Of a stretch of DNA of 64,000 nt, positions 1-64,000 are shown piece by piece; positions within the stretch are counted from its first letter, which is position 1; each line of letters starts with the position of its first letter. The notes beneath the pieces were generated by a model. It was not told the origin of the DNA. It searched no databases and was given only the letters and a program-made list of their open reading frames with translations. Source of the DNA: an uncultured Gammaproteobacteria bacterium (GTDB lineage: Bacteria; Patescibacteriota; Microgenomatia; UBA10105; UBA927); the NCBI GenBank assembly GCA_964609895.1, contig CAZSTG010000003.1, positions 7,574 through 71,573 on the forward strand, read 5' to 3'. Both the position numbers and the translations under genes were made by a program.

Positions 1-804
1 CTCCTTGCTCTGATCGGCGCGTTTTTGGCAAAAGGAGTGAATCCGCCACTAGGGACTATATTCAACTGGTGTTTTATGTATATTCCTGGGTTTGTGATGT
101 TCCGCGATCCCACAAAATTTTATCTGTTTACCGCAATCGGGTACGCGGTGCTTATCCCATATGTGTTGGATCATATTGAAGGAAGAATGAAAAAAACAAA
201 ATGGTTGCCATACGCGGCATTTTTGATATTCTGGGGATTCGCTGTTCGACCATTGTTGTTGGGACAGCTCACTGGAAATTTTCAACCGCAATCAATTCCT
301 CAGGATTATGTACGGCTAAAAGATATGCTTATTGCTGATACAACTTCGTCGCGAACGTTATGGATACCGGCGGCAGAAAAATTTGCATATGCGTCCGATA
401 TTCACCCTGTATTATCTGCATCTGGCCTGTATCCGAACACATCGCTTTCAGGTGTTTTGGAAATAGCGACATCATCTGCGTTTTTGCAGAAGCTTGCTCA
501 AAGCGGTGTGCGGTATGTCATTGTTCCGATGGACACAGAAGGGAAAATATTTATGACAGACTATAAAGCCGATAACGCGCTTCGTAAGCAGGCAATTTCT
601 GTGTTGGAGCAAACAGCGTTAACACGTCATACAGAATATCAGCAGATTGCTGTGTTTGAGAATAATCAATTTTCATATCATTCGGAGATACCTACTGTTG
701 TTGAAAAACAGGAATACTGGTCAAGAATAGGACTGATTGTTGGCGTGGTAGCATTGGGGATCTGTATGGGTATTGTTATAAGAAAACGAAAATCGTTCCA
801 GTAA
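1..804 (+). CDS. C-terminal portion of a polytopic membrane protein (5' end lies outside the window); soluble domain followed by a terminal TM anchor
   Basis: Frame-1 reading frame is open from nt 1 with no upstream stop. ORF track 25..804 ends with the hydrophobic segment GLIVGVVALGICMGIVI followed by a basic tail. No catalytic motif recognised. Confidence 0.4.
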   Translation, partial: LLALIGAFLAKGVNPPLGTIFNWCFMYIPGFVMFRDPTKFYLFTAIGYAVLIPYVLDHIEGRMKKTKWLPYAAFLIFWGFAVRPLLLGQLTGNFQPQSIPQDYVRLKDMLIADTTSSRTLWIPAAEKFAYASDIHPVLSASGLYPNTSLSGVLEIATSSAFLQKLAQSGVRYVIVPMDTEGKIFMTDYKADNALRKQAISVLEQTALTRHTEYQQIAVFENNQFSYHSEIPTVVEKQEYWSRIGLIVGVVALGICMGIVIRKRKSFQ

Positions 805-807
805 TCT

Positions 808-2661
808 ATGGAGTATTTACTGCATTTTTGCTTGCTCGTTTTGTATTGTGCTTCATTGTTTTCTTTTGGATGGGTACTGGTTAAAAAATTATTTGACGGG
901 TTACCCACCTTGCTTTCCGGTATTGCTTCTTGGCTTCTGGGAACGGTCATCGGTGTGCCCGCCGCCTATCTTTTTGCCTGTTTGTTTTCCAAAACGAGTG
1001 AGCCCATACTGTGGGGAGTAGTCGCGACGACAGTTGTCGGAGCAGGATTTGTTTTGAGCCAAAAATCCAAACGCCTGAAACCGGAAAAGGGTGTTGTATA
1101 TTCTGACATAGCGTTTGTTCTGTTTTCCATTGTTTTCAGCACATGGATGATGATGAAAACATTTCATGGAGGGCTAAACGGAGTTTTGTATGTCGGGAGC
1201 AACAATGTGTTTGATTTTTCCCACGCACTTGGGATTATCCGGTCATTTTCATATGGCAACAATATTCCGTTCACGTCGCCGTTTCAGGCGGGGTTGCCGT
1301 TTTTGTATCATTTCTTCTTTTATTTTTACGTCGGTATTTGGGAATATCTTGGCGTACCGATTATCTGTGCGATGAATATTCCGAGTATATTGTCAATGAC
1401 GGCACTGCTTGTCGTCATCTATTATCTTCCGCAGATCCTGTTTAAACAAAAACCGCTTGCCGGTTGGATTGCCGTTCTTTTGTCTGTAACAAACAGCACG
1501 CTTACGTTTTGGCATCTCCTCATGCAGAAAGGAATTTCACCCGAAACAATCAAATCATTGTGGCAACTGCCGACGTATCCGTTTGCAGGACCGTTTGACG
1601 GATCGACCATCTCCATATTTACAACCCTGAACAATTACGTCAATCAGCGGCATCTTTCTTTTGCGATTGCGTTTGGATTGTTGATATGTATTTTCGTTGA
1701 TGTCACCATCATGAAAAAACAACTGACGCGTGGAAAAATGGTGTTCTTCGGATTAGTGACAGGCCTTTTGTTGTATTGGAATGCATTTATTCTCGGTATG
1801 ACCGTCGTGTTGATTGGCGGTGTGCTGCTCGTCAAAAAGCAATGGAAACACACAGGGATATTTAGTGTCGCAGTACTCATTGTCGTTATTGTGTCGTCTA
1901 TTCCGTATCTGGGCGTAGTACGGCAACTTTCACCTCTTATCGGGTATGGCGCGGGAAAAGAGCAAACATGGACCGCCATACAATATTTATGGCAGAATAT
2001 TGGACTCTTGCCCATAGGAATTGTTGTCGGATGGTTTGCAGCTCCCAAACAGAAACGGAATATCGCATTGCTGTTCATTACGTTGTTTATTATTGAATGT
2101 GCATATGCCGTGATACATCAGCACGGGTTTGATCAGAAGTTTTATTCGTTTCTTATCCTACTTGTAAACTGCATTGCGGCAATCGGGATCGTATGGGTTT
2201 GGGAAAAGAGACAAATCTTTTGGAAAAGTATTGCCGTTTTAGGACTTAGTGTGTTGATAATTTCGGGAGTGATTGATCTTATTCCTATCAAAAATGAATT
2301 TGCGTATCCGCTCGTTGATCATACACTATTCCCTGTCGTTACATGGATTGCATCGCATACTGAAAAAAGCGCAGTGTTTGTATCGTATACAGATATGATT
2401 GACCCCGTGGTATTTGCAGGAAGGAAAAATTATTTCGGATTTTTTGGAAATGTCGGTTTGATAGATCGAACCGCTGAGGTAGGGCGCGTGTATGCAGGTG
2501 ATAGAGACAGTATGAAGCGTTTGGATATCTCCTACATTCTTGTCCCTCGTTGGGAGAAAAATGATTTTTCATATCAAGTGGAAGAGCAAAAATTATCGGC
2601 GAGTACAACACTTGTGTATGAAGATGCAATGTATCGCATCTATTCTTCTGTGGTAAAATAA
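808..2661 (+). CDS. polytopic integral membrane protein (many TM helices plus a C-terminal soluble domain), possibly a GT-C/YfhO-like glycosyltransferase
   Basis: 617-aa ORF with at least 10 hydrophobic helices. ATG at 808 lies 4 nt after the preceding stop. Architecture is similar to the membrane proteins that flank the glycan cluster. Confidence 0.4.
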   Translation: MEYLLHFCLLVLYCASLFSFGWVLVKKLFDGLPTLLSGIASWLLGTVIGVPAAYLFACLFSKTSEPILWGVVATTVVGAGFVLSQKSKRLKPEKGVVYSDIAFVLFSIVFSTWMMMKTFHGGLNGVLYVGSNNVFDFSHALGIIRSFSYGNNIPFTSPFQAGLPFLYHFFFYFYVGIWEYLGVPIICAMNIPSILSMTALLVVIYYLPQILFKQKPLAGWIAVLLSVTNSTLTFWHLLMQKGISPETIKSLWQLPTYPFAGPFDGSTISIFTTLNNYVNQRHLSFAIAFGLLICIFVDVTIMKKQLTRGKMVFFGLVTGLLLYWNAFILGMTVVLIGGVLLVKKQWKHTGIFSVAVLIVVIVSSIPYLGVVRQLSPLIGYGAGKEQTWTAIQYLWQNIGLLPIGIVVGWFAAPKQKRNIALLFITLFIIECAYAVIHQHGFDQKFYSFLILLVNCIAAIGIVWVWEKRQIFWKSIAVLGLSVLIISGVIDLIPIKNEFAYPLVDHTLFPVVTWIASHTEKSAVFVSYTDMIDPVVFAGRKNYFGFFGNVGLIDRTAEVGRVYAGDRDSMKRLDISYILVPRWEKNDFSYQVEEQKLSASTTLVYEDAMYRIYSSVVK

Positions 2662-2667
2662 TGGCAT

Positions 2668-3618
2668 ATGGAAACGGATGACAAACAGGTAAGTGTTGTG
2701 ACGGGTGGAGCGGGTTTTATCGGATCAAATCTTTGTGAAGCACTTCTTTCAATCGGACATACTGTTTTTTGTGTGGATAATCTCGTTACGGGAACGGAAA
2801 AGAACATTGAACATATCAAAGATAATCCCGACTTTACGTTCATTAACTGGGATGTTATTAACGAATTTCCCGTATTGCCAACAATTCACTACATTTTTCA
2901 TCTTGCTTCACCCGCGTCGGTTCCTGACTATCAGAAATACAGTGAGGAAACAGCATTGGTTAATTCCGTAGGAACGAGAAACATGCTGAAGGTTGCCAAG
3001 GCCTACAAGGCAAAATTTCTGTTTACGTCAACGAGTGAAGTGTATGGCAATCCGTTTGAACACCCGCAAAAGGAAACGTACTGGGGGAATGTGAATCCAA
3101 ACGGAGTTAGGTCTTGTTATGATGAATCCAAACGGTTTGGGGAAATGATGACAATGCTGTATGTCAGAAATCGTGGAGTGGATGGGCGTATCGTCCGCAT
3201 CTTTAATACATATGGGCCGAACATGCGGAAAGATGACGGCAGAGTTATCTCCAACTTCATCAATCAGGCACTTGAGGAAAAACCGCTTACGGTCTACGGA
3301 GATGGGAAACAGACACGGTCGATCTGTTATGTGTCAGATCTTGTGGATGGACTTATGAAGATGATGTTTTCGGACAAAACAAAAGGGGAAGTCATCAATC
3401 TCGGAAATCCTGAGGAATACACCATGATTGATCTTGCCAAAAAAATACAAAAAATGACGGGAACAAAATCCGAAATTGTGTTTGCACCATTACCTCAGGA
3501 TGATCCAATGCAGAGGCGGCCTGATATCACAAAGGCAAAAACAGTGTTAGGGTGGGAGCCAAAAGTGACGGCTGACGTTGGTCTTCAAAAAACAATTGAG
3601 TATTACAAGAGCCTATAA
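2668..3618 (+). CDS. UDP-glucuronate decarboxylase (UDP-xylose synthase) family, NAD-dependent epimerase/dehydratase
   Basis: N-terminal Rossmann motif VTGGAGFIGSNL. Core YGNPFEHPQKETYWGNVNPNGVRSCYDESKRFGE contains the catalytic YxxxK and is typical of UXS/ArnA-C family. Length 316 aa. Confidence 0.75.
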   Translation: METDDKQVSVVTGGAGFIGSNLCEALLSIGHTVFCVDNLVTGTEKNIEHIKDNPDFTFINWDVINEFPVLPTIHYIFHLASPASVPDYQKYSEETALVNSVGTRNMLKVAKAYKAKFLFTSTSEVYGNPFEHPQKETYWGNVNPNGVRSCYDESKRFGEMMTMLYVRNRGVDGRIVRIFNTYGPNMRKDDGRVISNFINQALEEKPLTVYGDGKQTRSICYVSDLVDGLMKMMFSDKTKGEVINLGNPEEYTMIDLAKKIQKMTGTKSEIVFAPLPQDDPMQRRPDITKAKTVLGWEPKVTADVGLQKTIEYYKSL

Positions 3619-3660
3619 AGTCAAAAGTCTATAAAGTCGAATACGACTGAGGAAAAATAT

Positions 3661-4002
3661 ATGAAAATAATTCGCGATACTATATCAATTCCAGATTTGA
3701 AAGAAATGTCACAGATGTGGTATGGAGAACTGGTGAAGGCGGTTGTTGATGTTGACCGTGGCATCATGGCTGTGGACGGCGAAATGCATGCAGACGAAGA
3801 GCAACTCCTTCTTAGAGACGGATCGAAACAAGAACATCTGTGGGGAATAAATATATATCCAAATAAAGAAGGTGATGATCGTATTGAATTTGATTCAATG
3901 ATAAATGTTCGGCCATCACAACACAATATGAGCAGAAGTGTTGAAGATGAAACGCTTCAAAAAACTATTCGGTCAATTGTTGATAAAATCGTAGCCAAAT
4001 AA
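3661..4002 (+). CDS. hypothetical protein, DUF5674-like
   Basis: 113-aa ORF. Motifs KAVVDVDRGIMAVDGEMHADEEQLLL and WGINIYP match my recollection of DUF5674. From memory only. Confidence 0.4.
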   Translation: MKIIRDTISIPDLKEMSQMWYGELVKAVVDVDRGIMAVDGEMHADEEQLLLRDGSKQEHLWGINIYPNKEGDDRIEFDSMINVRPSQHNMSRSVEDETLQKTIRSIVDKIVAK

Positions 4003-4006
4003 TTGT

Positions 4007-4330
4007 ATGTATCATCCTCCAGTTGCACAAGAAAAATGGAATGCATTTACACGATGTGAGCAAATGGCAAATATTGGCAGTGAGGTGTCACGAGCTGTCA
4101 ATTGGAAAGAAAGAGACACGCGTAGTATGCAACTTGCTGTGTATCGAGCGCTCGAATTACTTGCTCTTTCTGTTCAAGACACAAAAAATGCTGACGGATT
4201 AAGGGAAATACTACGGGTGAAGGAATGTATTGCAGATTACTTTTTGGGTAAAAATACCTATGCGTTTACGGATACATGGTGGAATAAGTATTTTATGGAA
4301 TACGCACTTGCCGCAAGGAGTGGTACATGA
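4007..4330 (+). CDS. hypothetical protein
   Basis: 107-aa ORF 5 nt after the previous stop, same strand. Predicted helical, no recognisable motif. Confidence 0.35.
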   Translation: MYHPPVAQEKWNAFTRCEQMANIGSEVSRAVNWKERDTRSMQLAVYRALELLALSVQDTKNADGLREILRVKECIADYFLGKNTYAFTDTWWNKYFMEYALAARSGT

Positions 4331-4548
4331 AAATTCAGGATATAGGATTTTTGGCTGCGCTCATAATTCTTCTTTTTTTTCGAAAACCAAAAGTCTTTAT
4401 TTTCGCGGGTCTTGCCTGTTTTTTGTTGGCTATTCCATTATTTGCCAAATGGATTTTCTTTACGGGTGAGCGATTGGTTTGGTATGGCGCGGCGTTTATT
4501 ACAATTGGTATACTATACATGCTACTAGCAAAGGAGAAAAAGGTATGA
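4327..4548 (+). CDS. small membrane protein (two TM helices)
   Basis: 73-aa ORF with ATGA overlaps at both ends (with 4007..4330 and with galE). Two hydrophobic helices. Confidence 0.3.
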   Translation: MKIQDIGFLAALIILLFFRKPKVFIFAGLACFLLAIPLFAKWIFFTGERLVWYGAAFITIGILYMLLAKEKKV

Positions 4549-5531
4549 AGTTTTTAGTGACAGGTGGAGCAGGATATATTGGATCAATTACAAATGCACT
4601 ACTTCGGGCGGAAGGACATGAGACGGTCGTGTTTGACAATATGACCATGGGTCACAAAGAAGCTATAGGAGATACAAAGCTTATTGTCGGCGATCTTCGG
4701 AAAAAAGAAGATGTTGAAGCGGCATTTGCAGGGAGCACATTTGATGCAGTCATTCATTTTGCAGCACTTACCCTTCCTGGGGAATCTATGCAAAAGCCAT
4801 ATGAGTATTTCCATAATAATATTGATGGCGGGCTCAACTTGCTTGAGGCGATGCGAGCACACGAATGTAAACGCATTATTTTTTCTTCTACCTGTGCAGT
4901 CTATGGATTTCCGAAAGACCTGCCGGTGACTGAAAGCTCTCCCATTGCGCCGACATCTGTGTATGGTGCATCAAAACGAAATTTTGAAGAAGTCCTTGAA
5001 TGGTATGAAAAAATTCATGGCATCAGATTTGCGAGACTTCGATATTTTAATGCGTGTGGAGCACTCGCCGATGGAAGTCTTGGAGAAGACCATAGTCCTG
5101 AAACTCATATCATTCCTGTTGCCATCAATGCATTGATGAAAGGTGAGCCGTTTTATGTGTTTGGTCGTGATTACCATACACCGGATGGCACGTGTGTTCG
5201 TGACTATATCCATGTCTCAGATCTTGCAAGCGCACATTTGAAGGCAGCAGAATACATTGCTCGTGAGGATACATCATTGACGGTAAACCTTGGTGTCGGC
5301 AAAGGGTATTCCAATATGGAAATACTCCGCGCTATTGAAACAGTCACGGGAAAGAAACTCAATATTCAGGATAAAGAGCGACGTTGGGGTGATCCAGATG
5401 CAATTTACGCAGATAATACAGCTGCAAAAACGATACTTGATTGGGAACCAAAATATACAACGCCTGAATCAATCATAGAAACCGCATGGAAGTGGCACGC
5501 ATCACACCCTGATGGGTATACAGCAAAGTAA
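4545..5531 (+). CDS. galE: UDP-glucose 4-epimerase
   Basis: Start moved to internal Met 23 of ORF 4479 (MKFLVTGGAGYIGS) because a strong SD AAGGAGAAAAAGGT precedes it. Catalytic YGASK (YxxxK) motif present; GalE-like throughout. Confidence 0.85.
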   Translation: MKFLVTGGAGYIGSITNALLRAEGHETVVFDNMTMGHKEAIGDTKLIVGDLRKKEDVEAAFAGSTFDAVIHFAALTLPGESMQKPYEYFHNNIDGGLNLLEAMRAHECKRIIFSSTCAVYGFPKDLPVTESSPIAPTSVYGASKRNFEEVLEWYEKIHGIRFARLRYFNACGALADGSLGEDHSPETHIIPVAINALMKGEPFYVFGRDYHTPDGTCVRDYIHVSDLASAHLKAAEYIAREDTSLTVNLGVGKGYSNMEILRAIETVTGKKLNIQDKERRWGDPDAIYADNTAAKTILDWEPKYTTPESIIETAWKWHASHPDGYTAK

Positions 5532-5533
5532 TC

Positions 5534-6640
5534 TTACTTTTTGAAGAAACGCTTGATCATGTCGATAACGTATTGTATTTGGCCTTCTGTCATTTCAGGA
5601 TATATGGGAAGACTTAAGGATGTTTCCGCTAAGTTTTCCGCAATTGGAAATGCCCCTTTTTTATAATTGAGATGTTTGTATGCAGTTTGTAGATGCGGAG
5701 GGATAGGGTAATGGATTAATGTTTTTATGGTCTGTGATTCCAGATATTTTTGCAGTGCATTTCGTTTCCGTGTCCGTATCGGATAGACGTGATAGACGTT
5801 TGTCGAACCCGTTTCTGTCGTTGGTAGGATGATGTCTCCAACGCCCATAAGTGCAGCGCTGTAGTGTTTGGCAATTGATTGTTTTCGTTTTGTGTACGTA
5901 TTCAGGTGTCTGAGTCTCACGCGAAGAAATGCGGCCTGCAGTTCGTCCAGTCTTGAATTGAATCCGATCCGTTCATTGATATACCGCTTTGATTCTCCGT
6001 AATTTCTGATGCTGCGCAACATGTCCGCATAGCGTTTGGCATTCGTTGTCAGTGCGCCTGCGTCGCCGATTGCACCCAAATTCTTTCCGGGATAAAAACT
6101 TGTTGCATTGATATGGCCGAAACTGCCGGTCTTTTTTCCGCGAAACGTTGCCCCATGGGATTGGGCATTGTCTTCTATGACGAACAACCGGTGCGTTGTT
6201 GCAATATGCATGATTGCATCCATTTGGCAGGCCTGTCCGAACAGATGTACCGGAATGATGGCTTTGGTTTTTTTTGTTATCGCATGTTTGATTGTGTCTG
6301 GATCAATGTTGTAGGTTTTGACTTTCGGTTCGACGGGTACCGGTTTTGCTCCGACGCGCGAGACGGCAACCAAGGTCGCAATATAGGTGTTGGAGGGAAC
6401 GATGACTTCATCGCCCTGTCCGATACCGAGTGCAGTGAGTGCCAATATCAGCGCATCCAGTCCGTTTCCGACCCCGATACAATACCGTGTGCCGGAAAAT
6501 GTTGCATACTGTTTTTCAAAAGCCTGTACTTCAGCGCCCAATATGACTCTTCCGCTTTGCAATACGCGAATGAGGGAGCGTGACAGCTCCTCTTCGATGG
6601 TGTGATAGGTGCAGTTCAGATCTAGATAGGGAACATGCAT
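5534..6640 (-). CDS. DegT/DnrJ/EryC1/StrS family PLP-dependent sugar aminotransferase (FdtB/QdtB-like)
   Basis: Motifs GDEVIVPSNTYIATL, HLFGQACQMDAI and SFYPGKNLGAIGDAGA (PLP lysine region). Family-typical 368 aa. Confidence 0.8.
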   Translation of the reverse strand: MHVPYLDLNCTYHTIEEELSRSLIRVLQSGRVILGAEVQAFEKQYATFSGTRYCIGVGNGLDALILALTALGIGQGDEVIVPSNTYIATLVAVSRVGAKPVPVEPKVKTYNIDPDTIKHAITKKTKAIIPVHLFGQACQMDAIMHIATTHRLFVIEDNAQSHGATFRGKKTGSFGHINATSFYPGKNLGAIGDAGALTTNAKRYADMLRSIRNYGESKRYINERIGFNSRLDELQAAFLRVRLRHLNTYTKRKQSIAKHYSAALMGVGDIILPTTETGSTNVYHVYPIRTRKRNALQKYLESQTIKTLIHYPIPPHLQTAYKHLNYKKGAFPIAENLAETSLSLPIYPEMTEGQIQYVIDMIKRFFKK

Positions 6641-6641
6641 A

Positions 6642-7634
6642 TTATTGTTTTCGTGTAACGAGTTTCAGAAACTGCTGATAATCACGGATATAATCGGATG
6701 CGTTATAGCGGTCGGAGGCAAAGACGGCGAGGATGGCATCTTCACTGTATTTGTACTGCGTACCCCATACCATTGGTGGTAAATAGAGACCCGTTGTCAT
6801 TTCCTGTAGTTCTATTTCCTCCCTGCGTGTGCCGTCATCCACAATGACGTGGACCGACCCTCTGATACACAGAAGATATTGTCTGCATTTTTTGTGTGCG
6901 TGTTCTCCGCGGACATCCTGACCGGGAACATGATACACGAAAAATACCCGTTTGATGAGAAAGGGGATATATTTCTGATATTCTACATAAGACAGGTTTC
7001 CCCGCAGGTCGGATGCTTTCTCTATTGTGTTCACCCACACATTTTTTACATGAAGTTTTTTTGGTGTTACTTTTCTGCCGGAAGCAATCGTTTTGCTTTT
7101 TTTTGCTGTTCCGGTTGTGACGTATCCGGTGATCCGTGCGGGATTTCCGACGACAATTGCATACGGCGGAACATCTTTTGTGACGACAGCGCCGGCTCCG
7201 ACCATTGCATACTCATGTACTGTGATTCCCGGAAGAATGGTTGCGTTTGCGCCGATGGATGCATGGTGTTTGACCGTTGTTTTGAGCGGTACAGTTTGAT
7301 GATGCCTGCTTCGGGGGAATTTATCATTTGCAAAGGTTGCATTCGGGCCGATAAAGACGTCGTGTTCAATGGTGATGCCGTCCCATAACTGTACGCCGCA
7401 CTTGACTGTTACGTTATCGTCCACGCGGACATTGTTTTCTATATACACGTGATCGCATATATTGCAGTTCCTGCCAATGAAGGCGGAAGCGAGAATATTG
7501 CAATACGCCCAGATGTGTGTACCTGAACCGATATGTGTTGCTTGAACTAACGCAGTGTCATGAATGAACGGTTTCATACAGACGCCCATGTGTTTCTGTG
7601 TTCGGCACACGGGTGTTTGAGCAGTGTTTTCCAT
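6642..7634 (-). CDS. bifunctional left-handed beta-helix N-acetyltransferase / cupin-type sugar 3,4-ketoisomerase (FdtD-like; FdtC-like N-terminus and FdtA/WxcM-like C-terminus)
   Basis: The N-terminal 170 aa carry hexapeptide repeats ([44 protein letters not shown]). The C-terminal 140 aa are a cupin with HxH-type residues (RGEHAHKKC...GSVHVIVDDG), as in FdtA/QdtA. True start may be the internal Met 20. Confidence 0.7.
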   Translation of the reverse strand: MENTAQTPVCRTQKHMGVCMKPFIHDTALVQATHIGSGTHIWAYCNILASAFIGRNCNICDHVYIENNVRVDDNVTVKCGVQLWDGITIEHDVFIGPNATFANDKFPRSRHHQTVPLKTTVKHHASIGANATILPGITVHEYAMVGAGAVVTKDVPPYAIVVGNPARITGYVTTGTAKKSKTIASGRKVTPKKLHVKNVWVNTIEKASDLRGNLSYVEYQKYIPFLIKRVFFVYHVPGQDVRGEHAHKKCRQYLLCIRGSVHVIVDDGTRREEIELQEMTTGLYLPPMVWGTQYKYSEDAILAVFASDRYNASDYIRDYQQFLKLVTRKQ

Positions 7635-7702
7635 AATACTGAATACGTATGAAAAAAGCTAGGATGTGCCGGAAAATGCAGAAATACGATATACTTGTAG
7701 AT

Positions 7703-8251
7703 ATGCGCGTCGGTATTGATATCAGTCAGGCGGTGTATGAAGGAACAGGGGTCGGAAGGTATGTGCGGGAACTTGTTCCCCGTGTGATTGCCGCATCCCC
7801 TGAACATTCGTTCGTCTTGTTTGCTGGGTGTCTCCGCCGGAAAAGAAGCATTGAGGAATTTGTCCGCCCGATTGTGAAAACATCGAAGCGTGTTACGGTA
7901 AAGATTGTTCCCATTCCCCCTAAATTACTCCATATCCTGTGGAATATCCTGCATATTGTACCTGTCCATTGGTTTACCGGACATGTGGATGTGTTCTGGT
8001 CAAGCGATTGGACACAGCCGCCGCTTGAAAGGAACACGGTGGGGATGACCACGATCCATGATGTCAGTTTTTTGCATTTTCCGGAAAGTTTTCCAAAGGA
8101 GATTCTTATGGTGCAGAGGCGGCGTATCCTTCGGGCAATCGGCGCATGCTCCCTGTTTTTATGCGATTCCGAGGCGACGAAAAACGATGTGGCACACTAT
8201 ATCGGCATCAAGGAAAGCAAATTACTCGTAGTCTATCCGGGGATTGCCTGA
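7703..8251 (+). pseudogene. truncated GT4 glycosyltransferase: N-terminal (acceptor) domain only, ending at the interdomain linker
   Basis: MRVGIDIS start, like the full-length paralogues at 8244 and 17358. Ends ...VVYPGIA* exactly where paralogues continue (VTYPGLS...). Lacks the C-terminal EX7E donor domain. Overlaps the next GT4 by 8 nt. Confidence 0.4.
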
Positions 8252-9404
8252 TGAACCTATGATTATTGCAATTGACGGTTATGAAGCAAATGTGACAACT
8301 CGAGTGGGGATCGGCAGATATGCCTATGAAATCCTGATGCATATGCATGCCGTGCTGCGCGACCGATACATTGCAGGTGAGCTGTCGGATGTGTATCGTA
8401 TTTATCTGCCTTCTTCCCCGATTGCCGACATGCCGAAAGCGTCTCCGTGGTGGCAATACCGTGTTGCCGGACCGAAAACCCTGTGGACTTTTTTCGGACT
8501 GCCGCGGGCACTGAGAAACGATACGCCGAAGGCAGACGTCGTTTTTTCGCCGACGCACTATATACCCCGCTTTATCAGCATTCCCCGCGTCATGTCCATC
8601 ATGGATCTTTCGTATCTGCAGTATCCTGAACTGTTCAAGCGAAGGGATCTGCATCAGTTGGTACACTGGACGCGATATTCCGTATCGCATGCAGCTGCGG
8701 TTTTTACCATCAGTGCATTCAGTAAAAATGCTATAATTGACACATACCACATTCCTGATGCGAAGGTTCATGTGACTTATCCGGGATTGAGCGCATTGCA
8801 ATCTATGGGAACGATTGAAAAATATCACATAGCAAAACACTATATCCTCTCCGTAGGCACGATTCAGCCTCGGAAAAACTACACACGCCTCATCGAAGGC
8901 TTTGCCGGATTTTTGAAGCTGAATAAACAGAAATTCGGCATGATTGATCTCGTGATTGTCGGAAAAAAAGGATGGCTGTATGAAGAAATCCTTCAGGCTC
9001 CCAAAAAATACGGGGTGGAAGACAGGGTAAAATTCCTTGACTTCGTGCCTGACAACGATCTGCCGGCACTGTACAAACATGCCCTTTGTTTTGCCCTTCC
9101 CAGCCTCTATGAAGGCTTTGGTCTGCCGGTTTTGGAGGCTATGGCTGAAGGGTGTCCTGTGGTGGTCAGTTCCGTTTCCAGTCTGCCGGAGATAGCGGGA
9201 AAAGCAGGTATTTACGTAACACCGGAGGACACCGCAAGTATCACTCAAGGACTCCTTACCGCCGTTCGTCAACGGAATCTCATGCAGGGGAGAGCACGCA
9301 TTAAAAAAGGGCTGGAACAGGTGAAAAGATTTACATGGGAAGAGGCGGCAAAACAGACCGTCGCCGTTTTGGAACGGGTAGCGCGGAAGGGAGCTAAGGT
9401 ATGA
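8244..9404 (+). CDS. glycosyltransferase family 4 (GT-B, retaining)
   Basis: 386 aa, two Rossmann halves. C-terminal [18 protein letters not shown] (EX7E) motif. Confidence 0.8.
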
Positions 9405-9985
9405 GAGGACTGATCGATTTTTGGGTATATCTCTGCACACTGAACGGCTATGTGTTAAGTCACACACTCCGGTTGTTTTTTTACCGGACACTGTACCGGA
9501 TAAAGATAGGAAAGCATTCGTCCATTCATTGGCGGGCGGAATTCGATAATCCCGCGGGAGTGGAAATAGGACACAATACCATCATCGGCAATGATGCGTT
9601 TCTTGACGGCCGTGCACCGATGAACGGGGACAAGAAACACTATCTGAAAAGATTTTTCGGCTCAGGCAGCAGACCGCTTCGTATCGGCAACAATGTCTCC
9701 ATCGCGGGCGAAGTGCGTATTTATACCATGGAACACGACATCGACAGTCCAGATTTTGCGGCAATCGGCGCGCCCGTCGTGATTGAAGATTATGTCGTCA
9801 TCGGATCCCGTGTTACCATACTTCCGGGGGTAACCATCGGCAAAGGGGCAGTAGTTGCATCGGGCGCCGTGGTGACAAAAGATGTTCCTGCGTATGCCGT
9901 TGTCGGCGGAGTACCCGCAACATTCATCAAAGAACGTTCAAAAGATCTTCGGTATACACTCAAATTTGCCCGTCTGTTCCAGTGA
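9401..9985 (+). CDS. hexapeptide-repeat sugar O-acetyltransferase (WcaF/WbbJ-like)
   Basis: LbH repeats [70 protein letters not shown] overlap with the upstream GT4. Confidence 0.8.
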
Positions 9986-10009
9986 GCATGCGCAAAGGAA
10001 TCATAGGAT

Positions 10010-10876
10010 ATGGATTTATCAATCATTATTGTCAGCTATAACACAAAAGACATTACAGACAATTGTCTGGCATCCATTAAGAAAAGTCTTCAAGGATCAC
10101 CGATCGTTTATGAAATCATCGTTGTAGACAACGTATCTACGGACGGTTCCCGCGAGATGCTGAGAAAAAAATATCCGGACGCGGTCACCATATTCAATGA
10201 TGAGAACGTCGGATTCGGCAGGGCGAATAATCAGGGAATAAGAAAAGCAAAGGGCGCATATATTTTGCTTATCAATTCCGACACGCTGGCAATCAAGAAC
10301 GCCATTCCAAAACTGTATGAATTCGCGAAAAATCATCCCAAGTCTTTTGCAGGGCCGAAACTTTTGAATATGGACAGAACGCCCCAGACTTCCTGCGGTC
10401 CATTTTTAACCACATATGTGGTGTTTGCCGCATTGTTTTTGAAGGGGGACGTCCTCGGTCTGACCAGATGGTCTCCGAATAAACTCAAAATTGTGGATTG
10501 GGTATCCGGCGCATGTATGATCGGTCCGAAAAAGCTGTTCATGGATGATTTGCTGTTTGATGAGCAGATATTCATGTATATGGAAGAAATCGATTTGTTT
10601 ATGCGCGCACGGAAAAAGGGATACAGAACCTATTTTTATCCAAACAGTCAGGTTGTGCATCTGGGGGGCGCAAGCTCGAGCAATAAGCGCACAGGACCCG
10701 TGCTGAATATCTATAGAGGGTTGCTGTTTGTGTATAAAAAACATTATTCCGGATTTTCGTTGTTCTGTCTGAAACGGATGCTGAAACTGAAAGCGGTTGT
10801 TTCCATGGGAATCGGGTATATTACAGGAAGCGAGTATTTGAAAAAAACATATGCGGAAGCTTATACATTGGTGTAA
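10010..10876 (+). CDS. glycosyltransferase family 2
   Basis: IIVSYNT...VVDNVSTDGS...INSDT (DXD) motifs of GT-A fold GT2. Confidence 0.8.
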   Translation: MDLSIIIVSYNTKDITDNCLASIKKSLQGSPIVYEIIVVDNVSTDGSREMLRKKYPDAVTIFNDENVGFGRANNQGIRKAKGAYILLINSDTLAIKNAIPKLYEFAKNHPKSFAGPKLLNMDRTPQTSCGPFLTTYVVFAALFLKGDVLGLTRWSPNKLKIVDWVSGACMIGPKKLFMDDLLFDEQIFMYMEEIDLFMRARKKGYRTYFYPNSQVVHLGGASSSNKRTGPVLNIYRGLLFVYKKHYSGFSLFCLKRMLKLKAVVSMGIGYITGSEYLKKTYAEAYTLV

Positions 10877-10895
10877 CCAATACGGATTATACGTC

Positions 10896-13838
10896 ATGAC
10901 GCTGTTTTTATTGGCGTTTATTCCGTTGTATCCGAAAATTCCCCTGCTGGACATTACGCAGACATGGGTATCGATCCGGTTTGAAGATCTTCTGGTGGGT
11001 GCGGCTGCTGTTTGCCTGTGTGCAACGCTTTTTCGAAATCGGAGACTGCCGAAATCCCCGTTGACGCGGCCGATCATCATCTATTGGATTGTTGGACTCA
11101 TTTCTTTGGGAAATGCACTGTTGTTTATTTTTCCTAATCTGTCCGGCGTGTTGTTTCCGCATCTTGCGGTGCTGCATTTTGTCCGCCGCATTGAATATAT
11201 GTTACTGTTTTTTGTGGCATATGAGGCATTCAGGAACAGACCGCTCATGAAACCGTTCCTCTGGACACTTATCGGATCATATGTTCTGATTATTCTTTAC
11301 GGGTTTGGACAGAAATTCCTTGGATTTCCTGCGTTTTTGACCATGAACGAGGAATTTGCCAAAGGACTGCCGCTCAAACTGCCGTCGACGGCACGGTTTC
11401 CTTCCACATTCGGTGGACATTATGATTTGGCGGCATATCTTATTCTGGTTATTCCTATTGTCGGCAGCCTGATTTTCAGTGCAAAAAAAGTTTGGGAAAA
11501 AATCCTGTTTCTTTTTCTGACACTTCTCGGTTTTGAGATGCTGCTGTTTACCGCATCCCGCGTGTCATTTGGTGTATATCTTGTATGTATGTCGTTCATG
11601 CTGTTTTGGCAGAAGAAAACACGACTCATTATTCCGATGATCGTGATCAGCATGACGATGATGACGCTTACAAGCGGGGCATCTGAACGGTTTTACAAAA
11701 CATTCAGCGTCAGCGACGTGATTGTAGACCTCTCGACCGGCAAGCCGATCGGTACGCTCAATTCAACCAGCGGCTCCAGTGCAACACTTGAGCCGATCGC
11801 GTCTCCCGCCGAGGATACGTTGCCACGGGGAAGCGAGTTTATCAACTTGGGTACAGCGGACAGTTCCGCATCCGGTCAGATTTCGGAAGTGTTGTATTAC
11901 AAAAGCATTGACGTGGACGGGATCGGGGATATTGCAACATTTTCCGGCAGTTTCCTTATTCAGAAAGCACTGGTGTATGACATTTCCATTACCACGAGGT
12001 TTCAGGGGCAATGGCCGCGCGCGATGGAGGCATTCAGGAGAAACTATCTTTTGGGCAGCGGGTATTCATCACTTTCCGTTGCCGTGGACGGCGATTATCA
12101 CCGGATGTTGGGAGAAACCGGAATCATCGGCACGATTGCATTTCTCGGCATTTTTGCGGCGGCATTTCAGTTGTTTTTGAAATATAAGGAAACCCTCGAG
12201 CCGGTAAAACGTGCATTTGTCATCGGACTGTTTGCCGGTATTGTCGGACTTTTGGTGAATGCGGTACTCATTGATGTATTTGAAGCATCGAAAGTCGCAT
12301 TTACCCTGTGGTCGCTTTTGGGCATCGCTGTTGCTCTTTTGGTTTCGGAAAAACAGGTAACCGTCAGATACCTGTCACTATTACGACATATTCTCACCCG
12401 TCCCGCAGCCTATATCGTGTATCTGTTCCTTGCTGTGTTTGTTATTTGGGGAATGGCCACACGGCTGTATTTTCTGGGAGACGATTTTACATGGCTTCGA
12501 TGGGCTGCGGAAAGCAACATTTCTGATATAGGTAAATTTTTCACCCAGTCGCAGGGATTTTGGTATCGTCCGATTCCAAAACTCTGGTATTATACTCTGT
12601 TTTCCGTTGTGTGGCTAAAACCAGCAATTTATCATGCATCATCGGTATTTTTGCTGTTTGCTACGTCATTTTTCATTTACCGCGTGGTGTTTCTGCGGAC
12701 AAAACAGCGCGCGTTTGCATGGATCGGCGCGCTCGTCTTTGCCGCCGCGTCCGTACACCATGAAAATGTATATTGGATTTCCGGACAAAGTAGCGTGCTT
12801 GCAGGATTTTTTCTGATGGCTGCGGTATATATACAAACGGAATCGCATGCATGGTTGAAACGGGTGCCTTTGTGGATAACGGCTGTTTGCACATGGGTGC
12901 TGACGCTGGCATCCATGCTTTCGTATGACGGAATGGTTATCGCACCGGTTGTCGTGACGCTGTTTGCTGTGTTCCGGCAGAAAAAATCCGTATGGACATA
13001 CATCACGCTTCTTTGTATTCCCGTATATCTTCTGATGAGACAGCAGGCCATGGCTCTTGCTCCTGCAGGGGACTACGGATATAAGACGAGCACATTTTTT
13101 ATCAACACCGTCAGCAACCTGCTCGGATACACCGTGTCATTTTTTGCAGGACCCGCGGTTGTTGCAGCATGGAATCAGCTGCGTGTGTTGTCACGGCCGT
13201 TTTTAAAACCCATGACTGTCGTATTCGGCGTCGTCGGGATTGCCGTCGTCCTATGGGTATGGAAAAAACGGGAAATAATACGCCGCCATACGGATGTGTG
13301 GATATGGTTTCTTGCCTATGGTATCTGCTTTGCCGCATATGCGCCCCTCGGGGGCATGGCCGACAGATATGTATATATTCCTTCCATGTTTTTGGCCGTC
13401 GGGCTTGCCATCGGCGCACACAGACTTTGGAATACAACACAGGGCAGATATATAAAACCCGTCATTTGTCTGTTGTGCGCGGTATATCTTGTTTGGAATG
13501 GTATGGAAGTGAAGCGTCTCGGCGGAGATTGGCTCTTTGCCAGCAAATCTGCGGAGCACGCATTGCAGGTGATTAAAAAGGAAACGTATCCGCCCAAAGA
13601 TGTGAAGACATTCTTTTTTGTCGATATGCCCATCAGATATGGAAGTGCATGGATTTTTCCGACAGGGATGAACGATGCTATCTGGCACATGTACAGGACA
13701 AGTCCGTACAGGGTGTTTACCATGCCGTCCATTGAAGACGCATATAAATTTTATATGAACCTAGGTGACAGGGAAGTATTTGTATTTGATAACTATGAAC
13801 TGAAACGCGGCGTTCGGGAAACACAGAACGTGCAGTGA
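10896..13838 (+). CDS. large membrane protein: O-antigen ligase/polymerase-like (Wzy_C) N-terminal half fused to a GT-C (GT39/ArnT-like) C-terminal half
   Basis: At least 20 TM helices. The N-terminal half has a periplasmic loop with NYLLGSGYSS...DGDYHRMLGETGIIG (Wzy_C/O-antigen-ligase signature). The second half starts a new TM array with YFLGDDFTWLRWAAES, like GT39 family proteins. Start chosen at Met 16 of ORF 10851; the upstream ATG at 10851 is also possible. Confidence 0.55.
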   Translation: MTLFLLAFIPLYPKIPLLDITQTWVSIRFEDLLVGAAAVCLCATLFRNRRLPKSPLTRPIIIYWIVGLISLGNALLFIFPNLSGVLFPHLAVLHFVRRIEYMLLFFVAYEAFRNRPLMKPFLWTLIGSYVLIILYGFGQKFLGFPAFLTMNEEFAKGLPLKLPSTARFPSTFGGHYDLAAYLILVIPIVGSLIFSAKKVWEKILFLFLTLLGFEMLLFTASRVSFGVYLVCMSFMLFWQKKTRLIIPMIVISMTMMTLTSGASERFYKTFSVSDVIVDLSTGKPIGTLNSTSGSSATLEPIASPAEDTLPRGSEFINLGTADSSASGQISEVLYYKSIDVDGIGDIATFSGSFLIQKALVYDISITTRFQGQWPRAMEAFRRNYLLGSGYSSLSVAVDGDYHRMLGETGIIGTIAFLGIFAAAFQLFLKYKETLEPVKRAFVIGLFAGIVGLLVNAVLIDVFEASKVAFTLWSLLGIAVALLVSEKQVTVRYLSLLRHILTRPAAYIVYLFLAVFVIWGMATRLYFLGDDFTWLRWAAESNISDIGKFFTQSQGFWYRPIPKLWYYTLFSVVWLKPAIYHASSVFLLFATSFFIYRVVFLRTKQRAFAWIGALVFAAASVHHENVYWISGQSSVLAGFFLMAAVYIQTESHAWLKRVPLWITAVCTWVLTLASMLSYDGMVIAPVVVTLFAVFRQKKSVWTYITLLCIPVYLLMRQQAMALAPAGDYGYKTSTFFINTVSNLLGYTVSFFAGPAVVAAWNQLRVLSRPFLKPMTVVFGVVGIAVVLWVWKKREIIRRHTDVWIWFLAYGICFAAYAPLGGMADRYVYIPSMFLAVGLAIGAHRLWNTTQGRYIKPVICLLCAVYLVWNGMEVKRLGGDWLFASKSAEHALQVIKKETYPPKDVKTFFFVDMPIRYGSAWIFPTGMNDAIWHMYRTSPYRVFTMPSIEDAYKFYMNLGDREVFVFDNYELKRGVRETQNVQ

Positions 13839-13839
13839 T

Positions 13840-15300
13840 ATGAAAGCAAAGGCCTTTACCATCATCTGTTTATTGTCGATTGCAGTCATTGGTGTTTTGA
13901 TGCGTCTGTATAAGGTGCAGGAGCCGGTCGCAGATTGGCACAGCTGGCGGCAGGCGGATACTGCGGCGGTTGCGAGAAATTATGTACGATTTGGGATTGA
14001 TCTGCTGCATCCACGTTATGATGATCTTTCAAACATTCAATCCGGTACGGACAATCCAGAGGGGTATCGGATGGTGGAATTTCCTTTGTATCAGGCGGCA
14101 GCGGCATGGTGTTATACACTGTTTGGAAGTGTTTCCATCGAACTATGGCTTCGTATATTCGCCATTGCGGCATCGACAATCACAGGATGTGCGCTGGGAT
14201 TGTTTCTGTGGCGGAGAATAAATGCAATTACAGGAGTATTAAGTGCGTTGTTGTATGCCGTCCTTCCGTATAGCGTGTATTATGGGAGAGCAATACTTCC
14301 TGACGGCATAGCTGTATGTTTTGCTATTCTGAGTATTCTATTTTTTGATATTGGAAACGACGAAAAGAAAAAGTCCGGAATATGGGGATATACACTTCTT
14401 TCAGCACTTTTTGGTGCAACCTCTCTTCTTGTTAAACCTGTTGCCGGATTTTTACTGCTGCCTTTGGCAGGCATGCTTTTTGTTGATAAAAAACAGGTGG
14501 GAAAAACACTCATCCGACTTGTGGCTGTGAGTGTGATAACACTGGTGCCGTTTTATGTTTGGCGTCAATGGATAGCCCAATATCCAGAGGGAATAGCCGC
14601 ATATATGTGGTTATTTAACGGCAACGGGATACGTCTGAAAGGCGCATGGTTTTATTGGCTGTTTGCGGAACGGATCGGCAAACTTATCCTAGGATACTGG
14701 GGCGTTCTGTTTTTGGGATTGGGGCTTATCGAAAAAACAGAAAAGAAAGAGCGGTTTCTCAGTCATCTTTTGGGGTTGGGCGCGCTGCTGTATATGGTTA
14801 TTCTTGCAACCGGCAATGTGCAACATGATTACTATCAGATTCTGATTCTCCCTGCGGTTGCGGTGTACGGAGCAAAAGGGATCGCATGGATGATCAAGAA
14901 AAACTGGGAGACAAGGGGACTGCAGAAAATAGTAGGAATCGCCGTGGGAATGGTTGTATGTGTATTCACTGTCTTTTTTTCATGGTATACCGTGAGAACA
15001 TATTACTGGATTAACAGACCCGAAATCATTGAGGCGGGATTGGCTGCACAAAAACTTCTTCCGGAAAATGCAAAAGTCGTTGCGCCATATAACGGCGACA
15101 CAACATTTTTGTATCAGACCGGTCATCAGGGATGGCCACTAGGATTTGATATAGATCAAAAAATAAAGATGGGTGCAACACACTATGTGACTGTGTCTCC
15201 GACAGATGCTGATTTAGAGACGCGGGATCTTGCCAATATGTATACTGTGCTTGTAAGAAACGACAAGTTCGCAATTATTGATTTGACGAAGAAAAAATAA
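13840..15300 (+). CDS. GT-C membrane glycosyltransferase, GT39/ArnT-like (dolichyl-phosphate-mannose-protein mannosyltransferase family)
   Basis: N-terminal HSWRQADTAAVARNYV motif typical of bacterial GT39/GT83. About 12 TM helices, 486 aa. Confidence 0.6.
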   Translation: MKAKAFTIICLLSIAVIGVLMRLYKVQEPVADWHSWRQADTAAVARNYVRFGIDLLHPRYDDLSNIQSGTDNPEGYRMVEFPLYQAAAAWCYTLFGSVSIELWLRIFAIAASTITGCALGLFLWRRINAITGVLSALLYAVLPYSVYYGRAILPDGIAVCFAILSILFFDIGNDEKKKSGIWGYTLLSALFGATSLLVKPVAGFLLLPLAGMLFVDKKQVGKTLIRLVAVSVITLVPFYVWRQWIAQYPEGIAAYMWLFNGNGIRLKGAWFYWLFAERIGKLILGYWGVLFLGLGLIEKTEKKERFLSHLLGLGALLYMVILATGNVQHDYYQILILPAVAVYGAKGIAWMIKKNWETRGLQKIVGIAVGMVVCVFTVFFSWYTVRTYYWINRPEIIEAGLAAQKLLPENAKVVAPYNGDTTFLYQTGHQGWPLGFDIDQKIKMGATHYVTVSPTDADLETRDLANMYTVLVRNDKFAIIDLTKKK

Positions 15301-15304
15301 CGCC

Positions 15305-16477
15305 ATGAATATACTGTTTGTCAGTGCACTCCTGCCATATCCGCTCCACTCAGGTGGACAGGTGCGCATGTACAATCTTCTGAAACTGTTAAGCAAAAAA
15401 CATACCATAACACTCTTTTCGTTTATGAGGAACAAGGAGGAACAAAACTATATTCGTTCCTTATCGTTTTTGTCTGATATTCATTTGGTCATGCGGGGAA
15501 AAGGAAGACAGGTAAAATATGTGGTCAAAGCACTGGGGAATTATCCACTCCTTCTTGCAACCTACGACAACAGGGTGATGCAGGAGGAAATAAAAAAGGA
15601 ACTCACAAGGAAGAAGTACGATCTGGTGCACATAGAGCCGTTTTATGTGTTTCCATCACTGCCACCGCTCTCACTTCCGTTCGTGGTGTCTGAGCACAAC
15701 GTCGAATATGACATTTATCAGAAAAATGCGGAAAAAATGCGGTTGCCGATTGTGAAACCTTTTGCTTATTTTGATGCCATAAAGGTGAAAATATGGGAAG
15801 AGATCGTCTGGCAAAAAGCAAAGCAGGTAACAGCGGTATCGTCTGAAGACGCAACAGTGATAACCCGTGCAACAAAAAAAGAAACGGCAGTTGTTCCGAA
15901 TGGCGTAGACACAACAGCATTTGTGTACAAAGAGCGGGCGTTTATAAAAGATCACCCCACCTGTTTATTTGTCGGAAATTTTCTCTGGGCGCCAAATACA
16001 GAGGCAATACGAACTCTCCTTGTGTCCATTTGGCCAAAGATTGTTGCTCGCTACCCGAACGCTGTGCTTACCATTGTCGGAAAACACTTTCCCAAAGACG
16101 TAAAAAAATATGTAACCGGTTCTGTGCGTCTTGAGGAATATGTTGAGGATATCCAAGATGCATTCCATGCATCAGATATTCTGCTTGCGCCAATGGGAAT
16201 AGGTGGGGGAACGAAATTTAAGATTCTTGAGGCAATGGCATCAGGCACACTGGTCATCACCACTCCCCAAGGAAGAATGGGTATCGTCGGAGCATCCGGA
16301 AAAGAATTGCTGGAAGCCTCGACTGCTGATGAGTTTGTTGGGGCAGTCACTTCGGTTTATGACGAACAGCGTACGTCTAAGATCATAACGAAAAACGCGA
16401 GGAAATTAGTTGAAAATACCTATGATTGGAAGGCAATCGCAGAAAAGTTGGATGCGGTTTGGAAAGGATCAGTATGA
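15305..16477 (+). CDS. glycosyltransferase family 4
   Basis: GT-B fold, N-terminal MNILFVSALLPYPLHSGGQVR and C-terminal Glycos_transf_1-like region. ATGA overlap with the next gene. Confidence 0.7.
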   Translation: MNILFVSALLPYPLHSGGQVRMYNLLKLLSKKHTITLFSFMRNKEEQNYIRSLSFLSDIHLVMRGKGRQVKYVVKALGNYPLLLATYDNRVMQEEIKKELTRKKYDLVHIEPFYVFPSLPPLSLPFVVSEHNVEYDIYQKNAEKMRLPIVKPFAYFDAIKVKIWEEIVWQKAKQVTAVSSEDATVITRATKKETAVVPNGVDTTAFVYKERAFIKDHPTCLFVGNFLWAPNTEAIRTLLVSIWPKIVARYPNAVLTIVGKHFPKDVKKYVTGSVRLEEYVEDIQDAFHASDILLAPMGIGGGTKFKILEAMASGTLVITTPQGRMGIVGASGKELLEASTADEFVGAVTSVYDEQRTSKIITKNARKLVENTYDWKAIAEKLDAVWKGSV

Positions 16478-17352
16478 ACACTGTTGATGTCTCAGTTGTT
16501 ATTTTGAATTTTAATACAGTAGAACTTACAAAAACGTGTATAGAACGTCTCTACGCCTCAAAACTTGGGAAATACACAATGGAAATTATTGTCTGTGACA
16601 ACGCATCAACGGATGGGACAGACGCAATGATTAAGAAAGAGTTTAAGGATGTGATATTTATCCAAAACGGGGGGAATGTCGGATTTGCTGCAGGAAATAA
16701 TCCCGGTATCAAGCGTGCAAGCGGACGATATGTATTGCTTCTTAATTCTGACACAGAGGTTGAGAAAGATACCATCGCAACCATGATTCGGTTTATGGAC
16801 GATCATCATGCAGCAGGAGCTTCTACATGTAAGTTACTTTTAATGGATGGTTCTATGGATCCAGCGTGTCATCGGGGGATGCCGACACCATGGAACGGTT
16901 TGACATACTACGCAAAACTGGAAAAGCTATTCCCAAAAATAAAGTGGTTTAGCGGGTATCATCAGTTGTACAAAAATCTTGATACGGTACATGAGGTTGA
17001 TTGCATCAGTGGTGCATTTTTTCTCGTTCGACGGAAAGTGATTGAAACAGTCGGTATGCTGGATGAATCCTTTTTTATGTACGGGGAGGATATCGATTGG
17101 GCGTACCGGATGAAACAGGCAGGTTGGCAGATATGGTTTAATCCCACTGTGACGACACTGCATAAAAAGAAACAAAGCGGCAGGTCACATACAAATAGGG
17201 AACGAAGAGTGAAAACACAGCTTCTGTTCATCAAATATAATAAACTGTTTTATACAAAGCATTACGAAAAGAAATATCCCCGCATTGTGACGTTTTGTGT
17301 CTACCTTGCCTTTGCACTGCAGACCATAAAAGTAAAAATATTCGGGGCATAA
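16474..17352 (+). CDS. glycosyltransferase family 2
   Basis: Start at internal Met 17 (ATGA overlap with upstream stop). VVILNFNT...CDNASTDGT...LNSDT motifs. Confidence 0.8.
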   Translation: MNTVDVSVVILNFNTVELTKTCIERLYASKLGKYTMEIIVCDNASTDGTDAMIKKEFKDVIFIQNGGNVGFAAGNNPGIKRASGRYVLLLNSDTEVEKDTIATMIRFMDDHHAAGASTCKLLLMDGSMDPACHRGMPTPWNGLTYYAKLEKLFPKIKWFSGYHQLYKNLDTVHEVDCISGAFFLVRRKVIETVGMLDESFFMYGEDIDWAYRMKQAGWQIWFNPTVTTLHKKKQSGRSHTNRERRVKTQLLFIKYNKLFYTKHYEKKYPRIVTFCVYLAFALQTIKVKIFGA

Positions 17353-17357
17353 AAAAT

Positions 17358-18452
17358 ATGCGCATAGGAATTGATGCTCGTCTTATTGCTGAAACTGGTA
17401 TCGGACGGTATATCCGTAATGTCATAGCAGAGCTTGCTACTGTTGATACCAAAAATACATATATCGTTTTTTTGTCATCTGACGCTTTTGACACATTTGT
17501 GCCTCCCAACACCAGATGGGAAAAACGATTATGTACGGTTCATTGGCATACCCTCAAAGAACAGCTCATTATGCCGAAAATTTTTTCTCGTGAGCATCTT
17601 GATCTGTTGCATGTACCATATTTTAACGTGCCGATTTTTTATACCAAACCCTATGTCGTGACCATCCATGATTTAACGATTCTTCATGTTGCAACTGGTA
17701 AAGCGACCACACTGCCAAAACCGTTATATTGGTTACGAAGAATCGGGTATCAACTCATTGTTCGTCTTGGTGTGCTGCGTGCTACACACATTATTGCCGT
17801 TTCAGAAAGTACGAAAAGCGATATTGTCAAAAGCCTGCATGTTTCCCCGCAAAAAATCAGTGTGACGTATGAAGGAGTTGATACGAACATACAAACAACC
17901 AAAGACGCAAATCCTTCTCGTACACCATATTTTTTGTATGTGGGAAATGCCTACCCGCACAAAAATCTAGAATTTCTTATTAGGAGTTTTGGAACATTTG
18001 TTGTAAAGCATCCGACGTATCAGCTAGTACTTATCGGGAAAAACGACTTTTTCTATACACGGTTGTCTGCGTGGGTGATGCAGTTTCCCTTTGCCTCCCG
18101 TGTCCGGTTTATTACGTCCGCAACTGATGAGGAACTTGCTTCCTATTATATATATACACGTGCTTTTATTTTCCCCTCACTCATGGAAGGATTTGGGCTT
18201 CCGGCTCTTGAGGCGATGAAGTTTGGTGCGCCGGTTCTCTGTTCAGACATACCGGTATTCCATGAATTGTTTGCATCCATTCCCCAGTATTTTAATCCTC
18301 ATAATGAGCAATCACTTGTTGATGCAATGGAGCAGGCGGCAACCGGAAAAAAGAAACAGCTTGGTAGAGAAGAACAAATGTATCTGGAACGCTACCAATG
18401 GAAAACTGCCGCAAAACACACACTTCGGGTATATGAGCAGGCGCTGATATGA
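17358..18452 (+). CDS. glycosyltransferase family 4
   Basis: Start at Met 22 (MRIGIDARL), 6 nt after the upstream stop. EGFGLPALEAMKFGAPVLCS EX7E motif. Confidence 0.8.
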   Translation: MRIGIDARLIAETGIGRYIRNVIAELATVDTKNTYIVFLSSDAFDTFVPPNTRWEKRLCTVHWHTLKEQLIMPKIFSREHLDLLHVPYFNVPIFYTKPYVVTIHDLTILHVATGKATTLPKPLYWLRRIGYQLIVRLGVLRATHIIAVSESTKSDIVKSLHVSPQKISVTYEGVDTNIQTTKDANPSRTPYFLYVGNAYPHKNLEFLIRSFGTFVVKHPTYQLVLIGKNDFFYTRLSAWVMQFPFASRVRFITSATDEELASYYIYTRAFIFPSLMEGFGLPALEAMKFGAPVLCSDIPVFHELFASIPQYFNPHNEQSLVDAMEQAATGKKKQLGREEQMYLERYQWKTAAKHTLRVYEQALI

Positions 18453-19540
18453 AGGTTGCACTTATCTATGATAGGGTAAACAAGGTTGGTGGAGCGGAAC
18501 GTGTTCTCATTGCATTGCATGAGTTGTTCCCTGACGCGCCGCTTTATACTGCAGTATATGACAGGAAAGGCGCTCCGTGGGCACGGGTGTTGGCCGTTCG
18601 CACGTCATTCATCAACCGTATTTCGTGGGCTCGTACCCGACACGAGTATTTTGCATGGCTTACGCCGCTCGCATTCCGGTTGTTTGATTTTTCATCTTTT
18701 GATGTGGTGATCAGTGTTACCAGTGCTGAAGCAAAAAATATCCGTACAACCCGTTCGACAGTGCATCTTTGTTATTGTCTGACCCCCACGAGATATTTAT
18801 GGAGCGGATTTTCCGCCTACGCTCGGCAGCAAGGCCTGCTGTCGTTTTTTTTCCGGCTGTGGGCGCCACTTTTGCGGCGTTGGGATCTTTCTGCGGCTAA
18901 ACGGCCAGACCACTACGTTGCAATATCAGACCGCGTCAGCCGCCGGATAGCGACATATTACAAACGCACGGCGGATTGTGTGATCTATCCTCCGGTTGAG
19001 ACAACCAAGTTCTTCCCCAAAAAAGATACAGTAAACGGGAAATACTATTTATTTGTGTCACGGCTGGTACCGTACAAGCGACCCGACATTGTGATTGCGG
19101 CATGTAACAGACTGCGTATTCCGTTGATTATCATCGGTACAGGCAGTGAATATCCGAGACTGAAAAAAATGGCTTCGGATACAGTTCGGTTTATTACCGA
19201 ATATTTGACAGATAAAGAAATGCTTCGGTATTATCAAAATTGCCGTGCATTTCTTTTTGCAGGCGATGAAGACTTCGGTATAGTTGCGGCGGAAGCGCAA
19301 AGCGCGGGGAAAGCGGTTATTGCATACAGGGAAAGCGGCATTGCGGAAATTGTTGTTGACGGGAAAACGGGTGTTTTGTTTGATGAACAGACCCCAGAAG
19401 GGTTGATGCGGGCAATTCGGAAATTTGAAAAGATGCGCATATCATCAGATGCTTGTAGGCGTCAGGCTGAGAAATTCAGTACGAAACGGTTTAAGGAAGA
19501 AATGACGGCATATATTCATACAGCGGTAAATCAAGTATAA
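18449..19540 (+). CDS. glycosyltransferase family 4
   Basis: ATGA overlap with upstream gene. C-terminal GDEDFGIVAAEAQSAGKAVIAY (EX7E). Confidence 0.7.
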   Translation: MKVALIYDRVNKVGGAERVLIALHELFPDAPLYTAVYDRKGAPWARVLAVRTSFINRISWARTRHEYFAWLTPLAFRLFDFSSFDVVISVTSAEAKNIRTTRSTVHLCYCLTPTRYLWSGFSAYARQQGLLSFFFRLWAPLLRRWDLSAAKRPDHYVAISDRVSRRIATYYKRTADCVIYPPVETTKFFPKKDTVNGKYYLFVSRLVPYKRPDIVIAACNRLRIPLIIIGTGSEYPRLKKMASDTVRFITEYLTDKEMLRYYQNCRAFLFAGDEDFGIVAAEAQSAGKAVIAYRESGIAEIVVDGKTGVLFDEQTPEGLMRAIRKFEKMRISSDACRRQAEKFSTKRFKEEMTAYIHTAVNQV

Positions 19541-19549
19541 TTAAACTCT

Positions 19550-20632
19550 ATGAAAGCAATTGTCTTTGCAGGTGGTGTAGGAACAAGGTTGTGGCCACTT
19601 TCACGAAAAAAGTCGCCCAAGCAGTTTGAAAAAATCATCGGAAACAAATCAACGCTGCAGCTGGCGGTTTCACGGGTGCAACCGGATTTTACATGGAATG
19701 ACATCTACGTTTCTACGGGAAAACAATATGTCGGCACAGTTGAAGCACAGCTGACGGAACTTCCAAAAGGTCATGTGATCGGAGAACCGGTCATGCGTGA
19801 TGTAGGACCGGCAGTCGGGCTCGTAACAGCGTTGTTTGCAACGGTGTCTCCAGATGAACCGATGGTGATTCTGTGGAGTGATCATCTTGTGAAGAACGAA
19901 GTTCTGTTCCGGAAAATCCTGAAAGCGGCGGGCAGGATCGTGAAACGAGATCAAAACAAGATTATATTTGTGTCCCAGAAGCCGCGGTTTGCCAGTGAAA
20001 ATCTCGGATGGATCGATTTCGGCAATACCGTTGAAACAGATGACGGCATTGCCATGCATGCCTTTGTCGATTTCCAATATCGCCCTGATGCGGCTACGGC
20101 CAAGAAGTATTTTGAAAGCGGACATCATGCGTGGAATTTGGGCTATTTTGTGACGACACCGAGATTTTTATTGTCCCAATATAAAAAATTTGTTCCCAAT
20201 GTATATGAGGGATTGCAGGAGATTGCACGTGCATGGCAGACGGATACGTATGAACTTGTTCTTGAAAAAGTCTATCCGACACTCGAAAAAATAAGTTTTG
20301 ACAACGCGATTCTGGAAAAACTGGATCCGGCACATGCGTTGGTTGTTTCTGAAAATATCGAGTGGAGCGATATCGGCGCATGGGAGGCACTCAAAGAATC
20401 GCTGGAAGGTACATCGGATAAAAACGTCACGCAGGGAAAGGTATTTTTAAAGGATGTGGATGACTGTCTGGTTTATAATTACGGCAAACAGCTGGTTGTC
20501 GGCATTGATGTCTCCGAATTACTTATCGTGAATACCGATGACGTGCTGATGGTATGCAAAAAAACGTCCGTTCCGAAAATCAAGAAGGTAGTAGAGGGAT
20601 TTGCCGGTACCGATCATGAATCGCTTACCTAA
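19550..20632 (+). CDS. sugar-1-phosphate nucleotidyltransferase (mannose-1-phosphate guanylyltransferase-like, no PMI domain)
   Basis: N-terminal AIVFAGGVGTRLWPLSRKKSPKQF nucleotidyltransferase signature. 360 aa. Confidence 0.7.
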   Translation: MKAIVFAGGVGTRLWPLSRKKSPKQFEKIIGNKSTLQLAVSRVQPDFTWNDIYVSTGKQYVGTVEAQLTELPKGHVIGEPVMRDVGPAVGLVTALFATVSPDEPMVILWSDHLVKNEVLFRKILKAAGRIVKRDQNKIIFVSQKPRFASENLGWIDFGNTVETDDGIAMHAFVDFQYRPDAATAKKYFESGHHAWNLGYFVTTPRFLLSQYKKFVPNVYEGLQEIARAWQTDTYELVLEKVYPTLEKISFDNAILEKLDPAHALVVSENIEWSDIGAWEALKESLEGTSDKNVTQGKVFLKDVDDCLVYNYGKQLVVGIDVSELLIVNTDDVLMVCKKTSVPKIKKVVEGFAGTDHESLT

Positions 20633-20636
20633 TACT

Positions 20637-21278
20637 ATGTGGTATACAGTTACAAAACGGTTGATTGATATTGTTGCAAGTATACTCCTCATCAGTACGA
20701 TTTTTTTGCCTGTCATCATCATTACTTCCATTGCCATTCTTTTGGATTCGGAAGGTCCGGTGTTGGCGGATACTCCGAACCGCGTGGGTAAAAACGGAAA
20801 GTTGTTTAAATTGTTTAAATTTCGTTCCATGGTGGTGAATGCCCATCAGATGCTACGGAGTGATCCGAAAATGGCAAAACTATACGAAGAATACCGGCAC
20901 AACAGCTATAAACTGGTGCATGACCCGCGTGTAACCAGAGTCGGTAGGTTTATACGGAAGCACAGTATTGATGAAATTCCGCAGCTTTTTAATGTGCTCA
21001 AAGGCGATATGAGTCTTGTGGGGCCTCGGCCGTATTATGAAGATGAACTTCGGGAACAGCAGAAAAAATATCCGCAGACAAAACAGCTGGTGAAAGTGGT
21101 GTTGTCCGCAAAACCCGGAGTAACCGGTTATTGGCAGGTTTCAGGAAGAAGCGAAGTGAATTTCGACAAACGCATCCAGATGGACGCAGACTACGTGACC
21201 AAACGGTCGCTCTTGTTTGATATCCTTATTATTCTCAAAAGCCCGCTTGCGATGATTACCGGAAAAGGCGCGGTATAA
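20637..21278 (+). CDS. polyprenyl-phosphate glycosyl-1-phosphate transferase (bacterial sugar transferase, PglC/WbaP C-terminal type); priming enzyme
   Basis: [13 protein letters not shown] helix, [12 protein letters not shown] and [21 protein letters not shown] catalytic motifs. Start at Met 13 of ORF 20601, just after the upstream stop. Confidence 0.85.
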
Positions 21279-21467
21279 TCTCCACAGACAGAAGGTTGAC
21301 AACTCCTCGATAACTTGGAACAATAGAAGTCTACCACGTGCGCAGCATTTCATTAATTGTTTCGTAATAACAGTGTTTGGTAGACTGTTCGTTCGCATAT
21401 AGTATATAGTTAAATAGTAGGATACTAAGTTACTGAGGACGGGTAACGAAATTTCACTACACAGTCT

Positions 21468-23441
21468 ATGGAAGAACTAAAAAAAATCACCATTGAAGAA
21501 ACAGCCCCGACGATACAAACGCAAGGAAAAAAGAAAAAGAAGTTTCCATGGAAAGCTCTCGGCATTCCGTTCGGCATATTTGCAGTTCTTATCATTCTCA
21601 TCGGCATCATGCTGTTGCCTCTCCGCGGTGTTGTTGCCAAGGCAAAGGGAATGACGACGGTCGGTCAGGAAGCAATGCAGGCAGTCAAAGACAAGGATTT
21701 GGCGCTTGTAAAAACCAAACTGAATGAAACACGGACAAAATTGACGGAATTGCAGGCGGAGTATAAGAAAGTGCTTCCATTAAAATACGTGCCGTTGTTG
21801 GGTGCATATATTGCAGACGGCGAACACGCAATCAACGCCGGTTTTGCCGTTCTTACCGCAGGGGACAAGGCAGTGGAGGCAATTGAACCTAATGCAGACC
21901 TGCTTGGATTAAAAGGTGGCAGCAAGACATCGTTTCTTGAAGGAACAGCAGAAGAAAGACTTCAATTTGCGGTAAAAACAATGAGTGCGCTTCTGCCGAA
22001 GATCAATGAAGTGGCCGCAAGTGTTGCTACCATGCAGCAGGAGCTGTCTGCCATTGATCCAAACCGGTATCCGGAAAAAATCGGCAAAACAGTCATTAGG
22101 TCAAAAATGGTCGGCGGATTTGCCGTGATCGATGAGATGGCAAATCTCTTTGTGAATGCACAGCCGCTTCTCATGAACCTGCCGTCTTTGTTGGGTGATC
22201 CGACAGATAAACGGTATCTGGTGTTGTTTCAAAACGATAAGGAGCTCAGATCTACCGGCGGTTTTATTACTGCCTATGCGCAGTTTCGGATGGTGAAGGG
22301 AAAACCGATCCTTGAGAAAGCAGATGATATTTATGCGCTGGATGCATCACTCACGAAAAAATTTGCAGCCCCCAGAGAAATTCTTACCTTTCACAAAGGT
22401 GTATATAACCTCAATATCAGAGACAGCAATCTGTCTCCAGATTTTAAAGTTTCCATGCAGCAATTCATGGATATGTATAACGTCACAGGTGGTAAGGAAA
22501 AAATCGATGGTGTGATTGCAGTGGACACACATGTACTCGTGAAGATGCTGGAGGTATTGGGACCGATCAATGTGTATGGTCGTGAATTCAGCGCCGTGAC
22601 GGATAAACGGTGTGATTGTCCGAAGGCCGTGTATGAACTTGAGGATTATTCCACCCGACCAGTTGGGTATGTCCGTGAGGCACGGAAGGATATTATCGGG
22701 GTGTTGTTGCAGCAGATACTGCGGATGGCACTCGGCGTGTCTCCGTCCAAGTACTGGGGTAATTTGTTCCAAGTATTAGTTGATGAAATTAACCAAAAGC
22801 ATGTGCTTGCCTACTTTCTCGATACAACAACTCAAAAGGCAGCCGAAGACTTTAATCTTGCGGGTCGCATCATGACTGCATCGGAAAGCGCGGCGATTCT
22901 CAAATATGAAGAAGGAAAAGGATGGGATTATCTGCACATCAATAACAGCAATATGGCGGGTGCGAAGTCTAATATGTTTGTGTCCAGCAAGGTGACGAAA
23001 GACACGACAGTAGAGGGGAACAAACTGACGACGAGGCTGACGATTGACTATAAGAATCCGTATCCAGGATCTGACTGCGGACTGGAAAGCGGCGGTTTGT
23101 GTCTGAACGCGCCGCTTCGGAACTGGGTGCGTGTGTATGTTCCCGCAGGAAGCACACTTGCCGAAAACAAGGGTGCCATATCGCCAAAGGATGGTGCAGC
23201 GGTGTCCATGGAAACCTATCAGAGTCTCGGAAAAACAATGTTCGAGGGATTTTTGATTGTCAATCCAATGGGCACAGCAAAGCTGGAACTGACCTACACA
23301 TCACCGGTGGCCGTGGACGGACAGTATAAACTGCTCATTCAAAAACAGGCAGGTACTGATGGTGAGGAATATATATTGAAATTGAACGGAAAACAGAAAA
23401 AAGATCTGCCTCTTGTCGGCGACACCGAGTTTATTTTTTAA
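21468..23441 (+). CDS. DUF4012 domain membrane-anchored protein
   Basis: 657 aa, one N-terminal TM helix. FQNDKELRSTGGFITAYA matches my recollection of the DUF4012 signature. Often found next to glycan clusters. Confidence 0.5.
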   Translation: MEELKKITIEETAPTIQTQGKKKKKFPWKALGIPFGIFAVLIILIGIMLLPLRGVVAKAKGMTTVGQEAMQAVKDKDLALVKTKLNETRTKLTELQAEYKKVLPLKYVPLLGAYIADGEHAINAGFAVLTAGDKAVEAIEPNADLLGLKGGSKTSFLEGTAEERLQFAVKTMSALLPKINEVAASVATMQQELSAIDPNRYPEKIGKTVIRSKMVGGFAVIDEMANLFVNAQPLLMNLPSLLGDPTDKRYLVLFQNDKELRSTGGFITAYAQFRMVKGKPILEKADDIYALDASLTKKFAAPREILTFHKGVYNLNIRDSNLSPDFKVSMQQFMDMYNVTGGKEKIDGVIAVDTHVLVKMLEVLGPINVYGREFSAVTDKRCDCPKAVYELEDYSTRPVGYVREARKDIIGVLLQQILRMALGVSPSKYWGNLFQVLVDEINQKHVLAYFLDTTTQKAAEDFNLAGRIMTASESAAILKYEEGKGWDYLHINNSNMAGAKSNMFVSSKVTKDTTVEGNKLTTRLTIDYKNPYPGSDCGLESGGLCLNAPLRNWVRVYVPAGSTLAENKGAISPKDGAAVSMETYQSLGKTMFEGFLIVNPMGTAKLELTYTSPVAVDGQYKLLIQKQAGTDGEEYILKLNGKQKKDLPLVGDTEFIF

Positions 23442-23448
23442 ACCGTGC

Positions 23449-24003
23449 ATGCATCATCTGCGGATAACCACATTGAATGCGTTTGTTCTAAAACGTAGGA
23501 ATGCCGGTGATTCAGATAAAGTTCTGACACTGTTTACAAAAACGACGGGAAAAGTCAGAGTGGTTGCCAAAGGAGTACGGAAAATAACGAGCCGTCGAGG
23601 TCCATACCTTGACGTCTTTAATGAAATCAGGATTACTTTGCATCAGGGAAAAACGTGGGATACGGTGTCTGAGGTGGACATGCTCGTATCAAGAAGAAAC
23701 GTGTATACCACATGGATGCGGATGCGTGCCGCGTATCTGATTGTTGAAGTGATCGACAGACTTTTACCTGACAGCGAGCCACAGCACGTGATATATGACC
23801 GACTTGGTGCCGTACTGACGGCAGTCGGAACGGCGAGCGACAGCGAAATAACTTCACTTCTGACGTCGTTTTTCAGTGGCGTACTGGAGGAACTCGGATA
23901 TGCCGCGCCAAACAAGGAATATGGCGAATTTTCAGAACTGATCGGGTATATTGAACGGATATCCGAGCGAAAAATCCGGAGTATGAAATTTTTTCTTTCC
24001 TAA
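23449..24003 (+). CDS. recO: DNA repair protein RecO (short form, no C-terminal Cys4 zinc motif)
   Basis: N-terminal OB-fold region FVLKRRNAGDSDKVLTLFTKTTGKVRVVAKGVRK aligns with E. coli RecO [34 protein letters not shown]. Only 185-196 aa. Confidence 0.65.
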   Translation: MHHLRITTLNAFVLKRRNAGDSDKVLTLFTKTTGKVRVVAKGVRKITSRRGPYLDVFNEIRITLHQGKTWDTVSEVDMLVSRRNVYTTWMRMRAAYLIVEVIDRLLPDSEPQHVIYDRLGAVLTAVGTASDSEITSLLTSFFSGVLEELGYAAPNKEYGEFSELIGYIERISERKIRSMKFFLS

Positions 24004-24009
24004 GTGATA

Positions 24010-24037
24010 TTGACAAAGAAGAAAAATGCACGATAAT
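24010..24037 (+). promoter_or_regulatory. sigma70-like promoter (TTGACA-N16-GATAAT) driving the glyS leader
   Basis: TTGACA at 24010-24015 and GATAAT at 24032-24037, read directly from sequence. Confidence 0.5.
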
Positions 24038-24045
24038 GAAAGGAG

Positions 24046-24193
24046 AACGCGTTGACAACCCTGGCAAGGTTTGAGCGGAAAAAAAAGAAATCAAGTGGGT
24101 ACAAGTCATTGGGATATCATGTTGTACCAAGCAGGGTGGAACCACGGGTCATACTCGTCCCTAGCATGTGTATGTGTGCGGGCGAGTTTTTTT
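24046..24193 (+). promoter_or_regulatory. T-box riboswitch-like leader (glycine specifier GGC-A candidate, compact Stem I, Stem III, antiterminator/terminator)
   Basis: GGCA at 24063-66. 7-bp hairpin GGTACAA/TTGTACC at 24098-24128 (Stem III position). T-box core AGGG-UGGAACC-ACG...CGU-CCC at 24133-24161 reproduces A1 / 7-nt UGGNACC bulge / A2 of the antiterminator. Overlapping terminator. 72 nt upstream of glyS. Confidence 0.5.
24154..24193 (+). terminator. intrinsic terminator of the glyS leader
   Basis: CTCGTCC...GGGCGAG, 7-bp stem including a G-U pair, followed by TTTTTTT (24187-24193). Confidence 0.5.
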
Positions 24194-24265
24194 ATGGCAA
24201 TCAAAGAAGTATACGCTGATGGAAAATTTTCTGCATGAGCGTGTACGATTTGATACAATAAATCT

Positions 24266-25582
24266 ATGACGAAGTTAGAGGAAATTATTGCACTCTGTAA
24301 ACGGCGCGGATTCGTGTATCCGACCAGTGATATCTATGGCGGTATCGGCGGATTTTATGATCTGGGACCGCAGGGAGTTGCCTTGACGCGGAATATCAAA
24401 GAGGCATGGTGGAAGGAAATGGTGACGAGCCGTGATGATGTGGTGGGACTTGATTCTGCAATTATTCTCAATCCAAAGACATGGGAAGCGTCAGGACATG
24501 TTGCCGCGTTTACCGATCCTCTGATTGAATGTAAACTCTGTCACAGCAGGCTTCGCGCAGATCAGGAAGATGAGATTGCCGCACACATTGCCTCTCATAA
24601 AACAAAAGGGGAACAAGATGTCATATTTACTGAACCTCGGCAATTTAATCTGCTTTTTAAAACATTTGTAGGTCCGGTAGAGGATTCAAAAAGTGTTGCA
24701 TACCTTCGTGGAGAAACGTGTCAGGGAATCTTCACCAATTTTAATAATATCGTAATGTCAAACCGCGTGAAGATTCCGTTCGGTATTGCGCAGATTGGGA
24801 AGGCATTCCGGAACGAAGTGACGCCGGGAAAATTCCTGTTTCGGGTTCGTGAATTCGAACAAATGGAACTTGAATATTTTGTTGAACCGAAAGATGCTGA
24901 CAGCGCGTTTGCCATGTGGAAAGAAAAACGGATGGCGTGGCACCTTTCCTTGGGTATTTCCAAGGAAAATATCAGATTACGGCAGCATGATCAGACGGAA
25001 CGGGCACATTACGCATCAGATTCTTGGGACATTGAGTATAATTTTCCGGAATGGGGTTTTAAAGAGCTTGAGGGACTTGCAAATCGTACAGATTATGACT
25101 TGAAAATACAGAGTAAATGGAGCGGTAAGGAATTGAAGGTAACGAATCAGGAAACAAAGGAAAGCTATTATCCATATGTTATCGAACCGTCGGTCGGCGT
25201 CACACGACTGATGCTTGCATTGTTATTTGAGGCATATACCAAAGACGGTGAACGAACTGTGTTGAAGTTCAAGCCCAGCCTTGCACCATACATGGCGGCA
25301 GTGTTTCCGCTGTTGCCAAATAAGGCGGAGCTTGTCACAAAAGCACGTGAGGTATACCTGATGCTGAAGGAAATATTTCCAACCACGTGGGATGACCGCG
25401 GTAACATAGGGAAACGATATCTTGCACAGGATGAAATCGGCACGCCGTGGTGTGTCACCATCGACTTCACCACGCTTGAAGATGGCGCCGTAACTATAAG
25501 AAATCGTGATACAACAACACAGGAACGTATTAGTGTACCTACTCTTGTTGACTATATTCATGCTCATAAACAATTGTCATAA
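24266..25582 (+). CDS. glyS: glycine--tRNA ligase, alpha2 (eukaryotic/archaeal-like) type
   Basis: MTKLEEIIALCKRRGFVYPTSDIYGGIGGFYDLGPQG N-terminus is diagnostic of class II dimeric GlyRS. 438 aa. Confidence 0.9.
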   Translation: MTKLEEIIALCKRRGFVYPTSDIYGGIGGFYDLGPQGVALTRNIKEAWWKEMVTSRDDVVGLDSAIILNPKTWEASGHVAAFTDPLIECKLCHSRLRADQEDEIAAHIASHKTKGEQDVIFTEPRQFNLLFKTFVGPVEDSKSVAYLRGETCQGIFTNFNNIVMSNRVKIPFGIAQIGKAFRNEVTPGKFLFRVREFEQMELEYFVEPKDADSAFAMWKEKRMAWHLSLGISKENIRLRQHDQTERAHYASDSWDIEYNFPEWGFKELEGLANRTDYDLKIQSKWSGKELKVTNQETKESYYPYVIEPSVGVTRLMLALLFEAYTKDGERTVLKFKPSLAPYMAAVFPLLPNKAELVTKAREVYLMLKEIFPTTWDDRGNIGKRYLAQDEIGTPWCVTIDFTTLEDGAVTIRNRDTTTQERISVPTLVDYIHAHKQLS

Positions 25583-25591
25583 GGAGGATAT

Positions 25592-26050
25592 ATGAAAAAA
25601 AGTCTGGTATGGATTCTGATCGGTTTGATTGTGATCGGCGCAGTTGCCGTCAGGTATGCACTGATCAAGGGAAGTCAGACAACGCCGCCTGCGGCGGAAG
25701 AAGTGGAAGAGGAAGTGACAGCTCCCGCGGACGCGAGTATTGTGGCTGACGTCACATGGAGCAAAGTCAAAGACAATACGGTGGTATTGTCAATTTCAGG
25801 GTTGAAGAATGGCTATAAAACAGTGACGTATGAATTGAGCTATGAAACACAGGGGGTGGTACAAGGGGTGACGAGCAGACCGCTTGACGTGGCAGGGAAA
25901 GACATATTTTCCCGTGATGACATTTATCTCGGTACCTGTTCCAAAAACGTCTGTAAACCGCATACAGGGGTGAAAAAAGTGTCGCTTGTTTTGGAATTTA
26001 CGGATACAAACGGCAAAAGAAGTCAGTTATCAAAGGACTTTGATCTGTAA
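25592..26050 (+). CDS. hypothetical membrane-anchored protein
   Basis: SD AGGAGG 8 nt upstream. N-terminal TM helix WILIGLIVIGAVAV, then a soluble domain. Confidence 0.5.
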   Translation: MKKSLVWILIGLIVIGAVAVRYALIKGSQTTPPAAEEVEEEVTAPADASIVADVTWSKVKDNTVVLSISGLKNGYKTVTYELSYETQGVVQGVTSRPLDVAGKDIFSRDDIYLGTCSKNVCKPHTGVKKVSLVLEFTDTNGKRSQLSKDFDL

Positions 26051-26078
26051 CAGAACACACAACATATACAAATAAAAA

Positions 26079-26105
26079 TAGAGGCGAATCCGCCTCTATT
26101 TTTTT
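26079..26105 (+). terminator. rho-independent terminator
   Basis: TAGAGGCG-AATC-CGCCTCTA: perfect 8-bp stem, 4-nt loop, then 7 T. Confidence 0.65.
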
Positions 26106-26240
26106 GGTTTCTTATCCACACGAAAGGAGCTAAAGACAGGAAGGCAGAGGGTGGGGGAAGTTTCGTGAAATACCCCTTGACAAGGCGTGAAAAATGGGTG
26201 AATATGGATATAGATGGGGAAAAGTGGTAAACTTTAGGGT

Positions 26241-26636
26241 ATGAAACTATTCCTTGGGGAATATAACCATACATTAGACGAACGGGGCAGAGTAACGCTA
26301 CCAAAAAAGGTGCGAAGTGAGTTAGGGGAGAGGGAATTCGTATTAACACGGGGGTTTGATACATGTATTTTTGGCTATGACATGGCGGCGTGGGAGAAGG
26401 AAGCGGCAAAGCAGCTGGAAACATCAGTTACAACAGAAGAGGGAAGAGCACTGAGACGGTACGTGTTTTCGGCAGCGGAGAAGGTTGAAACGGATAAGCT
26501 TGGACGGGTTATATTGCCTACCCACCTCAAGGAATATGCTCGGGTTGGGACAGAGGTAAAAGTGATCGGTGCCGGTGATCACTTTGAGATCTGGGACAGC
26601 AAACAATGGGCTGAATTCGTGAAGGGAAAGAAATAA
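26241..26636 (+). CDS. mraZ: transcriptional regulator MraZ
   Basis: Two SpoVT/AbrB-like halves (GRVTLPKKVR... and GRVILPTHLKEY...). First gene of the dcw operon. TTGACA at 26177 upstream. Confidence 0.85.
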   Translation: MKLFLGEYNHTLDERGRVTLPKKVRSELGEREFVLTRGFDTCIFGYDMAAWEKEAAKQLETSVTTEEGRALRRYVFSAAEKVETDKLGRVILPTHLKEYARVGTEVKVIGAGDHFEIWDSKQWAEFVKGKK

Positions 26637-26638
26637 CC

Positions 26639-27496
26639 ATGAGCACCTATCATACGCCGGTATTGTTGAACGAGGTTCTGGAAGGACTTGATGTTGAGAC
26701 TGGAAAACGCTATATAGACGCGACATTGGGAGGCGGAGGACATACACGGGCAATGCTAGAAAAAGGGGCGACTATACTTGCACTGGATGAAGATACAGAT
26801 GCAATAGAAGAGAATAAGAAGCTGATATGTCCACGACTCCGGATTGTGCAAGGGAATTTCCGAAATATCGAAACAATTGCCAAACAGGAAGGGTTTATAC
26901 AGGTAGACGGAATATTGTTTGATTTGGGAGTTTCCAGTCATCAAATCAACTCTCCCGAGCGGGGGTTTACCTTCAGATCTGACGAAGCGCCCTTGGATAT
27001 GCGCTTCAATATTAAAAACTTAAAAAGTGCGAGGGAACTCATTGCAACAGCACATGAGGATGAATTGTATGAAATATTTGCGAAATATGGTGAAGAAGAG
27101 CGTGCTCGGGCAATTGCTGTTCATCTTATCCGCGCCCGTCAGATAAGTCCGATAACGACGGCGGGGCAGCTGCGGAAGGTGATAGAAGAAGTAGTAGGCA
27201 CAGGAAAAGCGAGCACTGGAAGCATTGCGCGAATATTTCAGGCAATTCGGATTGTCGTGAATGACGAGTTGCAGGCGTTGGAGGAAGGAATCGCCGGAGC
27301 AATGCATCTTGTCCGAAGAGGAGGGAGAATAGCGGTTATAAGCTTTCATTCTCTCGAGGACAGGATTGTCAAACGGGCATTTCGGAAATCAGGATACAAA
27401 GAAATTACAAAAAAGCCGGTTATGGCAACGGAAGACGAGGAAACAGAGAATCCTCGGTCACGAAGCGCAAAGCTTCGGGTTGTCGAAAAACCGTAA
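26639..27496 (+). CDS. rsmH: 16S rRNA (cytosine1402-N4)-methyltransferase RsmH
   Basis: HTPVLLNEVLEGL, DATLGGGGHT and DLGVSSHQI motifs. Confidence 0.9.
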   Translation: MSTYHTPVLLNEVLEGLDVETGKRYIDATLGGGGHTRAMLEKGATILALDEDTDAIEENKKLICPRLRIVQGNFRNIETIAKQEGFIQVDGILFDLGVSSHQINSPERGFTFRSDEAPLDMRFNIKNLKSARELIATAHEDELYEIFAKYGEEERARAIAVHLIRARQISPITTAGQLRKVIEEVVGTGKASTGSIARIFQAIRIVVNDELQALEEGIAGAMHLVRRGGRIAVISFHSLEDRIVKRAFRKSGYKEITKKPVMATEDEETENPRSRSAKLRVVEKP

Positions 27497-27504
27497 AAAA
27501 CAGT

Positions 27505-27798
27505 ATGAACACAATTACAAAAATAACCATTCCAACCGCTCTATTGTTTGTTCTTCTGTTGACAGCACAGATCATGTATTCCTGTCAGCTCGTCGGAGAC
27601 GGGAAGGAAATCAAAGAAATTGACCAGCAGATCGACCAGATGCGGCAGCAGGTATTACTTTCGGAAGAACAGGTAGCTTCGGCATCTTCATTGACAACAA
27701 TTCGGGAAAAAGCTACGGCGATGGGATTTTCATCCGCCTCCAAAGTTGTCACCATGAACTCCGACAATCTTGTTGTAGCCTTCGGACAAAGCAGATAA
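27505..27798 (+). CDS. ftsL: cell division protein FtsL-like (single TM plus coiled coil)
   Basis: 97 aa, TM helix then heptad-like EIDQQIDQMRQQVLLSEEQ. Position between rsmH and ftsI. Confidence 0.5.
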   Translation: MNTITKITIPTALLFVLLLTAQIMYSCQLVGDGKEIKEIDQQIDQMRQQVLLSEEQVASASSLTTIREKATAMGFSSASKVVTMNSDNLVVAFGQSR

Positions 27799-27818
27799 AA
27801 TAACCATAAGTACTACGT

Positions 27819-29495
27819 ATGTGGCGTATCTGGTCCATTTTTTCAGTATTTTTGTTCTGTTTCCTTCTTATAATAGGCCGGTTATTCTATTGGCAGGTCA
27901 TTTCCAGTACACGGCTCAAGGCGGAAGCTGCATCTCAGCACTTTCTTGAACTGTCGCTTCCAGCTGAACGTGGGACTATAAAAACGGCTGACGGATATGC
28001 GCTTGTCATGAATAAGGCTGCCTATCTGGTGTATGCGGAACCGAAAAATATTACGAATCTGCCCATATATTTCAAAACAGTCGGTCAAATACTGGGTATA
28101 CCCGAGGCGACGATATCGGCGATGGTGACACAGCCGAACCGCGTGTGGATACCAATCGCCCATAAAATAGACAATGACAAAGTGCAGCAACTGAAAGAGC
28201 TTGTTATCGGTGGAATAGGATTTGAAAAGGAACCGAAACGGTATTATCCGGAAGCGTCCATGGCTGCCAATCTGTTGGGATTTGTGGGACAGGATCAGAA
28301 TGGCAATGACAAAGGATATTTTGGTCTTGAAGGATATTATAACCGAGAACTGCAGGGAAAAACCGGCAGCATGACCATTGAAAAAGATGTGTCAGGCGCT
28401 CCGATTCTTATCGGAGAAAGTCTGCGTGTGGAACCTGCAAACGGGAGTACACTCCATTTATGGGTGGATCGGACAATCCAGAATATTGCAGAAACCAGAT
28501 TAAAGCAGGGTATTGAAAAATACGGGGCAAAAGAAGGATCTGTCGTCATCATGAATCCGAAAACCGGCGGAATTTTAGCAATGGCATCGTATCCGTCCTA
28601 TGATCCGTCCGCATACGCCGACTATGACAGAGAACTGTATAAGAATCCGATTGTCGCGTCCACGTATGAACCGGGATCCACATTCAAGGCTCTGGTACTT
28701 GCCGCGGCTATTGATGCAGGAGTGATACAAGCAGACACCATATTCGATGAGTCAGGCCCTGTGGAAGTCAGCGGGTATACCATCCGCACATGGAACAATG
28801 AGTATCACGGGCCGATCACCATGACAAAAGTACTGGAACATTCCTCTAATGTCGGTATGGTGTTCGCGGAAAAAAAGCTGGGGAAGGAGAAATTCATCAA
28901 GTTTATCAATGACGTCGGGTTCGGAACACTGACACATGTGGATCTGGAAGATGAAACAAGTCCGGAATTACGGGATGACGACGACTGGAAGGAAATCGAT
29001 CTTGCCACTGCATCATTCGGTCAGGGTATCGCAGTAACGCCGCTCCAGATGGTGCGTGCGACGGCGGCCATTGCAAACGACGGCTGGCTTATGGAACCGC
29101 ATATGGTAAAAACTATTGAGTCGGAGGGTGGGAAAAAGACGGAAATCAAACCAAAACGAGTTCGTCAGATATTCAGTGCAGCAACCGCTGAGATTGTTTC
29201 CGAGATGATGGTGTCAGCTGTCGACAACGGGGAGGCGAAATGGGCAAAGCCAAAAGGATACAGGATTGCCGGAAAAACAGGGACGGCGCAGATTCCTGTA
29301 GCAGGCCATTATGACGACAAAAAAACAATTGCCTCTTTTGTCGGTTTTGCGCCGGCTGACGATCCGAAATTCGTTATGCTTGTGACGCTTCGTGAGCCAT
29401 CGTCTTCCCAGTGGGGTTCTGAAACAGCCGCTCCCTTGTTTTTTAACATCGCCAAGGACATATTTTTATATATGGGCATTCCGGCGGAGCAATAA
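27819..29495 (+). CDS. ftsI: peptidoglycan D,D-transpeptidase (class B PBP, FtsI/PBP2 type)
   Basis: N-terminal TM. STYEPGSTFK (SxxK), SSN and KTGTA motifs. Confidence 0.85.
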   Translation: MWRIWSIFSVFLFCFLLIIGRLFYWQVISSTRLKAEAASQHFLELSLPAERGTIKTADGYALVMNKAAYLVYAEPKNITNLPIYFKTVGQILGIPEATISAMVTQPNRVWIPIAHKIDNDKVQQLKELVIGGIGFEKEPKRYYPEASMAANLLGFVGQDQNGNDKGYFGLEGYYNRELQGKTGSMTIEKDVSGAPILIGESLRVEPANGSTLHLWVDRTIQNIAETRLKQGIEKYGAKEGSVVIMNPKTGGILAMASYPSYDPSAYADYDRELYKNPIVASTYEPGSTFKALVLAAAIDAGVIQADTIFDESGPVEVSGYTIRTWNNEYHGPITMTKVLEHSSNVGMVFAEKKLGKEKFIKFINDVGFGTLTHVDLEDETSPELRDDDDWKEIDLATASFGQGIAVTPLQMVRATAAIANDGWLMEPHMVKTIESEGGKKTEIKPKRVRQIFSAATAEIVSEMMVSAVDNGEAKWAKPKGYRIAGKTGTAQIPVAGHYDDKKTIASFVGFAPADDPKFVMLVTLREPSSSQWGSETAAPLFFNIAKDIFLYMGIPAEQ

Positions 29496-29638
29496 TACAG
29501 TGATGGAGTAGCGTGTTTGTTTGGTGAATCACTGATGCTAGAAAATTGTCATACGAGAAAAATACTATAAGCTTCATTTAGCTTCAGTTTGATCATATAC
29601 ATAGCCGTGCGTGTCGTTCTTTTGATATAATAGAGTCC

Positions 29639-30808
29639 ATGATTTCTTGGCTAAAGAGCCTCTACCATTGGGTTGTTGCAGTAGCTGCACTAGTATACTT
29701 CAGGTTTCCTGCACGCCATCTTACAGTCATAGGCGTGACCGGTACAGACGGGAAAACCACTACCTCGACGCTTATCTATGAGATTCTGAAGGCCGCCGGA
29801 TACAAAACGTCGGTTATTACCACGGTACACGCAGTTATTGCAGGGAAATCCTATGATACCGGTTTTCATGTCACAACACCAAACGCTTTCTATGTGCAAA
29901 AATACCTGCGGGAAGCGGTCGATCACGGTGATACGCATGTTGTTTTGGAGACAACTTCTCATGCGCTTGCACAGTCACGCGTGCTAGGGATTCATTTTGC
30001 AGTTGGAGTACTCACCAATGTGACGCATGAACATCTGGATTGGCACAAAACATACGACCGGTATCTGATGGCAAAAATGAAACTGTTGTTTGCGTCCGAT
30101 ACAGCGGTTATCAATAAAGATGAGGGAGAACTGTATGCGCGTATTTCCCCGCTTCTTAGACGTCATAAACTTGTAACGTACGGACTCAGACGTCAGGCAA
30201 CCATAACGCCTGAAACACATCCGTTTGAAACTGCACTCCTCGGTGATTTTAATCAATATAATTGTCTGGCAGCAATTGCCGCGACAGGTCTGGTTGGTGT
30301 GTCAAAAGATGTGATAAAAAGGACAATCAAAGGATTTACCGGAATTCCCGGAAGAATGGAAATTATTTCGGTAAAACCGTGCCGCGTAATTGTTGATTTT
30401 GCCCATACGCCAAACGCGATTGATAAGGCGCTCAAAACCGCGCGGGATATGACGAAGGGCAGGCTCATTCATGTGTTTGGGAGCGCAGGACTCAGGGATC
30501 GGACGAAGCGTCCGTATATGGGGAAATTTTCCGCCCAGTATGCAGACAGCATTGTGTTGACGGAAGAAGACTTTCGAACAGAAAATGTGGAAACTATCAT
30601 GGATGAAATTGCTTCAGGCATCCCTATATATAAAGATGTGCACCGATTTGCTCGTCGTGAAGACGCGATTAAGTTTGCGTTGTCTGATGTAAAAAAAGAT
30701 GATACCGTCATCATCACAGGCAAAGGGCATGAAAAGAGTCTCTGTCGCGGCAACACGGAATATCCGTGGAGTGATCAGGAAGCAGTGAAAAAACTTTTGA
30801 AAAAGTGA
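29639..30808 (+). CDS. murE: Mur ligase, MurE-like, lacking the N-terminal UDP-binding domain
   Basis: P-loop GVTGTDGKTTT at residue 33. TSHALAQSRV, TNVTHEHLDWH, DFAHTPNAI and C-terminal IITGKGHE match MurE. Only 20 aa precede the P-loop, and the 143-nt upstream gap cannot encode domain 1. Confidence 0.65.
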   Translation: MISWLKSLYHWVVAVAALVYFRFPARHLTVIGVTGTDGKTTTSTLIYEILKAAGYKTSVITTVHAVIAGKSYDTGFHVTTPNAFYVQKYLREAVDHGDTHVVLETTSHALAQSRVLGIHFAVGVLTNVTHEHLDWHKTYDRYLMAKMKLLFASDTAVINKDEGELYARISPLLRRHKLVTYGLRRQATITPETHPFETALLGDFNQYNCLAAIAATGLVGVSKDVIKRTIKGFTGIPGRMEIISVKPCRVIVDFAHTPNAIDKALKTARDMTKGRLIHVFGSAGLRDRTKRPYMGKFSAQYADSIVLTEEDFRTENVETIMDEIASGIPIYKDVHRFARREDAIKFALSDVKKDDTVIITGKGHEKSLCRGNTEYPWSDQEAVKKLLKK

Positions 30809-30818
30809 ACTTCTGTTT

Positions 30819-31559
30819 ATGGTACATAAGACCAATCAGGGACTGTATCAGTCCTCAATAGTGAAAAATATACCGGGAGTCATTCATGGATTCACGTCAA
30901 AAACACACGGCTCCATGTTGATTGCGGAAAATCAAAGAAAGCTGTTTCTTTCGCTCGGCATACCGCCCGAATCGGTGATTTCCGCACGTCAGGTTCACGG
31001 CAACGCCGTTCACGTTGTGCATCCACAGGATGCAGGTGGCAGATTGGAAGATGTTGACGGCATCGTGTATAAAAAAACGGACGTACGGCAACAGCACCCT
31101 TTGCTCACCGTTCATGTCGGTGACTGCGTACCGATGCTGTTTATTGATTCGGTTGCGGGTATCATCGGAGTTGCCCATGCGGGTTGGAGGGGAACAAAAG
31201 ACCATATTGCGCGCACTGTGCTTAGCGAATTCGTCAGGAACGGTTCGGATCCTTCGCATATTCAGGTGGTGTTCGGCCCGTTTATTCATGCATGCTGTTA
31301 CAAGGTTGATGAAGAGCGTGCACTGGTATTTGAACGGGAATTTCCCGGAAGCCGCGGTGTCGTAAACCGCTTGGGTGTATCATGGTTTATAGATCTAGGA
31401 ATTGCGAACATACTGGATTTGAAGCAGGGCGGCGTATTGGAAAAAAATATCGAAAATAATGAACAGTTGTGCACTTATAATAATCCGCTTGAATTTTTTT
31501 CGTTCAGAAGGACGACTGAACCGTTTGGCGAAATACTAGGGTTCATCGGATACATATAA
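30819..31559 (+). CDS. pgeF: peptidoglycan editing factor PgeF / YfiH (DUF152, Cu-oxidase_4 fold)
   Basis: Motifs VHGNAVHVV and HAGWRGT are family-diagnostic. Confidence 0.8.
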   Translation: MVHKTNQGLYQSSIVKNIPGVIHGFTSKTHGSMLIAENQRKLFLSLGIPPESVISARQVHGNAVHVVHPQDAGGRLEDVDGIVYKKTDVRQQHPLLTVHVGDCVPMLFIDSVAGIIGVAHAGWRGTKDHIARTVLSEFVRNGSDPSHIQVVFGPFIHACCYKVDEERALVFEREFPGSRGVVNRLGVSWFIDLGIANILDLKQGGVLEKNIENNEQLCTYNNPLEFFSFRRTTEPFGEILGFIGYI

Positions 31560-31560
31560 T

Positions 31561-32970
31561 ATGGAAGCAAAGGATATACAGAGAATTCACTTTGTCGGTA
31601 TTGCCGGTGTGGCGATGACAGCACTTGCCGTGTATGCAAAAGAGCGCGGTATTGCGGTGACAGGATCTGATGTGAACGGCATATTTCCGACACATGCGAT
31701 GCTTAAAAATGCGGGTATTACCGTACAGGAAGGATTTTCGTCCGGACACATTTCCAAAACAGCCAATCTGGTTGTGTTTACAGGGGCACACCAAGGGAAA
31801 GACAATGTGGAGGTACAAACCGCATGCAAACTGCAGATTCCGGTGATGTCCCATGGTGAGGCGCTTGGATTTTTTATGAAGGGGGCTGAGCAGATTTCTG
31901 TTGCAGGAAGTCACGGAAAAACGACAACAAGCGCAATGATTGCAACAATTCTTCATGTTGCAGGACGGGACCCCTCCTATGCAATCGGCTGTGGTGACAT
32001 ACGGGGCATCGGCGCATCCGGTCATTACGGAACAGGTAATATGTTTGTAGCGGAGGCGGACGAATACAGTACCGATCCGCATCATGATCCAAAACCGCGT
32101 TTTCTTTGGCAGCATCCGGATATTTTGGTTGTGACGAATATCGACTTTGATCATCCAGACGCATATGCATCACTTGCCGATGTGAAAGCGGCCTTCGTGT
32201 CGCTTGTTGCCCAACAACAGGGAAAACAAATAACGATTCTAAATGCGGATGATCCGGAGAGTGCCGCAATCACAAACGCCAAACATACGCTCCTGTACGG
32301 TTTTTCTCCCCGCGCGAACGCCCGCATTACGCATGTGGGATACGGAGAAGAACAAACATTTTTTACTCTTTCCATGGATGGAACAGATGTCGGTGAATTT
32401 GTACTGCATGTTCCGGGACGGCACAATGTGCTCAATGCTGTTGCAGCGGCAGTTGGCGCACTTTCTGCGGGCGTGTCTTGGGAGGAAATAAAAAAAGGAC
32501 TTGCGGCATTTCAGGGTACAAAGAGAAGATTTGAAAAAATTGGCGAAGCAAACGGCATGGTGGTATATGACGACTACGCACATCATCCAAAGGAAATTCA
32601 AGCATCTCTGGAGGCGGCGCGCGATTGGTTTCCTGAAAGAAAAATTATCACTGTGTTTCAGCCACATACCTATTCAAGAACCAAGGCATTGCTTGAGGAT
32701 TTTGCCAAGAGTTTTCAAAATAGCGATGTCGTGTTGTTGACAGATATTTTTGCATCAGCGAGAGAGCAGGATACGTTAGGGATAACAACGGCAACACTGG
32801 TTGAGAAGGCCGCTCAGTACCACAGGAATATCCAGTATACAAAGGGTAAGAAAGAGACGCTGACTTATTTGCAGAACATTGCGAGTTCAGGTGATGTAAT
32901 CATCATTATGGGTGCGGGAGATATTTATGAATGGGGCCCAGATATTGTACGGGCAATCAAAACAATATAA
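31561..32970 (+). CDS. murC: UDP-N-acetylmuramate--L-alanine ligase
   Basis: IHFVGIAGVAMTALA N-terminus, GSHGKTTT P-loop and DDYAHHP motif. Confidence 0.85.
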   Translation: MEAKDIQRIHFVGIAGVAMTALAVYAKERGIAVTGSDVNGIFPTHAMLKNAGITVQEGFSSGHISKTANLVVFTGAHQGKDNVEVQTACKLQIPVMSHGEALGFFMKGAEQISVAGSHGKTTTSAMIATILHVAGRDPSYAIGCGDIRGIGASGHYGTGNMFVAEADEYSTDPHHDPKPRFLWQHPDILVVTNIDFDHPDAYASLADVKAAFVSLVAQQQGKQITILNADDPESAAITNAKHTLLYGFSPRANARITHVGYGEEQTFFTLSMDGTDVGEFVLHVPGRHNVLNAVAAAVGALSAGVSWEEIKKGLAAFQGTKRRFEKIGEANGMVVYDDYAHHPKEIQASLEAARDWFPERKIITVFQPHTYSRTKALLEDFAKSFQNSDVVLLTDIFASAREQDTLGITTATLVEKAAQYHRNIQYTKGKKETLTYLQNIASSGDVIIIMGAGDIYEWGPDIVRAIKTI

Positions 32971-32973
32971 TTT

Positions 32974-33954
32974 ATGACGGACGCCTATAGACAATTCATC
33001 GAAACAATACATATGCCGGTCAAAGAACGGGAACCGCTTGCGCCGTACAGCACGTATAAAGTGGGAGGTCCTGCAGACCTGTTTGTGGAAGCCCGCGTGA
33101 AAGAAGACATCGTGCAGGCGGTAGAAACGGCAAGAAAATGCGGTGTAGCGTTTTTTATTTTAGGTGGCGGTTCAAATATTTTAATCGGTGATAAGGGATT
33201 TCGGGGAATTGTCATCAGAAATTTGACGAAGAACATAACAGTGCGCGGCATGAAGGGCGCAATAACCAAAGGTGTTGCTGACGGAAGTGTATACGTGGAA
33301 GCGGAATCAGGTGTCGCCCTGAACGCGCTTGTCAGATATACCATTGAAGAAGGGCTCGCGGGTCTCGAAATGCATCTCGGGCTCCCGGGTTCCGTGGGAG
33401 GAGCGGTGTTCATGAATTCCAAATGGATGAAACCCCCGTCGTTTATCGGTGACGCGGTATATCAGGCAACCATTCTGACGCCAGAAGGAGAAATCAAAAG
33501 CGTAACCAAAGAGTATTTCCGTTTTTCTTACGGATCTTCCGTCATCCAAAAAACAGGCGACATCGTGTTATCCGTCCTGTTTGCCCTCAAACGGGCGGAG
33601 AAAGAAGCGCTGTGGAAAACGGCAAACGAAAGCATGGAATACCGGAGAGCGTCGCAACCGCAGGGAGTAAAAACAGCAGGATGCGTGTTCAAAAACATAT
33701 CCTTGATGGAAGCGGTTACCGCAGGTACGCCGAATCATACGACTTCAACGGGTTATCTGATTGACAAATCAGGATGCAAAAACCTGACGATCGGGGGCTC
33801 AGCCGTATCGCAGGTTCATGCAAATTTTATCGTCAACACGGGCTCGGCGACTGCGAGTGATATGGTACAATTAATTGAAACAATAAAAGAAAAAGTGCAA
33901 GAGAAATTCGGTATAACACTTGTTGAAGAAATTCAGCGGATAGGAGAATTTTAA
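32974..33954 (+). CDS. murB: UDP-N-acetylenolpyruvoylglucosamine reductase
   Basis: PLAPYSTYKVGGPADLF FAD-binding N-terminus; MurB-like throughout. Confidence 0.85.
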   Translation: MTDAYRQFIETIHMPVKEREPLAPYSTYKVGGPADLFVEARVKEDIVQAVETARKCGVAFFILGGGSNILIGDKGFRGIVIRNLTKNITVRGMKGAITKGVADGSVYVEAESGVALNALVRYTIEEGLAGLEMHLGLPGSVGGAVFMNSKWMKPPSFIGDAVYQATILTPEGEIKSVTKEYFRFSYGSSVIQKTGDIVLSVLFALKRAEKEALWKTANESMEYRRASQPQGVKTAGCVFKNISLMEAVTAGTPNHTTSTGYLIDKSGCKNLTIGGSAVSQVHANFIVNTGSATASDMVQLIETIKEKVQEKFGITLVEEIQRIGEF

Positions 33955-33955
33955 T

Positions 33956-35293
33956 ATGGATAAATTTGTCGTTACGGGGCCAACTAGACTTCACGGCGAG
34001 GTGACGAGCGCGGGAGCAAAAAATGTCGCGCTGAAGGCAATTGTTGTATCGCTTCTTACCGAAGAAACGGTGATTCTCCACAATATGCCGCATATCAGGG
34101 ATGTGATGCTAATGCTCGATGTGGTCAGAAGCCTCGGTGCGGTTGCGACATTTGAAGGAAATACGGTGACCATTGAAGATGGAAAATCGCGAAGCACAAC
34201 CGTTCCTTTGGAAATTGGGGCTCGGCTTCGTACGTCATCCATGGTTTTAGGACCAATGCTTTCCCGCTATGGAAAAGCCATGATTCCAAACCCAGGGGGC
34301 TGCAGAATCGGCGCGCGGCCGATAGACCGCCATGTTGAAGGATTAAAAAACATGGGTGCAACAATTGACTATAACTCGACGGACGGATTTTTTCATGCGG
34401 AAGCTGAACACCTCCACGGTGCCGACATCACGTTTGAAAAAAACACGCATACGGGAACAGAAACACTGATTCTTGCCGCAGTACTGGCGGACGGAAAAAC
34501 AGTGCTTCATAATGCTGCGGAAGAAGTGGAGATTGATGATCTGATCGCTCTTTTAAATTCGATGGGGGCAGACATCAAGAGAACAGGACATAGGGAAATT
34601 ACCATTAACGGCGTTAAAACACTGCATGGTACCGAATACACAATCATGTCGGATCGTAATGAAGAAGTGACGTTTGCGATAGCGGCAGTTGTTTCCAAAG
34701 GGAATATTGTTGTGCATCATTCAGAACGGAAACATCTCAAAGAATTTTTAGATGTATTTGTAAAAGCCGGTGGAAAATATAAAACAGTTGACGATACAAC
34801 GACTGAATATTATTATGACGGCCCACTGAATGCAGTTGATGTGACGACTGCGCAGCACCCCGGTTTTATGACTGACTGGCAGGCGCCGTGGGCGATACTG
34901 ATGACGCAGGCAGAGGGAACATCGATGATCCATGAAACAGTATTTGAAAATAGGTTTAGTTATGTGGAGGAACTCAAAAAAATGGGTGCGAATATCGAAT
35001 ACTTTGATCCGGTGGTTAGTAATCCACAAGAATTTTATAACTTTAACTGGACGGATAAAAAAGCAGATACGCATCAGGCAATAAAAATTACAGGTCCGAC
35101 GACACTTCATAATGCGATTACTTCTATGAGTGACCTTCGTGCAGGCGCAACCGTCGTCTTGGCTGCAATCATTGCCAACGGAAAAAGTTATATCCATGGG
35201 GTTGAACAGATTGATCGTGGCTATGAACATATTGATACCAGACTGCAATCCCTTGGTGCTTCCATAGAACGCATCGGGGAAGATACAGTTTGA
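33956..35293 (+). CDS. murA: UDP-N-acetylglucosamine 1-carboxyvinyltransferase
   Basis: FVVTGPTRLHGEVTSAGAKNVAL N-terminus, and catalytic cysteine context GGCRIGARPID. Confidence 0.9.
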   Translation: MDKFVVTGPTRLHGEVTSAGAKNVALKAIVVSLLTEETVILHNMPHIRDVMLMLDVVRSLGAVATFEGNTVTIEDGKSRSTTVPLEIGARLRTSSMVLGPMLSRYGKAMIPNPGGCRIGARPIDRHVEGLKNMGATIDYNSTDGFFHAEAEHLHGADITFEKNTHTGTETLILAAVLADGKTVLHNAAEEVEIDDLIALLNSMGADIKRTGHREITINGVKTLHGTEYTIMSDRNEEVTFAIAAVVSKGNIVVHHSERKHLKEFLDVFVKAGGKYKTVDDTTTEYYYDGPLNAVDVTTAQHPGFMTDWQAPWAILMTQAEGTSMIHETVFENRFSYVEELKKMGANIEYFDPVVSNPQEFYNFNWTDKKADTHQAIKITGPTTLHNAITSMSDLRAGATVVLAAIIANGKSYIHGVEQIDRGYEHIDTRLQSLGASIERIGEDTV

Positions 35294-35307
35294 TGAAGGA
35301 GGATTGT

Positions 35308-36615
35308 ATGGCAGATGTAACCGCAGTGCTTTTGGCAGGAGGAGAATCTACACGTTTTTTCCCATATGAGGAAAAAAGCGTCTGTTCTTTTTTGGGAACA
35401 TCCTTTTTAACACGGCATTATGAACAACTGTCCCGACTTGGCATGAGGCATGTTGTTGTGGTGACCAACAGGTCAAATACCGCACTCATCAAATCCGTTG
35501 CAGTCCCAAAAACGATGCAGGTTGTGTATGTAGAACAACAGGAAAAAGGTCAGGTACAAGCAGTCATCGCATTGGAACACGTGTGTAAGGGGCCTGTGCT
35601 TCTTCTGAATGCTTCAGATTATTATGCTGATGCATGTATTCAGCCGTTTTTGAAATCGGCAACCAAAGATATTCTGCTTGGTGCGGTCAGAACGTCTGCG
35701 TATTTTCCCGGCGGGTATCTGAAGATGGACGGAAAAGGATCGGTACAGGCCATTATCGAAAAACCGAAACAGGGTACTGAACCGAGTGATGTTGTCAGAA
35801 TCCTTGTTGATTATATTCCCGATATTTCGCTTTTAGTCGCTGCAGCAAAAGAACATGGAGGTAATCCGTCAAGCGGTTATGAAGAAGCACTCACAACGCT
35901 TATTGCACACGGCAGCACCGCAACGCCGATGATTACGGACAAAGATAATTGGAAGGCGATAAAATATCCATGGCATATATTGGATCTGACGGATCAATAT
36001 TTGTCGGAACTGAAAGGTCAGCAGATAGACCCCAGTGTCGTCATAAAACCACACGTTATTATAGAAGGGAATGTTGTGATTGAATCAGGCGTCAAAATTT
36101 TTGAAGGAACGAAAATTGTAGGGCCTGCGTTTATCGGAAAAAATACGATTATCGGAAACAATAATATTATCAGATCATCCGTGATCGGCCGTGATTGCGT
36201 GACAGGATTTAATACAGACATTACCAGAAGTGCCATAGGCAACAACTGCTGGTTTCATACCAATTATGTCGGAGACAGCGTTATCGGCAATAATGTCAGT
36301 ATGGGTTCAGGAACTGTGCTTGCGAATTTGCGTCTGGATGACGGAATTATCCCAAGCACGGTCAAAGAAGAAAAAATTGATACAGGACGGAATAAACTTG
36401 GTGCAATGATCGGGGACAATGTCCGGATCGGTGTCAATGTAAGTACCATGCCGGGAATCAAAATCGGACGTGATTCTTTTATCGCCGCAGGGATTGTGGT
36501 GACACAAGACATTCCGCAAGGATCATTTGTACGGCCACTCAGTGTCGGATTTGTGATTAAACCAAATACAAAAACCGCGTCAACTTCCAGAGAAGGATTT
36601 CGGAAAGGCTTATGA
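35308..36615 (+). CDS. GlmU-like bifunctional protein (sugar-1-P nucleotidyltransferase N-domain plus left-handed beta-helix acyltransferase C-domain)
   Basis: Start at Met 7, preceded by SD AGGAGG. VLLAGGESTRF nucleotidyltransferase motif. C-terminal hexapeptide repeats (IIEGNVVIESG..., IIGNNNIIRSS..., IGNNVSMGSG...). Confidence 0.55.
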   Translation: MADVTAVLLAGGESTRFFPYEEKSVCSFLGTSFLTRHYEQLSRLGMRHVVVVTNRSNTALIKSVAVPKTMQVVYVEQQEKGQVQAVIALEHVCKGPVLLLNASDYYADACIQPFLKSATKDILLGAVRTSAYFPGGYLKMDGKGSVQAIIEKPKQGTEPSDVVRILVDYIPDISLLVAAAKEHGGNPSSGYEEALTTLIAHGSTATPMITDKDNWKAIKYPWHILDLTDQYLSELKGQQIDPSVVIKPHVIIEGNVVIESGVKIFEGTKIVGPAFIGKNTIIGNNNIIRSSVIGRDCVTGFNTDITRSAIGNNCWFHTNYVGDSVIGNNVSMGSGTVLANLRLDDGIIPSTVKEEKIDTGRNKLGAMIGDNVRIGVNVSTMPGIKIGRDSFIAAGIVVTQDIPQGSFVRPLSVGFVIKPNTKTASTSREGFRKGL

Positions 36616-37343
36616 AACGCCCCACAATTTTATTGCTTTCCGGATGGGTGCGAACAAATGTAATAAAAGAGTATTACAAAAAAACTATTCAGGAATTTGA
36701 AAAAAAGGGGTACACAGTATATGCCCCTGATATGCCCGGATTCGGAGCCGCGAAAAATCCTGACCACCCCCTGACACTGCATGATTATGCCGTATTTGTT
36801 TCTGCATATATAAAAAAACAAGCGATACAGCCAGATATACTGCTCGGTCATTCCTTTGGTGGCCGTGTGATCATCGAGTATCTTTCATTATTTCCTTTTA
36901 ACGGTAAGGCAGTGGTGCTTTCGGGAACACCGGGGTATCCATCGATTAAAAAAAGCAAAATGTTACTGTCACTTCTTATTGCCAAAATTGGCGGAACGAT
37001 TGTCTCCTTGCCACTTATTTCGAAACTGAAAGAAAGAATCCGCGGATGGTATTACTATATTGTAGGCGCACGCGATTTTTATAGGGCAGAAGGAGTTATG
37101 CGTCAAACATTTAAAAATATAGTGCAGACACCGCTAGAACAACAGATGAAAACAATACGTATCCCGACGTTACTCGTGTGGGGAGCGGACGATGTGATCG
37201 TTCCGCTCAGCGTCGCCAAGAAGATGAAGCAGACAATCTCAACCGCGACGCTTATTTCCATACCCGCATGCGGACACGGATGCATTGTTGAGACACCGGA
37301 GCATTTTGTGAAAGAAACAATGCGTTTTATACAACATCTATGA
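36612..37343 (+). CDS. alpha/beta hydrolase fold protein
   Basis: Nucleophile elbow LLGHSFGG. Length 243 aa. Confidence 0.65.
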   Translation: MKRPTILLLSGWVRTNVIKEYYKKTIQEFEKKGYTVYAPDMPGFGAAKNPDHPLTLHDYAVFVSAYIKKQAIQPDILLGHSFGGRVIIEYLSLFPFNGKAVVLSGTPGYPSIKKSKMLLSLLIAKIGGTIVSLPLISKLKERIRGWYYYIVGARDFYRAEGVMRQTFKNIVQTPLEQQMKTIRIPTLLVWGADDVIVPLSVAKKMKQTISTATLISIPACGHGCIVETPEHFVKETMRFIQHL

Positions 37344-38812
37344 CCGAAATGTTCAGTATCATCATAGCCCTGATTTGGCTGATTCGCATCGGTATAAACA
37401 TTGTCTCATATATCGCCCTGTGGTATGTCAAAGAATACAGACCAGACAGGATGATCATTCATCTAAAAAAAACAAGACAGGGGAAATGGATACTTTTTCC
37501 CAAATGGAAACTTCCGCCATTTTCAACGAAAACTTTCACATTGACGGGTGTACTTTTTCTGACTGAGCTTGCGTTATTTATTTTTCTTCCGTATCAGCTA
37601 TTTATAAAACTGCTTATCATGGATTTTGCGCTTTTTCCATTGTCGTTTCTGTTTGCCATGCTTGTCCGCATTCCCACCAAGTTGTTTCACATATATACCA
37701 TCGCAAAGGCACGCAAAGTATTAGCTGCACACACATGGAAATCAGTTATAGGCATTACCGGCAGCTATGGAAAAACTTCAACAAAAGATTTTGTGACAAC
37801 TATTTTAAGCGGCGCGTATAGCGTATTGAAAACAGAAGCAAGTAAAAATTCCAGTATCGGAATTTCTGAAACGGTGCTGTCAACATTAGTTGACACACAT
37901 CAGATGTTTGTTGTTGAAATGGGAGCGTATAACGTAGGCGAAATAAAAGAAATGACAGAGCTTGTGCGGCCGAATATCGGCATTATTACGGCAATTAATG
38001 CACAGCATCAGGATTTATTTGGTTCGATGGAAACGACGATGAAAGCAAAATATGAATTATTGCAGGGGCTTACCCGTAACAAAATTGCAATTGTGAATGA
38101 AGATATTGAAGAAACACACGCCATGGGACTATGGGCAAAACAGGAAGGAGTGCATGTTTGGTTTGTAACCAGAGACAAAAAATTGTATACAGACGCCACG
38201 TTTTGGATCGACGCCGTGGCCTCAGATACAAGTTCCGTGACGTTCATGCTGCATTATAAAAAAGAGAAGGAAAAAATTACGGTTTCAATTAGCGGAGAGC
38301 ACTTTGTCATGAATATTGCTCTTGCCGTGGCGGCAGCTGTTGCAAGCGGACTTTCCTTCCGCGAAGCATGCACCTATGCGCATCGTATTCAAAGATCAGG
38401 TAATGTGATGCGCCTGCATATTGGAATAAAAGGGGAAACACTGATTAATGACACATTCAACAACAACCCGGAAGCAGCGATTGCCGGTCTTGAGTATCTT
38501 GCAAAATTTTCCAAGAAAAAGATTCTTGTTTTTCAACCGATGATAGAGCTCGGAACATTTACTGACTCATCACATGAGCGCGTGGGTAAAGTTGCAGGAA
38601 GCGTATGTGATGAAATTATTCTTACAAACGATAATTTTTCAAAGCCTTTTATACAGGGCGTACATGAAACGAATCCGAATATCAGTGTGCATATTTTACC
38701 GGCCGAAAAAGCTGCGCAACATATCAAACAATCAATTTCAGCAGGTGACGCGGTGCTGTTTAAAGGAAAAGAAGCTGAATTTGTATGGAAACACATGGTT
38801 GGAAAGAAGTAA
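37340..38812 (+). CDS. murF: Mur ligase MurF-like with an N-terminal multi-TM region replacing the canonical N-terminal domain
   Basis: About 120 N-terminal residues form 3-4 hydrophobic helices. Then GITGSYGKTSTKDF P-loop and INDTFNNNPEAAIAGL (the MurF DDSYNANP-type motif). Confidence 0.65.
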   Translation: MTEMFSIIIALIWLIRIGINIVSYIALWYVKEYRPDRMIIHLKKTRQGKWILFPKWKLPPFSTKTFTLTGVLFLTELALFIFLPYQLFIKLLIMDFALFPLSFLFAMLVRIPTKLFHIYTIAKARKVLAAHTWKSVIGITGSYGKTSTKDFVTTILSGAYSVLKTEASKNSSIGISETVLSTLVDTHQMFVVEMGAYNVGEIKEMTELVRPNIGIITAINAQHQDLFGSMETTMKAKYELLQGLTRNKIAIVNEDIEETHAMGLWAKQEGVHVWFVTRDKKLYTDATFWIDAVASDTSSVTFMLHYKKEKEKITVSISGEHFVMNIALAVAAAVASGLSFREACTYAHRIQRSGNVMRLHIGIKGETLINDTFNNNPEAAIAGLEYLAKFSKKKILVFQPMIELGTFTDSSHERVGKVAGSVCDEIILTNDNFSKPFIQGVHETNPNISVHILPAEKAAQHIKQSISAGDAVLFKGKEAEFVWKHMVGKK

Positions 38813-38819
38813 ACGCTGT

Positions 38820-40049
38820 ATGGTATATCCAATTGGACTATCGCCAAATATTGAACGTGATGATGTTACAAGAGCATGGACAGTGTTAGTTTCTCCGTGG
38901 CGATGGTATCAGAATGACGGTTTGAAGAGTGTGTCACTTTGGTTTTCACAAAAATTCGGCACTCCGTATGTTTATTTTTTTTGTACGGGAAGAAGCGCAT
39001 TAACGACGCTTTTGCGTGCACTGCACATCGGTACAGGTGATGAAGTGCTGTTACAGGCTTTTACTTGCATGGTTGTGCCGAACGCCATCCGTTTCGTAGG
39101 TGGAGTGCCAGTGTATGTTGACGTTGACAGCTCGGGAAATTGTGACGTGAAGGATATTGAACGAAAACTTTCGCCGCGGACAAAGGCACTGATTGTCCAA
39201 CATACGTTCGGGACACCGGCAGACATGGATGCGATTCTTCGATTCGCAAAGAAAAAGAACATTACTGTTATTGAGGACTGCGCGCACGCACTCGGCGCGA
39301 CATACAAAGGGGTGCAACTCGGGTCGCTGGGTGATGCGGCGATCTTTAGTTTCGGCAGAGACAAGTGTATTTCCAGTGTATTTGGCGGTGCCGTTGTGGT
39401 GAAGGATGCGTCCGTTGCCGCGGAAATTTCCAGACTGGAAAAAAAATATGCATATCCGTCACGACGTTGGATAAGCCAGCAATTGTTGCATCCGATACTG
39501 ACATGGCTCGCACTGCCGCTGTATGCATCCGGCATCGGCAAAGGTTTGCTAGTGCTGTTTCAGAAACTGCATCTGCTTTCGTTTCCTGTGGAAGCGTGTG
39601 AGAAAAAGGGAGAGCAGCCAAAAAATTATCTCATGCGGTATCCGAACGCGCTGGCGGTATTGTTGATACATCAGCTTACAAAACTTGATCGGTACAGTGC
39701 TATGCGCAGACAAGCAGCCCATTTGTACAGACAGGCATTTGGTGGGAACAGGGACATCACTATGCTTTCAGAAAGAGATGGAAGCGGGTATCTCCGTTTT
39801 GGCATTCTGGTCAACAATCCGTCTGCAGTGCTCGGATATGCGAAACGTCACCATGTCATTCTCGGAAACTGGTACCATGCAGTCGTTGATCCAGAGGGTA
39901 GCGACATGTCGCAAGCGATGTACCATACAGGTTCATGTGGTCACGCGGAAGTGATGGCAAAACACATTGTCAATCTTCCGACACGAAAAACGCAGGCGGA
40001 AGTGCAGGAAATATCCAAACTTGTCCTTGACTCGCTTCAAAACACATGA
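38820..40049 (+). CDS. DegT/DnrJ/EryC1/StrS family PLP-dependent aminotransferase
   Basis: Start at Met 83 of ORF 38574 (first ATG after the murF stop). GTGDEVLLQAFTCMVVPNAI, VIEDCAHALGATYKG and SFGRDKCISSVFGGAVV (PLP Lys) motifs. Confidence 0.7.
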   Translation: MVYPIGLSPNIERDDVTRAWTVLVSPWRWYQNDGLKSVSLWFSQKFGTPYVYFFCTGRSALTTLLRALHIGTGDEVLLQAFTCMVVPNAIRFVGGVPVYVDVDSSGNCDVKDIERKLSPRTKALIVQHTFGTPADMDAILRFAKKKNITVIEDCAHALGATYKGVQLGSLGDAAIFSFGRDKCISSVFGGAVVVKDASVAAEISRLEKKYAYPSRRWISQQLLHPILTWLALPLYASGIGKGLLVLFQKLHLLSFPVEACEKKGEQPKNYLMRYPNALAVLLIHQLTKLDRYSAMRRQAAHLYRQAFGGNRDITMLSERDGSGYLRFGILVNNPSAVLGYAKRHHVILGNWYHAVVDPEGSDMSQAMYHTGSCGHAEVMAKHIVNLPTRKTQAEVQEISKLVLDSLQNT

Positions 40050-40696
40050 CGACACAGACAGACATCATCGTTGACAGCTATATACTCGGGCAGCTACAGG
40101 CAAACTGTTATGTGGTGTCCGACAGGAAAACGGATGACATGCTTATCATCGATCCGGCGGATATGGGTACATTTGTCGCTGAAGAGATTGAGCGGAAAAA
40201 AGGAAAACCCGTCGCCATTTTGCTGACGCATGGCCATTTTGACCACGCCATGGGGGCTGCGGAATTGCAGGCGATATACGGCATTCCCTGTTTTATGGAT
40301 ATGCGTGATCAGGCGATTATCAGCCGTATGCAGAAAACCGCTGCGCATTATTTGGGAAGAAATATTTTGGAATTCCCGCCAACATGTACGCCGCTTGATT
40401 TTTCCCGCACCGTGTACGGTTCTTTGTATGTAGAAAGCATACATACGCCGGGTCATACTCCGGGCAGCGTTTCTTTTTATCTGAAGGAGAAAGGCGTATT
40501 GTTTACGGGCGACACGATGTTTGCGGGCGGGCTGGTCGGGAGTACCAATCATACATATAGTAGGCCGCTTGATCTGAAGGATTCACTCGCACGGCTCTCC
40601 ACATATCCTGATGCGACGATACTCTATCCGGGGCATGGGGAGATGACTATTTTGGATGATGAAAAAGCAATATACGCTGCTAAGAAATCAGTATGA
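40046..40696 (+). CDS. MBL-fold metallo-hydrolase (glyoxalase II-like)
   Basis: THGHFDHAMGA metal-binding motif and downstream HTPGHTPG. 216 aa. Confidence 0.75.
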   Translation: MTTQTDIIVDSYILGQLQANCYVVSDRKTDDMLIIDPADMGTFVAEEIERKKGKPVAILLTHGHFDHAMGAAELQAIYGIPCFMDMRDQAIISRMQKTAAHYLGRNILEFPPTCTPLDFSRTVYGSLYVESIHTPGHTPGSVSFYLKEKGVLFTGDTMFAGGLVGSTNHTYSRPLDLKDSLARLSTYPDATILYPGHGEMTILDDEKAIYAAKKSV

Positions 40697-41703
40697 TACA
40701 GATACACACAGAAGCGGACAAAAAAAAGTGGGAGGTTTTTATAGACCGGTATGCGACGGATGCGCTGTTTCAACGGTGGGATTGGGGAGAGGTAAATAAA
40801 CGGCAACATATTGAGTGTCTTCGTTTTGTGTATGAAGAGCAGGGTAAGATAACGGCCATTGCGCAGGCGGTTGTTGTGCGTGCCCGACGCGGCAATTTTC
40901 TTCATGTCCGTCACGGGCCGATTCTTTCTGTGTGGAACAAAAAAACATTCCGCTTTGTGATCCGTCATCTGAAAACTGTTGCCAAGGAAAAACAGTGTGT
41001 CGCAGTCCGCATCAGTCCAAGGATCGCCAAGACGGATGCCACGCTTGCCATGTATACGGAAGAGCACGGTATTGCGTCCGCGATTCATGCAATGGACGCG
41101 GAACACGCGTGGGTGCTTGATATTACCCAAGACGAAGACGCGATACTTGCGGGTATGCGGAAGACAACCAGATATGAAATACGAAAAGGAGAAAAGTCGG
41201 GGGTAACAGTCATGAGTTCGACGGAAATGGAATCACTTGCATCGTTTATGGCGCTCTACCGTGAGACTGCGAAGCGTCAGCATTTCGTACCGCACACGGG
41301 TATCGAAGAGGAATTTGCGGTGTACGCAAAGATGGGCAATGCGGTATGTATTACGGGATATGTCGGGGACGTGCCGCATGCGAGTGCGGTCATCATTTTT
41401 GCGGGTTCCGAGGGGATTTATCATCACGGCGCGTCCGTCACTTCGACAGTGCCTGTATCCTATGTTGTACAGTGGCATGCGATTTTAGAGGCGAAAAAAC
41501 GGGGTATGAAGCAATACAATTTTTGGGGCGTGGCACCTGAAAACGAACCGAAACATCCTTGGTTTGGACTTTCTTCGTTCAAAAAAGGTTTCGGCGGGAG
41601 TGAAGTGCAGACGATACACGCATATGATTTCCCTGTATCATGGCGGTATATCGGCTTATACATTGTGGAATGGCTCAGAAAGCAGCAAAAAGGCTACTCG
41701 TGA
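40693..41703 (+). CDS. FemAB-family aminoacyl-tRNA-dependent peptidoglycan transferase (FemX-like)
   Basis: 336 aa. C-terminal YNFWGV...GLSSFKKGFGGSEV matches the FemABX signature. N-terminal GNAT-like half. Confidence 0.65.
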   Translation: MIQIHTEADKKKWEVFIDRYATDALFQRWDWGEVNKRQHIECLRFVYEEQGKITAIAQAVVVRARRGNFLHVRHGPILSVWNKKTFRFVIRHLKTVAKEKQCVAVRISPRIAKTDATLAMYTEEHGIASAIHAMDAEHAWVLDITQDEDAILAGMRKTTRYEIRKGEKSGVTVMSSTEMESLASFMALYRETAKRQHFVPHTGIEEEFAVYAKMGNAVCITGYVGDVPHASAVIIFAGSEGIYHHGASVTSTVPVSYVVQWHAILEAKKRGMKQYNFWGVAPENEPKHPWFGLSSFKKGFGGSEVQTIHAYDFPVSWRYIGLYIVEWLRKQQKGYS

Positions 41704-41719
41704 TATACTATATAAAACT

Positions 41720-42085
41720 ATGACAACGTCTGGGAGAACACACAAAGATTCCTTCAGGGATGCATTTGCCGGCCTCAGGTGGACGGTTGTGACGCAGCCA
41801 AATTTTCGGATTCATCTCATTCTTTCTTTTCTGGCATTGGTGCTCGGGTTTTTCCTTCGGATAACATTCGTGGAAACGGCAATTATCGTATTCACGATCC
41901 TTTTGGGGTTAACCGCGGAGATGATCAATACCTCCATTGAGGCAATGACCGATCTTATTACGAAGGAACGTCGTGAAGATGCGCGGATTGCAAAAGATGT
42001 AGCGGCGGGCATGATGCTTCTTACTGCGATAGGTGCAATACTTGTCGCATTGTGTATTTTTGTTCCTTATTTCATCTTAATATAA
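41720..42085 (+). CDS. dgkA: diacylglycerol/undecaprenol kinase (DgkA family)
   Basis: Start at Met 53 of ORF 41564 (first ATG after the femX-like stop). 121 aa, three TM helices. EMINTSIEAMTDLI motif like DgkA NSAIEAVVD. Confidence 0.7.
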   Translation: MTTSGRTHKDSFRDAFAGLRWTVVTQPNFRIHLILSFLALVLGFFLRITFVETAIIVFTILLGLTAEMINTSIEAMTDLITKERREDARIAKDVAAGMMLLTAIGAILVALCIFVPYFILI

Positions 42086-42087
42086 TT

Positions 42088-43131
42088 ATGGTTTTTTTAC
42101 TCGGCGCATTATTATTTTCTTGGATAGTCAGCAGCAGCTTGTATATTCCGTTTATCAAACTGCTCTATAACTTTCGGATGCAACGCATGAAGCAGGTGAC
42201 GCTTGATGCATTTAATAAACGGACGCCGATATTCGACAAGTTCCATCAGATAAAAGCAGGAACTCCTGTTGGCGGTGGCGTGCTCATTATCCTTGTCACC
42301 ACCATTCTTTTTCCGCTTGCGCTCGTGCTGATGAAATATTTTTGGGTGCCGATCACTTCTGTATATCCGATGGCTGCGGAAATAAAGATATTATTGTTTA
42401 CCTTTATCTCTTTTGGATTATTAGGGCTTCTTGACGACATGAAAAAAACGTTTGTTCTGAAGTCTGATTTTTTCGGACTAAGGCTGCGCCATAAACTGAT
42501 TCTTGAAATTATCATTGCAGCGGTCATCAGCTTTTGGCTGGTTACGGATCTGCACATCAATATTTTTTATCTCCCGCTGTTTGGTGTTATTCACATGGGG
42601 TGGTGGTTTATTCCGTTTTCCATGTTTACCATAATCGCGTTTGCGAATGCATTTAATATTACGGACGGACTGGACGGATTGGCATCCGGTGTGCTGATGA
42701 TCGCACTTTTTGCTTTTTGGATTGTGAGCGCGTCCATTCTCGATACGCCGCTTTCCGTATTTCTGGCACTCTGGATTGGTAGTTTGTTGGCGTTTTTATA
42801 TTTCAACGTCTATCCGGCGCGTATTTTTTTGGGTGACGTCGGCGCACTGTCATTTGGTGCGACGTTTGCTGTGGTGGGACTGATTCTCGGTAAAGCTCCC
42901 GCACTGATCATCATCGGCTTTGTGTTTGTCATCGAAGTCGCCTCGTCGCTCATTCAGCTCCTGTCCAAAAAATTTTTCCACAAAAAAGCATTTCCCGCCG
43001 CGCCGTTTCATCTGTTTTTGCAGTATGCGGGATGGGCTGAACCAAAGATTGTCATGCGTTTCTGGATTCTTTCGATTGTCTTTGCTGTGTTCGGACTCTT
43101 CTTTGCTTTTTTGACAAAGAATCCGATATAA
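42088..43131 (+). CDS. mraY: phospho-N-acetylmuramoyl-pentapeptide transferase
   Basis: Start at Met 13, 3 nt after the dgkA stop. NAFNITDGLDGLASG and GDVGALSFG motifs. Confidence 0.9.
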   Translation: MVFLLGALLFSWIVSSSLYIPFIKLLYNFRMQRMKQVTLDAFNKRTPIFDKFHQIKAGTPVGGGVLIILVTTILFPLALVLMKYFWVPITSVYPMAAEIKILLFTFISFGLLGLLDDMKKTFVLKSDFFGLRLRHKLILEIIIAAVISFWLVTDLHINIFYLPLFGVIHMGWWFIPFSMFTIIAFANAFNITDGLDGLASGVLMIALFAFWIVSASILDTPLSVFLALWIGSLLAFLYFNVYPARIFLGDVGALSFGATFAVVGLILGKAPALIIIGFVFVIEVASSLIQLLSKKFFHKKAFPAAPFHLFLQYAGWAEPKIVMRFWILSIVFAVFGLFFAFLTKNPI

Positions 43132-43147
43132 CGCTTCTTATGACTGT

Positions 43148-43939
43148 ATGGATACGCGTCCAATAGGAATCATAGATTCTGGTTCGGGAGGTTTATCGTT
43201 ATGGAGTGCTGTTGCAACGCTTCTTCCCGACGAATCCATTGTCTACCTTGGAGATCATGCAAACGCGCCATACAGTGACAAGACAAGGCGTTTTATACAG
43301 GCGCGGGTAAAAAAACTAATCCGTTCTCTGGTACGGCAAAATTGTAAACTCTGCATTATCGCATGTAATACTGCAACAGTTGCAGGTATAGATTGGTATC
43401 GAAAGCAGTTTCCCACACTTCCCATCGTTGGTGTTGTGCCCGTAATAAAAACCGCGGCACAGGCAACAAAGACGAATACCATATGCATACTGTCGACGGA
43501 ATTTACGGCAAAAAGTAGATATGTAAAAAAACTGATTGCAAAATTTGCACCGACAGCATCCGTCTTTTCCCTTGGCAGTTCCAAACTGGTTTCGTACATT
43601 GAATCGGAAAAACAAGACAGAGGGAAGATTGAAAAAGAGCTCTGCCGTATGTGCAGCTCGGTTGCGGAGAAACCCGTCGACGTCGTCGTTCTCGGGTGTA
43701 CCCATTTTCCGTTCATCAGAAACGAAGTGGCGAGGCAGTTCGGCAGATCCGTTCTCATTCTTGATTCCGCTGGTGCTGTTGCGAGACAGACAGAAAGAAT
43801 TATTCGTACAAACGGTATCGCGTCGTCGAGTGCTCCCGTATATGCATTTTTTACGACCGGCAATGCCAAACGTGTATCGTATGTCATGTCACGGCTTTTG
43901 GGGCGTGATATAGTTGTCGAACATACGGCAATCTCTTAG
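43148..43939 (+). CDS. murI: glutamate racemase
   Basis: IGIIDSGSGGLS, IACNTA and LGCTHFP motifs. Confidence 0.85.
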   Translation: MDTRPIGIIDSGSGGLSLWSAVATLLPDESIVYLGDHANAPYSDKTRRFIQARVKKLIRSLVRQNCKLCIIACNTATVAGIDWYRKQFPTLPIVGVVPVIKTAAQATKTNTICILSTEFTAKSRYVKKLIAKFAPTASVFSLGSSKLVSYIESEKQDRGKIEKELCRMCSSVAEKPVDVVVLGCTHFPFIRNEVARQFGRSVLILDSAGAVARQTERIIRTNGIASSSAPVYAFFTTGNAKRVSYVMSRLLGRDIVVEHTAIS

Positions 43940-43948
43940 AATAGGAAT

Positions 43949-45334
43949 ATGACGACATTTAAAGGGAAAACGGTCGCAATAACAGGTATTTCCATTGAGG
44001 GAAAAGATGCGCTGGATTTTTTTCTGAAGGAAGGATGCAAGATTATCTGCTGTGACAGGCGTTCCGAAGAGCAATTGGCCGAAACAATTGCTTTATATAC
44101 AGATTCGCCCGTGACATGGTGCTTCGGTTCATCGTATCTGTCCCGTCTTCACGAGGCGGATCTAATTGTTAAAACGCCGGGGATGTCACTTTTGACTCCG
44201 GAGCTGGTACAGGCAAAAAATCGCGGTATTGAAATCACGAGTGTGACCAAATTGTTTTTTGAACTGTGTACCGCCCCCATTATCGGTGTGACCGGAACCA
44301 AAGGAAAGGGAACGACAAGCTCCTTGATACGGGATATGCTGGAAACAGCAGGAAAGACGGTATTCCTAGGGGGTAATGTAGGAATTGCCTTGTTATCGCG
44401 CGTCAGATCCATACGTCAGACAGACTGGGTGGTATATGAACTGTCCTCATTTCAGCTAGAAGATATGAATTTGAGTCCCCACATCGCGGTTGTACTTCGG
44501 ATTACGCAGGATCATTTGGCAAATTTTGACGCAAACGCGACCAATTTTCATGCAACACGGGAACTGTATGTGGAGGCAAAATCGCAGATTGTGCGTCACC
44601 AGACGGCAGACGATATCGCCGTCATCAATGGAGGGGACATGACAGCGCGGGCATTTGCAGAATTGACGCCCGCAAAAAAGCTGTATTTTGACCGTTACGG
44701 GACGACCGCTGATTGTTATGTAGAATCGCATACCGTACACCTAGTTGAACAGGACGCTGTAACGGAAATTGCAGACGCATCAACAGTACAAGTTCGTGGA
44801 GATCATAATCTGGAAAACATCGCCGCGGCAACGCTTGCGTGCCGTGCCGCAGGTGTCTCTGTTTCGGCAATACAACAGGCTGTCCGTGCATTTAAGGGAT
44901 TGGAACACCGGCTGGAATTTGTCCGGACTGTGCATGAAGTTTCCTATTATAATGATTCGTTTTCAACCGTTCCGGAAACAACCATTGCCGCAGTCGAAGC
45001 ATTTGAAGAACCGAAGGTGTTGATTCTGGGAGGATCGGAGAAAAAATCAGATTTTACCGTCATGGGCGAATACATTGCAAAAAGCAACGTCAGGGGTGTT
45101 GTCGTTATCGGTGACATGACGACACGCATCGAAGAAGCGTTAAGAGCTGCTCATTTTAAGGGAAAAATTGTCACAGGATGCACTAACATGCAGGAAATCG
45201 TTATACAGGCAACCAAGTTGTCAAAGCCGGGAAGTGTGGTGGTATTGACCCCCGGTTGTGCGTCGTTTGGAATGTTTGTTAATTATAAAGATCGCGGAAA
45301 GCAGTTTAAACATGAAGTTCTTGCATTGGCATAA
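43949..45334 (+). CDS. murD: UDP-N-acetylmuramoylalanine--D-glutamate ligase
   Basis: KTVAITGISIEGKDA N-terminus; GVTGTKGKGTTSSL P-loop. Confidence 0.85.
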   Translation: MTTFKGKTVAITGISIEGKDALDFFLKEGCKIICCDRRSEEQLAETIALYTDSPVTWCFGSSYLSRLHEADLIVKTPGMSLLTPELVQAKNRGIEITSVTKLFFELCTAPIIGVTGTKGKGTTSSLIRDMLETAGKTVFLGGNVGIALLSRVRSIRQTDWVVYELSSFQLEDMNLSPHIAVVLRITQDHLANFDANATNFHATRELYVEAKSQIVRHQTADDIAVINGGDMTARAFAELTPAKKLYFDRYGTTADCYVESHTVHLVEQDAVTEIADASTVQVRGDHNLENIAAATLACRAAGVSVSAIQQAVRAFKGLEHRLEFVRTVHEVSYYNDSFSTVPETTIAAVEAFEEPKVLILGGSEKKSDFTVMGEYIAKSNVRGVVVIGDMTTRIEEALRAAHFKGKIVTGCTNMQEIVIQATKLSKPGSVVVLTPGCASFGMFVNYKDRGKQFKHEVLALA

Positions 45335-46415
45335 ATCAACACTCGGCCCTCCGGATTACCTGTTGATAGGATTGGTAGTTCTCTTGTCAGGATTCGGACT
45401 TTTGATGGTATACGATGCCTCTGTTGCCATCGCCATCAGGGATTTCAACAACCAGTATTACTATCTGACGGAACAACTGAAATGGGTTATCCTTGGACTG
45501 ATCGTTTTTACCGTCGCTTCATTTGTGGACTACCGGATATACAGGAAATTCGCCCTTCCGATGCTTGTCGGCACACTTTTTCTGCTGCTTGTTGTGTTTT
45601 TGCCCGGCGTCGGTATAAAAGCACTTGGCGCTAAACGGTGGATCAATCTGGGATTTACTGTGTTACAGCCTGCCGAATTGGCAAAGCTTACCCTTATTAT
45701 ATATTTGTCCGCGTGGTTTGCGGTGAAAGAAAAAGGGAGACTCATTTCATTTCTGCTGCTGTTGGGGATGATTGCAGGGCTTATTATTTTGGAGCCGGAC
45801 TTAGGGACAACATTAGTGATTCTTGCAACAGCAATGACGATGTATTTTTTTTCTGGTGCGCCCGTCAGACAATTTGCTTTAGTGGTACCGGTGCTTATTG
45901 TATGCATCATCGGACTTGCCGTCTCTTCTCCATATAGATTTCGGCGGCTGACAACGTTTTTTAATCCTGAAAACGATCCACTCGGTGCGTCGTATCATAT
46001 CAGGCAGGCAACCATAGCGCTCGGTTCGGGCGGTATGTTCGGTGTTGGTCTCGGTAAATCACGGCAAAAGTATGAATACCTGCCCGAGGCAAATACGGAT
46101 TCCATTTTTGCCATCATTGGAGAGGAAATAGGATTTGTCGGTGCAGTCGGATTGCTTGTTGTGTTTTTTATACTTATCTGGAGAGGATTTCAAATTGCCC
46201 GTCGCGTTGAAGATCCGTTCGGCAGATATCTTGCACTCGGCATTACCACTTGGATTGCGTATCAGGTGATCATGAATATTGCAGCAATGGTTGCGCTTAT
46301 CCCTCTTACCGGCGTTCCATTGCCTTTGATTTCATACGGAGGGTCTAGTCTCATTGTTGTTCTAACAGGACTTGGTATACTGGTTAATATAAGTAAATTC
46401 AGAACTCATGGCTGA
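45312..46415 (+). CDS. ftsW: SEDS-family peptidoglycan glycosyltransferase FtsW/RodA
   Basis: Start at Met 19 of ORF 45258 (overlaps the murD end by 23 nt). PDYLLIGLVVLLSGFGLLMVYDAS N-terminus. Ten TM helices. Confidence 0.8.
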   Translation: MKFLHWHKSTLGPPDYLLIGLVVLLSGFGLLMVYDASVAIAIRDFNNQYYYLTEQLKWVILGLIVFTVASFVDYRIYRKFALPMLVGTLFLLLVVFLPGVGIKALGAKRWINLGFTVLQPAELAKLTLIIYLSAWFAVKEKGRLISFLLLLGMIAGLIILEPDLGTTLVILATAMTMYFFSGAPVRQFALVVPVLIVCIIGLAVSSPYRFRRLTTFFNPENDPLGASYHIRQATIALGSGGMFGVGLGKSRQKYEYLPEANTDSIFAIIGEEIGFVGAVGLLVVFFILIWRGFQIARRVEDPFGRYLALGITTWIAYQVIMNIAAMVALIPLTGVPLPLISYGGSSLIVVLTGLGILVNISKFRTHG

Positions 46416-47517
46416 ACTGCATACAGGAAAGAAAGTCTGCGTGACAGGGGGACATTTGTCTCCTGCTGTTGCCGTGATTGAGGAAATACTGGCAAGCGGA
46501 AAACCGTGGACTGTTGTGTTTGCGGGCAGGGCAAAAACATCCCGATCAAGTGTCTTTGCATCGGAAGAAAAACAGTGTATTGAGCAATTGCATATCCCAT
46601 TTTTTCCGCTGCATGCAGGCAGGTTATCCAGAACGTTTTCTTGGGATGCACTGTACGATGCGTTGACTATTCCCGTCGGTTTTGTCGAGGCAATCGTGTT
46701 CTGTCTGCGGGAAAAGCCGGATTGCATTCTTTCTTTTGGGGGATATGTGGGGTTGCCCGTTGTGATTGCCGGTTGGCTGTTTGGCATTCCCACTGTCATT
46801 CATGAACAAACACACAGACTCGGACTTGCCAATGCGATTGCTTCCGAATTTGCACAGAATATCCTGCTTACGTTTCCCGATGCGCGAAAACAACAGGATA
46901 AACGGGTTCGCGTAACGGGGTTGCCGCTTCGGAAATCATTTTTTTCCGCTCCGGCACATGCATCGTTTCCCATCCCCGCAAAAAAACCTGTGTTGTATAT
47001 TACGGGCGGCACAACCGGCGCAGTGTCGATGAATGATTTGCTTTTTCCGTGCATCGGTTCGCTGGTGCACGACTATACAGTGATTCATCAGACCGGTCAG
47101 CAGTCATATGCAAAAGCACTTACTGTGCTTGACACGCTGCCCAAAGACGATAAACCATTGTATATACCGACGCCATATGTGGAAAGCGGCGACGTATCTT
47201 GGATCATGCATCACGCGCGGCTTGTCATCGGAAGATCGGGAGCCAATACTGTCGCAGAAGTTGCCGCACTCAACAAATCCGCCGTATTTATTCCGCTGCC
47301 GTGGGCAGGGTCGCAAGAACAACTCCGGAATGCAACGTGGTATGCCGCCGCCAGCGGCAACGTGCATATTGTTAATCAGCAGCGCACGACATCCGATCAG
47401 TTGTGCGAAATCATCCGCGCTGCTGCATCGCATGCGGATACAACAAGCGATACACAACACCATGCAGTTCCTGCCGCAGCACGGGCAATCGTTGATACAC
47501 TTGCCTTATTGATGTAA
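46408..47517 (+). CDS. murG: undecaprenyldiphospho-muramoylpentapeptide beta-N-acetylglucosaminyltransferase
   Basis: VCVTGGHLSPAVAV N-terminus, ITGGTTGAV C-terminal domain motif. Position between ftsW and ftsQ. Confidence 0.75.
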   Translation: MAELHTGKKVCVTGGHLSPAVAVIEEILASGKPWTVVFAGRAKTSRSSVFASEEKQCIEQLHIPFFPLHAGRLSRTFSWDALYDALTIPVGFVEAIVFCLREKPDCILSFGGYVGLPVVIAGWLFGIPTVIHEQTHRLGLANAIASEFAQNILLTFPDARKQQDKRVRVTGLPLRKSFFSAPAHASFPIPAKKPVLYITGGTTGAVSMNDLLFPCIGSLVHDYTVIHQTGQQSYAKALTVLDTLPKDDKPLYIPTPYVESGDVSWIMHHARLVIGRSGANTVAEVAALNKSAVFIPLPWAGSQEQLRNATWYAAASGNVHIVNQQRTTSDQLCEIIRAAASHADTTSDTQHHAVPAAARAIVDTLALLM

Positions 47518-47524
47518 CCATTTC

Positions 47525-48217
47525 ATGAATCCAAGAAACGTATCAGGAAAACGGAAAATCGTCAGTGCAGTTGCCGCAGTTTGTATTTTTGCAATTGTTG
47601 TCGGAAGTATATATCTGCTACTTCGGCTGTTTCAGATAAAAAATATTATCGTTTCCGGAGATCCTGCAAAGGTGGAAGTAAATGCAAAACAGTTTGTCGG
47701 GAACATGATTTTTTTCCAGCCGGATGCGGTGATTGCACAGATTAAAACCGATAATCCACTTGTCAAAACAATCAGGATACGAAAACATTTTCCGTCGACA
47801 TTGGAACTGGTTGTCTACAAACGACAACCGATTGCCAGACTGCATACACAGACGGCAATTGTCGGCATTGACAGCGATGCGGTAGTGACTGATGTGTTGG
47901 GAAATGATTCGATTCCTGTTATTCAGATTGATGTGCCGCTTGTGAGAATGGGACAGCGCATGAAAGATGAAGGAGTGAAACAGGCGGTCGGAATTATCGC
48001 GGGGACGCAGGATTTTCTGCATATTCGAAAAATACAAAATTATGAAACAGCGTCACTGCGTGCCCAAACGCAGGAATCAGACATTTTTTTTCCTCAAAAA
48101 GGGGATATTCGCCCAATACTGGATACTTTACAAACGTTGATGACGGGGTTTAGAATAAAAGGTACCATGCCCAAAACGATTGATCTTCGTTTTGATAAAC
48201 CTGTTGTTCAATTTTAA
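47525..48217 (+). CDS. ftsQ: cell division protein FtsQ/DivIB (POTRA)
   Basis: N-terminal TM, POTRA-like IKNIIVSG...P block. Precedes ftsA. Confidence 0.6.
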   Translation: MNPRNVSGKRKIVSAVAAVCIFAIVVGSIYLLLRLFQIKNIIVSGDPAKVEVNAKQFVGNMIFFQPDAVIAQIKTDNPLVKTIRIRKHFPSTLELVVYKRQPIARLHTQTAIVGIDSDAVVTDVLGNDSIPVIQIDVPLVRMGQRMKDEGVKQAVGIIAGTQDFLHIRKIQNYETASLRAQTQESDIFFPQKGDIRPILDTLQTLMTGFRIKGTMPKTIDLRFDKPVVQF

Positions 48218-48219
48218 TT

Positions 48220-49524
48220 ATGGCACGCGACAGAATTTTAACCGGAATTGATATCGGGACCTCCAAAATTACCACGCTGATTGCAAGCATTTCAGAAGAA
48301 CAGGATGTACGCGTTGTCGGCGTAGCAACAGTAGCAAGCCGCGGTCTTCGCAAAGGACAGATTGTGAATATTGAGGAAGCAACTGGCGCAATTTCCCAGT
48401 CACTTGATGCGGCGGAGCGGATGGCAGGTGTTTCCGTTCCAGCGGCTTTTATTCTTACAGGTGGCAATCATATTGCATCACTTAACTCTCATGGCGTTGT
48501 TGCCGTTGCCGAACCGGATAAGGAAATCTCCGGAAATGATGTGGCGCGCGTCATCGATGCGGCAAAAGCCATTTCCCTTCCGTCATCCCGTGAGATTCTG
48601 CATATCATTCCGCGCGGCTATCTGGTGGACGGGCAGGAAGGAATTGTTGATCCCGTAAATATGACGGGTGTACGGTTGGAAGTAGACACACATCTTATTA
48701 CCGGAGGTTCTATTGCAATCCGCAATTTATATAAGTGTGTTGAGGATCTGGGAGTGGAAGTGGAGGGAATTGTATTTGGCGGACTTGCATCTGCATCCGC
48801 AACACTTTCTGATACAGAAAAAGAATTGGGGGTGGTGCTCGTCGACATAGGTGGCGGAACAACGGATGTTGCGGTGTATGTGGACGGAGCACTTTCCTAT
48901 TCGTCGGTGATTCCGGTCGGTGCAATTAACATAACAAAAGATTTGGCGGCGGGGCTTCGTATTTCTTTGGAAAGCGCGGAAAAAATCAAACTCGCGCTTG
49001 GAGTGCAGCCGAAAGTGCCGGTTCTGCCGGAGACGGAAGAACAGCCTGCAGGAAAAACAAAGACGGATAAATCGGATGAACTGGATGTTTCCGATCTGCA
49101 GTTGATTGAGGATATGAAAACTGTTTCACGGAAAACGCTGGTGGAGGGTATTGTAAAACCGCGGCTGAACGAAATATTTTCTTTGGTGGGGCTGGAAATC
49201 AAGAAAAGCGGATTCGGCGGTATGACGCCGTCCGGCGTTGTACTTACAGGTGGCGGTGCATTAACCGTCGGGGCAGTTGAATGCGCGAGAAGAAATCTGG
49301 CAATGCCGGTGCATGTGGGAACGCCAAAAAATATTTCCGGCCTTATTGAGGAAATCCAGACGCCCGCATATGCGGCAAGTGTCGGATTATTATTGTACGG
49401 AGTAAAATCGGAAAAAAGTGACAATGGTCCTTTGTTTAAGGGATTGGGAAAACTTGGCGACAAGATCCCAATGAAAGGTGTTGCAGGGAAGCTTATAAAT
49501 CTGATAAAGTCATTTCTGCCATAA
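48220..49524 (+). CDS. ftsA: cell division protein FtsA
   Basis: ILTGIDIGTSKI actin-fold phosphate-1 and DIGGGTTD phosphate-2 motifs. Confidence 0.85.
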   Translation: MARDRILTGIDIGTSKITTLIASISEEQDVRVVGVATVASRGLRKGQIVNIEEATGAISQSLDAAERMAGVSVPAAFILTGGNHIASLNSHGVVAVAEPDKEISGNDVARVIDAAKAISLPSSREILHIIPRGYLVDGQEGIVDPVNMTGVRLEVDTHLITGGSIAIRNLYKCVEDLGVEVEGIVFGGLASASATLSDTEKELGVVLVDIGGGTTDVAVYVDGALSYSSVIPVGAINITKDLAAGLRISLESAEKIKLALGVQPKVPVLPETEEQPAGKTKTDKSDELDVSDLQLIEDMKTVSRKTLVEGIVKPRLNEIFSLVGLEIKKSGFGGMTPSGVVLTGGGALTVGAVECARRNLAMPVHVGTPKNISGLIEEIQTPAYAASVGLLLYGVKSEKSDNGPLFKGLGKLGDKIPMKGVAGKLINLIKSFLP

Positions 49525-49568
49525 AAAAACACTCTCTTCAGTATCTGCCTCTGAGGAAATGATACGTT

Positions 49569-50738
49569 ATGCTGATTAAACCGGAGATTGCGAGATTTGC
49601 AAAAATAAAAGTTGTCGGCATTGGAGGCGGAGGAAGCAATGCAGTCAATTCCATGATTTCGGCCGGCACGATCAAGGGGGTTGATTTTATCGCCGTCAAC
49701 ACGGACGCGCAGGCACTGCTGACTAATCTGGCACAGACAAAAATTCAAATAGGCGACAATGTGACACGGGGTTTAGGTGCAGGCGGCAATCCCGAAATCG
49801 GCAGACAGGCGGCGGAAGAATCAAGGGAAAAAATCAAGGAATATCTGCGCGACTGCGACATGGTATTTATTACGTGCGGTGAGGGTGGAGGAACAGGAAC
49901 GGGAGCGGCACCGATATTTGCGGAAATCGCCAAGGAACAGGGTGCACTTACTGTTGCTGTTGTGACAAAACCATTTCGGTTTGAAGGAACGAGACGCATG
50001 GTGTCTGCTGAAGAAGGCATCATGAATCTGAAAGACAAAGTCGACACACTCATCGTTATTCCCAATCAACGACTGCTGGAAGTAATCGATAAAAAACTGA
50101 CATTGCTTGAGGCATTCCGCGTTGCCGATTCTGTGCTCAGTCAGGGCGTACAGGGAATATCTGATCTGATCACTATGCCGGGACTCATTAACGTGGATTT
50201 TGCGGATGTCAGGTCTATTATGACGAATGCGGGATCGGCGCTTATGGGGATAGGAACCGGCGTCGGAGAAAACAGGGCGGCGACAGCTGCAAGAACAGCG
50301 GTTGCTTCTCCACTTTTGGAAATGTCCGTTGAGGGGGCAAAAGGTGTGCTCTTTAATATTACCGGAGGAACTGATTTGACGATGGCGGAGGTTGATGAGG
50401 CTGCAAAACAGATTGCAGGTGCGGTAGATCCGGATGCAAATATTATTTTTGGTGCAACCATTGATGAAAATCTGGTCGATCAGGTAAAAATATCCGTGAT
50501 AGCAACGGGTTTTGATGAAACCAAGAAACGGCTTCGGGAAATGTCGGCCGCACGGGGCGCGACACAGACGGGTTTCGGGCAGGGGTACACACCGCGTCCG
50601 ATGCAGCCGGTACAACAGGTGCAGCCTGTTTCCCAGCAGCCGTCGCAGGCGTCGTCACCCGTGTTTACTCCGCCGAACGATGTTCCTCCGGAGGATGATG
50701 AATTTGAAATCCCCGCATTCCTACGGCAGAGGAATTAG
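49569..50738 (+). CDS. ftsZ: cell division GTPase FtsZ
   Basis: [15 protein letters not shown], tubulin signature [10 protein letters not shown] and NVDFAD motifs. C-terminal conserved peptide [13 protein letters not shown]. Confidence 0.95.
50707..50738. repeat. attL-like direct repeat at the ftsZ 3' end (AAATCCCCGCATTCCTACGGCAGAGGAATTAG)
   Basis: 27/32 nt identical to 56366-56397. Both copies translate to IPAFLRQRN-stop in the ftsZ frame, and the mismatches are synonymous. Confidence 0.6.
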
Positions 50739-50917
50739 GACAGAACGCTCCAATCTCTCCATGCTACCATATGAGACTATATTTTGAGGTCTTCATAACG
50801 GAACAGTTTGAAGATTTAAGTTGATTTTTGAGGCTAAAAGTGGTAGTATATACATGTTGTTCCTCGTAGAGCTTCTGTATATTTTTACCACAAATTTCAG
50901 ACTGTTTCGGATAATGT

Positions 50918-51940
50918 ATGTTATTCGATGCAGAAGACTTCAAGCGATTTATAATGATTAAAGAAGGTCTTGATACTGGCTCAATACGTCATTGTATGAG
51001 TAGGTTTAGGCTGTTTAATCAATGGTTATATGCTTCGGGTTTAGAACTCAATAAAGATTGTGTAGAAAGGTATTTTTCAGAATTAAAAGAAAAAGGATTA
51101 AAGAATAATTCGCTTAACACATATAGCTTCATGTTTCGTCATTTGGTTTCTTATTGCAAAGATAGAGGTTTACCCAGCGATTTTTTTGATGGCTTTAAGT
51201 CATTCAAGAAAACTAAGCCTGATATTATTATTTTTACTCAAGAAGAGATTGAGAAAATTCTTACTACCGATCTTACATACGGTTTGTTTCATGGAAAATC
51301 TTCTGACTTTTTAAATTTTCGATATAAGACAATGACCATGTTTCTTGCATATACTGGTTGCCGATATTCAGAGGTAGCAGAATTAACAGTGAAGCACGTT
51401 GATATTAGTGCAGGAAGAGCAACATTTGTGAATACCAAAACAAATGAAAATCGGACAGCGTATTTTACCGAACCATTGAAGAGTAATATAAAGAAATTAA
51501 TTGAGAATAGACAACCGAACGATAGAATATTTTGTAATTCCTCAAACAAACAAATTCAGGTTACAGAATACAGTGGTGATTTAAAAAGAAGAGCAATAGA
51601 AGCAGGAGTCACAAAGAGAACGTTCCCCCATAACTTCAGACATAGTTATATAACCCACATGTTGGAGGCAGGTGTACCTATTACAGAGGTCGCAACGCTC
51701 GTCGGACATAAAGACATACAAACAACCTATTCAACGTATATGCATTTAGCTGATAAAACACTTGAACGAGCTGCGATGCGTCATCCGATGGTACGGAAAA
51801 ACGTTGATCCGAAAGAAATTTTGAAGATGATAAAAGAAATGATAGAAGGATATCATTTGGAAAATGACAATCGATTTACATATAAAATTGAAGATAAAGG
51901 AGAGGAATTAAATATAAGCATTTCAAGATCATATGAATAA
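50918..51940 (+). CDS. int: tyrosine-type site-specific recombinase/integrase
   Basis: C-terminal catalytic region with R...HNFRHSYITHMLEAGVPITEVATLVGHKDIQTTYSTYMH (R-H-R-Y family signature). Confidence 0.85.
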   Translation: MLFDAEDFKRFIMIKEGLDTGSIRHCMSRFRLFNQWLYASGLELNKDCVERYFSELKEKGLKNNSLNTYSFMFRHLVSYCKDRGLPSDFFDGFKSFKKTKPDIIIFTQEEIEKILTTDLTYGLFHGKSSDFLNFRYKTMTMFLAYTGCRYSEVAELTVKHVDISAGRATFVNTKTNENRTAYFTEPLKSNIKKLIENRQPNDRIFCNSSNKQIQVTEYSGDLKRRAIEAGVTKRTFPHNFRHSYITHMLEAGVPITEVATLVGHKDIQTTYSTYMHLADKTLERAAMRHPMVRKNVDPKEILKMIKEMIEGYHLENDNRFTYKIEDKGEELNISISRSYE

Positions 51941-52493
51941 TACCTATTTAGCTAAACCAATTACATGGGATACGATACGTACTCGGTTTGATCCGCAACA
52001 TGTTCAATTCGAAGCTGAAAAAGAATTGAAAACAATCACACCAGAAAAAAGGGAATTCGAAGGCACAACAAATATATATAAAGCGTTCACTCTTAAAGAG
52101 TTCGAGAATGGAGTTTTATTGAGTGAAACATTGAAAGAAGAATATAAGACTTTTGCTATTGACCTTAGTCGAAATATTCAGAAAGAATACAATTGTTCAA
52201 CTGTTAGTCAAAAAGCTACAGCGGAGCTAATAGCTTGTTCGTATAGTCGGATATTACAAACGACAATGATGATTACTCGATATCTCAATATTGGCTCGGT
52301 GTCGGACAGTGGAATTAAATATCTAGCTGTGATGTCTAAAGAGCTTGATCGAGCACAGAGGCACTATACAACGGCATTACAAACCTTGTTTATGCTCAAA
52401 CAACCACCATTGAATATTACTGTAAAGGCAGAAACAGCGAATATAGCTAATAACCAGTTAATACAACAAAATAACCACGTTAAGCCCATATGA
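51933..52493 (+). CDS. hypothetical protein (element cargo)
   Basis: 186-aa ORF overlapping the integrase stop by 8 nt. No motif recognised. Confidence 0.4.
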   Translation: MNNTYLAKPITWDTIRTRFDPQHVQFEAEKELKTITPEKREFEGTTNIYKAFTLKEFENGVLLSETLKEEYKTFAIDLSRNIQKEYNCSTVSQKATAELIACSYSRILQTTMMITRYLNIGSVSDSGIKYLAVMSKELDRAQRHYTTALQTLFMLKQPPLNITVKAETANIANNQLIQQNNHVKPI

Positions 52494-52768
52494 TTACTCA
52501 TAATTCTTTGGTGGCGGAAAACTGTCTAAAAATACGAATAGATGATTATGTGCGTCAGGTAAGAAATAGTCTTAAAAAAGTTATTATAGAAGCTCAGATA
52601 AATGTAAATGGCGACAACATTAAACTTTGTGAATCAAATACAAGATTTGGCGGATCAAGATTATGGTTTGAATGTCCGTTATGTAAAAGGAGACGAGAGA
52701 TTCTATATATCAATTCAACAGGCAAAAAAATAGTTTGTCGAAAATGTATCAGATTAAATTATAAGTAA
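52490..52768 (+). CDS. hypothetical protein with C-terminal CxxC...CxxC zinc ribbon
   Basis: ATGA overlap with the upstream ORF. CPLCKRRREILYINSTGKKIVCRKC. Confidence 0.4.
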   Translation: MITHNSLVAENCLKIRIDDYVRQVRNSLKKVIIEAQINVNGDNIKLCESNTRFGGSRLWFECPLCKRRREILYINSTGKKIVCRKCIRLNYK

Positions 52769-52846
52769 ATTGAATTGTGAATGGTTTGCAGTAATAATCT
52801 ATCGGGATATAATAGCGGTAGTGGGACATATATTTAAGATATTGGC

Positions 52847-54163
52847 ATGAAACAAAAACTTATTACCTTCATGTTTTTTTCTTGGTTGTCTTCTATTTTA
52901 TTCTTTATTGCATTAATTGTTTTAATGGTTATTGCAAATATAAGTATACAAAACCATATTGTTGCATGGATTTTATATATGGATATTGGATTTGGTGTTT
53001 TATCTTGTTTAGGATTTTTTACAAGTGTTTTATTAATACATGATCCTGCTTACCAAAAAAATTCAAAGAAAGTTAAACCAATTAAATTTATAACCACGGT
53101 AATAGCATTTATAATATTGTTTATTCTTGTCCCCCGTTTAATATCTGGTCGCTATTTACAAGCAGCCTCAGTATATGCACAAAATGGAGATAGTCAAAAA
53201 GCGATAAATGCTTATAAAAATGCTAAAATTGCGTTACGTTGGACTATTTCGGATACTTCTGAAGTAAAGAAAATCGATAAATTAATTGCAGAGACCCCAA
53301 CAGATTGTGTAATCAACGAAGTACAGGTTAAGGCTACAAAGGAAAAATGCGATGAGTGGGTAAACTATCTTAAAACATCATTAACTCCAACTCCGAAACA
53401 AACCACCTTTACTTATCCATGCACAGGAGGAAATTCAAAACAAACGATTTACGTAAAAGATAATAGTGACTGTCAACAAAATTATACAGATTGTGAACTT
53501 AATGATGGTACATGGAAAGTAATGGCAAAAAACGATTGTAATATTGCTCAAGGAAGAACTGGTTCAGGAGGAAAGATTGACTGTGTCGGACCAGATGGAA
53601 AACATCTCCAGTTAACACAGCAAGAGTGTGACAATTTTAATGCTGCTTGGGGAAAGCCTAGAAGTGGTGGTAATAATAATGCGACAACAAACGTGCGAAC
53701 ATCTGCGACAGCAAACATTAGATCAGCACCCGCAAATAATGGCATGATTCAGTGTTCTTATTCAAACGGAGAATATCAATATAACTATGGTTTTATCACA
53801 ATTGAAGAATGCATGGTAAAAAATAATCAGTATTGGGATTCATTAAAAGTACCATCAACCATAGGTTCAAATACTCAACCAACTACTACGCCATCAAACA
53901 ATCAAACTACAGTTAATACGTCAGCATGTTATAGCCAGTATAATGCAGATGTTCAAAGGGCAAATAGTTATGGAGGTAATGTTGGTGCAAGTATGAAAGA
54001 GATGGCACAAAATAATTTATCATACTGTTTATCCTCAGGAAATGTAACTGCAGTAGGAAATGTTACAAAAGAGCCACCAAGAGATGCGAATGGAAAACTT
54101 TGTTCTGACTATACATCTGAAGAGATGGTAATCGCATTATCAATGGGTTGTCCTTATCCCTGA
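52847..54163 (+). CDS. membrane-anchored Cys-rich low-complexity protein (element cargo)
   Basis: Three N-terminal TM helices, one TPR-like stretch, then T/N/S/Q-rich extracytoplasmic region with at least 12 Cys. Confidence 0.45.
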   Translation: MKQKLITFMFFSWLSSILFFIALIVLMVIANISIQNHIVAWILYMDIGFGVLSCLGFFTSVLLIHDPAYQKNSKKVKPIKFITTVIAFIILFILVPRLISGRYLQAASVYAQNGDSQKAINAYKNAKIALRWTISDTSEVKKIDKLIAETPTDCVINEVQVKATKEKCDEWVNYLKTSLTPTPKQTTFTYPCTGGNSKQTIYVKDNSDCQQNYTDCELNDGTWKVMAKNDCNIAQGRTGSGGKIDCVGPDGKHLQLTQQECDNFNAAWGKPRSGGNNNATTNVRTSATANIRSAPANNGMIQCSYSNGEYQYNYGFITIEECMVKNNQYWDSLKVPSTIGSNTQPTTTPSNNQTTVNTSACYSQYNADVQRANSYGGNVGASMKEMAQNNLSYCLSSGNVTAVGNVTKEPPRDANGKLCSDYTSEEMVIALSMGCPYP

Positions 54164-54371
54164 AACACATTAAGTCTTTTTTATCAGAAATCCTCTTTTC
54201 GACAAAGTTTTAACTTAAGTTTGTTTTAAAATATAGCCCATAATAATATTGCTATAGTTTGATCTAGATGAGTACTAGATTTGCTATCCCCTTATAGGGC
54301 GATAACGTACCTACTTCTTTTTTAGACTTCATATATAGGATAGAAAACCTATTTTTGATTGATTAACTGAT

Positions 54372-54542
54372 ATGAATTCCCAAGAACAAAAAACAATTGT
54401 TGTCAAAACCAAACCAAAGGTTCTCCCTGTGGAATGTCCAGTGTGTCACAACTTTGGAACAGTTGGATATGCACAAAAAGTCTGTCATGGCTGTGGAGGT
54501 AAGGGGTACATTCTTGTACCGGCTGAGGAGGCGCTACCATGA
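54372..54542 (+). CDS. small zinc-ribbon protein with DnaJ-type CxxCxGxG motif (56 aa; shorter than the ORF-track cutoff)
   Basis: Translated here: MNSQEQKTIVVKTKPKVLPVECPVCHNFGTVGYAQKVCHGCGGKGYILVPAEEALP. ATGA overlap with the next ORF. Confidence 0.4.
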   Translation: MNSQEQKTIVVKTKPKVLPVECPVCHNFGTVGYAQKVCHGCGGKGYILVPAEEALP

Positions 54543-55060
54543 TCTTCGAGAATTCACAATTTAGTTTAAATAACCAGTCATTATTAAAGGATAAGATTAT
54601 TCGGCACATACAAGAGCTAGGTGGTGAGTATGAACCCGAAAGCAGTCTAAGTTTGAGGGATCAGCTTTTTGTATGCGAATCTATCGTGGAAGCCCCACCT
54701 GTTAAACAAGTTGATAACAACGGAATGATAAGTGTTAATGGGAGTGTTAATGATAGCTATAAACGAAACGTTAACTTTGAGTTAACACAGAGTAAACTAA
54801 ACGTTGTTATTAAGTTAAAAAAATGTACCTACAAAACCTCTCCAAAAGATATTGCGATTTTTCTTGAACAATTTTTTATAGATTTTCCCTCCAAGTCAGG
54901 TCATTGGTTATATATAGCACAACATTGGACTCCAAGAACGATAGTCAGAGTCATAGAGAAATTGATAAAACTTGATTTTTCAGGGAGAGCTACTCTTCAT
55001 AATCCTGCTGGTTACTTTACATACCTAATTAAATTCAGAAAGAAACGGAGGAGTATATGA
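54539..55060 (+). CDS. hypothetical protein, basic C-terminus (possible DNA-binding/replication-associated)
   Basis: 173 aa. Ends FRKKRRSI. Helix-turn-helix-like TPRTIVRVIEKLIKL. Speculative. Confidence 0.35.
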   Translation: MIFENSQFSLNNQSLLKDKIIRHIQELGGEYEPESSLSLRDQLFVCESIVEAPPVKQVDNNGMISVNGSVNDSYKRNVNFELTQSKLNVVIKLKKCTYKTSPKDIAIFLEQFFIDFPSKSGHWLYIAQHWTPRTIVRVIEKLIKLDFSGRATLHNPAGYFTYLIKFRKKRRSI

Positions 55061-55371
55061 ATACCAATGATAGCAGTAAACATTGCTATAGAATCATTCT
55101 AAGAGTGTGGAAGAACGGTGAAAACAGTAAAACGTACCGTACAACAAAATCCAAGCGTTTTTATTCAGTTGTTGAGGCGGAAGATTTTCAAAAAGCCTAT
55201 CTTAAAGTTTCTTACGGTAAAGACAAAACTAACTTCGGTAAGAATGAGGAATTTTATAACGATGGCGACTACATGACCAAGAAAGAGTTAATTGAGGCAT
55301 TCAAAGCCTTCACAGAGCAAAACCGAAGTACAGATAAGGGTTCTACGAGGAACAACTATCGAAACGGCTGA
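55057..55371 (+). CDS. hypothetical protein
   Basis: 104-aa ORF, ATGA overlap with upstream. Lys-rich. Confidence 0.35.
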   Translation: MNTNDSSKHCYRIILRVWKNGENSKTYRTTKSKRFYSVVEAEDFQKAYLKVSYGKDKTNFGKNEEFYNDGDYMTKKELIEAFKAFTEQNRSTDKGSTRNNYRNG

Positions 55372-55553
55372 GGTTTGTGAGTGGGGATTACTAAGGAAAC
55401 TAGTCCCCACGAATGAGACCTTAGGAATGTTAAAATACTATCCTCTTTTGTGAAAATCTGAGGCTGAGTAAAATACTATCGGTCAGTACAAATTAGTTAT
55501 AGGGGAGCGTAGCCTCAGAATCAGGTCGCATTACAAGTATTGTACGACGTTAA

Positions 55554-55976
55554 TTAGTTTACTGGTTTTAGGTTATCGAGAAGTTCCATTTGTTTGCTTT
55601 TAAAATCGAAAGTAATGCGAAATCTATTAAAAAAACATTCATGACCAAGAATGATCGGAGTAGATGGTGGTAATTTGTCAGTAAAATAAAACGGACATAT
55701 TAATTTTGTATTACATACATAAAGTTGAACATTGCCTTTAATTGTTTGTATGGGTTGGTTATTAACACCCTTGAATTCTCTTGTTTTTGTAGGATCAAGC
55801 GTAAGGTTTAATGCTTTTGCTATATCAGTAATACAAAGACACGCATCAGCACCAGAATCTATAAGGGCGACGATAGATTGTTGTATTAATTGATGTGAAG
55901 ATGGATTGCCTAATCTAATCTGTATCCAAGGTTTATAGACATCTTGTTGTGGTGAAAAATATGGATATATCGCCAT
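55554..55976 (-). CDS. retropepsin-like (clan AA) aspartyl protease
   Basis: Motif ALIDSGADACLC (hydrophobic-hydrophobic-D-S/T-G-A), and length 140 aa, typical of single-domain dimeric retropepsins. Confidence 0.55.
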   Translation of the reverse strand: MAIYPYFSPQQDVYKPWIQIRLGNPSSHQLIQQSIVALIDSGADACLCITDIAKALNLTLDPTKTREFKGVNNQPIQTIKGNVQLYVCNTKLICPFYFTDKLPPSTPIILGHECFFNRFRITFDFKSKQMELLDNLKPVN

Positions 55977-55978
55977 AT

Positions 55979-56164
55979 CTAAGTAACAAATCCAAGATAA
56001 TTAGCAGCAGCGGGTACAAGTAAAATATCTTTTTGTAGTTTTGTCTTTTGGGTTATAGAATTAAACGATTTAGAATAAGCCACAACTTTATTTTGTTTTT
56101 TGTTGTAGGCAATCCAACCTGATTTATATTTTTGAAGGTGAGAAGTTAGATCAACTATTTTCAT
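55979..56164 (-). CDS. small hypothetical protein upstream of the protease
   Basis: 61-aa ORF ending 3 nt before the protease start on the same strand. Confidence 0.3.
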   Translation of the reverse strand: MKIVDLTSHLQKYKSGWIAYNKKQNKVVAYSKSFNSITQKTKLQKDILLVPAAANYLGFVT

Positions 56165-56365
56165 ATATTCTTACTATATAGATTATATATCTTTTGGTCA
56201 ATTATACCACGATCTGGATTGTTAGAACAATAAAATATACTATTCAGTTAATCTATTTGATTTAATTTTGTTACTCTGATACATTCTTTTTGAAGACTTA
56301 AAAATGTATTGAATCACATTGGTATCTTTGGGAAAGATTGAAGCTAAGAAATAATCCTGTCCTAT

Positions 56366-56397
56366 AAATCCCCGCATTCCTCAGGCAGCGGAATTGA
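56366..56397. repeat. attR-like direct repeat (AAATCCCCGCATTCCTCAGGCAGCGGAATTGA), probably the displaced native ftsZ 3' end
   Basis: Preceded by an in-frame TAA. Encodes IPAFLRQRN-stop. Followed by the hairpin GAATGCACAT...ATGTACATTC (56458-56484). Confidence 0.6.
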
Positions 56398-56492
56398 TGT
56401 TTGTTACATAAAGAATTTTTTTCTTCCTTGTTCTGCTTGGTCGGTCATCGTTTTTTTGAATGCACATACAGCAGATGTACATTCTTTATGTA

Positions 56493-56521
56493 TTGACTGT
56501 CATTGTTTTTAGAGCTACTAT
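56493..56521 (+). promoter_or_regulatory. sigma70-like promoter TTGACT-N17-TACTAT upstream of nrdJ
   Basis: Read directly from sequence. The first in-frame ATG downstream is 56556. Confidence 0.4.
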
Positions 56522-56555
56522 TGCGTTTTATGGCGTTCATATAAGCTATTTATAT

Positions 56556-58262
56556 ATGAAAGAATTCGTTACATCGAGCGGTGTAGAAAAAATGCTGCAT
56601 GAAGGAAAAATCATCGGCGATCATGAAAAACCACATGATATGTTTCGCCGTGTAGTTGATACTGTGTTTAACATCGAAAAACAATGGCAGAGTAGTCCGG
56701 AGGAGGTTGACAGGTACAGAACAGTATTTGAGAATCTGACCATCAGTAAAGCAATTTCCCTCGGCAGCCCTGTACTTACGAATGCCGGACGGGACGAACA
56801 TAATCAGTTTGCACTTTCTTCCTGTGTTGTTATACCTGTAGATTTAAGAAAAATTGATGAGGCGACGGTAAAAATTAAGGGATATTATCAACAGAACATG
56901 GGATCCGGTTTCGATTTTACTCCGTATGAAAATCCGGTTCAGTTGCTTTTGTGGCTGAATGAATTAGCAGATAAAGAAACGCAGACAGGACGATATGACA
57001 GATACATTGGAAACATCGGAAATCTTCACATTTCACATCCCAAAATACGGGAGTTTATTGGGGTGAAACGTACCAACAAAATTGCGCATTTCAATATTTC
57101 AGTAGATATTGATGACGCGTTTATGCAGGCTGTGAAACGGCACGATGTGTATCAACTGGCCGACGGAACATCCGTGGATGCGGCAACATTGCTTCACGAT
57201 ATTGCTGAAAGCGCGCATTATAACGGAGATCCCGGAATTCTATCTTTGGAGCGAATGAACAGAGATAATCCATTGAAAGAGGTTAGTCCGTATACATCTG
57301 TTCCTCCTTGTTCCGAAATGGGGTTGGCGCCGGGAGAAACATGTCAATTCGGATATATTAATCTGTCAAAGTTTGTTGTGGACGGACACATTGATTACAA
57401 GCGTTTATTTGTCGCATCATCCGTGATGACACGTGCTCTTGATAATGCCATAGAAATAGGAGTGTCCAGATATCCCGACATGGAAAGCAGCAGGTTGGCT
57501 TTGCTGAAGCGAAAGATTGGCATAGGGGTATGCGGATTGGCAGACACTTTCATTCAGTTGAATTTGCCGTATGGATCGGAAGAAAGTTTGCATGTTGCCA
57601 AAAATATGCTGTCCTGTATCAATTACGCATCTAAGGCAACATCCGTGACATTGTCTGAACAGCGCGGTTCCTGTCAGGCGATGCAAGACAGTGCACACAA
57701 TGAGTATTACCACGGGTTTATTGAGGAGCGGTATGCACACCATCCGACGGATATAGTCAGTACGGCCAACTGGGAACAACTTGCCGGATATATCAGAAGA
57801 ACAGGACATTTGCGTAATATTCTTACCACAGCGTTACCTCCGACGGGAAGAACGTCAATTCTTTTGGGGGTGACTCCAAGTATAGAACCATTGTTTTCAA
57901 CCCGATCATTGAATGAAAATACGCAGGCAGTTATTAATGATTTTGTTCATGCCCACGCCGATAACGGCGCATCGGATGCGGTACTGCATCGAGCAGAAAC
58001 AGAGGGAACGTTTCAAACATCACCGCTTGACGGTAAAGAAGTGTTAAGAACAGTGAAAGAGATATCCGCAAAGGAACAACTAGACATGATCGCTGCAATA
58101 TCCGGCGTGTATGACGAAGCAGTATCCAAAACGGTGAATTTGCCTCGTACCGCTACAGTAGATGATGTTGCTTCTATCTTTATGCACGCATATGATTTGG
58201 GTTTGAAAAATATATCCGTATACAGGGACGGCAGTTATGAAAACCAACCTGTCAGCTTATGA
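56556..58262 (+). CDS. nrdJ: ribonucleotide reductase, class II (adenosylcobalamin-dependent, NrdJ-like, short monomeric form)
   Basis: ALPPTGRTSILLGVTPSIEP (RNR finger-loop region) and C-terminal TVNLPRTATVDDVASIFMHAYDLGLKNISVYRDGS. Start set to Met 33 of ORF 56460, because the first 32 codons lie over a hairpin/promoter region. Confidence 0.75.
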   Translation: MKEFVTSSGVEKMLHEGKIIGDHEKPHDMFRRVVDTVFNIEKQWQSSPEEVDRYRTVFENLTISKAISLGSPVLTNAGRDEHNQFALSSCVVIPVDLRKIDEATVKIKGYYQQNMGSGFDFTPYENPVQLLLWLNELADKETQTGRYDRYIGNIGNLHISHPKIREFIGVKRTNKIAHFNISVDIDDAFMQAVKRHDVYQLADGTSVDAATLLHDIAESAHYNGDPGILSLERMNRDNPLKEVSPYTSVPPCSEMGLAPGETCQFGYINLSKFVVDGHIDYKRLFVASSVMTRALDNAIEIGVSRYPDMESSRLALLKRKIGIGVCGLADTFIQLNLPYGSEESLHVAKNMLSCINYASKATSVTLSEQRGSCQAMQDSAHNEYYHGFIEERYAHHPTDIVSTANWEQLAGYIRRTGHLRNILTTALPPTGRTSILLGVTPSIEPLFSTRSLNENTQAVINDFVHAHADNGASDAVLHRAETEGTFQTSPLDGKEVLRTVKEISAKEQLDMIAAISGVYDEAVSKTVNLPRTATVDDVASIFMHAYDLGLKNISVYRDGSYENQPVSL

Positions 58263-59074
58263 AAGAAATAGACGTTGCCATCATTGGGGATATCGCATGG
58301 AATGAGGATATTACTCCAGCCGGCAGAAGCATCTCTCCCGGAGGTGCTGCATATTATTCATCTGTGGGGGCGGCGCAGTTTACCGAACGCGTTGGTGTGG
58401 TTGCTCGGGTCGGTCAGGATTTTGATTTATCTTATCTTACCGAAAAAGGTATCGATACGGAAGGAATACTCGTATCCGAAAAGGAAAAAACATGCAGATT
58501 TGTGCTAACACAGCACGCGGATAATTCCAGAAATTTTACAGCGGATCGGGGGGTTGCCGGCATTGTGGAGACGGGAATTTTTCCTGCCTCGTATGCATCT
58601 GCCAAATATATACACTTACCCACGCAATTACCGTCACATGCGTTAACGTGGATTGACAAGCTGACGGAACACCCGAATGTTTCAGTGGACAGTTTTGAGG
58701 CGTTTGTTAAGGAATTTCCCGAAATGACGAAAGAAATGTTTCGTAAAGCTGCTCTTATTTTTACGAATGAGGATGAATATCAGACACTGATGCAGTTAGG
58801 TCAGGAAGCCTTCTCTTCGCCCGTAATTCTGAAAAAAGGGAAGCACGGTGCTGTATATATACATAAACATGATACAATTGTTGTCCCTGCACACGCGGTT
58901 GATCCGGTTGATACAACGGGCGCAGGAGATGTTTTAGCGGGTGCATTTTTGGCACAGCGTGCACAGGGTCGTTCTATTGAAGCGTCGTTACAACACGCCG
59001 TTGATTTGGCGTCACAATCGGTGACAGCGTTTGGTGTCGAACATATGCGTACTATAAGGAGGGAACATGTCTAA
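58259..59074 (+). CDS. PfkB-family carbohydrate/nucleoside kinase (ribokinase-like)
   Basis: N-terminal GG dipeptide region and C-terminal DTTGAGD motif. Confidence 0.8.
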   Translation: MKEIDVAIIGDIAWNEDITPAGRSISPGGAAYYSSVGAAQFTERVGVVARVGQDFDLSYLTEKGIDTEGILVSEKEKTCRFVLTQHADNSRNFTADRGVAGIVETGIFPASYASAKYIHLPTQLPSHALTWIDKLTEHPNVSVDSFEAFVKEFPEMTKEMFRKAALIFTNEDEYQTLMQLGQEAFSSPVILKKGKHGAVYIHKHDTIVVPAHAVDPVDTTGAGDVLAGAFLAQRAQGRSIEASLQHAVDLASQSVTAFGVEHMRTIRREHV

Positions 59075-59582
59075 TATGAAAGAAAACGGAAACCGTTCGG
59101 TTATACACACAATGACGGAATTTACGAGAAGTGTGTTGCAGGAGAATCTGGCAGCGTTGGAGAAAAAATATGCGGCCGATCAAGCTGCCATGGGCGCCGC
59201 CGTAGAAAAAGGCGATGAATATCATGATAATTTTGCATATGAACAAGCAACAAGAGATAGGGATATGACTTATACACAGTTATTGCAGGCAAAAGAGAGG
59301 TTGCGGGATGTTCAGATCATCAAGCCAAGAAGCGAAACAGACACGATCGGTATCGGAAACGCAATGACCATACGTTTCGAGGGTGAATCTGAAGATGAAG
59401 GGTTTACATTATTGGGAACGGAGGACGGAAACATCAAAGACGGATGGCTCTCGAATACCTCTCCTCTGGGAAGTGCCTTGTTCGGCAAAAAGGTTGGAGA
59501 TGTTATTGAATTTGTAGCAGGGGAAGGGGCACAAATAAAACATAAAATTACCGTTAAGAGTATCCGTCCCGGTGTCTTTTAA
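59067..59582 (+). CDS. greA: transcription elongation factor GreA
   Basis: C-terminal FKBP-like SPLGSALFGKKVGDVIEF. N-terminal coiled-coil region. Confidence 0.8.
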   Translation: MSNMKENGNRSVIHTMTEFTRSVLQENLAALEKKYAADQAAMGAAVEKGDEYHDNFAYEQATRDRDMTYTQLLQAKERLRDVQIIKPRSETDTIGIGNAMTIRFEGESEDEGFTLLGTEDGNIKDGWLSNTSPLGSALFGKKVGDVIEFVAGEGAQIKHKITVKSIRPGVF

Positions 59583-60181
59583 TGGCTTTTTTCTGCACGT
59601 ATTATCTGTGTGAGTGCACGTGTTGCTGATTCCGCTGTCTGGTGAGTATTGTCAAATGGGGTAATGTTCCAATGTAGAGTTTCTGCCCACGTAAGATACT
59701 TCAATTCCATGGCGTCCTGATTTTTCAGGCTTTCGATATCATCCGATGTAATGACATTTCTTTTCATCATCCGTTCTTCACGGACTTTATTATCAACGTG
59801 TATCAGAAATGCCATGGATGGTTTGGTTATCATTCGTCCTATCCCTGTCCATATGTTCATCCAAAACGGAGAAGCCCCCATACTGTCATGTGCTACCAGT
59901 GTCGTTAAGAGGGATCGGTCCTGAAAAACATCCTTATCGGTATTTTTTAACACCGGCTGAATGATCATCTGATCAACCCATACATTACTGAATGCATAAT
60001 ATAAAAGGCGCACGTTTGAGTTTTTTGTTTCATTAAAGGGTTTTCTGAACGTTCGCATCCAGTCGGGAGGACAATGAGTCAGTAAACCATCGTATTCTTT
60101 CGCGAGGTTTTCTGCGAGTGTTGTTTTTCCGCTCGCATCAAGGCCTTCCAGATTATATAATCCTCCCCGTTCTGTATTCAT
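59579..60181 (-). CDS. P-loop deoxynucleoside/thymidylate kinase-like protein
   Basis: LEGLDASGKTT Walker A. Start set to internal ATG (Met 22); the ORF-track start at 60244 is a TTG codon. Confidence 0.55.
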   Translation of the reverse strand: MNTERGGLYNLEGLDASGKTTLAENLAKEYDGLLTHCPPDWMRTFRKPFNETKNSNVRLLYYAFSNVWVDQMIIQPVLKNTDKDVFQDRSLLTTLVAHDSMGASPFWMNIWTGIGRMITKPSMAFLIHVDNKVREERMMKRNVITSDDIESLKNQDAMELKYLTWAETLHWNITPFDNTHQTAESATRALTQIIRAEKSH

Positions 60182-60322
60182 GAGGAGAATAATATAAGCT
60201 ATTTTAAGATTATGCAAGGCTGAATTATTTGTTGTCAGATACAAGCATCTCGCAGATGTACGTCATACATGGTGTCGTCATGAAGTGTATGAGACGCCTC
60301 TTTACGGGAGCAGTATGATACC

Positions 60323-61771
60323 ATGATAAGTATGAAATCGTTGAAGAACTGGTTTGAAAAACATTCATTCCGTCTCTTTATTCTGTATTCTCTGCTTCTT
60401 GGCGTGCTTTACAGTACGCTCTCCATCGTTCGTCACAATCATTTTCAATCCGGTGCCTTTGATCTGGGACTGTATGATCAGGCGGTGTGGAAGTTCGGCC
60501 ACATGCTTGGTGCCTACAATACGGTAAAAGAACGCATTCTATTCGGTGATCATTTTGTTCTCACGCTTCCTGTATTCGGCATACTTTTTTATCTCTGGGA
60601 TAATGTACGAATTCTCTTAATTGTTCAGGCGTTTGCTATTGCGTCATCAGCAATCCCAATATTTTTGATTGCAAAAAAACGCTTGGCTTCTTCCATGGCT
60701 GCTTGTTGTGTAGGCATCATGTACAGCCTGTTTTACGGCATTCAGTATGGCGTATATTTTGATTTTCATCCGATTATCATCGGTGTTGCCGTTCTTTCTT
60801 GGCTTGCGTATTTTTGGGAATATGACAAAAGATTGTTGTTTTGGATAACGCTTGTTGTCGGACTGGCGACGCAGGAAAACATGGGGATAGCCATCGCAGG
60901 ACTGGCGGCGATATTTTTCTTTCGAAAAAAATATTGGAAAACCGCAATTATCGTCGGCATTCTTGGCATCGCATATAGTTTACTTTCCATAAAAATTTCC
61001 GCGCTGTTTTCTCCTGTGGGGTATCAATATCTGCCTCAATTGCCGACAAGTATCAGTCAGGCATTTGCCCAATTATTTGACAGTGAGGAAAAACGACAGG
61101 TGTGGTTGTATAGTTATTCTACGTTTTCCTTTCTCCCACTGTTATCTCTAGGCAGTGTGATTGCGGTGCTGGCGGATTTGTCCCAGTATTTTGTAACGGG
61201 TCCGGAATTTGCCAGAATGTGGAGTCCGTTTATGCATCATCGGGCGATTCTTGCTCCATTTCTCGTTCTTGGAACTATTGATGTATTGGCATTTCTCCGC
61301 AAACGGAAAATCCGTGTCGTCTATGTATCGGTTGTTCTTCTCGGTGTTTCGCTTATCCTGCAATACGTATTTCATTTTCCATTGAACAAACTGACCAAGT
61401 CCGCATACTGGAAAGAAGAACCGTGGATGCAGGATGCGCGGCAATTGCTTTCACTTGTTCCGAAAAACGCGTCTGTTGCTTCGCAGCAAAATTTAGTCCC
61501 ACATCTGTCGCACAGAAATGAAATATATCTCGTATGGCCGAGGCAGCATGACATTGAATCCATGCCATGCGGGCAAAAACTGTGTTGGTGGTTGGATTTT
61601 GGTGGACATCCCGAGTATCTGGTTGTTGATACGAGACCCGATCAATGGCTCACGCAGACGCTTGAATCAGATGAGAACTGGAATAGTGCTATAACGAACA
61701 TGGAAAAAGCCGGTGTGATTACACTGCAAACGGCAGTTGGAGGTGCGAGACTCTACAGAATCGTCAAATGA
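60323..61771 (+). CDS. DUF2079-family polytopic membrane protein
   Basis: SGAFDLGLYDQAVW and GDHF motifs near the N-terminus, as I recall for DUF2079. About 12 TM helices. Confidence 0.5.
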   Translation: MISMKSLKNWFEKHSFRLFILYSLLLGVLYSTLSIVRHNHFQSGAFDLGLYDQAVWKFGHMLGAYNTVKERILFGDHFVLTLPVFGILFYLWDNVRILLIVQAFAIASSAIPIFLIAKKRLASSMAACCVGIMYSLFYGIQYGVYFDFHPIIIGVAVLSWLAYFWEYDKRLLFWITLVVGLATQENMGIAIAGLAAIFFFRKKYWKTAIIVGILGIAYSLLSIKISALFSPVGYQYLPQLPTSISQAFAQLFDSEEKRQVWLYSYSTFSFLPLLSLGSVIAVLADLSQYFVTGPEFARMWSPFMHHRAILAPFLVLGTIDVLAFLRKRKIRVVYVSVVLLGVSLILQYVFHFPLNKLTKSAYWKEEPWMQDARQLLSLVPKNASVASQQNLVPHLSHRNEIYLVWPRQHDIESMPCGQKLCWWLDFGGHPEYLVVDTRPDQWLTQTLESDENWNSAITNMEKAGVITLQTAVGGARLYRIVK

Positions 61772-61778
61772 CCCGTTT

Positions 61779-61807
61779 TTGTCTGTTTTTCCACTATAGG
61801 GTATAAT
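61779..61807 (+). promoter_or_regulatory. sigma70-like promoter TTGTCT-N17-TATAAT
   Basis: Read directly from sequence. A 125-nt leader precedes the small ORF at 61940. Confidence 0.4.
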
Positions 61808-61939
61808 AGAGGCCTGCCATGTGTTTCAATTAAGTTCCTTACTGAAAGGTCAAACTTGAAAGAAACGCTCTTTACCATCATGGGCGTGTAACTGGAGCAT
61901 CTGCAGAGAGATGCATCATTCTATGACAAGGAGTCAGAC

Positions 61940-62173
61940 ATGTTGACAGGAATGCTGTGGACTGTTGATTCAGTTCCAACTCTCGCTGATATTCAACGCG
62001 GGATAGATTTTTACGAAAAAAAATACGGCATAAAACCAGACCTTTGCTACTACTCTCAGAATGAAGTAAATTTTCCGAAACTGCCGAAGACATTAACTCG
62101 GGAACTTGAGTGTGTCGCATCGGACAAAATCAATGTAGGCAGTATATGGTTTGGCAAAAAGAAAGGAAACTAA
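61940..62173 (+). CDS. small hypothetical protein (77 aa)
   Basis: SD AAGGAG 7 nt upstream of ATG. No recognisable motif. Confidence 0.35.
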   Translation: MLTGMLWTVDSVPTLADIQRGIDFYEKKYGIKPDLCYYSQNEVNFPKLPKTLTRELECVASDKINVGSIWFGKKKGN

Positions 62174-62286
62174 ATAACAATTACATACCATGATGAAACT
62201 AATACAACCGAGATTTTTCTCGTTCATCCTTTCGAGGATATTGTTGTATTAGTTTTCTGCAACTTGGCCGTATAAAAAATGTTATA

Positions 62287-62315
62287 TTGAGGACAGGTGT
62301 CTATTTTGCTATACT
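62287..62315 (+). promoter_or_regulatory. sigma70-like promoter TTGAGG-N17-TATACT for the ileS leader
   Basis: Read directly from sequence. Confidence 0.45.
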
Positions 62316-62321
62316 AAGAAA

Positions 62322-62499
62322 AGCAAAAAAGCGTCATCATCTGTCATCAGCAGAGAATCGCTTGAATAAAGAACGTCTGTGCAAAGACAAGTAGAATATT
62401 CCGGGTAAGCCCGAAACAGCTGTCATTAAGAAGCAATAAAGGTGGTACCACGAACATCCGTTCGTCCTTTGTGTAATAATAAAGGAGGACGGTTTTTTT
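62322..62499 (+). promoter_or_regulatory. T-box riboswitch leader of ileS (antiterminator with 7-nt UGGUACC bulge; AUC-A specifier candidates upstream)
   Basis: A1 AAAGG/CCUUU (62438-42 and 62466-70). Bulge TGGTACC 62443-49. A2 ACGAAC/GUUCGU (62450-55 and 62460-65) with loop AUCC. ATCA at about 62335-62348. Mutually exclusive terminator 62458-62499. Confidence 0.65.
62458..62499 (+). terminator. intrinsic terminator of the ileS leader; its 3' arm contains the ileS SD (AAAGGAGG)
   Basis: CCGTTC(g)TCCTTT / AAAGGAGGACGG, 12-bp stem with one bulge, loop GTGTAATAAT, then 7 T (62493-62499). Confidence 0.6.
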
Positions 62500-64000
62500 A
62501 TGGCAACACTACATATCGTATCAGGTGAAAAAACGAACATTCCCGCATGGGAGCATGATGTCCTCACGTTCTGGGATGAAACACATGCGTTTGAACAGTC
62601 CATCTCCTCTCGTCCTGCGGATAAACAATACGTATTCTACGACGGCCCTCCGTTTGCAACTGGCCTTCCGCATTACGGACATATACTTGCTTCCACCATC
62701 AAGGATGTGATTCCCCGCTATTTCACCATGAAGGGATACCGCGTAGATCGGGTCTGGGGATGGGATTGCCATGGCGTGCCAATTGAAAACATGATTGAAA
62801 AAGAACTCGGACTTACGGGTGGCAAAAAAGGCATTGAGGAGTTGGGTATCGGGAAATTCAACGACGCATGCCGCGATGCGATTCTGCGGTTTGACAAGGA
62901 ATGGGAAAAAGTGGTCAGGCGCATCGGTCGGTGGGTTGACTTCAAACATTCCTACAAAACCATGGACAAGACCTATATGGAATCCGTATGGTGGGCTTTC
63001 AAATCATTGTTTGATAAAGGGCTCGTGTATGAAGGGCGGAAAGTTATTTTGTATTGTCCGCGCTGCGCAACCCCGCTTTCCAATTTCGAAATCGCAATGG
63101 ACAACAGCTACAGGGATGTGGAAGAAGCGTCAACCACCTATAAATTCAAAGTCACAGGAGATACTGATACATATTTCCTTGCATGGTCGACAACACCGTG
63201 GACAAAACTTGTTACGACGGCACTTGCCGTGAATCCTGATTTGACATATGTGTTTGCAAAACAGGGCAATGAAACATATATATTGGCTGAGTCGCGACTC
63301 GCATCGCTTGATGAGAGGCCGTATGAAATCATAAAAAAGGTGAAAGGCTCGGATCTGCACGGCATGCATTATGAACCGCTGTATGATTTTTATCCGGAAC
63401 GGACAAAAGAGGAAACAGCGTTTATTGTTGTGGCGGATACATATGTCACGGCAACTGAGGGAACGGGAATCGTAACGCTTGCTGTGTATGGAGAAGATGA
63501 TTACCGCGTCATGAAAAATCATCATGTGCAGCTTGCGGAACATGTGGATACGGACGGCAAATTGAAAAAAGAAGTAACACCGTGGGCAGGGATGTACATC
63601 CTGAAGGCAAATCCGCTCATTGATGAGGATTTGAAAAAGCGCGGTCTGATATACAAGGAGGCGCGGATCACACACAGTATACCGACGTGCTACCGATGTG
63701 AAACCCGTTTGTATTATGCGCCCGTTCCCGCGTGGTTTATTGATATACAAAAAATAAAGCCGCAGCTGATGGAACAGAATCAACATATCAACTGGTATCC
63801 TTCGTATTTAAAAGAAGGACGGTTTGGAAAAGGGCTTGAACAGGCACCGGACTGGAATGTCTCACGGAGCAGATATTGGGGAACGCCGATGCCGATATGG
63901 GTACACACAGATGCTGACGGCAACGTGACACGACGAATCATCGGGTCTGTTGAGGAACTCAAAACATGGGCGGTTGATTCCGAATCAGTCAAAGACATCA
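62500..64000 (+). CDS. ileS: isoleucine--tRNA ligase (5' 500 codons; continues beyond the window)
   Basis: Not in the ORF track because there is no stop in the window. Translated here: MATLHIVSGEKTNIPAWEHDVLTFWDETHAF...YDGPPFATGLPHYGHIL (HIGH-class motif, IleRS-type)...WDCHGVPIE. The frame stays open to nt 64000. Confidence 0.85.
   Translation, partial: MATLHIVSGEKTNIPAWEHDVLTFWDETHAFEQSISSRPADKQYVFYDGPPFATGLPHYGHILASTIKDVIPRYFTMKGYRVDRVWGWDCHGVPIENMIEKELGLTGGKKGIEELGIGKFNDACRDAILRFDKEWEKVVRRIGRWVDFKHSYKTMDKTYMESVWWAFKSLFDKGLVYEGRKVILYCPRCATPLSNFEIAMDNSYRDVEEASTTYKFKVTGDTDTYFLAWSTTPWTKLVTTALAVNPDLTYVFAKQGNETYILAESRLASLDERPYEIIKKVKGSDLHGMHYEPLYDFYPERTKEETAFIVVADTYVTATEGTGIVTLAVYGEDDYRVMKNHHVQLAEHVDTDGKLKKEVTPWAGMYILKANPLIDEDLKKRGLIYKEARITHSIPTCYRCETRLYYAPVPAWFIDIQKIKPQLMEQNQHINWYPSYLKEGRFGKGLEQAPDWNVSRSRYWGTPMPIWVHTDADGNVTRRIIGSVEELKTWAVDSESVKDI

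Follow-up and report, generated by a model that had tools for sequence, protein, structure and literature searches.

The 64,000-nucleotide stretch of DNA analysed here (the window), from an uncultured bacterium of the Microgenomates (CPR), encodes a protein in which two membrane-embedded modules of the GT-C superfamily are joined in one polypeptide. With a probability of roughly 0.55, we read this fusion protein as a bifunctional glycosyltransferase, whose two autonomous modules act at the extracytoplasmic finishing stage of a glycan cluster; it probably finishes a cell-surface sugar polymer outside the membrane. The preliminary description had interpreted the gene as a Wzy/ligase-like domain fused to a GT-C enzyme, and the folds of the two modules support this interpretation. 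Three genes are central to the argument:

10010..10876, plus strand: upstream GT2 gene, overlapping the fusion start by 26 nt
10851..13838, plus strand: fusion gene, an uninterrupted ORF of 995 aa (980 aa from the internal start at 10896)
13840..15300, plus strand: partner gene for a PMT_2/GT39-like class-A GT-C protein of 486 aa, 1 nt after the fusion stop codon

The preliminary description was right in proposing a 995-aa fusion protein from a single ORF, but the start that it gave, 10896, is the internal Met16. An identical database protein (P0001) is annotated as 980 aa, i.e., from Met16. The 15 residues before Met16 (MRKLIHW...) agree with the homologue consensus MKKLxxW, and homologous fusion genes also overlap the upstream GT2 gene, by 26–32 nt (L001, L003). 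Since the N-terminal extension is conserved and the overlap recurs, 10851 is the likelier start. Residues are numbered below from Met16 (at 10896); adding 15 gives the 995-aa numbering, so that D529/D530 become D544/D545. All of the motifs initially quoted were found: in the fusion protein NYLLGSGYSS (residue 383), DGDYHRMLGETGIIG (398) and YFLGDDFTWLRWAAES (525), and in the next ORF HSWRQADTAAVARNYV (residue 34).

Homologues of the fusion protein number at least 1,993, nearly all of ~1,000 aa and with 97–100% coverage, and the mean column identity is 61% in an alignment of 36 diverse family members; such conservation indicates that the ORF is not due to chance. Searching the whole protein and each half against Pfam and NCBIfam at E ≤ 10 returned noise only (e.g., Sensor_TM1 and DUF7268). 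A PDB-sequence profile search matched the segment GRAWIFPTGxxDAxWH to Photorhabdus lectin repeats (E = 1.9), which we discarded as a chance match.

The survey of split versus fused forms, suggested in the preliminary description, placed both halves within one ORF in every one of the 79 GTDB species loci that include upstream sequence, and revealed genuine split forms in two other lineages. In the latter, the modules are separate, full-length and translationally coupled genes with their own stop, restart and tails, not products of a one-base slip. The junction between the halves is a loop of fixed length, practically indel-free in the 36-member alignment. Two sets of candidate single-module forms were rejected. 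Several ~530-aa matches had looked like standalone proteins; four of these, P0263, P0269, P0274 and P0282, are fragments truncated at the 5' end, with their first residues lying within TM12 of the N module. Loci L086-L088 had seemed to carry a GT-C protein without a WaaL module; a contig-end-cut ORF bearing the C module lies upstream, and L090 has the complete layout, with a fused gene and an additional paralogue, so this case was dismissed as well.

The N-terminal half comprises the following features:

10851..12356, plus strand: WaaL/Wzy_C-like module (GT-C class B type), 12 predicted TM helices, N-in/C-in
11322..11420, plus strand: first conserved outer loop, residues 143–175, GFPAFLTMNEEFAKG..R..FGGH, directly followed by the invariant D177
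11691..12101, plus strand: large outer loop TM9–TM10, residues 266–402, ~137 aa, partly beta
12042..12071, plus strand: NYLLGSGYSS motif, in the large TM9–TM10 outer loop
12087..12131, plus strand: DGDYHRMLGETGIIG, beginning in the large outer loop and extending into TM10

This half had been likened to O-antigen ligases. Structure comparison of its AF2 model indeed found similarity to the fold of a solved O-antigen ligase, and the model has 12 helices, of which helices 9 and 10 are linked by a 137-residue loop, predicted outside by the positive-inside rule. O-antigen ligases characteristically have twelve TM helices and, towards the C-terminus, a long extracytoplasmic loop; a long C-proximal loop typifies clan GT-C1 too, and the large loop of the N module occupies the matching position (PMC10920833). 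The Wzy_C check, on the other hand, stayed below the cut-off: the window protein did not match PF04932 (gathering score 31.7 bits) even at E ≤ 10, 23 of the 36 relatives matched at E ≤ 1 (best 1.1e-7), and six relatives inspected scored 25.2–30.3 bits, every one under 31.7.

The first outer loop, outside by the positive-inside pattern and of low pLDDT in the model, is nearly invariant in the family (N151, E152, K156, R167, H175 and D177 in all 36 members). The large loop contributes the invariant K268, D278, R368, R382, N383, D398 and Y401, its edges R265, R403 and E407; R222 is likewise among the invariant arginines of the module. O-antigen ligases bind Und-PP through two Arg residues and activate the acceptor through a His, all in external loops. 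In the N module, the invariant R222, R265, R368, R382 and R403 could serve as such arginines. Of the 36 members, only 19 keep H402, the His of the DGDYHRMLGETG motif, while D398 and E407 are invariant. In clan GT-C1 polymerases, Glu takes the place of the ligase His (PMC10920833). Because the ligase-type His is not conserved and the acidic residues are, the N module leans towards the polymerase-like pattern.

The C-terminal half carries these features:

12357..13838, plus strand: class-A GT-C module, residues 488–980, ~11 TM helices and an outer C-terminal domain
12465..12620, plus strand: first external loop (EL1), residues 524–575, outside by the positive-inside pattern
12480..12485, plus strand: invariant D529–D530 pair, inside YFLGDDFTWLRWAAES (12468..12515), in EL1
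13587..13835, plus strand: C-terminal beta-rich domain, ~83 residues (898–980), predicted extramembrane

Here, the proposal of a PMT/ArnT-like GT-C enzyme held for the fold and failed for the family profiles. The model has the GT-C class-A fold, with Pmt4 and Pmt2 as best or near-best structural neighbours. EL1 starts right after TM1 (503–523), and the acidic pair, six residues past the end of TM1, is invariant in 36 of 36 members, as are R558, P559 and K562 of the same loop; the motif DD[FY]TW retrieved 170 GTDB genomes. The PMT (PF02366) and PMT_2 (PF13231) HMMs, in turn, matched none of the 36 members at E ≤ 1, and hhalign of the C half against the neighbouring PMT_2 family gave a probability of 30% only (P 5.5e-4). 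Sub-threshold PMT_2/PMT matches (E 6e-5 to 3e-3) occurred only in remote standalone relatives of the module, whose relatives number at least 119 cluster representatives at E ≤ 1e-30 and ~43,000 more distant ones at E ≤ 1e-3. The C-terminal domain shows strands in both structure models and has invariant P912, G916, A918-W919, G924, D927 and W930. It possibly binds the acceptor glycan, by analogy with the C-terminal CBM of GT136 GT-C enzymes (PMC11127046).

As originally proposed, each half is a TM array of its own, with a separate fold and different structural neighbours; modelled alone, the C half reached pLDDT 92.1 and pTM 0.91. No similarity between the N and C halves was detectable by hhalign, which speaks for two distinct modules and rules out an internal duplication.

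The downstream protein had been called GT39-like, and this proved correct: PF13231 matches at E 1.5e-9 (38.7 bits, cut-off 26.1), and several of its more than 4,300 homologues are named 'glycosyltransferase family 39'. Its EL1 has two Asp residues, D32 and D40, that do not vary among 30 homologues, and the gene lies directly 3' of the fusion gene in 78 of 80 loci. The upstream GT2 (PF00535, E 3e-25; EpsD/TuaG-like by NCBIfam, under the cut-offs) is also a conserved neighbour, its position and overlap being kept in L001 and L003. Together they belong to a glycan cluster of ~20 kb, syntenic across Gottesman-, Woese-, Levy- and Roizmanbacteria, that contains a WbaP-type phosphoglycosyl transferase, GT4s, GT2s, an acetyltransferase, a conserved mannose-1-phosphate guanylyltransferase gene and up to four GT-C-like membrane proteins. 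The ORF at 808..2661 and a DUF2079 protein gave nothing significant by hhalign against the N, C and PMT_2 profiles.

WaaL/Wzy-type enzymes transfer glycans en bloc from undecaprenyl-diphosphate, and class-A GT-C enzymes usually transfer one sugar from a polyprenyl-monophosphate donor. By the positive-inside rule, the conserved loops of both modules would face the outside of the cytoplasmic membrane, and they are presumably catalytic. Taking both modules as catalytically competent, we infer the following donors, acceptor and order of reactions. In the cytoplasm, the WbaP-type enzyme and the GT4/GT2 enzymes would assemble a repeat unit on undecaprenyl phosphate. Once flipped, this unit would be polymerised, or ligated to the final acceptor, by the WaaL/Wzy-like module, and lipid-phosphate donors would supply sugars that the fused GT-C module and PMT_2 enzyme attach to this glycan or to its acceptor. 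Mannose is a plausible added sugar, given that the cluster has a conserved guanylyltransferase gene. With both modules in one chain, the two steps would be kept at a 1:1 stoichiometry and close together.

It is tempting, if rather speculative, to see in the fusion a Microgenomates-specific 'prime-and-ligate' (or 'polymerise-and-cap') nanomachine. Its class-A GT-C module would use a lipid-phosphate sugar to build or mark an outer-face acceptor, onto which the WaaL-type module, being tethered, would at once move the Und-PP-linked glycan. If true, this would mean a WaaL-like ligase with a new class of acceptor in a bacterium that has no lipid A. The Microgenomates CPR superphylum would thereby have a defined core envelope glycoconjugate, and the split and fused forms would be direct evidence of physical complexes of class-A and class-B GT-Cs.

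Alternatively, and to our mind unlikely, the protein might be a protein O-glycosylation machine, its N module being a PglL/WsaB-like O-oligosaccharyltransferase that transfers Und-PP-glycan onto S-layer, pilin or other surface proteins, and the GT-C and PMT_2 enzymes acting on the same targets like O-mannosyltransferases. Consistent with this are the Pmt4 and Pmt2 neighbours of the C half, the adjacent PMT_2/GT39-like gene and the fact that bacterial O-OTases are members of the same Wzy_C superfamily as the N module; moreover, to our knowledge, CPR bacteria lack lipid A-core, the classical WaaL acceptor. We doubt that only one module of the bifunctional enzyme is catalytic, the other being a scaffold, substrate-binding or regulatory domain, as PIG-U/GAB1 are non-catalytic proteins within the GT-C fold. 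Against this stand the typical class-A acidic pair, the other basic and acidic residues that are invariant in each module's external loops, and the retention of both as full-length genes in split forms; moreover, GT-C1 polymerases have Glu for the ligase His (PMC10920833), and the invariant D398 and E407 are next to H402. A SEDS-type peptidoglycan polymerase (FtsW/RodA paralogue) is a very improbable identity for the N module, as this half has neither an HMM match (FTSW_RODA_SPOVE, PF01098) nor its best structural match among SEDS proteins. Finally, an assembly, frameshift or gene-calling artefact of two genes, which the genuine split versions might bring to mind, is refuted almost beyond doubt by the uninterrupted ORF here and in the 79 independent species genomes, the fixed junction length and the independent stops, restarts and tails of the split forms.

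In the literature searched, we found nothing directly relevant on this architecture in CPR or on Wzy_C and GT-C fusions, and no experimental work on any family member; the WaaL-like plus GT-C pairing is widely conserved yet undescribed. In it, a transferase for Und-PP-linked glycans (WaaL/Wzy type) is naturally coupled, by covalent linkage, to a GT-C for lipid-phosphate sugars, and the fused and translationally coupled split forms provide a Rosetta-stone argument that the two enzyme classes cooperate physically. We know of hardly any experimental work on the cell envelopes of Microgenomates and other CPR bacteria. Because the cluster is syntenic across four lineages, it probably makes a core surface glycoconjugate, which is probably relevant to the surface-attached lifestyle of Microgenomates. 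The C module represents a GT-C family of its own, for which there is no Pfam, NCBIfam or apparent CAZy model, and its high-confidence structure model could guide mutagenesis.

Among known systems, WaaL of Cupriavidus metallidurans (PDB 7TPG/7TPJ; CAZy GT121, PF04932) and the Wzy-type polymerases of clan GT-C1 are closest to the N module. Compared with WaaL, the N module has ~15% identity, no score that reaches a curated HMM threshold, a much larger external loop with beta strands, invariant acidic residues instead of a conserved ligase-type His, a second membrane glycosyltransferase fused to it, and a monoderm-like CPR host without lipid A. WadA of Brucella/Mesorhizobium (GT25 + GT121), the only bimodular ligase reported in the literature searched, similarly joins a ligase module covalently to another glycosyltransferase, for which the same acceptor is assumed. 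This partner, however, is a Leloir enzyme of GT25, soluble and cytoplasmic, with a nucleotide sugar as donor, which puts the two catalytic sites on opposite membrane faces. Our fusion protein has no GT25 or other soluble GT domain; its partner is an integral-membrane class-A GT-C module of ~11 TM helices, which by prediction uses a lipid-linked donor and works on the outer side like the ligase module. Physical cooperation of these two enzyme classes is not described in the literature searched. The two proteins also differ in domain order, with the ligase module N-terminal in ours and C-terminal in WadA. The closest kinds to the C module are PMT (GT39), ArnT (GT83), ALG12 (GT22), GtrII and the three-component O-antigen decoration systems (GT136); unlike these, it falls in no curated family, has a family-specific DDFTW(L)RW motif and HHEN loop, and is usually fused to a WaaL-like module. 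Overall, the cluster resembles Gram-positive Wzy-dependent loci for cell-wall glycopolymers (e.g., teichuronic acid tua and eps clusters) in its WbaP-type initiator, EpsD/TuaG-like GT2s, GT4s, acetyltransferase and Wzy_C-type protein. In place of Wzx, Wzz and LCP, none of which was recognised among the window ORFs tested, it has the GT-C-like membrane proteins, and, in contrast to a variable serotype locus, it is a conserved core locus of Microgenomates.

The fusion is encoded by one uninterrupted ORF (10851..13838, plus strand; 995 aa), which bears out the single protein proposed in the preliminary description; the four motifs quoted there were all found in place. Position 10896, taken there as the start, is Met16 of the long ORF, and the identical public protein P0001 is annotated with a shorter 980-aa call. 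Residues 1-15 of the long ORF (MRKLIHW...) agree with the homologue consensus N-terminus MKKLxxW..., and homologous genes of other genomes likewise overlap the upstream GT2 gene (by 26-32 nt). Thus, 10851 is the likelier of the two starts. The next ORF (13840..15300, plus strand; 486 aa) starts 1 nt past the stop codon of the fusion gene. Residues are counted below from Met16, so that numbers in the 995-aa protein are higher by 15.

At least 1,993 significant homologues of the fusion were found among 5.8 billion proteins searched. The best 120 of these are almost all ~980-1,010 aa long, with a query coverage of 97-100% and identity down to 46%; they stem from MAGs of Microgenomates, Gottesmanbacteria and Patescibacteria, and nearly all carry the annotation 'hypothetical'. 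In a 36-sequence alignment, mean column identity is 61%, well over 100 invariant columns are spread across both halves, and the two halves meet in a short, fixed-length loop that is essentially free of indels. A motif-based GTDB scan for the C-terminal module, with one genome per species, recovered it in 170 genomes, and we surveyed the best 80 loci (25-81% identity). Both halves lie in one ORF in all 79 loci with upstream sequence, which excludes a frameshift or assembly artefact; the restored join of two genes, raised in the preliminary description as a way in which the fusion might prove false, is the explanation to which we give the least credence of all. A homologue of the 486-aa gene lies directly 3' of the fusion in 78 of the 80 loci, while in the remaining two the contig end precedes any scorable ORF for it.

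Dozens of the MAG records with this gene pair among the homologous loci L007-L083 are titled 'uncultured Gammaproteobacteria', and the other records with this pair bear the names Microgenomates, Gottesman-, Woese- or Levybacteria. Such titles look like placeholder or mislabelled taxonomy, and the titles of three single records, Pacearchaeota (L082), Lysobacterales (L060) and Methylomirabilota (L072), are doubtful too.

Neither the whole window protein nor its separate halves matched Pfam or NCBIfam at E<=0.1, and noise alone appeared at E<=10. Wzy_C (PF04932) matches 23 of the 36 family members (best E 1.1e-7); in six members inspected, the matched region (residues ~223-432) contains a large insertion, and its score of 25-30 bits falls just short of the 31.7-bit gathering score. 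The C-terminal half matched no family in any of the 36 members, no curated HMM exists for this module, and a profile search of PDB sequences returned nothing meaningful for the fusion. By HMM, the Wzy/O-antigen-ligase-like domain claimed earlier is matched in relatives and not in the window protein itself, the GT39-like assignment of the C half gains no match, and no single family takes in the whole protein. The next gene was rightly called GT39-like: its product is plainly of the PMT_2 family by profile match (PF13231, E 1.5e-9, above cut-off; PMT PF02366, sub-threshold), and some of its >4,300 homologues bear the name 'glycosyltransferase family 39'. In profile-profile comparison, the C half was colinear with this PMT_2 family (P 5.5e-4, 239 columns, probability 30%), in weak agreement with structure prediction, and the N half matched neither the PMT_2 family nor the C half. 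It is the predicted structure that settles the homology of the two halves, the N half being nearest in fold to WaaL (GT121, clan GT-C1) and the C half to PMT, ALG12, ArnT and AglB.

Sidedness was judged from model helices combined with family-wide K+R counts per loop. In the predicted structure, the N module has 12 helices, and its short K/R-rich loops (49-56, 115-117, 193-198, 239-241 and 484-502) alternate with K/R-poor or large ones (12-28, 82-87, 143-175, 219-221, 266-402 and 459-464). Such an alternation points to an N-in/C-in topology in which two conserved loops lie outside, 143-175 and 266-402 (137 residues). Published O-antigen ligases agree with this layout, having 12 TM helices and a long external loop that carries conserved residues (PMC10920833). 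In the C module, TM1 (503-523) leads outward into EL1 (524-575), which holds the invariant D529-D530, R558 and K562; other K/R-free external loops contain H621-H622-E623-N624 and G725-D726-Y727, and a beta-rich C-terminal domain (898-980) is predicted to be external. By the positive-inside rule, the conserved polar residues of both modules would lie on the same outer side. Only 19 of the 36 aligned members retain the His of DGDYHRMLGETG, a residue resembling the canonical WaaL His, and D398, Y401, R403 and E407 around it are invariant in the alignment. This pattern counts against a simple 'ligase' label. In related polymerase families, Glu replaces the ligase His (CAZy study, PMC10920833), and the pattern tilts the N module slightly towards a polymerase-like chemistry.

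An exhaustive C-module profile search of 1.84 billion cluster representatives gave 119 matches at E<=1e-30, 8,423 at E<=1e-10 and 43,151 at E<=1e-3, so the module is part of a GT-C superfamily that is very large and whose members are mostly distant. Several ~530-aa proteins within the best 150 matches were rejected as standalone forms, being 5'-truncated fragments that begin within N-module TM12; genuine standalone C-module proteins are present there as well. Standalone relatives at greater distance match PMT_2, PMT or GtrII below threshold (E 6e-5 to 3e-3). Through them the C module has a transitive link with the PMT_2-like part of the GT-C clan, which does not make it a GT39 member.

The preliminary description had proposed comparing split and fused forms among relatives; the fused form proved dominant, with true split forms at two loci. 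On the soil contig L085 (order GT2, Wzy_C gene, GT-C gene, PMT_2), the 528-aa Wzy_C gene covers N-profile positions 1-484 and ends in its own 33-residue tail and stop, and the 516-aa GT-C gene restarts in another frame with its own Met-Lys N-terminus. At L089 (GT4, GT4, acetyltransferase, GT2, N-only gene, GT-C gene, PMT gene), the ATG of the 470-aa GT-C gene overlaps the TGA of the N-only gene (531 aa; N-profile 3-486, 430 bits) as TGATG, and the split modules are apparently translationally coupled. L090 (GCA_964406795.1, 3960..9512) has a fused 1,069-aa gene followed by GT2, an extra standalone GT-C paralogue and PMT_2, an arrangement repeated in truncated form in L086-L088. The standalone copy scores 270 bits to the window C module versus 65 for the C part of the fused copy in that genome, which suggests module duplication followed by divergence or replacement. 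Overall, the modules are separable yet always adjacent and, at L089, apparently coupled, which is good comparative evidence that they work together.

The fusion gene sits in an operon-like plus-strand cluster:

808..2661, plus: 13-TM protein of unknown family
2668..3618 and 4479..5531, plus: two NAD-dependent epimerase/dehydratase genes
5534..7634, minus: DegT aminotransferase and FdtA-acetyltransferase pair
7649..8251, plus: GT4 N-domain protein
8244..9404, plus: GT4
9401..9985, plus: WcaF-like acetyltransferase
10010..10876, plus: GT2
10851..13838, plus: fusion
13840..15300, plus: PMT_2
15305..19540, plus: GT4, GT2, GT4, GT4
19550..20632, plus: mannose-1-phosphate guanylyltransferase
20601..21278, plus: WbaP-type phosphoglycosyl transferase
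21468..23441, plus: DUF4012 protein
after the DUF4012 gene: RecO

Such a gene set is characteristic of a polyprenol-linked glycan pathway, and its order is kept in genomes (L001, L003) whose fusion protein is only 47-50% identical. Among the window ORFs tested, no Wzx flippase, Wzz or LCP ligase was recognised, nor any obvious GtrB/ArnC/DPM1-type lipid-phosphate-sugar synthase.

Several neighbours deserve comment. The 808..2661 product (617 aa, ~13 TM segments, C-terminal soluble part) has no Pfam/NCBIfam match and gave nothing significant in hhalign against the N, C and PMT_2 profiles; similar unannotated genes (603 and 620 aa) head the cluster in L003 and L004. Its role might be that of the missing flippase or of an additional GT-C-like enzyme. 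The interval between the two epimerases (3661..4548, plus strand) holds small conserved genes, namely one for a DUF5674 protein (3661..4002), a 107-aa ORF and a two-TM ORF of 73 aa (4327..4548); L001 and L003 have a gene of 65-73 aa at the corresponding position. The DegT aminotransferase and FdtA-plus-hexapeptide acetyltransferase, on the opposite strand within the cluster, are missing from L001 and L003 and look like a strain-specific insertion adding a 3-acetamido-3,6-dideoxyhexose-type sugar pathway. The 200-aa product of 7649..8251 has the GT4 N-terminal (Glyco_transf_4) domain alone, directly before a complete 386-aa GT4. Since L001 and L003 keep this pair (178-182 aa plus 369-377 aa), the half-GT4 is probably functional rather than a pseudogene.

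We favour, with a probability of roughly 0.55, a bifunctional outer-face glycosyltransferase that combines WaaL/Wzy-type transfer with class-A GT-C sugar addition alongside the PMT_2 enzyme. The WaaL/Wzy-type module would transfer the Und-PP-linked oligosaccharide made by the cluster, polymerising or ligating it, while the class-A GT-C module and the neighbouring PMT_2 enzyme would use polyprenyl-phosphate donors to add sugars to this glycan or to its acceptor; fusion would provide proximity and fixed stoichiometry. Mannose is a plausible added sugar because the ManC gene is conserved in the cluster. A protein O-glycosylation machine, with an O-OTase and a PMT-like enzyme, seems unlikely to us, and we are more doubtful still that one of the two modules is non-catalytic. 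A SEDS-like role is scarcely credible: the window has a separate genuine FtsW (PF01098, E 2e-107) in its dcw cluster, so the SEDS polymerase of the cell is a protein other than the N module.

That dcw-type cell-wall cluster (26639..50738, plus strand) is complete, lies just downstream of the glycan cluster and includes MraW, a PBP transpeptidase, several Mur ligases, MraY, MurD and FtsW; the organism thus makes peptidoglycan. As listed, ~240 nt are shared between a DegT-like ORF (38574..40049) and a Mur-ligase ORF; the true start of the DegT-like ORF probably lies later. Outside the glycan cluster, 60323..61771 (plus strand) encodes a GT-C-like DUF2079 membrane protein (PF09852, E 2.6e-40), so that the window holds at least three, possibly four, GT-C-type membrane glycosyltransferases besides FtsW. 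At ~52000..56000, GC falls to 0.33-0.35 against ~0.45 elsewhere in the window; this stretch, which contains a 438-aa ORF (52847..54163) with no Pfam match, may be a foreign island.

Glycosyltransferase fusions are common, so this one is not surprising in principle. In the searchable literature, we found no description of a WaaL/Wzy plus class-A GT-C fusion or of this protein family, and to our knowledge the envelope biochemistry of the host lineage is essentially unknown. The fusion cleanly couples two lipid-linked-donor enzymes, is widely conserved and had gone unannotated. Among known architectures, WadA of Brucella comes closest; a 2023 study presented it as the first bifunctional O-antigen ligase (PMC9938171), and CAZy lists it as the bimodular GT121. 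In WadA, the ligase is joined to a soluble cytoplasmic GT25 and the catalytic sites are on opposite membrane faces, whereas both modules of the fusion are integral-membrane GT-C enzymes predicted to work on the same face.

Follow-up and report, generated by a model that had tools for sequence, protein, structure and literature searches.

The short interval between recO and glyS in the window, i.e., the whole 64,000-nucleotide stretch of DNA that was analysed, holds an element that, judged on its sequence, is probably a glycine-specific T-box transcription attenuator of compact architecture. The leader lies at positions 24045-24163 (like all features below, on the + strand) and joins an ultrashort Stem I to a discriminator and an overlapping transcription terminator. 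It matches, over its full extent, a covariance model built from other leaders of the same design, and it is carried on a cassette recently inserted into the genome of a member of the Microgenomates group.

Anatomy of the leader

The predicted regulated gene is glyS (24266-25582), which encodes an alpha2-type glycine--tRNA ligase (NCBIfam NF003211, 579 bits), while the gene upstream is recO (23413-24003; NCBIfam TIGR00613 RecO, E 2e-22). A promoter, P1 (TTGACA-16-GATAAT, 24010-24037), with 11 of 12 consensus matches, has its predicted transcription start site (TSS) near 24044, approximately 54 nt 5' of Stem III. As P1 is directly upstream, no further RNA is available for a longer Stem I.

Stem I (24048-24077), whose base is aligned by Rfam and whose pairing is backed by covariation in the family described below, consists of a C-stem (24048-50 paired with 24075-77), a K-turn with the bulge GUU (24051-53), tandem G.A pairs (24054-55 with 24073-74) and a C.U pair (24056 with 24072), and a 4-bp helix of AACC (24057-60) with GGUU (24068-71). 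This helix closes an anticodon-loop-like 7-nt specifier loop, CUGGCAA (24061-67), which reads C-U-GGC-A-A and has the form Y-U-NNN-R-N. Read from the sequence, the glycine specifier GGC and the conserved purine A (24063-24066) lie 35 nt 5' of Stem III, and the amino acid of the codon matches the downstream glyS. Where Stem II and Stem IIA/B would lie there is an A-rich single-stranded linker of 16 nt, GGAAAAAAAAGAAAUC (24077-24092), in which no hairpin was found; the Rfam alignment deletes 40 model positions there and inserts 1.

According to the Rfam alignment and folding, the 5' part of the discriminator (24093-24130) carries the RRRxG-Stem III-AA motif as defined in PMC7583486, here AAGUG, Stem III (GGUACAA...UUGUACC, 24098-24128, with 7 bp and a 17-nt loop containing UGGGA) and AA. 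The antiterminator (24133-24162), which both Rfam and the family model align at high posterior probability, is formed of helix A1 (AGGG/CCCU, 24133-24136 with 24159-24162), helix A2 (ACGGG/CUCGU, 24144-24148 with 24154-24158, loop UCAUA) and, between them, the 7-nt T-box bulge UGGAACC (24137-24143), a form of UGGNACC. At the base of A2 the pair A24144-U24158 replaces the usual G.U wobble, which is described as the primary 3'-aminoacyl sensor (PMC7583486).

The intrinsic terminator, ACUCGUCCC / GGGCGAGU, extends from A24153 to U24187 and continues in seven T residues, the last at 24193 (RNAfold of 24150-24195); its 5' arm is built from sequence that also supplies the 3' strands of A2 and A1. 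Terminator and antiterminator are mutually exclusive because 24153-24162 is common to both folds, and the predicted free energy is -16.4 kcal/mol for the former against -7.6 for the latter. A consensus terminator scanner missed this terminator because its loop is longer than 8 nt.

An earlier note on this DNA had described a T-box core, AGGG-UGGAACC-ACG(loop)CGU-CCC, overlapped by a terminator with a U7 run, together with a Stem III-like hairpin (GGTACAA/TTGTACC), a GGCA 35 nt upstream of it and about 50 nt between the predicted TSS and Stem III; each of these elements is present at the positions given above. Its wider reading, a T-box for glycine in which an ultrashort Stem I is combined with Stem III, a switch between antiterminator and terminator, and an ACCACG variant, is upheld by the family covariation and model searches. 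Structure prediction, which it had proposed as a check, recovered the terminator/antiterminator overlap, but minimum free energy folding of the whole leader did not recover Stem I and was no better than for shuffled sequences (z = -0.22). Thermodynamic folding alone is thus uninformative for this leader.

The elements that set specificity are consistent with one another, namely the specifier GGC, the bulge UGGA and the gene glyS. The A in the UGGA bulge predicts U73, in agreement with bacterial tRNA-Gly; no tRNA genes were found within the window.

A family of compact leaders

The Rfam T-box search suggested by the earlier note gave a divided answer. With permissive filters RF00230 aligned end-to-end with the leader (39.3 bits, E 1.8e-7), but the default scan of the window gave no match at the gathering score of 93. 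The deletions relative to the model fall exactly at Stem II and at the Stem I interior, where 9 nt stand in place of 78 RF00230 positions. All 11 compact leaders tested missed the gathering score, against 94-110 bits for long-Stem-I glyS leaders. Since the Rfam threshold misses compact leaders every time, present annotations do not show T-box regulation in CPR bacteria and in some Clostridia.

The family is defined by a K-turn, a 4-5 bp helix, a Y-U-GGC-A-N loop, GAGC and a linker of up to 35 nt, followed by RRRxG-Stem III-AA and an antiterminator with UGGAACC. Metagenomes scanned with a pattern gave 35 matches, 19 of which are true leaders of the same design (~13 distinct, from genomes of GC 28-59%). 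Fifteen were rejected as chance matches inside coding regions, and one further candidate, upstream of Exiguobacterium glyQ (L101), was rejected because the Stem I upstream of it is of the ordinary long kind and it reaches 44 bits with the family model. This model, R1, was built from 13 other compact leaders with the window excluded, and it matches 24045-24163 full-length with 69.4 bits (E 2e-16 over the whole window); true members score 68-105 bits and ordinary T-boxes 31-50 bits.

Across the family the 4-bp Stem I helix is paired in 94% of cases and both sides change at all four pairs, a covariation score reached by none of 500 shuffles, while slid controls pair at 34-52%. Position 12.28 is unpaired in most members. 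Although the search pattern did not impose them, loop flanks of Y and A/C are shared by every true member, and hairpin-free linkers of 10-16 nt are found in seven other leaders (L089, L100, L102, L106, L111, L113 and L115). At the base of A2, 11 sequences have G.U, 3 have A-U and 1 has G-C. The genomes carrying compact leaders, mostly 5' of alpha2 glyS, are MAGs of Clostridia and of Patescibacteria, among them Shapirobacteria. Most members form a complete unit of promoter, T-box and U-run terminator, then the SD and ATG of alpha2 glyS, and in nine other members the -35 box lies 39-47 nt 5' of the K-turn UGA.

Comparison with known T-box classes

With the class II glyQS T-boxes of Bacillus subtilis and Geobacillus (PMC10482949, PMC7583486) the leader shares its glycine specificity, GGC specifier, UGGA bulge and K-turn, a single-stranded linker for Stem II and Stem IIA/B, the RRRxG-Stem III-AA motif and a transcriptional terminator/antiterminator switch. 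However, its Stem I has ~30 nt rather than ~90, and the specifier internal loop with S-turn, the AG bulge and the distal loop are all absent, which leaves the tRNA elbow without an interdigitated T-loop platform. Unlike class II, it displays the specifier in a 7-nt apical loop, and A-U takes the place of the G.U sensor.

Class III T-boxes, such as ileS of Nocardia farcinica and Mycobacterium (Sherwood 2015 cited in PMC7583486), also have a short Stem I with no platform, the specifier in an apical loop and a K-turn at the base; in the window leader the short Stem I and apical specifier are supported by covariation. Class III is isoleucine-specific, mostly actinobacterial and mostly translational, has a specifier loop of 5-6 nt and requires Stem II (with an S-turn purine string) and a Stem IIA/B pseudoknot for tRNA binding. 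In contrast, the window leader has neither Stem II nor pseudoknot, has a 7-nt loop and a U-run terminator, is glycine-specific and belongs to a family found in CPR and Clostridia.

The earlier note had drawn attention to a T-box preceding an alpha2-type GlyRS gene rather than the classic glyQS, but this arrangement is not unusual and was already known. The Staphylococcus aureus glyS T-box (PMC4574755, PMC9177973) likewise precedes an alpha2-type GlyRS gene and lacks Stem II; it differs in that its Stem I is full-length and its antiterminator contains stem Sa, a lineage-specific insertion, neither of which is present in the window leader. Transcriptional T-boxes are said to need the long Stem I platform, with Stem II essential if Stem I is truncated (PMC7583486, PMC10482949). 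The combination of a short Stem I and a linker is apparently absent from the published four-class scheme, and an earlier mention may exist.

A recent insertion before glyS

The leader is part of a cassette of ~246 nt (23994-24239, delimited by blastn), which comprises promoter, compact T-box, terminator and a 14-codon mini-ORF (MAIKEVYADGKFSA, 24194-24238) that starts right after the U-run; the recO stop marks its left edge. In blastn comparisons with three relatives (L124, L087 and L081) homology runs over 21463-23993, breaks off and picks up again at 24240-24248. In the closest relative, L124 (GCA_049287205.1), homology ends at 23993 and the cassette replaces ~25 nt. The closest relatives have GlyRS identities of 72-91% and an identical gene order, with recO-glyS gaps ranging from overlapping to 45 nt, and the leader is absent from all eight syntenic relatives whose DNA was examined. 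The only other copy is an identical cassette in an independent assembly (L088). A GlyRS-based scan of GTDB saturated on universally conserved peptides, with a best match of 57% identity, and missed the true relatives. The end of the mini-ORF and the 3' end of recO share a 14-nt repeat of 79% identity, as a target-site duplication might leave, but the match is not significant (local alignment p about 0.1).

Downstream of the cassette lies P2, an ancestral extended -10 box (TGaTACAAT, 24251-24259) that is conserved in relatives. Its end is 6 nt from the glyS ATG, implying that glyS mRNA from P2 would be leaderless. The arrangement TTTG(A/G)TACAAT, 6-7 nt and ATG is kept in L082-L087 and L124, the remaining spacer is not conserved, and a P2-like arrangement also occurs at the gene starting at 29639. 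The cassette was inserted recently, with recO on one side and on the other the conserved glyS promoter of leaderless type, which was retained.

The earlier note had named relatives lacking the leader elements, along with the lack of any T-box match, as grounds for abandoning its reading. The former is literally the case in all eight syntenic relatives and the latter was not borne out. Since other lineages conserve this design, absence from these relatives points to a recent insertion and not to a false positive. It also means that there is no within-lineage evidence of purifying selection.

Proposed mechanism and alternative explanations

In the proposed mechanism, transcription would start at P1, near 24044, and the nascent RNA would fold the K-turn and then the 4-bp hairpin, whose 7-nt loop would present GGC-A to the GCC anticodon of tRNA-Gly. 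The tRNA would be held with no distal T-loop platform at its elbow and no Stem II clamp on the codon-anticodon duplex, and the 16-nt linker would lead directly to the canonical discriminator (AAGUG-Stem III-AA, A1, UGGAACC and A2). The 3'-UCCA of uncharged tRNA would pair with UGGA and stack on A1, stabilising the antiterminator and allowing RNA polymerase to read through into glyS, while with charged tRNA the more stable terminator (24153-24193) would form instead. Although glyS has no Shine-Dalgarno sequence, we rejected this as a block to its expression from read-through RNA: 33 of the 44 genes in the window are SD-less, and since such starts are the norm in this genome, translation from that RNA appears feasible. 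If both promoters are active, insertion upstream of a retained P2 means that the T-box probably adds a response to tRNA-Gly charging on top of constitutive expression. P2, being downstream of the terminator, could leave the switch partly redundant, and A-U in place of the G.U sensor might weaken discrimination between charged and uncharged tRNA.

These last points bear on an unlikely alternative, in which an intact T-box arrived by very recent horizontal transfer or insertion and is effectively neutral, with glyS driven by P2 and the T-box transcript minor. The insertion is limited to this species-level lineage, P2 is fully conserved 3' of the terminator, the sensor pair is A-U, the stray 14-codon ORF is carried along as if copied from another locus, and the nearest leader homologue (L095a) precedes an unrelated small ORF. 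However, every element is intact, from the 11/12 promoter through the K-turn, specifier loop, RRRxG-AA and bulge to the U7 terminator, and the specifier fits the gene downstream, which would be improbable for a random insertion. Moreover, the same design is the sole glyS leader in other CPR and Clostridia genomes, and A-U is also found in L089 and L106, in which no control region other than the leader is visible.

It is very improbable that the leader derives by decay from an ordinary long-Stem-I glycine T-box and can no longer bind tRNA after deletion of the Stem I interior, in spite of an Rfam score far under threshold, the 78 missing model positions and the fact that deletion of the Stem I platform disables studied T-boxes (PMC7583486). 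The geometry of K-turn, 4-bp helix and 7-nt loop recurs in the ~13 distinct leaders across GC contents of 28-59%, with each helix pair showing compensatory changes, the loop conserved as Y-U-GGC-A-(A/C) and promoters directly 5' of the K-turn, and chance deletion would not reproduce this combination. Least probable is that the hairpin and U-run serve mainly as a recO terminator or insulator, or that the cassette controls the mini-ORF rather than glyS. The terminator does lie 150-190 nt past the recO stop and the mini-ORF ATG abuts the U-run, as does the ileS ATG in a second leader, but P1 sits between recO and the terminator, the relatives do without such a terminator, no convincing SD precedes the mini-ORF and the next gene in other family members is glyS.

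Beyond the reading of the leader as a compact glycine T-box attenuator, we propose tentatively, and at somewhat less than even chances, that the compact leaders constitute a fifth natural T-box architecture, a transcriptional riboswitch with only two base-paired tRNA contacts. These contacts may be an anticodon-loop-like 'codon loop' kissing the GCC anticodon and the UGGA bulge pairing with the 3' end. A new, third contact might come, among the CPR leaders, from a UGGA motif conserved in the enlarged Stem III loop, and A-U may replace the G.U aminoacyl sensor there. Current structural models hold the tRNA either by a long Stem I platform stacking on the elbow or, where Stem I is short, by a Stem II anticodon clamp. 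A recurrent class that lacks both holds and ends in a transcription terminator would, if true, define a minimal tRNA-sensing unit, test the claim that co-transcriptional switches need a fast-binding platform, and offer a scaffold of ~120 nt for engineering. Natural A-U and G-C substitutes of the G.U sensor would be ready-made tests of the steric-sieve model. If the proposal holds, CPR bacteria would also have T-boxes as native regulatory cassettes that are still spreading, as suggested by the recent insertion. The insertion itself is a rare snapshot of a riboswitch cassette installed before an existing promoter.

The ACCACG variant and the ileS leader

The window contains a second T-box leader, that of ileS (62325-62472), with the specifier AUC and the bulge UGGU. 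Two copies of GGTGGNACCRCG, and no more, are present in the window (24135 and 62441; 0.04 expected), and both leaders read ACCACG. The earlier note had taken this variant to be lineage-specific, while being silent on its altering the pair called the primary aminoacyl sensor. The A-U pair is also found in L089, L106, L095a and the ileS leader of the window. Being common to four CPR leaders, but not to all CPR members, ACCACG is best regarded as a sub-lineage trait. It is the ileS leader, and not the glyS leader, that resembles a class III T-box. At corrected coordinates, the ATG of ileS is at 62500, directly after the U-run, in the same way as the mini-ORF ATG at 24194 follows the T-run of the glyS leader.

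Elements of the glyS leader

On reading 23700-24500, all the leader elements listed in the earlier note were found at the positions it gave, and all lie on the forward strand. A near-consensus promoter, P1 (TTGACA-16-GATAAT, 11/12 matches; 24010-24037), is followed by the specifier GGC-A (24063-24066), a Stem III hairpin (GGUACAA...UUGUACC; 24098-24128) and the T-box core (AGGG-UGGAACC-ACGGG-(UCAUA)-CUCGU-CCCU; 24133-24162). The terminator, recognised from sequence and folding, runs from A24153 to U24187 and then into seven U ending at 24193. The antiterminator's 3' strands also form part of it, and the two folds (− 16.4 kcal/mol for the terminator, − 7.6 kcal/mol for the antiterminator) are therefore mutually exclusive. 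MFE folding of the whole leader was uninformative (z = − 0.22).

Stem I is indeed ultrashort, as had been supposed. It consists of a short C-stem (24048-50 with 24075-77), a K-turn-type motif (tandem G.A/A.G at 24054-55 with 24073-74, plus a GUU bulge and a C.U pair), a 4-bp helix (AACC/GGUU) and a 7-nt apical loop, C-U-GGC-A-A, which has the anticodon-loop format Y-U-NNN-R-N with the glycine codon in the middle. An A-rich linker of 16 nt (24077-24092) leads to AAGUG-Stem III-AA, i.e., the RRRxG-Stem III-AA discriminator motif defined in PMC7583486. No tRNA gene was found within the 64-kb window. The UGGA bulge predicts a tRNA with U73, which is typical of bacterial tRNA-Gly. At the base of helix A2 the pair A24144-U24158 departs from the canonical G.U wobble, which in studied T-boxes is credited with the primary role in steric sensing of the 3'-aminoacyl group (PMC7583486).

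The gene downstream is an alpha2-type glycine--tRNA ligase, as first proposed (NF003211, 579 bits), and the gene upstream is recO. The 90%-identity cluster of this GlyRS includes an NCBI MAG named Microgenomates group bacterium, and identity to further relatives is 64-69% in Gottesmanbacteria and ~ 59% in Curtissbacteria, which places the window in a CPR/Patescibacteria genome. A Shine-Dalgarno (SD) sequence is absent in 33/44 window genes (three quarters). In a Gottesmanbacteria MAG (L127:142-2227), a serine hydroxymethyltransferase (glyA-like) gene is followed after a 13-nt gap by glyS; this pair would be a glycine-supply and glycine-charging operon lacking a T-box.

A family of compact glycine leaders

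The earlier note had proposed a search with the Rfam T-box model. No match reached gathering thresholds in the whole window, while with permissive filters RF00230 aligned along its full length to 24043-24165 (39.3 bits against a gathering score of 93; E 1.8e-7). Score was lost inside Stem I, where 9 nt stand in for 78 model positions, and in the Stem II/IIA-B region, where 1 nt stands in for 40.

Metagenome contigs were scanned with the pattern UGA, 6 nt, UGGCA, 6 nt, GAGC, 40-70 nt, GGUGGAACC, with base pairing not imposed. This gave 35 loci, 19 of which are genuine leaders of the same build (~ 13 distinct; GC 28-59%). An Exiguobacterium glyQ leader (L101), which matched the pattern, was set aside for its ordinary long Stem I, and the remaining loci were chance matches in coding sequence. 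Hosts of the true members include Patescibacteria-group MAGs (L089, L107), Candidatus Shapirobacteria (L100), Clostridia MAGs (L115, L121) and human-gut genomes (L092, L093). Most members form a full unit of promoter, compact T-box, U-run terminator, SD and ATG, in which the promoter is sigma-70-like and precedes the K-turn by 39-47 nt; in L100 the SD is sequestered and the U-run absent. The downstream gene is an alpha2-type glyS in all nine distinct leaders where it could be read.

Pairing was counted in a 13-sequence alignment from which the window and L101 were left out. Standard pairs filled 97% of cells compared with 82% in shuffles (observed value reached in 0/500), and sliding the 3' partners by 1-3 columns lowered pairing to 34-52%. 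The Stem I helix has two-sided changes at 4/4 pairs, and each pair occurs in 3-4 types. Two loop positions that were free in the search pattern, 1 and 7, are always Y and A/C, respectively, in true members, and in a 15-sequence alignment the position beside the tandem G.A pairs mostly lacks pairing, which fits a K-turn. R1, a covariance model derived from the 13 leaders without the window, matched the window's leader at full length (24045-24163; 69.4 bits, E 2e-16), within the range of true members (68-105 bits); long-Stem-I T-boxes scored 31-50 bits. With Rfam, none of 11 compact leaders submitted reached the gathering score, compared with 94-110 bits for six long-Stem-I glyS leaders from Bacillota. 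It is near-certain that the window's leader belongs to a conserved compact glycine T-box family, and this family-level covariation excludes both chance resemblance and the decay of a long T-box.

A contig from a groundwater filter fraction of 0.1 µm (L095:299-537, minus strand) carries two compact glycine T-boxes in tandem, with a single promoter ahead of them and a 56-aa hydrophobic ORF, not a GlyRS, after them. The window's leader has its closest homologue in the upstream copy, where Stem III is almost absent; GCGUUGA...GAGCG, ACCACG and ACUCGUCCCU...CGGGCGAGUUUUUU are common to this copy and the window's leader. As had been noticed, GGTGGNACCRCG occurs twice in the window (24135, 62441; 0.04 expected), both times with ACCACG. 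The proposal that this form is lineage-specific survives in part, as the A-U pair is found in both window leaders, L089, L106 and one tandem copy (L095a), but is absent from L100, L107 and the other copy (L095b).

CPR-type leaders have an enlarged Stem III (7-8 bp, 12-17-nt loop), always with UGGA, the same tetranucleotide as the T-box bulge pairing with the tRNA 3'-UCCA end. Stem III loops of L089, L106, L100 and L095 hold UGGA, the window's (24105-24121) holds UGGGA, and in Clostridia-type members Stem III is tiny and has no UGGA. Possible roles for this loop UGGA are a second NCCA site, a T-loop-like contact or a decoy. In Clostridia-type and gut leaders (L092, L093, L119, L121), the 31-32 nt that link Stem I to Stem III include one more small hairpin, perhaps a Stem II in vestigial or minimal form; CPR-type leaders have no such hairpin.

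Comparison with known T-box classes

The current scheme recognises four classes: I, with a long Stem I and Stem II; II, glycine-specific, with a long Stem I and a single-stranded linker; III, with a short Stem I, an apical specifier and a required Stem II; and IV, with an intermediate Stem I and Stem II (PMC10482949). The compact leaders join a Stem I of class III to a linker of class II, and most have a transcription terminator. The earlier note had stressed the alpha2 GlyRS target; the T-box does front such a gene, but this placement was already known, and the distinctive point is architecture. There is no description of the compact form in a glycyl T-box survey of 2024 (PMC11404447). T-boxes and CPR or Patescibacteria were not mentioned together in the literature searched, which covers older comparative work incompletely, and an earlier mention of the architecture cannot be fully excluded.

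Insertion upstream of glyS and probable function

The gene order Bac_transf, DUF4012, recO, glyS, hypothetical, mraZ, rsmH is kept in eight syntenic relatives (L081 to L087, L124 and L128, with the same GlyRS in L082 and L083), whose GlyRS is 64% to 91% identical to the window's. From the recO stop to the glyS ATG there is an overlap or ≤ 45 nt in all eight, compared with 262 nt in the window. Homology with the closest relative (L124, GCA_049287205.1; ~ 80% nucleotide identity) stops at 23993 and restarts at 24240; as such, ~ 246 nt replace ~ 25 nt. The inserted block contains P1, the T-box, the terminator and a 14-codon ORF (24194-24238). Relatives without the leader had been named as evidence against a T-box, and R1 matches none of the syntenic relatives; on this comparison of sequences, the leader is a recent insertion. 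It is not an assembly artefact, since the identical leader recurs in L088, which was assembled independently from a different sequencing run.

Just right of the insertion, TTTG(A/G)TACAAT followed by 6-7 nt and ATG is common to the window and all relatives, and the remaining recO-glyS spacer is not conserved. The conserved box (TGnTA(C/T)AAT, 6-7 nt before ATG; 24251-24266 in the window; L082-L087, L124), an arrangement that also precedes the gene at 29639 (29621-29641), is an extended -10 element with a predicted start at the A of ATG, and implies leaderless mRNAs, that of glyS among them. Its retention means that this ancestral promoter, P2 (24251-24259), has been kept downstream of the T-box terminator.

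P2 and the very recent date of the insertion would both suit the main rival reading, an intact cassette that is nearly neutral in this genome, which we consider unlikely. The leader probably acts here as a tRNA-Gly-responsive transcription attenuator, judging from its sequence. GGC:GCC is the strongest codon-anticodon pair, and complexes of paired 7-nt anticodon-type loops are far more stable than free trinucleotide pairing. Together, this strong pairing and a stable 7-nt loop-loop complex would provide the rationale for so minimal an attenuator. Codon-anticodon strength is the accepted reason that glycine T-boxes manage without Stem II (PMC7583486).

The 14-codon ORF (MAIKEVYADGKFSA*) starts directly after the U-run, with a UUUUUUUAUGGCAA junction as in the ileS leader. 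Between the end of this ORF (ATGGAAAATTTTCT, 24219-24232) and the recO 3' end (ATGAAATTTTTTCT, 23983-23996) there is a loose likeness, which may have been left by the insertion event but is not significant (p ~ 0.1).

A second leader upstream of ileS

A second T-box leader (62325-62472; 31.1 bits with Rfam, sub-threshold) precedes an IleRS-type gene with its ATG at 62500. It resembles class III in its Stem II/IIA-B-like region and in its Stem I, which is short and carries AUC within a loop of 7 nt (UCAUCAG), but unlike class III it has a terminator. It also has a UGGU bulge, the ACCACG variant of the glyS leader and a Stem III of only ~ 3 bp. Since the 3' arm of the terminator (AAAGGAGGACGG) contains an SD (AGGAGG) and the U7 run abuts the ATG, this leader could act on both transcription and translation. 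Upstream of its promoter region, a perfect 13-nt inverted repeat (AAACTAATACAAC ... GTTGTATTAGTTT; 62196-62257) is probably either the preceding gene's terminator or an operator.

Follow-up and report, generated by a model that had tools for sequence, protein, structure and literature searches.

Does the long array of genes from mraZ to ftsZ in this stretch of DNA form one transcription unit, and does its layout belong to a single genome or to a whole lineage?

A 24-gene dcw cluster

Open reading frames of the window (the whole stretch of 64,000 nucleotides analyzed here) were listed and compared with Pfam and NCBIfam. Region 26241-50738 of the + strand was confirmed as a genuine dcw cluster of 24 intact genes, with 0.99 of the region coding. 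The genes follow one another as listed.

26241..26636, +, mraZ (PF02381, 110 bits)
26639..27496, +, rsmH (mraW) (PF01795, 297 bits)
27505..27798, +, ftsL-like, 97 aa (NF053549 FtsL, E 1.6e-5, below cutoff; same position in relatives)
27819..29495, +, ftsI, class B PBP (PBP_dimer and Transpeptidase)
29639..30808, +, murE, short form, 389 aa (TIGR01085, 384 bits, cutoff 257)
30819..31559, +, pgeF, YfiH/DUF152 family (PF02578, 165 bits; TIGR00726, 133.5 bits, cutoff 141)
31561..32970, +, murC, all three domains present (Pfam/NCBIfam)
32974..33954, +, murB (Pfam/NCBIfam)
33956..35293, +, murA (PF00275, 288 bits)
35308..36615, +, GlmU-like, archaeal-type (TIGR03992, 226 bits, below cutoff 292; NTP_transferase and Hexapep)
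36612..37343, +, alpha/beta hydrolase, abh (GHSFGG nucleophile motif read in the translation)
37340..38812, +, murF (TIGR01143, 224 bits, below cutoff 289)
38820..40049, +, DegT/DnrJ/EryC1-family PLP enzyme, divergent (PF01041, 183 bits)
40046..40696, +, MBL-fold hydrolase, glyoxalase-II/YcbL-like (profile matches)
40693..41703, +, femX-like, FemAB family, 336 aa (PF02388, 115 bits)
41720..42085, +, dgkA-family lipid kinase (PF01219, 104 bits; start from gene calls)
42088..43131, +, mraY (Pfam/NCBIfam)
43148..43939, +, murI, glutamate racemase (TIGR00067, 190 bits)
43949..45334, +, murD, N-terminal domain present (TIGR01087, 358 bits)
45312..46415, +, ftsW (23-nt overlap with murD, also in relative L003)
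46408..47517, +, murG (Pfam/NCBIfam)
47525..48217, +, ftsQ-like, POTRA (PF08478 POTRA_1, 27.8 bits; NF004039, E 9e-6)
48220..49524, +, ftsA (Pfam/NCBIfam)
49569..50738, +, ftsZ (Pfam/NCBIfam)

Starts were refined for glmU (35308, an ATG preceded by a GGAGG Shine-Dalgarno sequence), degT (38820), dgkA (41720), mraY (42088) and ftsW (45312). Junctions range from -23 to +20 nt, except for 143 nt between ftsI and murE and 44 nt between ftsA and ftsZ; from mraZ through murF-degT they measure 2, 8, 20, 143, 10, 1, 3, 1, 14, -4, -4 and 7 nt, and from degT-MBL through ftsA-ftsZ -4, -4, 16, 2, 16, 9, -23, -8, 7, 2 and 44 nt. The abh gene overlaps both glmU and murF by 4 nt.

The FtsL and FtsQ identities are tentative. 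A Pfam search gave no match for the 97-aa FtsL-like protein, in which a Gln/Glu-rich, coiled-coil-like stretch comes after a single hydrophobic segment, and which keeps its place between rsmH and ftsI in relatives. Several other gene roles are likewise presumed from family membership only. The assignments support the presence, in one array, of genes for UDP-GlcNAc formation (GlmU-like, of the bifunctional sugar-1-phosphate nucleotidylyltransferase/acetyltransferase type), MurA to MurF, MurI, MraY, MurG, FtsW/FtsI and the divisome. As originally noted for ddl, alr and a flippase, the Ddl, Alr and MurJ families had no match among the window ORFs scanned (those of at least 150 aa plus one shorter ORF). 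Since ddl and alr were also found in none of 64 related loci, a complete pathway would depend on genes outside these loci. Rfam elements and tRNAs were not found in the window.

Conservation of the gene order

Essentially the same gene order was found in at least 60 GTDB species-level loci of Gottesmanbacteria/Microgenomates assemblies and also in Levyibacteriota L059, Paceibacterota L064 and L062, the relatives having been collected by a MurF-based search, which biases the set towards genomes with this MurF type. The shared order takes in pgeF and the glmU-like, abhydrolase, degT-like, femX-like and dgkA genes. A genome whose MurF is 68% identical has exactly this order, and the non-canonical genes keep their positions down to 31-34%; a deltaproteobacterial control (L068) showed the canonical order. 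Most junctions are tight in relatives as well (medians -4 to +5 nt), but the gaps before dgkA and ftsZ are consistently larger there (medians 54 and 61 nt). Homologues of the window MurF are named Gottesmanbacteria or Patescibacteria, and of the named relatives Candidatus Gottesmanbacteria come closest. The layout is standard for this Gottesmanbacteria-like lineage of ultrasmall CPR/Patescibacteria and no oddity of one genome; we see in it a variant, shared across the lineage, of a cluster already known.

The original prediction of 24 co-directional genes in this order was borne out by the ORFs, all on the + strand, by the Pfam and NCBIfam family checks and by the synteny comparison. It had given gaps of 0-13 nt or overlaps; the tight packing stands, but the limit was too narrow, some gaps measuring 14-20 nt and the one before ftsZ 44 nt. 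The non-canonical inserts are present, yet their conserved positions show that they are not random. The cluster had also been called unusually complete: it does exceed the 17-gene maximum of non-CPR clusters, but in its own lineage, where more than 60 species-level assemblies show this order, such content is the norm.

MurE and MurF lack domain 1

Four details were unexpected: a MurE without domain 1, a MurF with a three-helix membrane domain, the joint loss of abh, degT and femX in some relatives, and the alternation of murI with a murL-like gene. In MurE, Mur-ligase domain 1 is missing: the TIGR01085 match spans profile positions 71-471, the alignment starts at residue 89 of Thermotoga maritima MurE (4BUB), and the MurE proteins of relatives have a median length of 393 aa. 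In MurF, the place of domain 1 is taken by an N-terminal region, conserved and about 130 aa long, with three TM helices according to hydropathy. The match to TIGR01143 covers only profile positions 64-405, and the score is below cutoff because the N-terminal domain is missing. The region has many invariant positions among 16 homologues. An AF2 model of MurF reached a pLDDT of 89, and about 375 of 490 columns can be aligned to solved MurF structures. Only 31 representative clusters contained this N-terminal domain, carried by proteins of about 490 aa or by short fragments.

Accessory genes

The DegT-family protein keeps the Schiff-base lysine (FSFGRDKCIS, compared with FSFFGNKIIT of perosamine synthetase 3BN1). 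For the FemX-like protein the best solved match is Staphylococcus aureus FemX (6SNR), of which it lacks about 90 residues separating two aligned blocks. The dgkA product is probably an undecaprenol kinase. In L059, glmS adjoins the glmU-like gene, and about seven relatives have a gene for a MurL-like epimerase (366 bits) in the slot between mraY and murD where the window has murI.

Could the abh, degT-like, MBL and femX-like genes be neutral hitch-hikers without a role in the cell wall? The families of abh and MBL are generic, with no specific match for either, the MBL gene is missing from about ten related loci, and different extra genes occupy the same spots in other relatives, for example a CvpA-CAP fusion or a PF04020 membrane protein. 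One sublineage (L004, L114) lacks abh, degT and femX and retains the rest of the cluster, which could be read the same way; yet these three genes flank murF and MBL on both sides, and their being lost together nevertheless suggests that they form one functional module. Against hitch-hiking, too, the order abh-murF-degT-(MBL)-femX-dgkA holds out to Levyibacteriota and Paceibacterota, 4-nt overlaps link these genes, FemAB-family enzymes are known as peptidoglycan-branching, and DegT has retained its catalytic lysine. We regard the hitch-hiker reading as unlikely.

Promoters and terminators

Four features outside the genes bear on transcription.

26074..26103, no strand assigned, strong bidirectional intrinsic-terminator hairpin (13-bp stem, T-runs on both sides)
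26165..26233, +, putative Pmra promoter/operator (sequence elements, conservation)
29623..29631, +, predicted extended -10 element TGATATAAT (PmurE), 7 nt short of the murE ATG
50788..50817, +, AU-rich hairpin with a T-rich tract after it (fold z = -1.36, not significant)

The first hairpin is the 5' boundary of the cluster and sets it apart from an upstream 152-aa gene. Pmra consists of GTGAAA (26165-26170), a -35 element TTGACA (26177-26182), a 17-nt spacer and a -10 element GAATAT (26200-26205). Four TGG boxes with a 10-nt period (TGGGT, TGGAT, TGGGG and TGGTA) lie at 26195-26229; this fourfold TGG-N7 pattern is found nowhere else in the window and arose in 0 of 100 shuffles. The Pmra block is near-invariant in about 20 metagenome relatives, and the sequence farther upstream diverges. 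We regard the four boxes as a putative MraZ-operator-like array. The last one coincides with a candidate leaderless extended -10 of the form TGGTAAnAT, 6-7 nt ahead of the mraZ ATG; in the window this is TGGTAAACT at 26225-26233, 7 nt short of that ATG, which might serve as a second -10. At the 3' end, the AU-rich hairpin, which the terminator scan did not report, is a weak candidate terminator; it is followed by a promoter-like TTGATT-17-TAGTAT (50821-50849) for the next gene.

Within the cluster, in 41 of 47 relatives the murE start is preceded, at a distance of 5-9 nt, by a perfect TATAAT; at every other cluster gene at most three have one. The PmurE consensus is TGGTATAAT, its spacing to murE is 6-7 nt in 39 of 45 relatives, and the sequence flanking the element has an identity of 0.29, the random level. 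The RNA of the 143-nt gap is unstructured (z = +1.56). The TATAAT conserved at this position indicates that the gap holds a leaderless internal promoter, and the element is presumably functional because its conservation would otherwise be hard to explain. No internal terminator was found in the cluster, where terminator-like and promoter-like matches reach chance level or barely exceed it, so transcription from the mraZ promoter is likely to read through. We infer all of this, promoters, leaderless start and read-through alike, from sequence and conservation.

Nearly all genes from 7.6 to 59.6 kb lie on the + strand, with positive GC skew throughout, so that the co-directionality of the cluster is not special. 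It is conceivable, if unlikely, that separate units (mraZ-ftsI, murE onwards and ftsZ) stand head to tail merely through this one-strand gene placement. The conserved promoter at murE and three junctions with larger conserved gaps would fit such units; terminator-like structures are absent from the internal junctions, and 4-nt overlaps or junctions of 1-3 nt leave no room for promoters or terminators. Moreover, the order is kept where MurF identity is only 31-34%, which argues for selection on co-expression and not just strand bias.

A single 24-gene operon with one promoter upstream of mraZ is still less probable. All junctions except two overlap or measure at most 20 nt, internal terminator signals do not exceed chance, the ftsI-murE gap is unstructured and a strong terminator lies just 5' of mraZ. 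Such an operon would leave unaccounted for the TATAAT kept before murE amid unconserved intergenic sequence, and the larger gaps of relatives at dgkA and ftsZ also speak against it. Because of the conserved promoter ahead of murE, the cluster would have at least two transcription start regions, and a single, simple unit of transcription is improbable. The single unit originally proposed was thus not upheld; the one longer gap singled out as a possible promoter site does contain a conserved -10. A second gap, of modest size (44 nt), lies between ftsA and ftsZ.

The source is evidently a metagenome-assembled genome, and nothing was found in favour of a chimeric contig in which assembly or binning joined unrelated mur and fts fragments. 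Such an artefact has next to no probability, since the same order recurs in over 60 assemblies made independently by different projects, which rules out misassembly, two separate sequencing runs contain stretches identical to parts of the cluster, and GC content and skew are smooth over the region.

A model for the cluster

We consider it likely that the region is a vertically inherited dcw cluster in its Microgenomates-type CPR form, expressed as follows. The ancestral frame mraZ-rsmH-ftsL-ftsI-murE ... mraY-murD-ftsW-murG-ftsQ-ftsA-ftsZ would have been kept, murC-murB-murA would have moved to between murE and murF, and supply and accessory genes would have been gathered into the frame. The GlmU-like enzyme would provide UDP-GlcNAc, MurI D-Glu, and the DgkA-type kinase undecaprenyl phosphate for MraY; PgeF, adjoining MurC, may edit stem-peptide position 1, and the FemX-like transferase may add a peptide branch. 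The alpha/beta hydrolase, the DegT-like PLP enzyme and the MBL hydrolase would have been gathered as well. Transcription would start at a sigma-70-type promoter ahead of mraZ, overlapped by the four TGG boxes as MraZ operator, and at an extended -10 promoter with its start site on or next to the murE ATG, giving a leaderless murE-to-ftsZ message free of MraZ control. Transcripts from the mraZ promoter probably run on through the cluster, and the very short gaps and the 4-nt ATGA overlaps point to translational coupling from gene to gene. If true, almost all of the peptidoglycan pathway, its cytoplasmic and its membrane steps, would be co-expressed stoichiometrically with the divisome, in a small genome that has few regulators.

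Comparison with known systems

In Escherichia coli, the dcw cluster from mraZ to ftsZ has 15 genes, and a 'complete' form of 17, the maximum given for non-CPR clusters, occurs only in Halanaerobiales; CPR genomes were outside that analysis (PMC8871954). They were included by Megrian et al. 2022, as cited in PMC10221324. Like the canonical cluster, the one described here starts with mraZ-rsmH-ftsL-ftsI-murE, ends with ftsQ-ftsA-ftsZ, has mraY, murD, ftsW and murG in canonical relative order and is tightly packed and co-directional; like the inferred ancestral 17-gene cluster it includes murA and murB. It differs in having 24 genes instead of 15-17, in lacking ddl, in the position of murC-murB-murA between murE and murF and not after murG, in eight extra genes (pgeF, glmU-like, abh, degT-like, MBL, femX-like, dgkA and murI) and in a MurE and MurF without domain 1.

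The Pmra promoters of E. coli, Bacillus and mycoplasmas reportedly carry GTGGG/TGGGN direct repeats with 10-bp spacing, a description attributed to Eraso et al. 2014. The TGG(G/A/T)N boxes ahead of mraZ resemble MraZ-controlled Pmra in their 10-nt period and in overlapping or lying downstream of TTGACA-17-GAATAT; four boxes are predicted here instead of three, the last on a possible leaderless -10. Model bacteria have dcw-internal promoters, for example at E. coli ftsQ/ftsA/ftsZ. Like these, the predicted PmurE would uncouple downstream genes from mraZ-proximal control, but it has an extended -10, no conserved -35 and a predicted leaderless mRNA.

MurT of the lipid II amidotransferase MurT/GatD (PMC3267633) is homologous to Mur ligases but has no N-terminal UDP-binding domain. 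It sets a precedent for Mur ligases without domain 1 acting on a membrane-bound substrate (lipid II). Unlike MurT, the window proteins score as true MurE and MurF (NF052464 gives only 41 bits for MurE), MurF has a membrane domain of its own, and a GatD partner is absent. The MurL-like epimerase of about seven relatives recalls the Xanthomonas MurD2-MurL route to D-Glu (NF041275), although its 366 bits are below the Xanthomonadales-specific cutoff of 700 and the window uses murI. The FemX-like protein is best compared with FemX of S. aureus and of Weissella viridescens, both FemABX aminoacyl-tRNA transferases. At 336 aa it falls well short of S. aureus FemX/FemA (420-426 aa), and its score on the FemX equivalog NF047883 is a mere 43 bits (cutoff 500). 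In its length it resembles the short FemX of W. viridescens.

Gene content of the cluster

The division and cell wall (dcw) cluster comprises 24 intact ORFs on the forward strand (26241-50738). Family identities were checked by Pfam and NCBIfam scans, which covered all window ORFs of at least 150 aa and one shorter ORF, and together with the ORF map they reproduce the gene order of the original prediction exactly. The 5' end is formed by mraZ-rsmH followed by ftsL-ftsI and the 3' end by ftsQ-ftsA-ftsZ, with the Mur ligases, mraY, ftsW and murG located in between. The assignments of MraZ, RsmH, FtsI, MurE, PgeF, MurC, MurB, MurA, MurF, MraY, MurI, MurD, FtsW, MurG, FtsA and FtsZ are secure. The identity of ftsL is based on size, conserved position and a weak NF053549 match, and that of FtsQ is weak (POTRA_1 barely above the cutoff, 27.8 bits versus 23; NCBIfam FtsQ match far below the cutoff). 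The scanned ORFs include no Ddl, alanine racemase or MurJ-type flippase, which bears out the absence of ddl, alr and a flippase noted originally.

Five start codons were re-set according to ribosome-binding sites and to the starts called on identical or related contigs. The resulting junctions measure -23 to +20 nt, with two exceptions, ftsI-murE (143 nt) and ftsA-ftsZ (44 nt), and 99% of the cluster region is coding. The cluster is real and annotated correctly. Almost all genes between 7649 and 59582 (~52 kb) are encoded on the forward strand and the GC skew is positive throughout; given this window-wide strand bias, co-directionality alone says little about the cluster. Extreme strand asymmetry has been reported for one complete Microgenomates genome (PMC7143001).

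Conservation of the gene order

One genome per GTDB species was scanned for related loci, and the 64 loci obtained were mapped by blastp against the window proteins. Almost all of them show the order ftsI-murE-pgeF-murC-murB-murA-glmU-abh-murF-degT-(MBL)-femX-dgkA-mraY-(murI)-(murD)-ftsW-murG-ftsQ-ftsA-ftsZ (abh, alpha/beta hydrolase gene; MBL, MBL-fold hydrolase gene), and the synteny comparison suggested with the original prediction thus found the same arrangement in 60 or more relatives. The complete 24-gene order is identical in a genome with a 68% identical MurF, and the arrangement extends to three loci with a MurF that is only 31-34% identical, from Levyibacteriota (L059), from Paceibacterota (L064) and L062. 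A deltaproteobacterial locus from the same scan (L068) has the canonical order and serves as control. Junction lengths are likewise kept in the relatives: for most junctions the median lies between -4 and +5 nt, and moderately larger gaps are seen repeatedly upstream of dgkA and ftsZ (medians 54 and 61 nt, respectively). Since independent assemblies share this arrangement, misassembly is ruled out. The architecture is a lineage-wide trait, ordinary for the lineage and not peculiar to this genome; the description "unusually complete" therefore holds against model bacteria only, and not within the lineage, where the layout is typical.

The closest named MurF homologues belong to Candidatus Gottesmanbacteria (46-50% identity), placing the host of the window in the CPR (Patescibacteria). 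Proteins identical to those of the window are present in the sequencing runs SRR8925774 and SRR8925805. Dozens of TPA metagenome-assembled genomes with a CPR-type cluster (among loci L005-L067) are titled "uncultured Gammaproteobacteria bacterium". Because of their CPR-type gene content these titles are plainly placeholder mislabels, unfit for taxonomy.

A linked ddl was found in none of the 64 related loci. Approximately seven loci without murI carry in the same slot, between mraY and murD, a gene for a MurL-like UDP-MurNAc-L-Ala-L-Glu epimerase (NF041275, 366 bits). Examples with a GAGKDS PP-loop-like motif are:

L015:16231-17586, MurL-like gene
L019:16108-17544, MurL-like gene
L036:16195-17616, MurL-like gene

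With a MurL-like gene in the murI slot of these loci, the lineage seems to use either of two alternative routes to D-Glu. An extra gene of ~450 aa in relatives, considered as a flippase candidate, was rejected as such and is this MurL-like gene. In ~25 species loci (e.g. L011, L024 and L032) murD is missing from the cluster and mraY abuts ftsW with a median gap of 15 nt; murD must be located elsewhere in these genomes or have been lost.

Predicted promoters and transcription unit

The 143-nt gap between ftsI and murE had been pointed out as a possible internal promoter site, and a conserved extended -10 element is indeed present there. The sequence TGATATAAT (29623-29631) closes the gap, 7 nt 5' of the murE ATG. 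A perfect TATAAT ending 5-9 nt before the murE start was detected in 41 of 47 relatives; at every other cluster gene the same arrangement occurs in 0-3 cases only. The consensus of the element, TGGTATAAT, corresponds to an extended -10 and is located 6-7 nt from the start codon in 39 of 45 cases. The 24 nt 5' of it have an identity of 0.29 among relatives, which is the random level. A hexamer kept this widely next to a flank at random identity represents a strong phylogenetic footprint of a murE promoter, from which the predicted transcript would start at or beside the start codon, resulting in a leaderless murE message.

Only one other window ORF has a perfect TATAAT 5-9 nt before its start, a mannose-1-P guanylyltransferase-like gene at 19550 (19529-19552), which is a candidate for another leaderless gene.

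Other explanations for the gap were rejected. An RNA element or tRNA was detected neither in the gap nor anywhere in the window (Rfam gathering thresholds; ARAGORN), and shuffled controls fold better than the gap RNA. A remnant of the lost MurE N-terminal domain is countered by the shortness of the gap, by stop codons filling all three frames and by the short MurE being lineage-wide.

Upstream of mraZ the following elements were found:

26074-26103, bidirectional terminator with a 13-bp stem, just upstream of mraZ
26177-26182 and 26200-26205, putative mraZ promoter downstream of this terminator (TTGACA and GAATAT, 17-nt spacer)
26195-26229, four TGG boxes with a spacing of exactly 10 nt

The four boxes form a pattern with a single occurrence in the 64-kb window and none in 100 shuffles. 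Promoter and boxes form a block of ~75 nt that is nearly invariant in ~20 metagenomic relatives (MraZ 62-95% identical), in which the sequence further 5' is unrelated; GTGG repeats with a 10-nt spacing are also present in more distant relatives. The region thus has the hallmarks of the mraZ promoter and operator region (Pmra), at least three direct TGGGN-type repeats with a 10-bp spacing adjoining a promoter upstream of mraZ. The box array agrees with the known MraZ operator design, reportedly that described by Eraso and coworkers in 2014, and we take the block as a putative MraZ-controlled promoter.

The sequence TGGTAAACT is found at 26225-26233, corresponding to TGGTAATAT in most relatives, with 6-7 nt between its end and the mraZ start codon. 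An obvious Shine-Dalgarno sequence is lacking in front of mraZ. The element overlaps the last MraZ box and may represent a second promoter, of the leaderless type.

Terminator-like matches inside the cluster are at chance level only. Since in addition the 143-nt gap is unstructured, read-through from the predicted mraZ promoter is likely. Only a weak AU-rich hairpin is located 3' of ftsZ. Tight junctions and the lack of internal terminators are indirect evidence of co-transcription, to be set against the conserved internal promoter. Judged from these sequence features and their conservation, the array resembles an operon served by two or more predicted promoters, and we regard it as neither a single-promoter super-operon nor a set of insulated units. 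The original description as a single unit has to be amended because of the conserved predicted murE promoter inside the array.

Atypical MurE and MurF proteins

MurE has 389 aa (median in relatives 393 aa) and scores 383.6 bits with TIGR01085 (cutoff 257.3). The match begins at profile position 71, corresponding to residue 89 of 4BUB and approximately residue 91 of 1E8C. MurE can be aligned to solved structures only from about residues 89-91 onward, showing that Mur-ligase domain 1 is missing. The specificity motif of MurE enzymes is DNPR (meso-DAP) or D(D/N)P(N/A) (Lys); the window MurE contains EDFR instead of DNPR, in which the Arg is kept and the remainder is divergent. A hydrophobic N-terminal stretch was considered as a membrane anchor and rejected: in the MurE proteins of E. 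coli and T. maritima it corresponds to the normal helix before the P-loop, and hydropathy detects no transmembrane (TM) segment in MurE.

In MurF (490 aa) the central ATPase and C-terminal domains are present. Among NCBIfam models TIGR01143 fits best (profile 64-405; 224 bits against a cutoff of 288.6). In fold searches MurF structures rank first, and the alignment with them covers only ~375 of 490 columns. The protein has no counterpart to profile positions 1-63; its MurF-like part starts at approximately residue 131 and is preceded by a different region:

37340-37735, forward strand, N-terminal region of MurF (residues 1-132, ~1-130), predicted three-TM helical region replacing domain 1

A comparison of 16 homologues shows residues 1-130 to be conserved, including an invariant loop, KEYRxDRMxxH..T.QGK, and helices are predicted for the region with high confidence (pLDDT 89). 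Hydropathy and the positive-inside rule suggest a topology of three TM helices with a basic cytoplasmic loop. A search with this region alone against 1.84 billion proteins yielded no more than 31 representative clusters; in all of them it is located at the N-terminus of a ~490-aa protein or of a fragment.

Both the MurE without domain 1 and the three-TM domain of MurF are lineage-wide, and MurC and MurD keep their N-terminal domains. The membrane domain of MurF could simply tether the enzyme beside MraY. A far more speculative reading, which we consider improbable, is that the last two steps of stem-peptide synthesis in these CPR bacteria depart from the textbook soluble reactions: MurE and MurF would be active at the membrane, their substrate being a channelled or even lipid-linked precursor, with the pentapeptide possibly completed or decorated in a non-canonical manner. 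It draws on the loss of domain 1, the three-TM domain, the normal MurC and MurD, the lack of a linked ddl and the abh, degT-like and femX-like genes flanking murF. An analogue for late ligation on a membrane-bound, non-UDP substrate is MurT, which acts on lipid II (PMC3267633). No mention of these MurE and MurF features, of a membrane-anchored MurF or of DegT/FemAB genes in CPR dcw clusters turned up in the searchable literature, a silence that is only weak evidence of novelty.

Precursor supply genes and an accessory module

The functions named here for GlmU, MurI, DgkA, PgeF and FemAB genes are the established ones of their families. The GlmU-like protein combines a nucleotidyltransferase with a left-handed beta-helix (hexapeptide-repeat) acetyltransferase in an archaeal-type bifunctional architecture; its scores are below the cutoffs (TIGR03992, 226 versus 292; TIGR01173, 92 versus 367), and glmS adjoins the gene in L059. 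From their family assignments, UDP-GlcNAc would be provided by the GlmU-like enzyme and D-Glu by MurI. Undecaprenol kinases are among the members of the DgkA family, and dgkA is located 2 nt upstream of mraY. PgeF edits position 1 of the stem peptide, and pgeF adjoins murC.

FemAB-family enzymes add peptide branches. The FemX-like protein matches PF02388 with 115 bits (cutoff 24), and with the equivalog NF047883 it scores far under the cutoff. Among solved structures S. aureus FemX matches best; relative to it, a ~90-residue segment between two aligned blocks is missing. The DegT-like protein, from a family of PLP enzymes (PF01041, 183 bits), keeps the Schiff-base Lys, aligned with the FSFFGNK lysine of perosamine synthetase. 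It cannot be placed in a characterised subfamily (~100-133 bits against NCBIfam equivalogs with cutoffs of 375-650), and its C-terminal half is divergent with an insertion of ~50 aa. Sequence searches against solved structures yielded only generic matches for abh and MBL.

In two independent assemblies of one sublineage, L004 (MurF 53% identical) and L114 (51%), abh, degT and femX are all missing, and MBL, which lies between degT and femX, is kept. MBL alone is missing from ~10 other loci. This joint loss shows that abh, degT and femX behave as one accessory module, which is dispensable for the core pathway. It is thus also unlikely that the module is an essential substitute for Ddl, since L004 and L114 keep the rest of the cluster and have no ddl either.

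Some relatives carry extra genes at the degT, MBL and femX junctions (e.g. L011:12716-13684 and L015:13352-13690), a reverse transcriptase being a further one at such spots. A fusion of CvpA (Colicin_V) and a CAP domain (~322 aa) lies inside the cluster in ~18 loci, and a four-TM "holin-family" protein (PF04020, 112 aa) in ~15. The recurrent ~322-aa gene had been a candidate for ddl and was rejected, as it encodes the CvpA-CAP fusion.

Surroundings of the cluster

The following features were found on both sides of the cluster:

2668-23441, surface-polysaccharide region; includes two SDR dehydratase/epimerases, ~8 glycosyltransferases, a PMT_2-like membrane protein, a 995-aa protein without family match, a sugar-1-P nucleotidyltransferase, a Bac_transf initiating transferase and a DUF4012 protein
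5534-6640, reverse strand, canonical DegT aminotransferase
6642-7634, reverse strand, FdtA/WxcM-like protein with hexapeptide repeats
24266-25582, glycine-tRNA ligase (NF003211, 579 bits), upstream of the cluster beyond an unknown 152-aa gene and a terminator
50918-51940, Xer-like tyrosine recombinase, directly after ftsZ

The canonical DegT and its FdtA-like and dehydratase partners are located at 2.7-7.6 kb, apart from the divergent DegT-like gene of the cluster. The proximity of a glycine-tRNA ligase gene to a cluster with a FemX-like (lipid II:glycine glycyltransferase-like) gene may be coincidence. ORFs without family match follow the Xer-like gene, and the stretch 50918-55371 has a low GC content (33-35% versus ~45%); an integrated element is one possibility, a variable island another.

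Comparison with the canonical dcw cluster

The cluster represents the well-known dcw cluster in a variant typical of its lineage. What is noteworthy is not the operon itself but mainly the conserved predicted leaderless promoter at murE, the unusual MurE and MurF, and the accessory genes inherited together. The window and 60 or more relatives represent a major CPR lineage with a rearranged dcw order, into which precursor-supply and editing genes have been drawn and in which the predicted leaderless promoter at murE is deeply conserved. The domain-1-less MurE, the predicted membrane-embedded MurF and the abh, degT and femX genes are testable hints of a non-textbook precursor pathway or wall chemistry in CPR, a point of possible importance in organisms for which pure culture is not feasible.

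The canonical internal order is murE-murF-mraY-murD-ftsW-murG-murC-murB-ddl. The window departs from it with murC-murB-murA located between murE and murF, the absence of ddl and eight extra genes. The dcw study of Megrian et al. (2022) took in CPR, as cited in PMC10221324. A 17-gene "complete" dcw form was found by Leonard et al. in Halanaerobiales only, in an analysis that left out CPR (PMC8871954). The window cluster is larger than this form, and in keeping murA and murB inside the cluster its lineage resembles the inferred ancestral dcw form.
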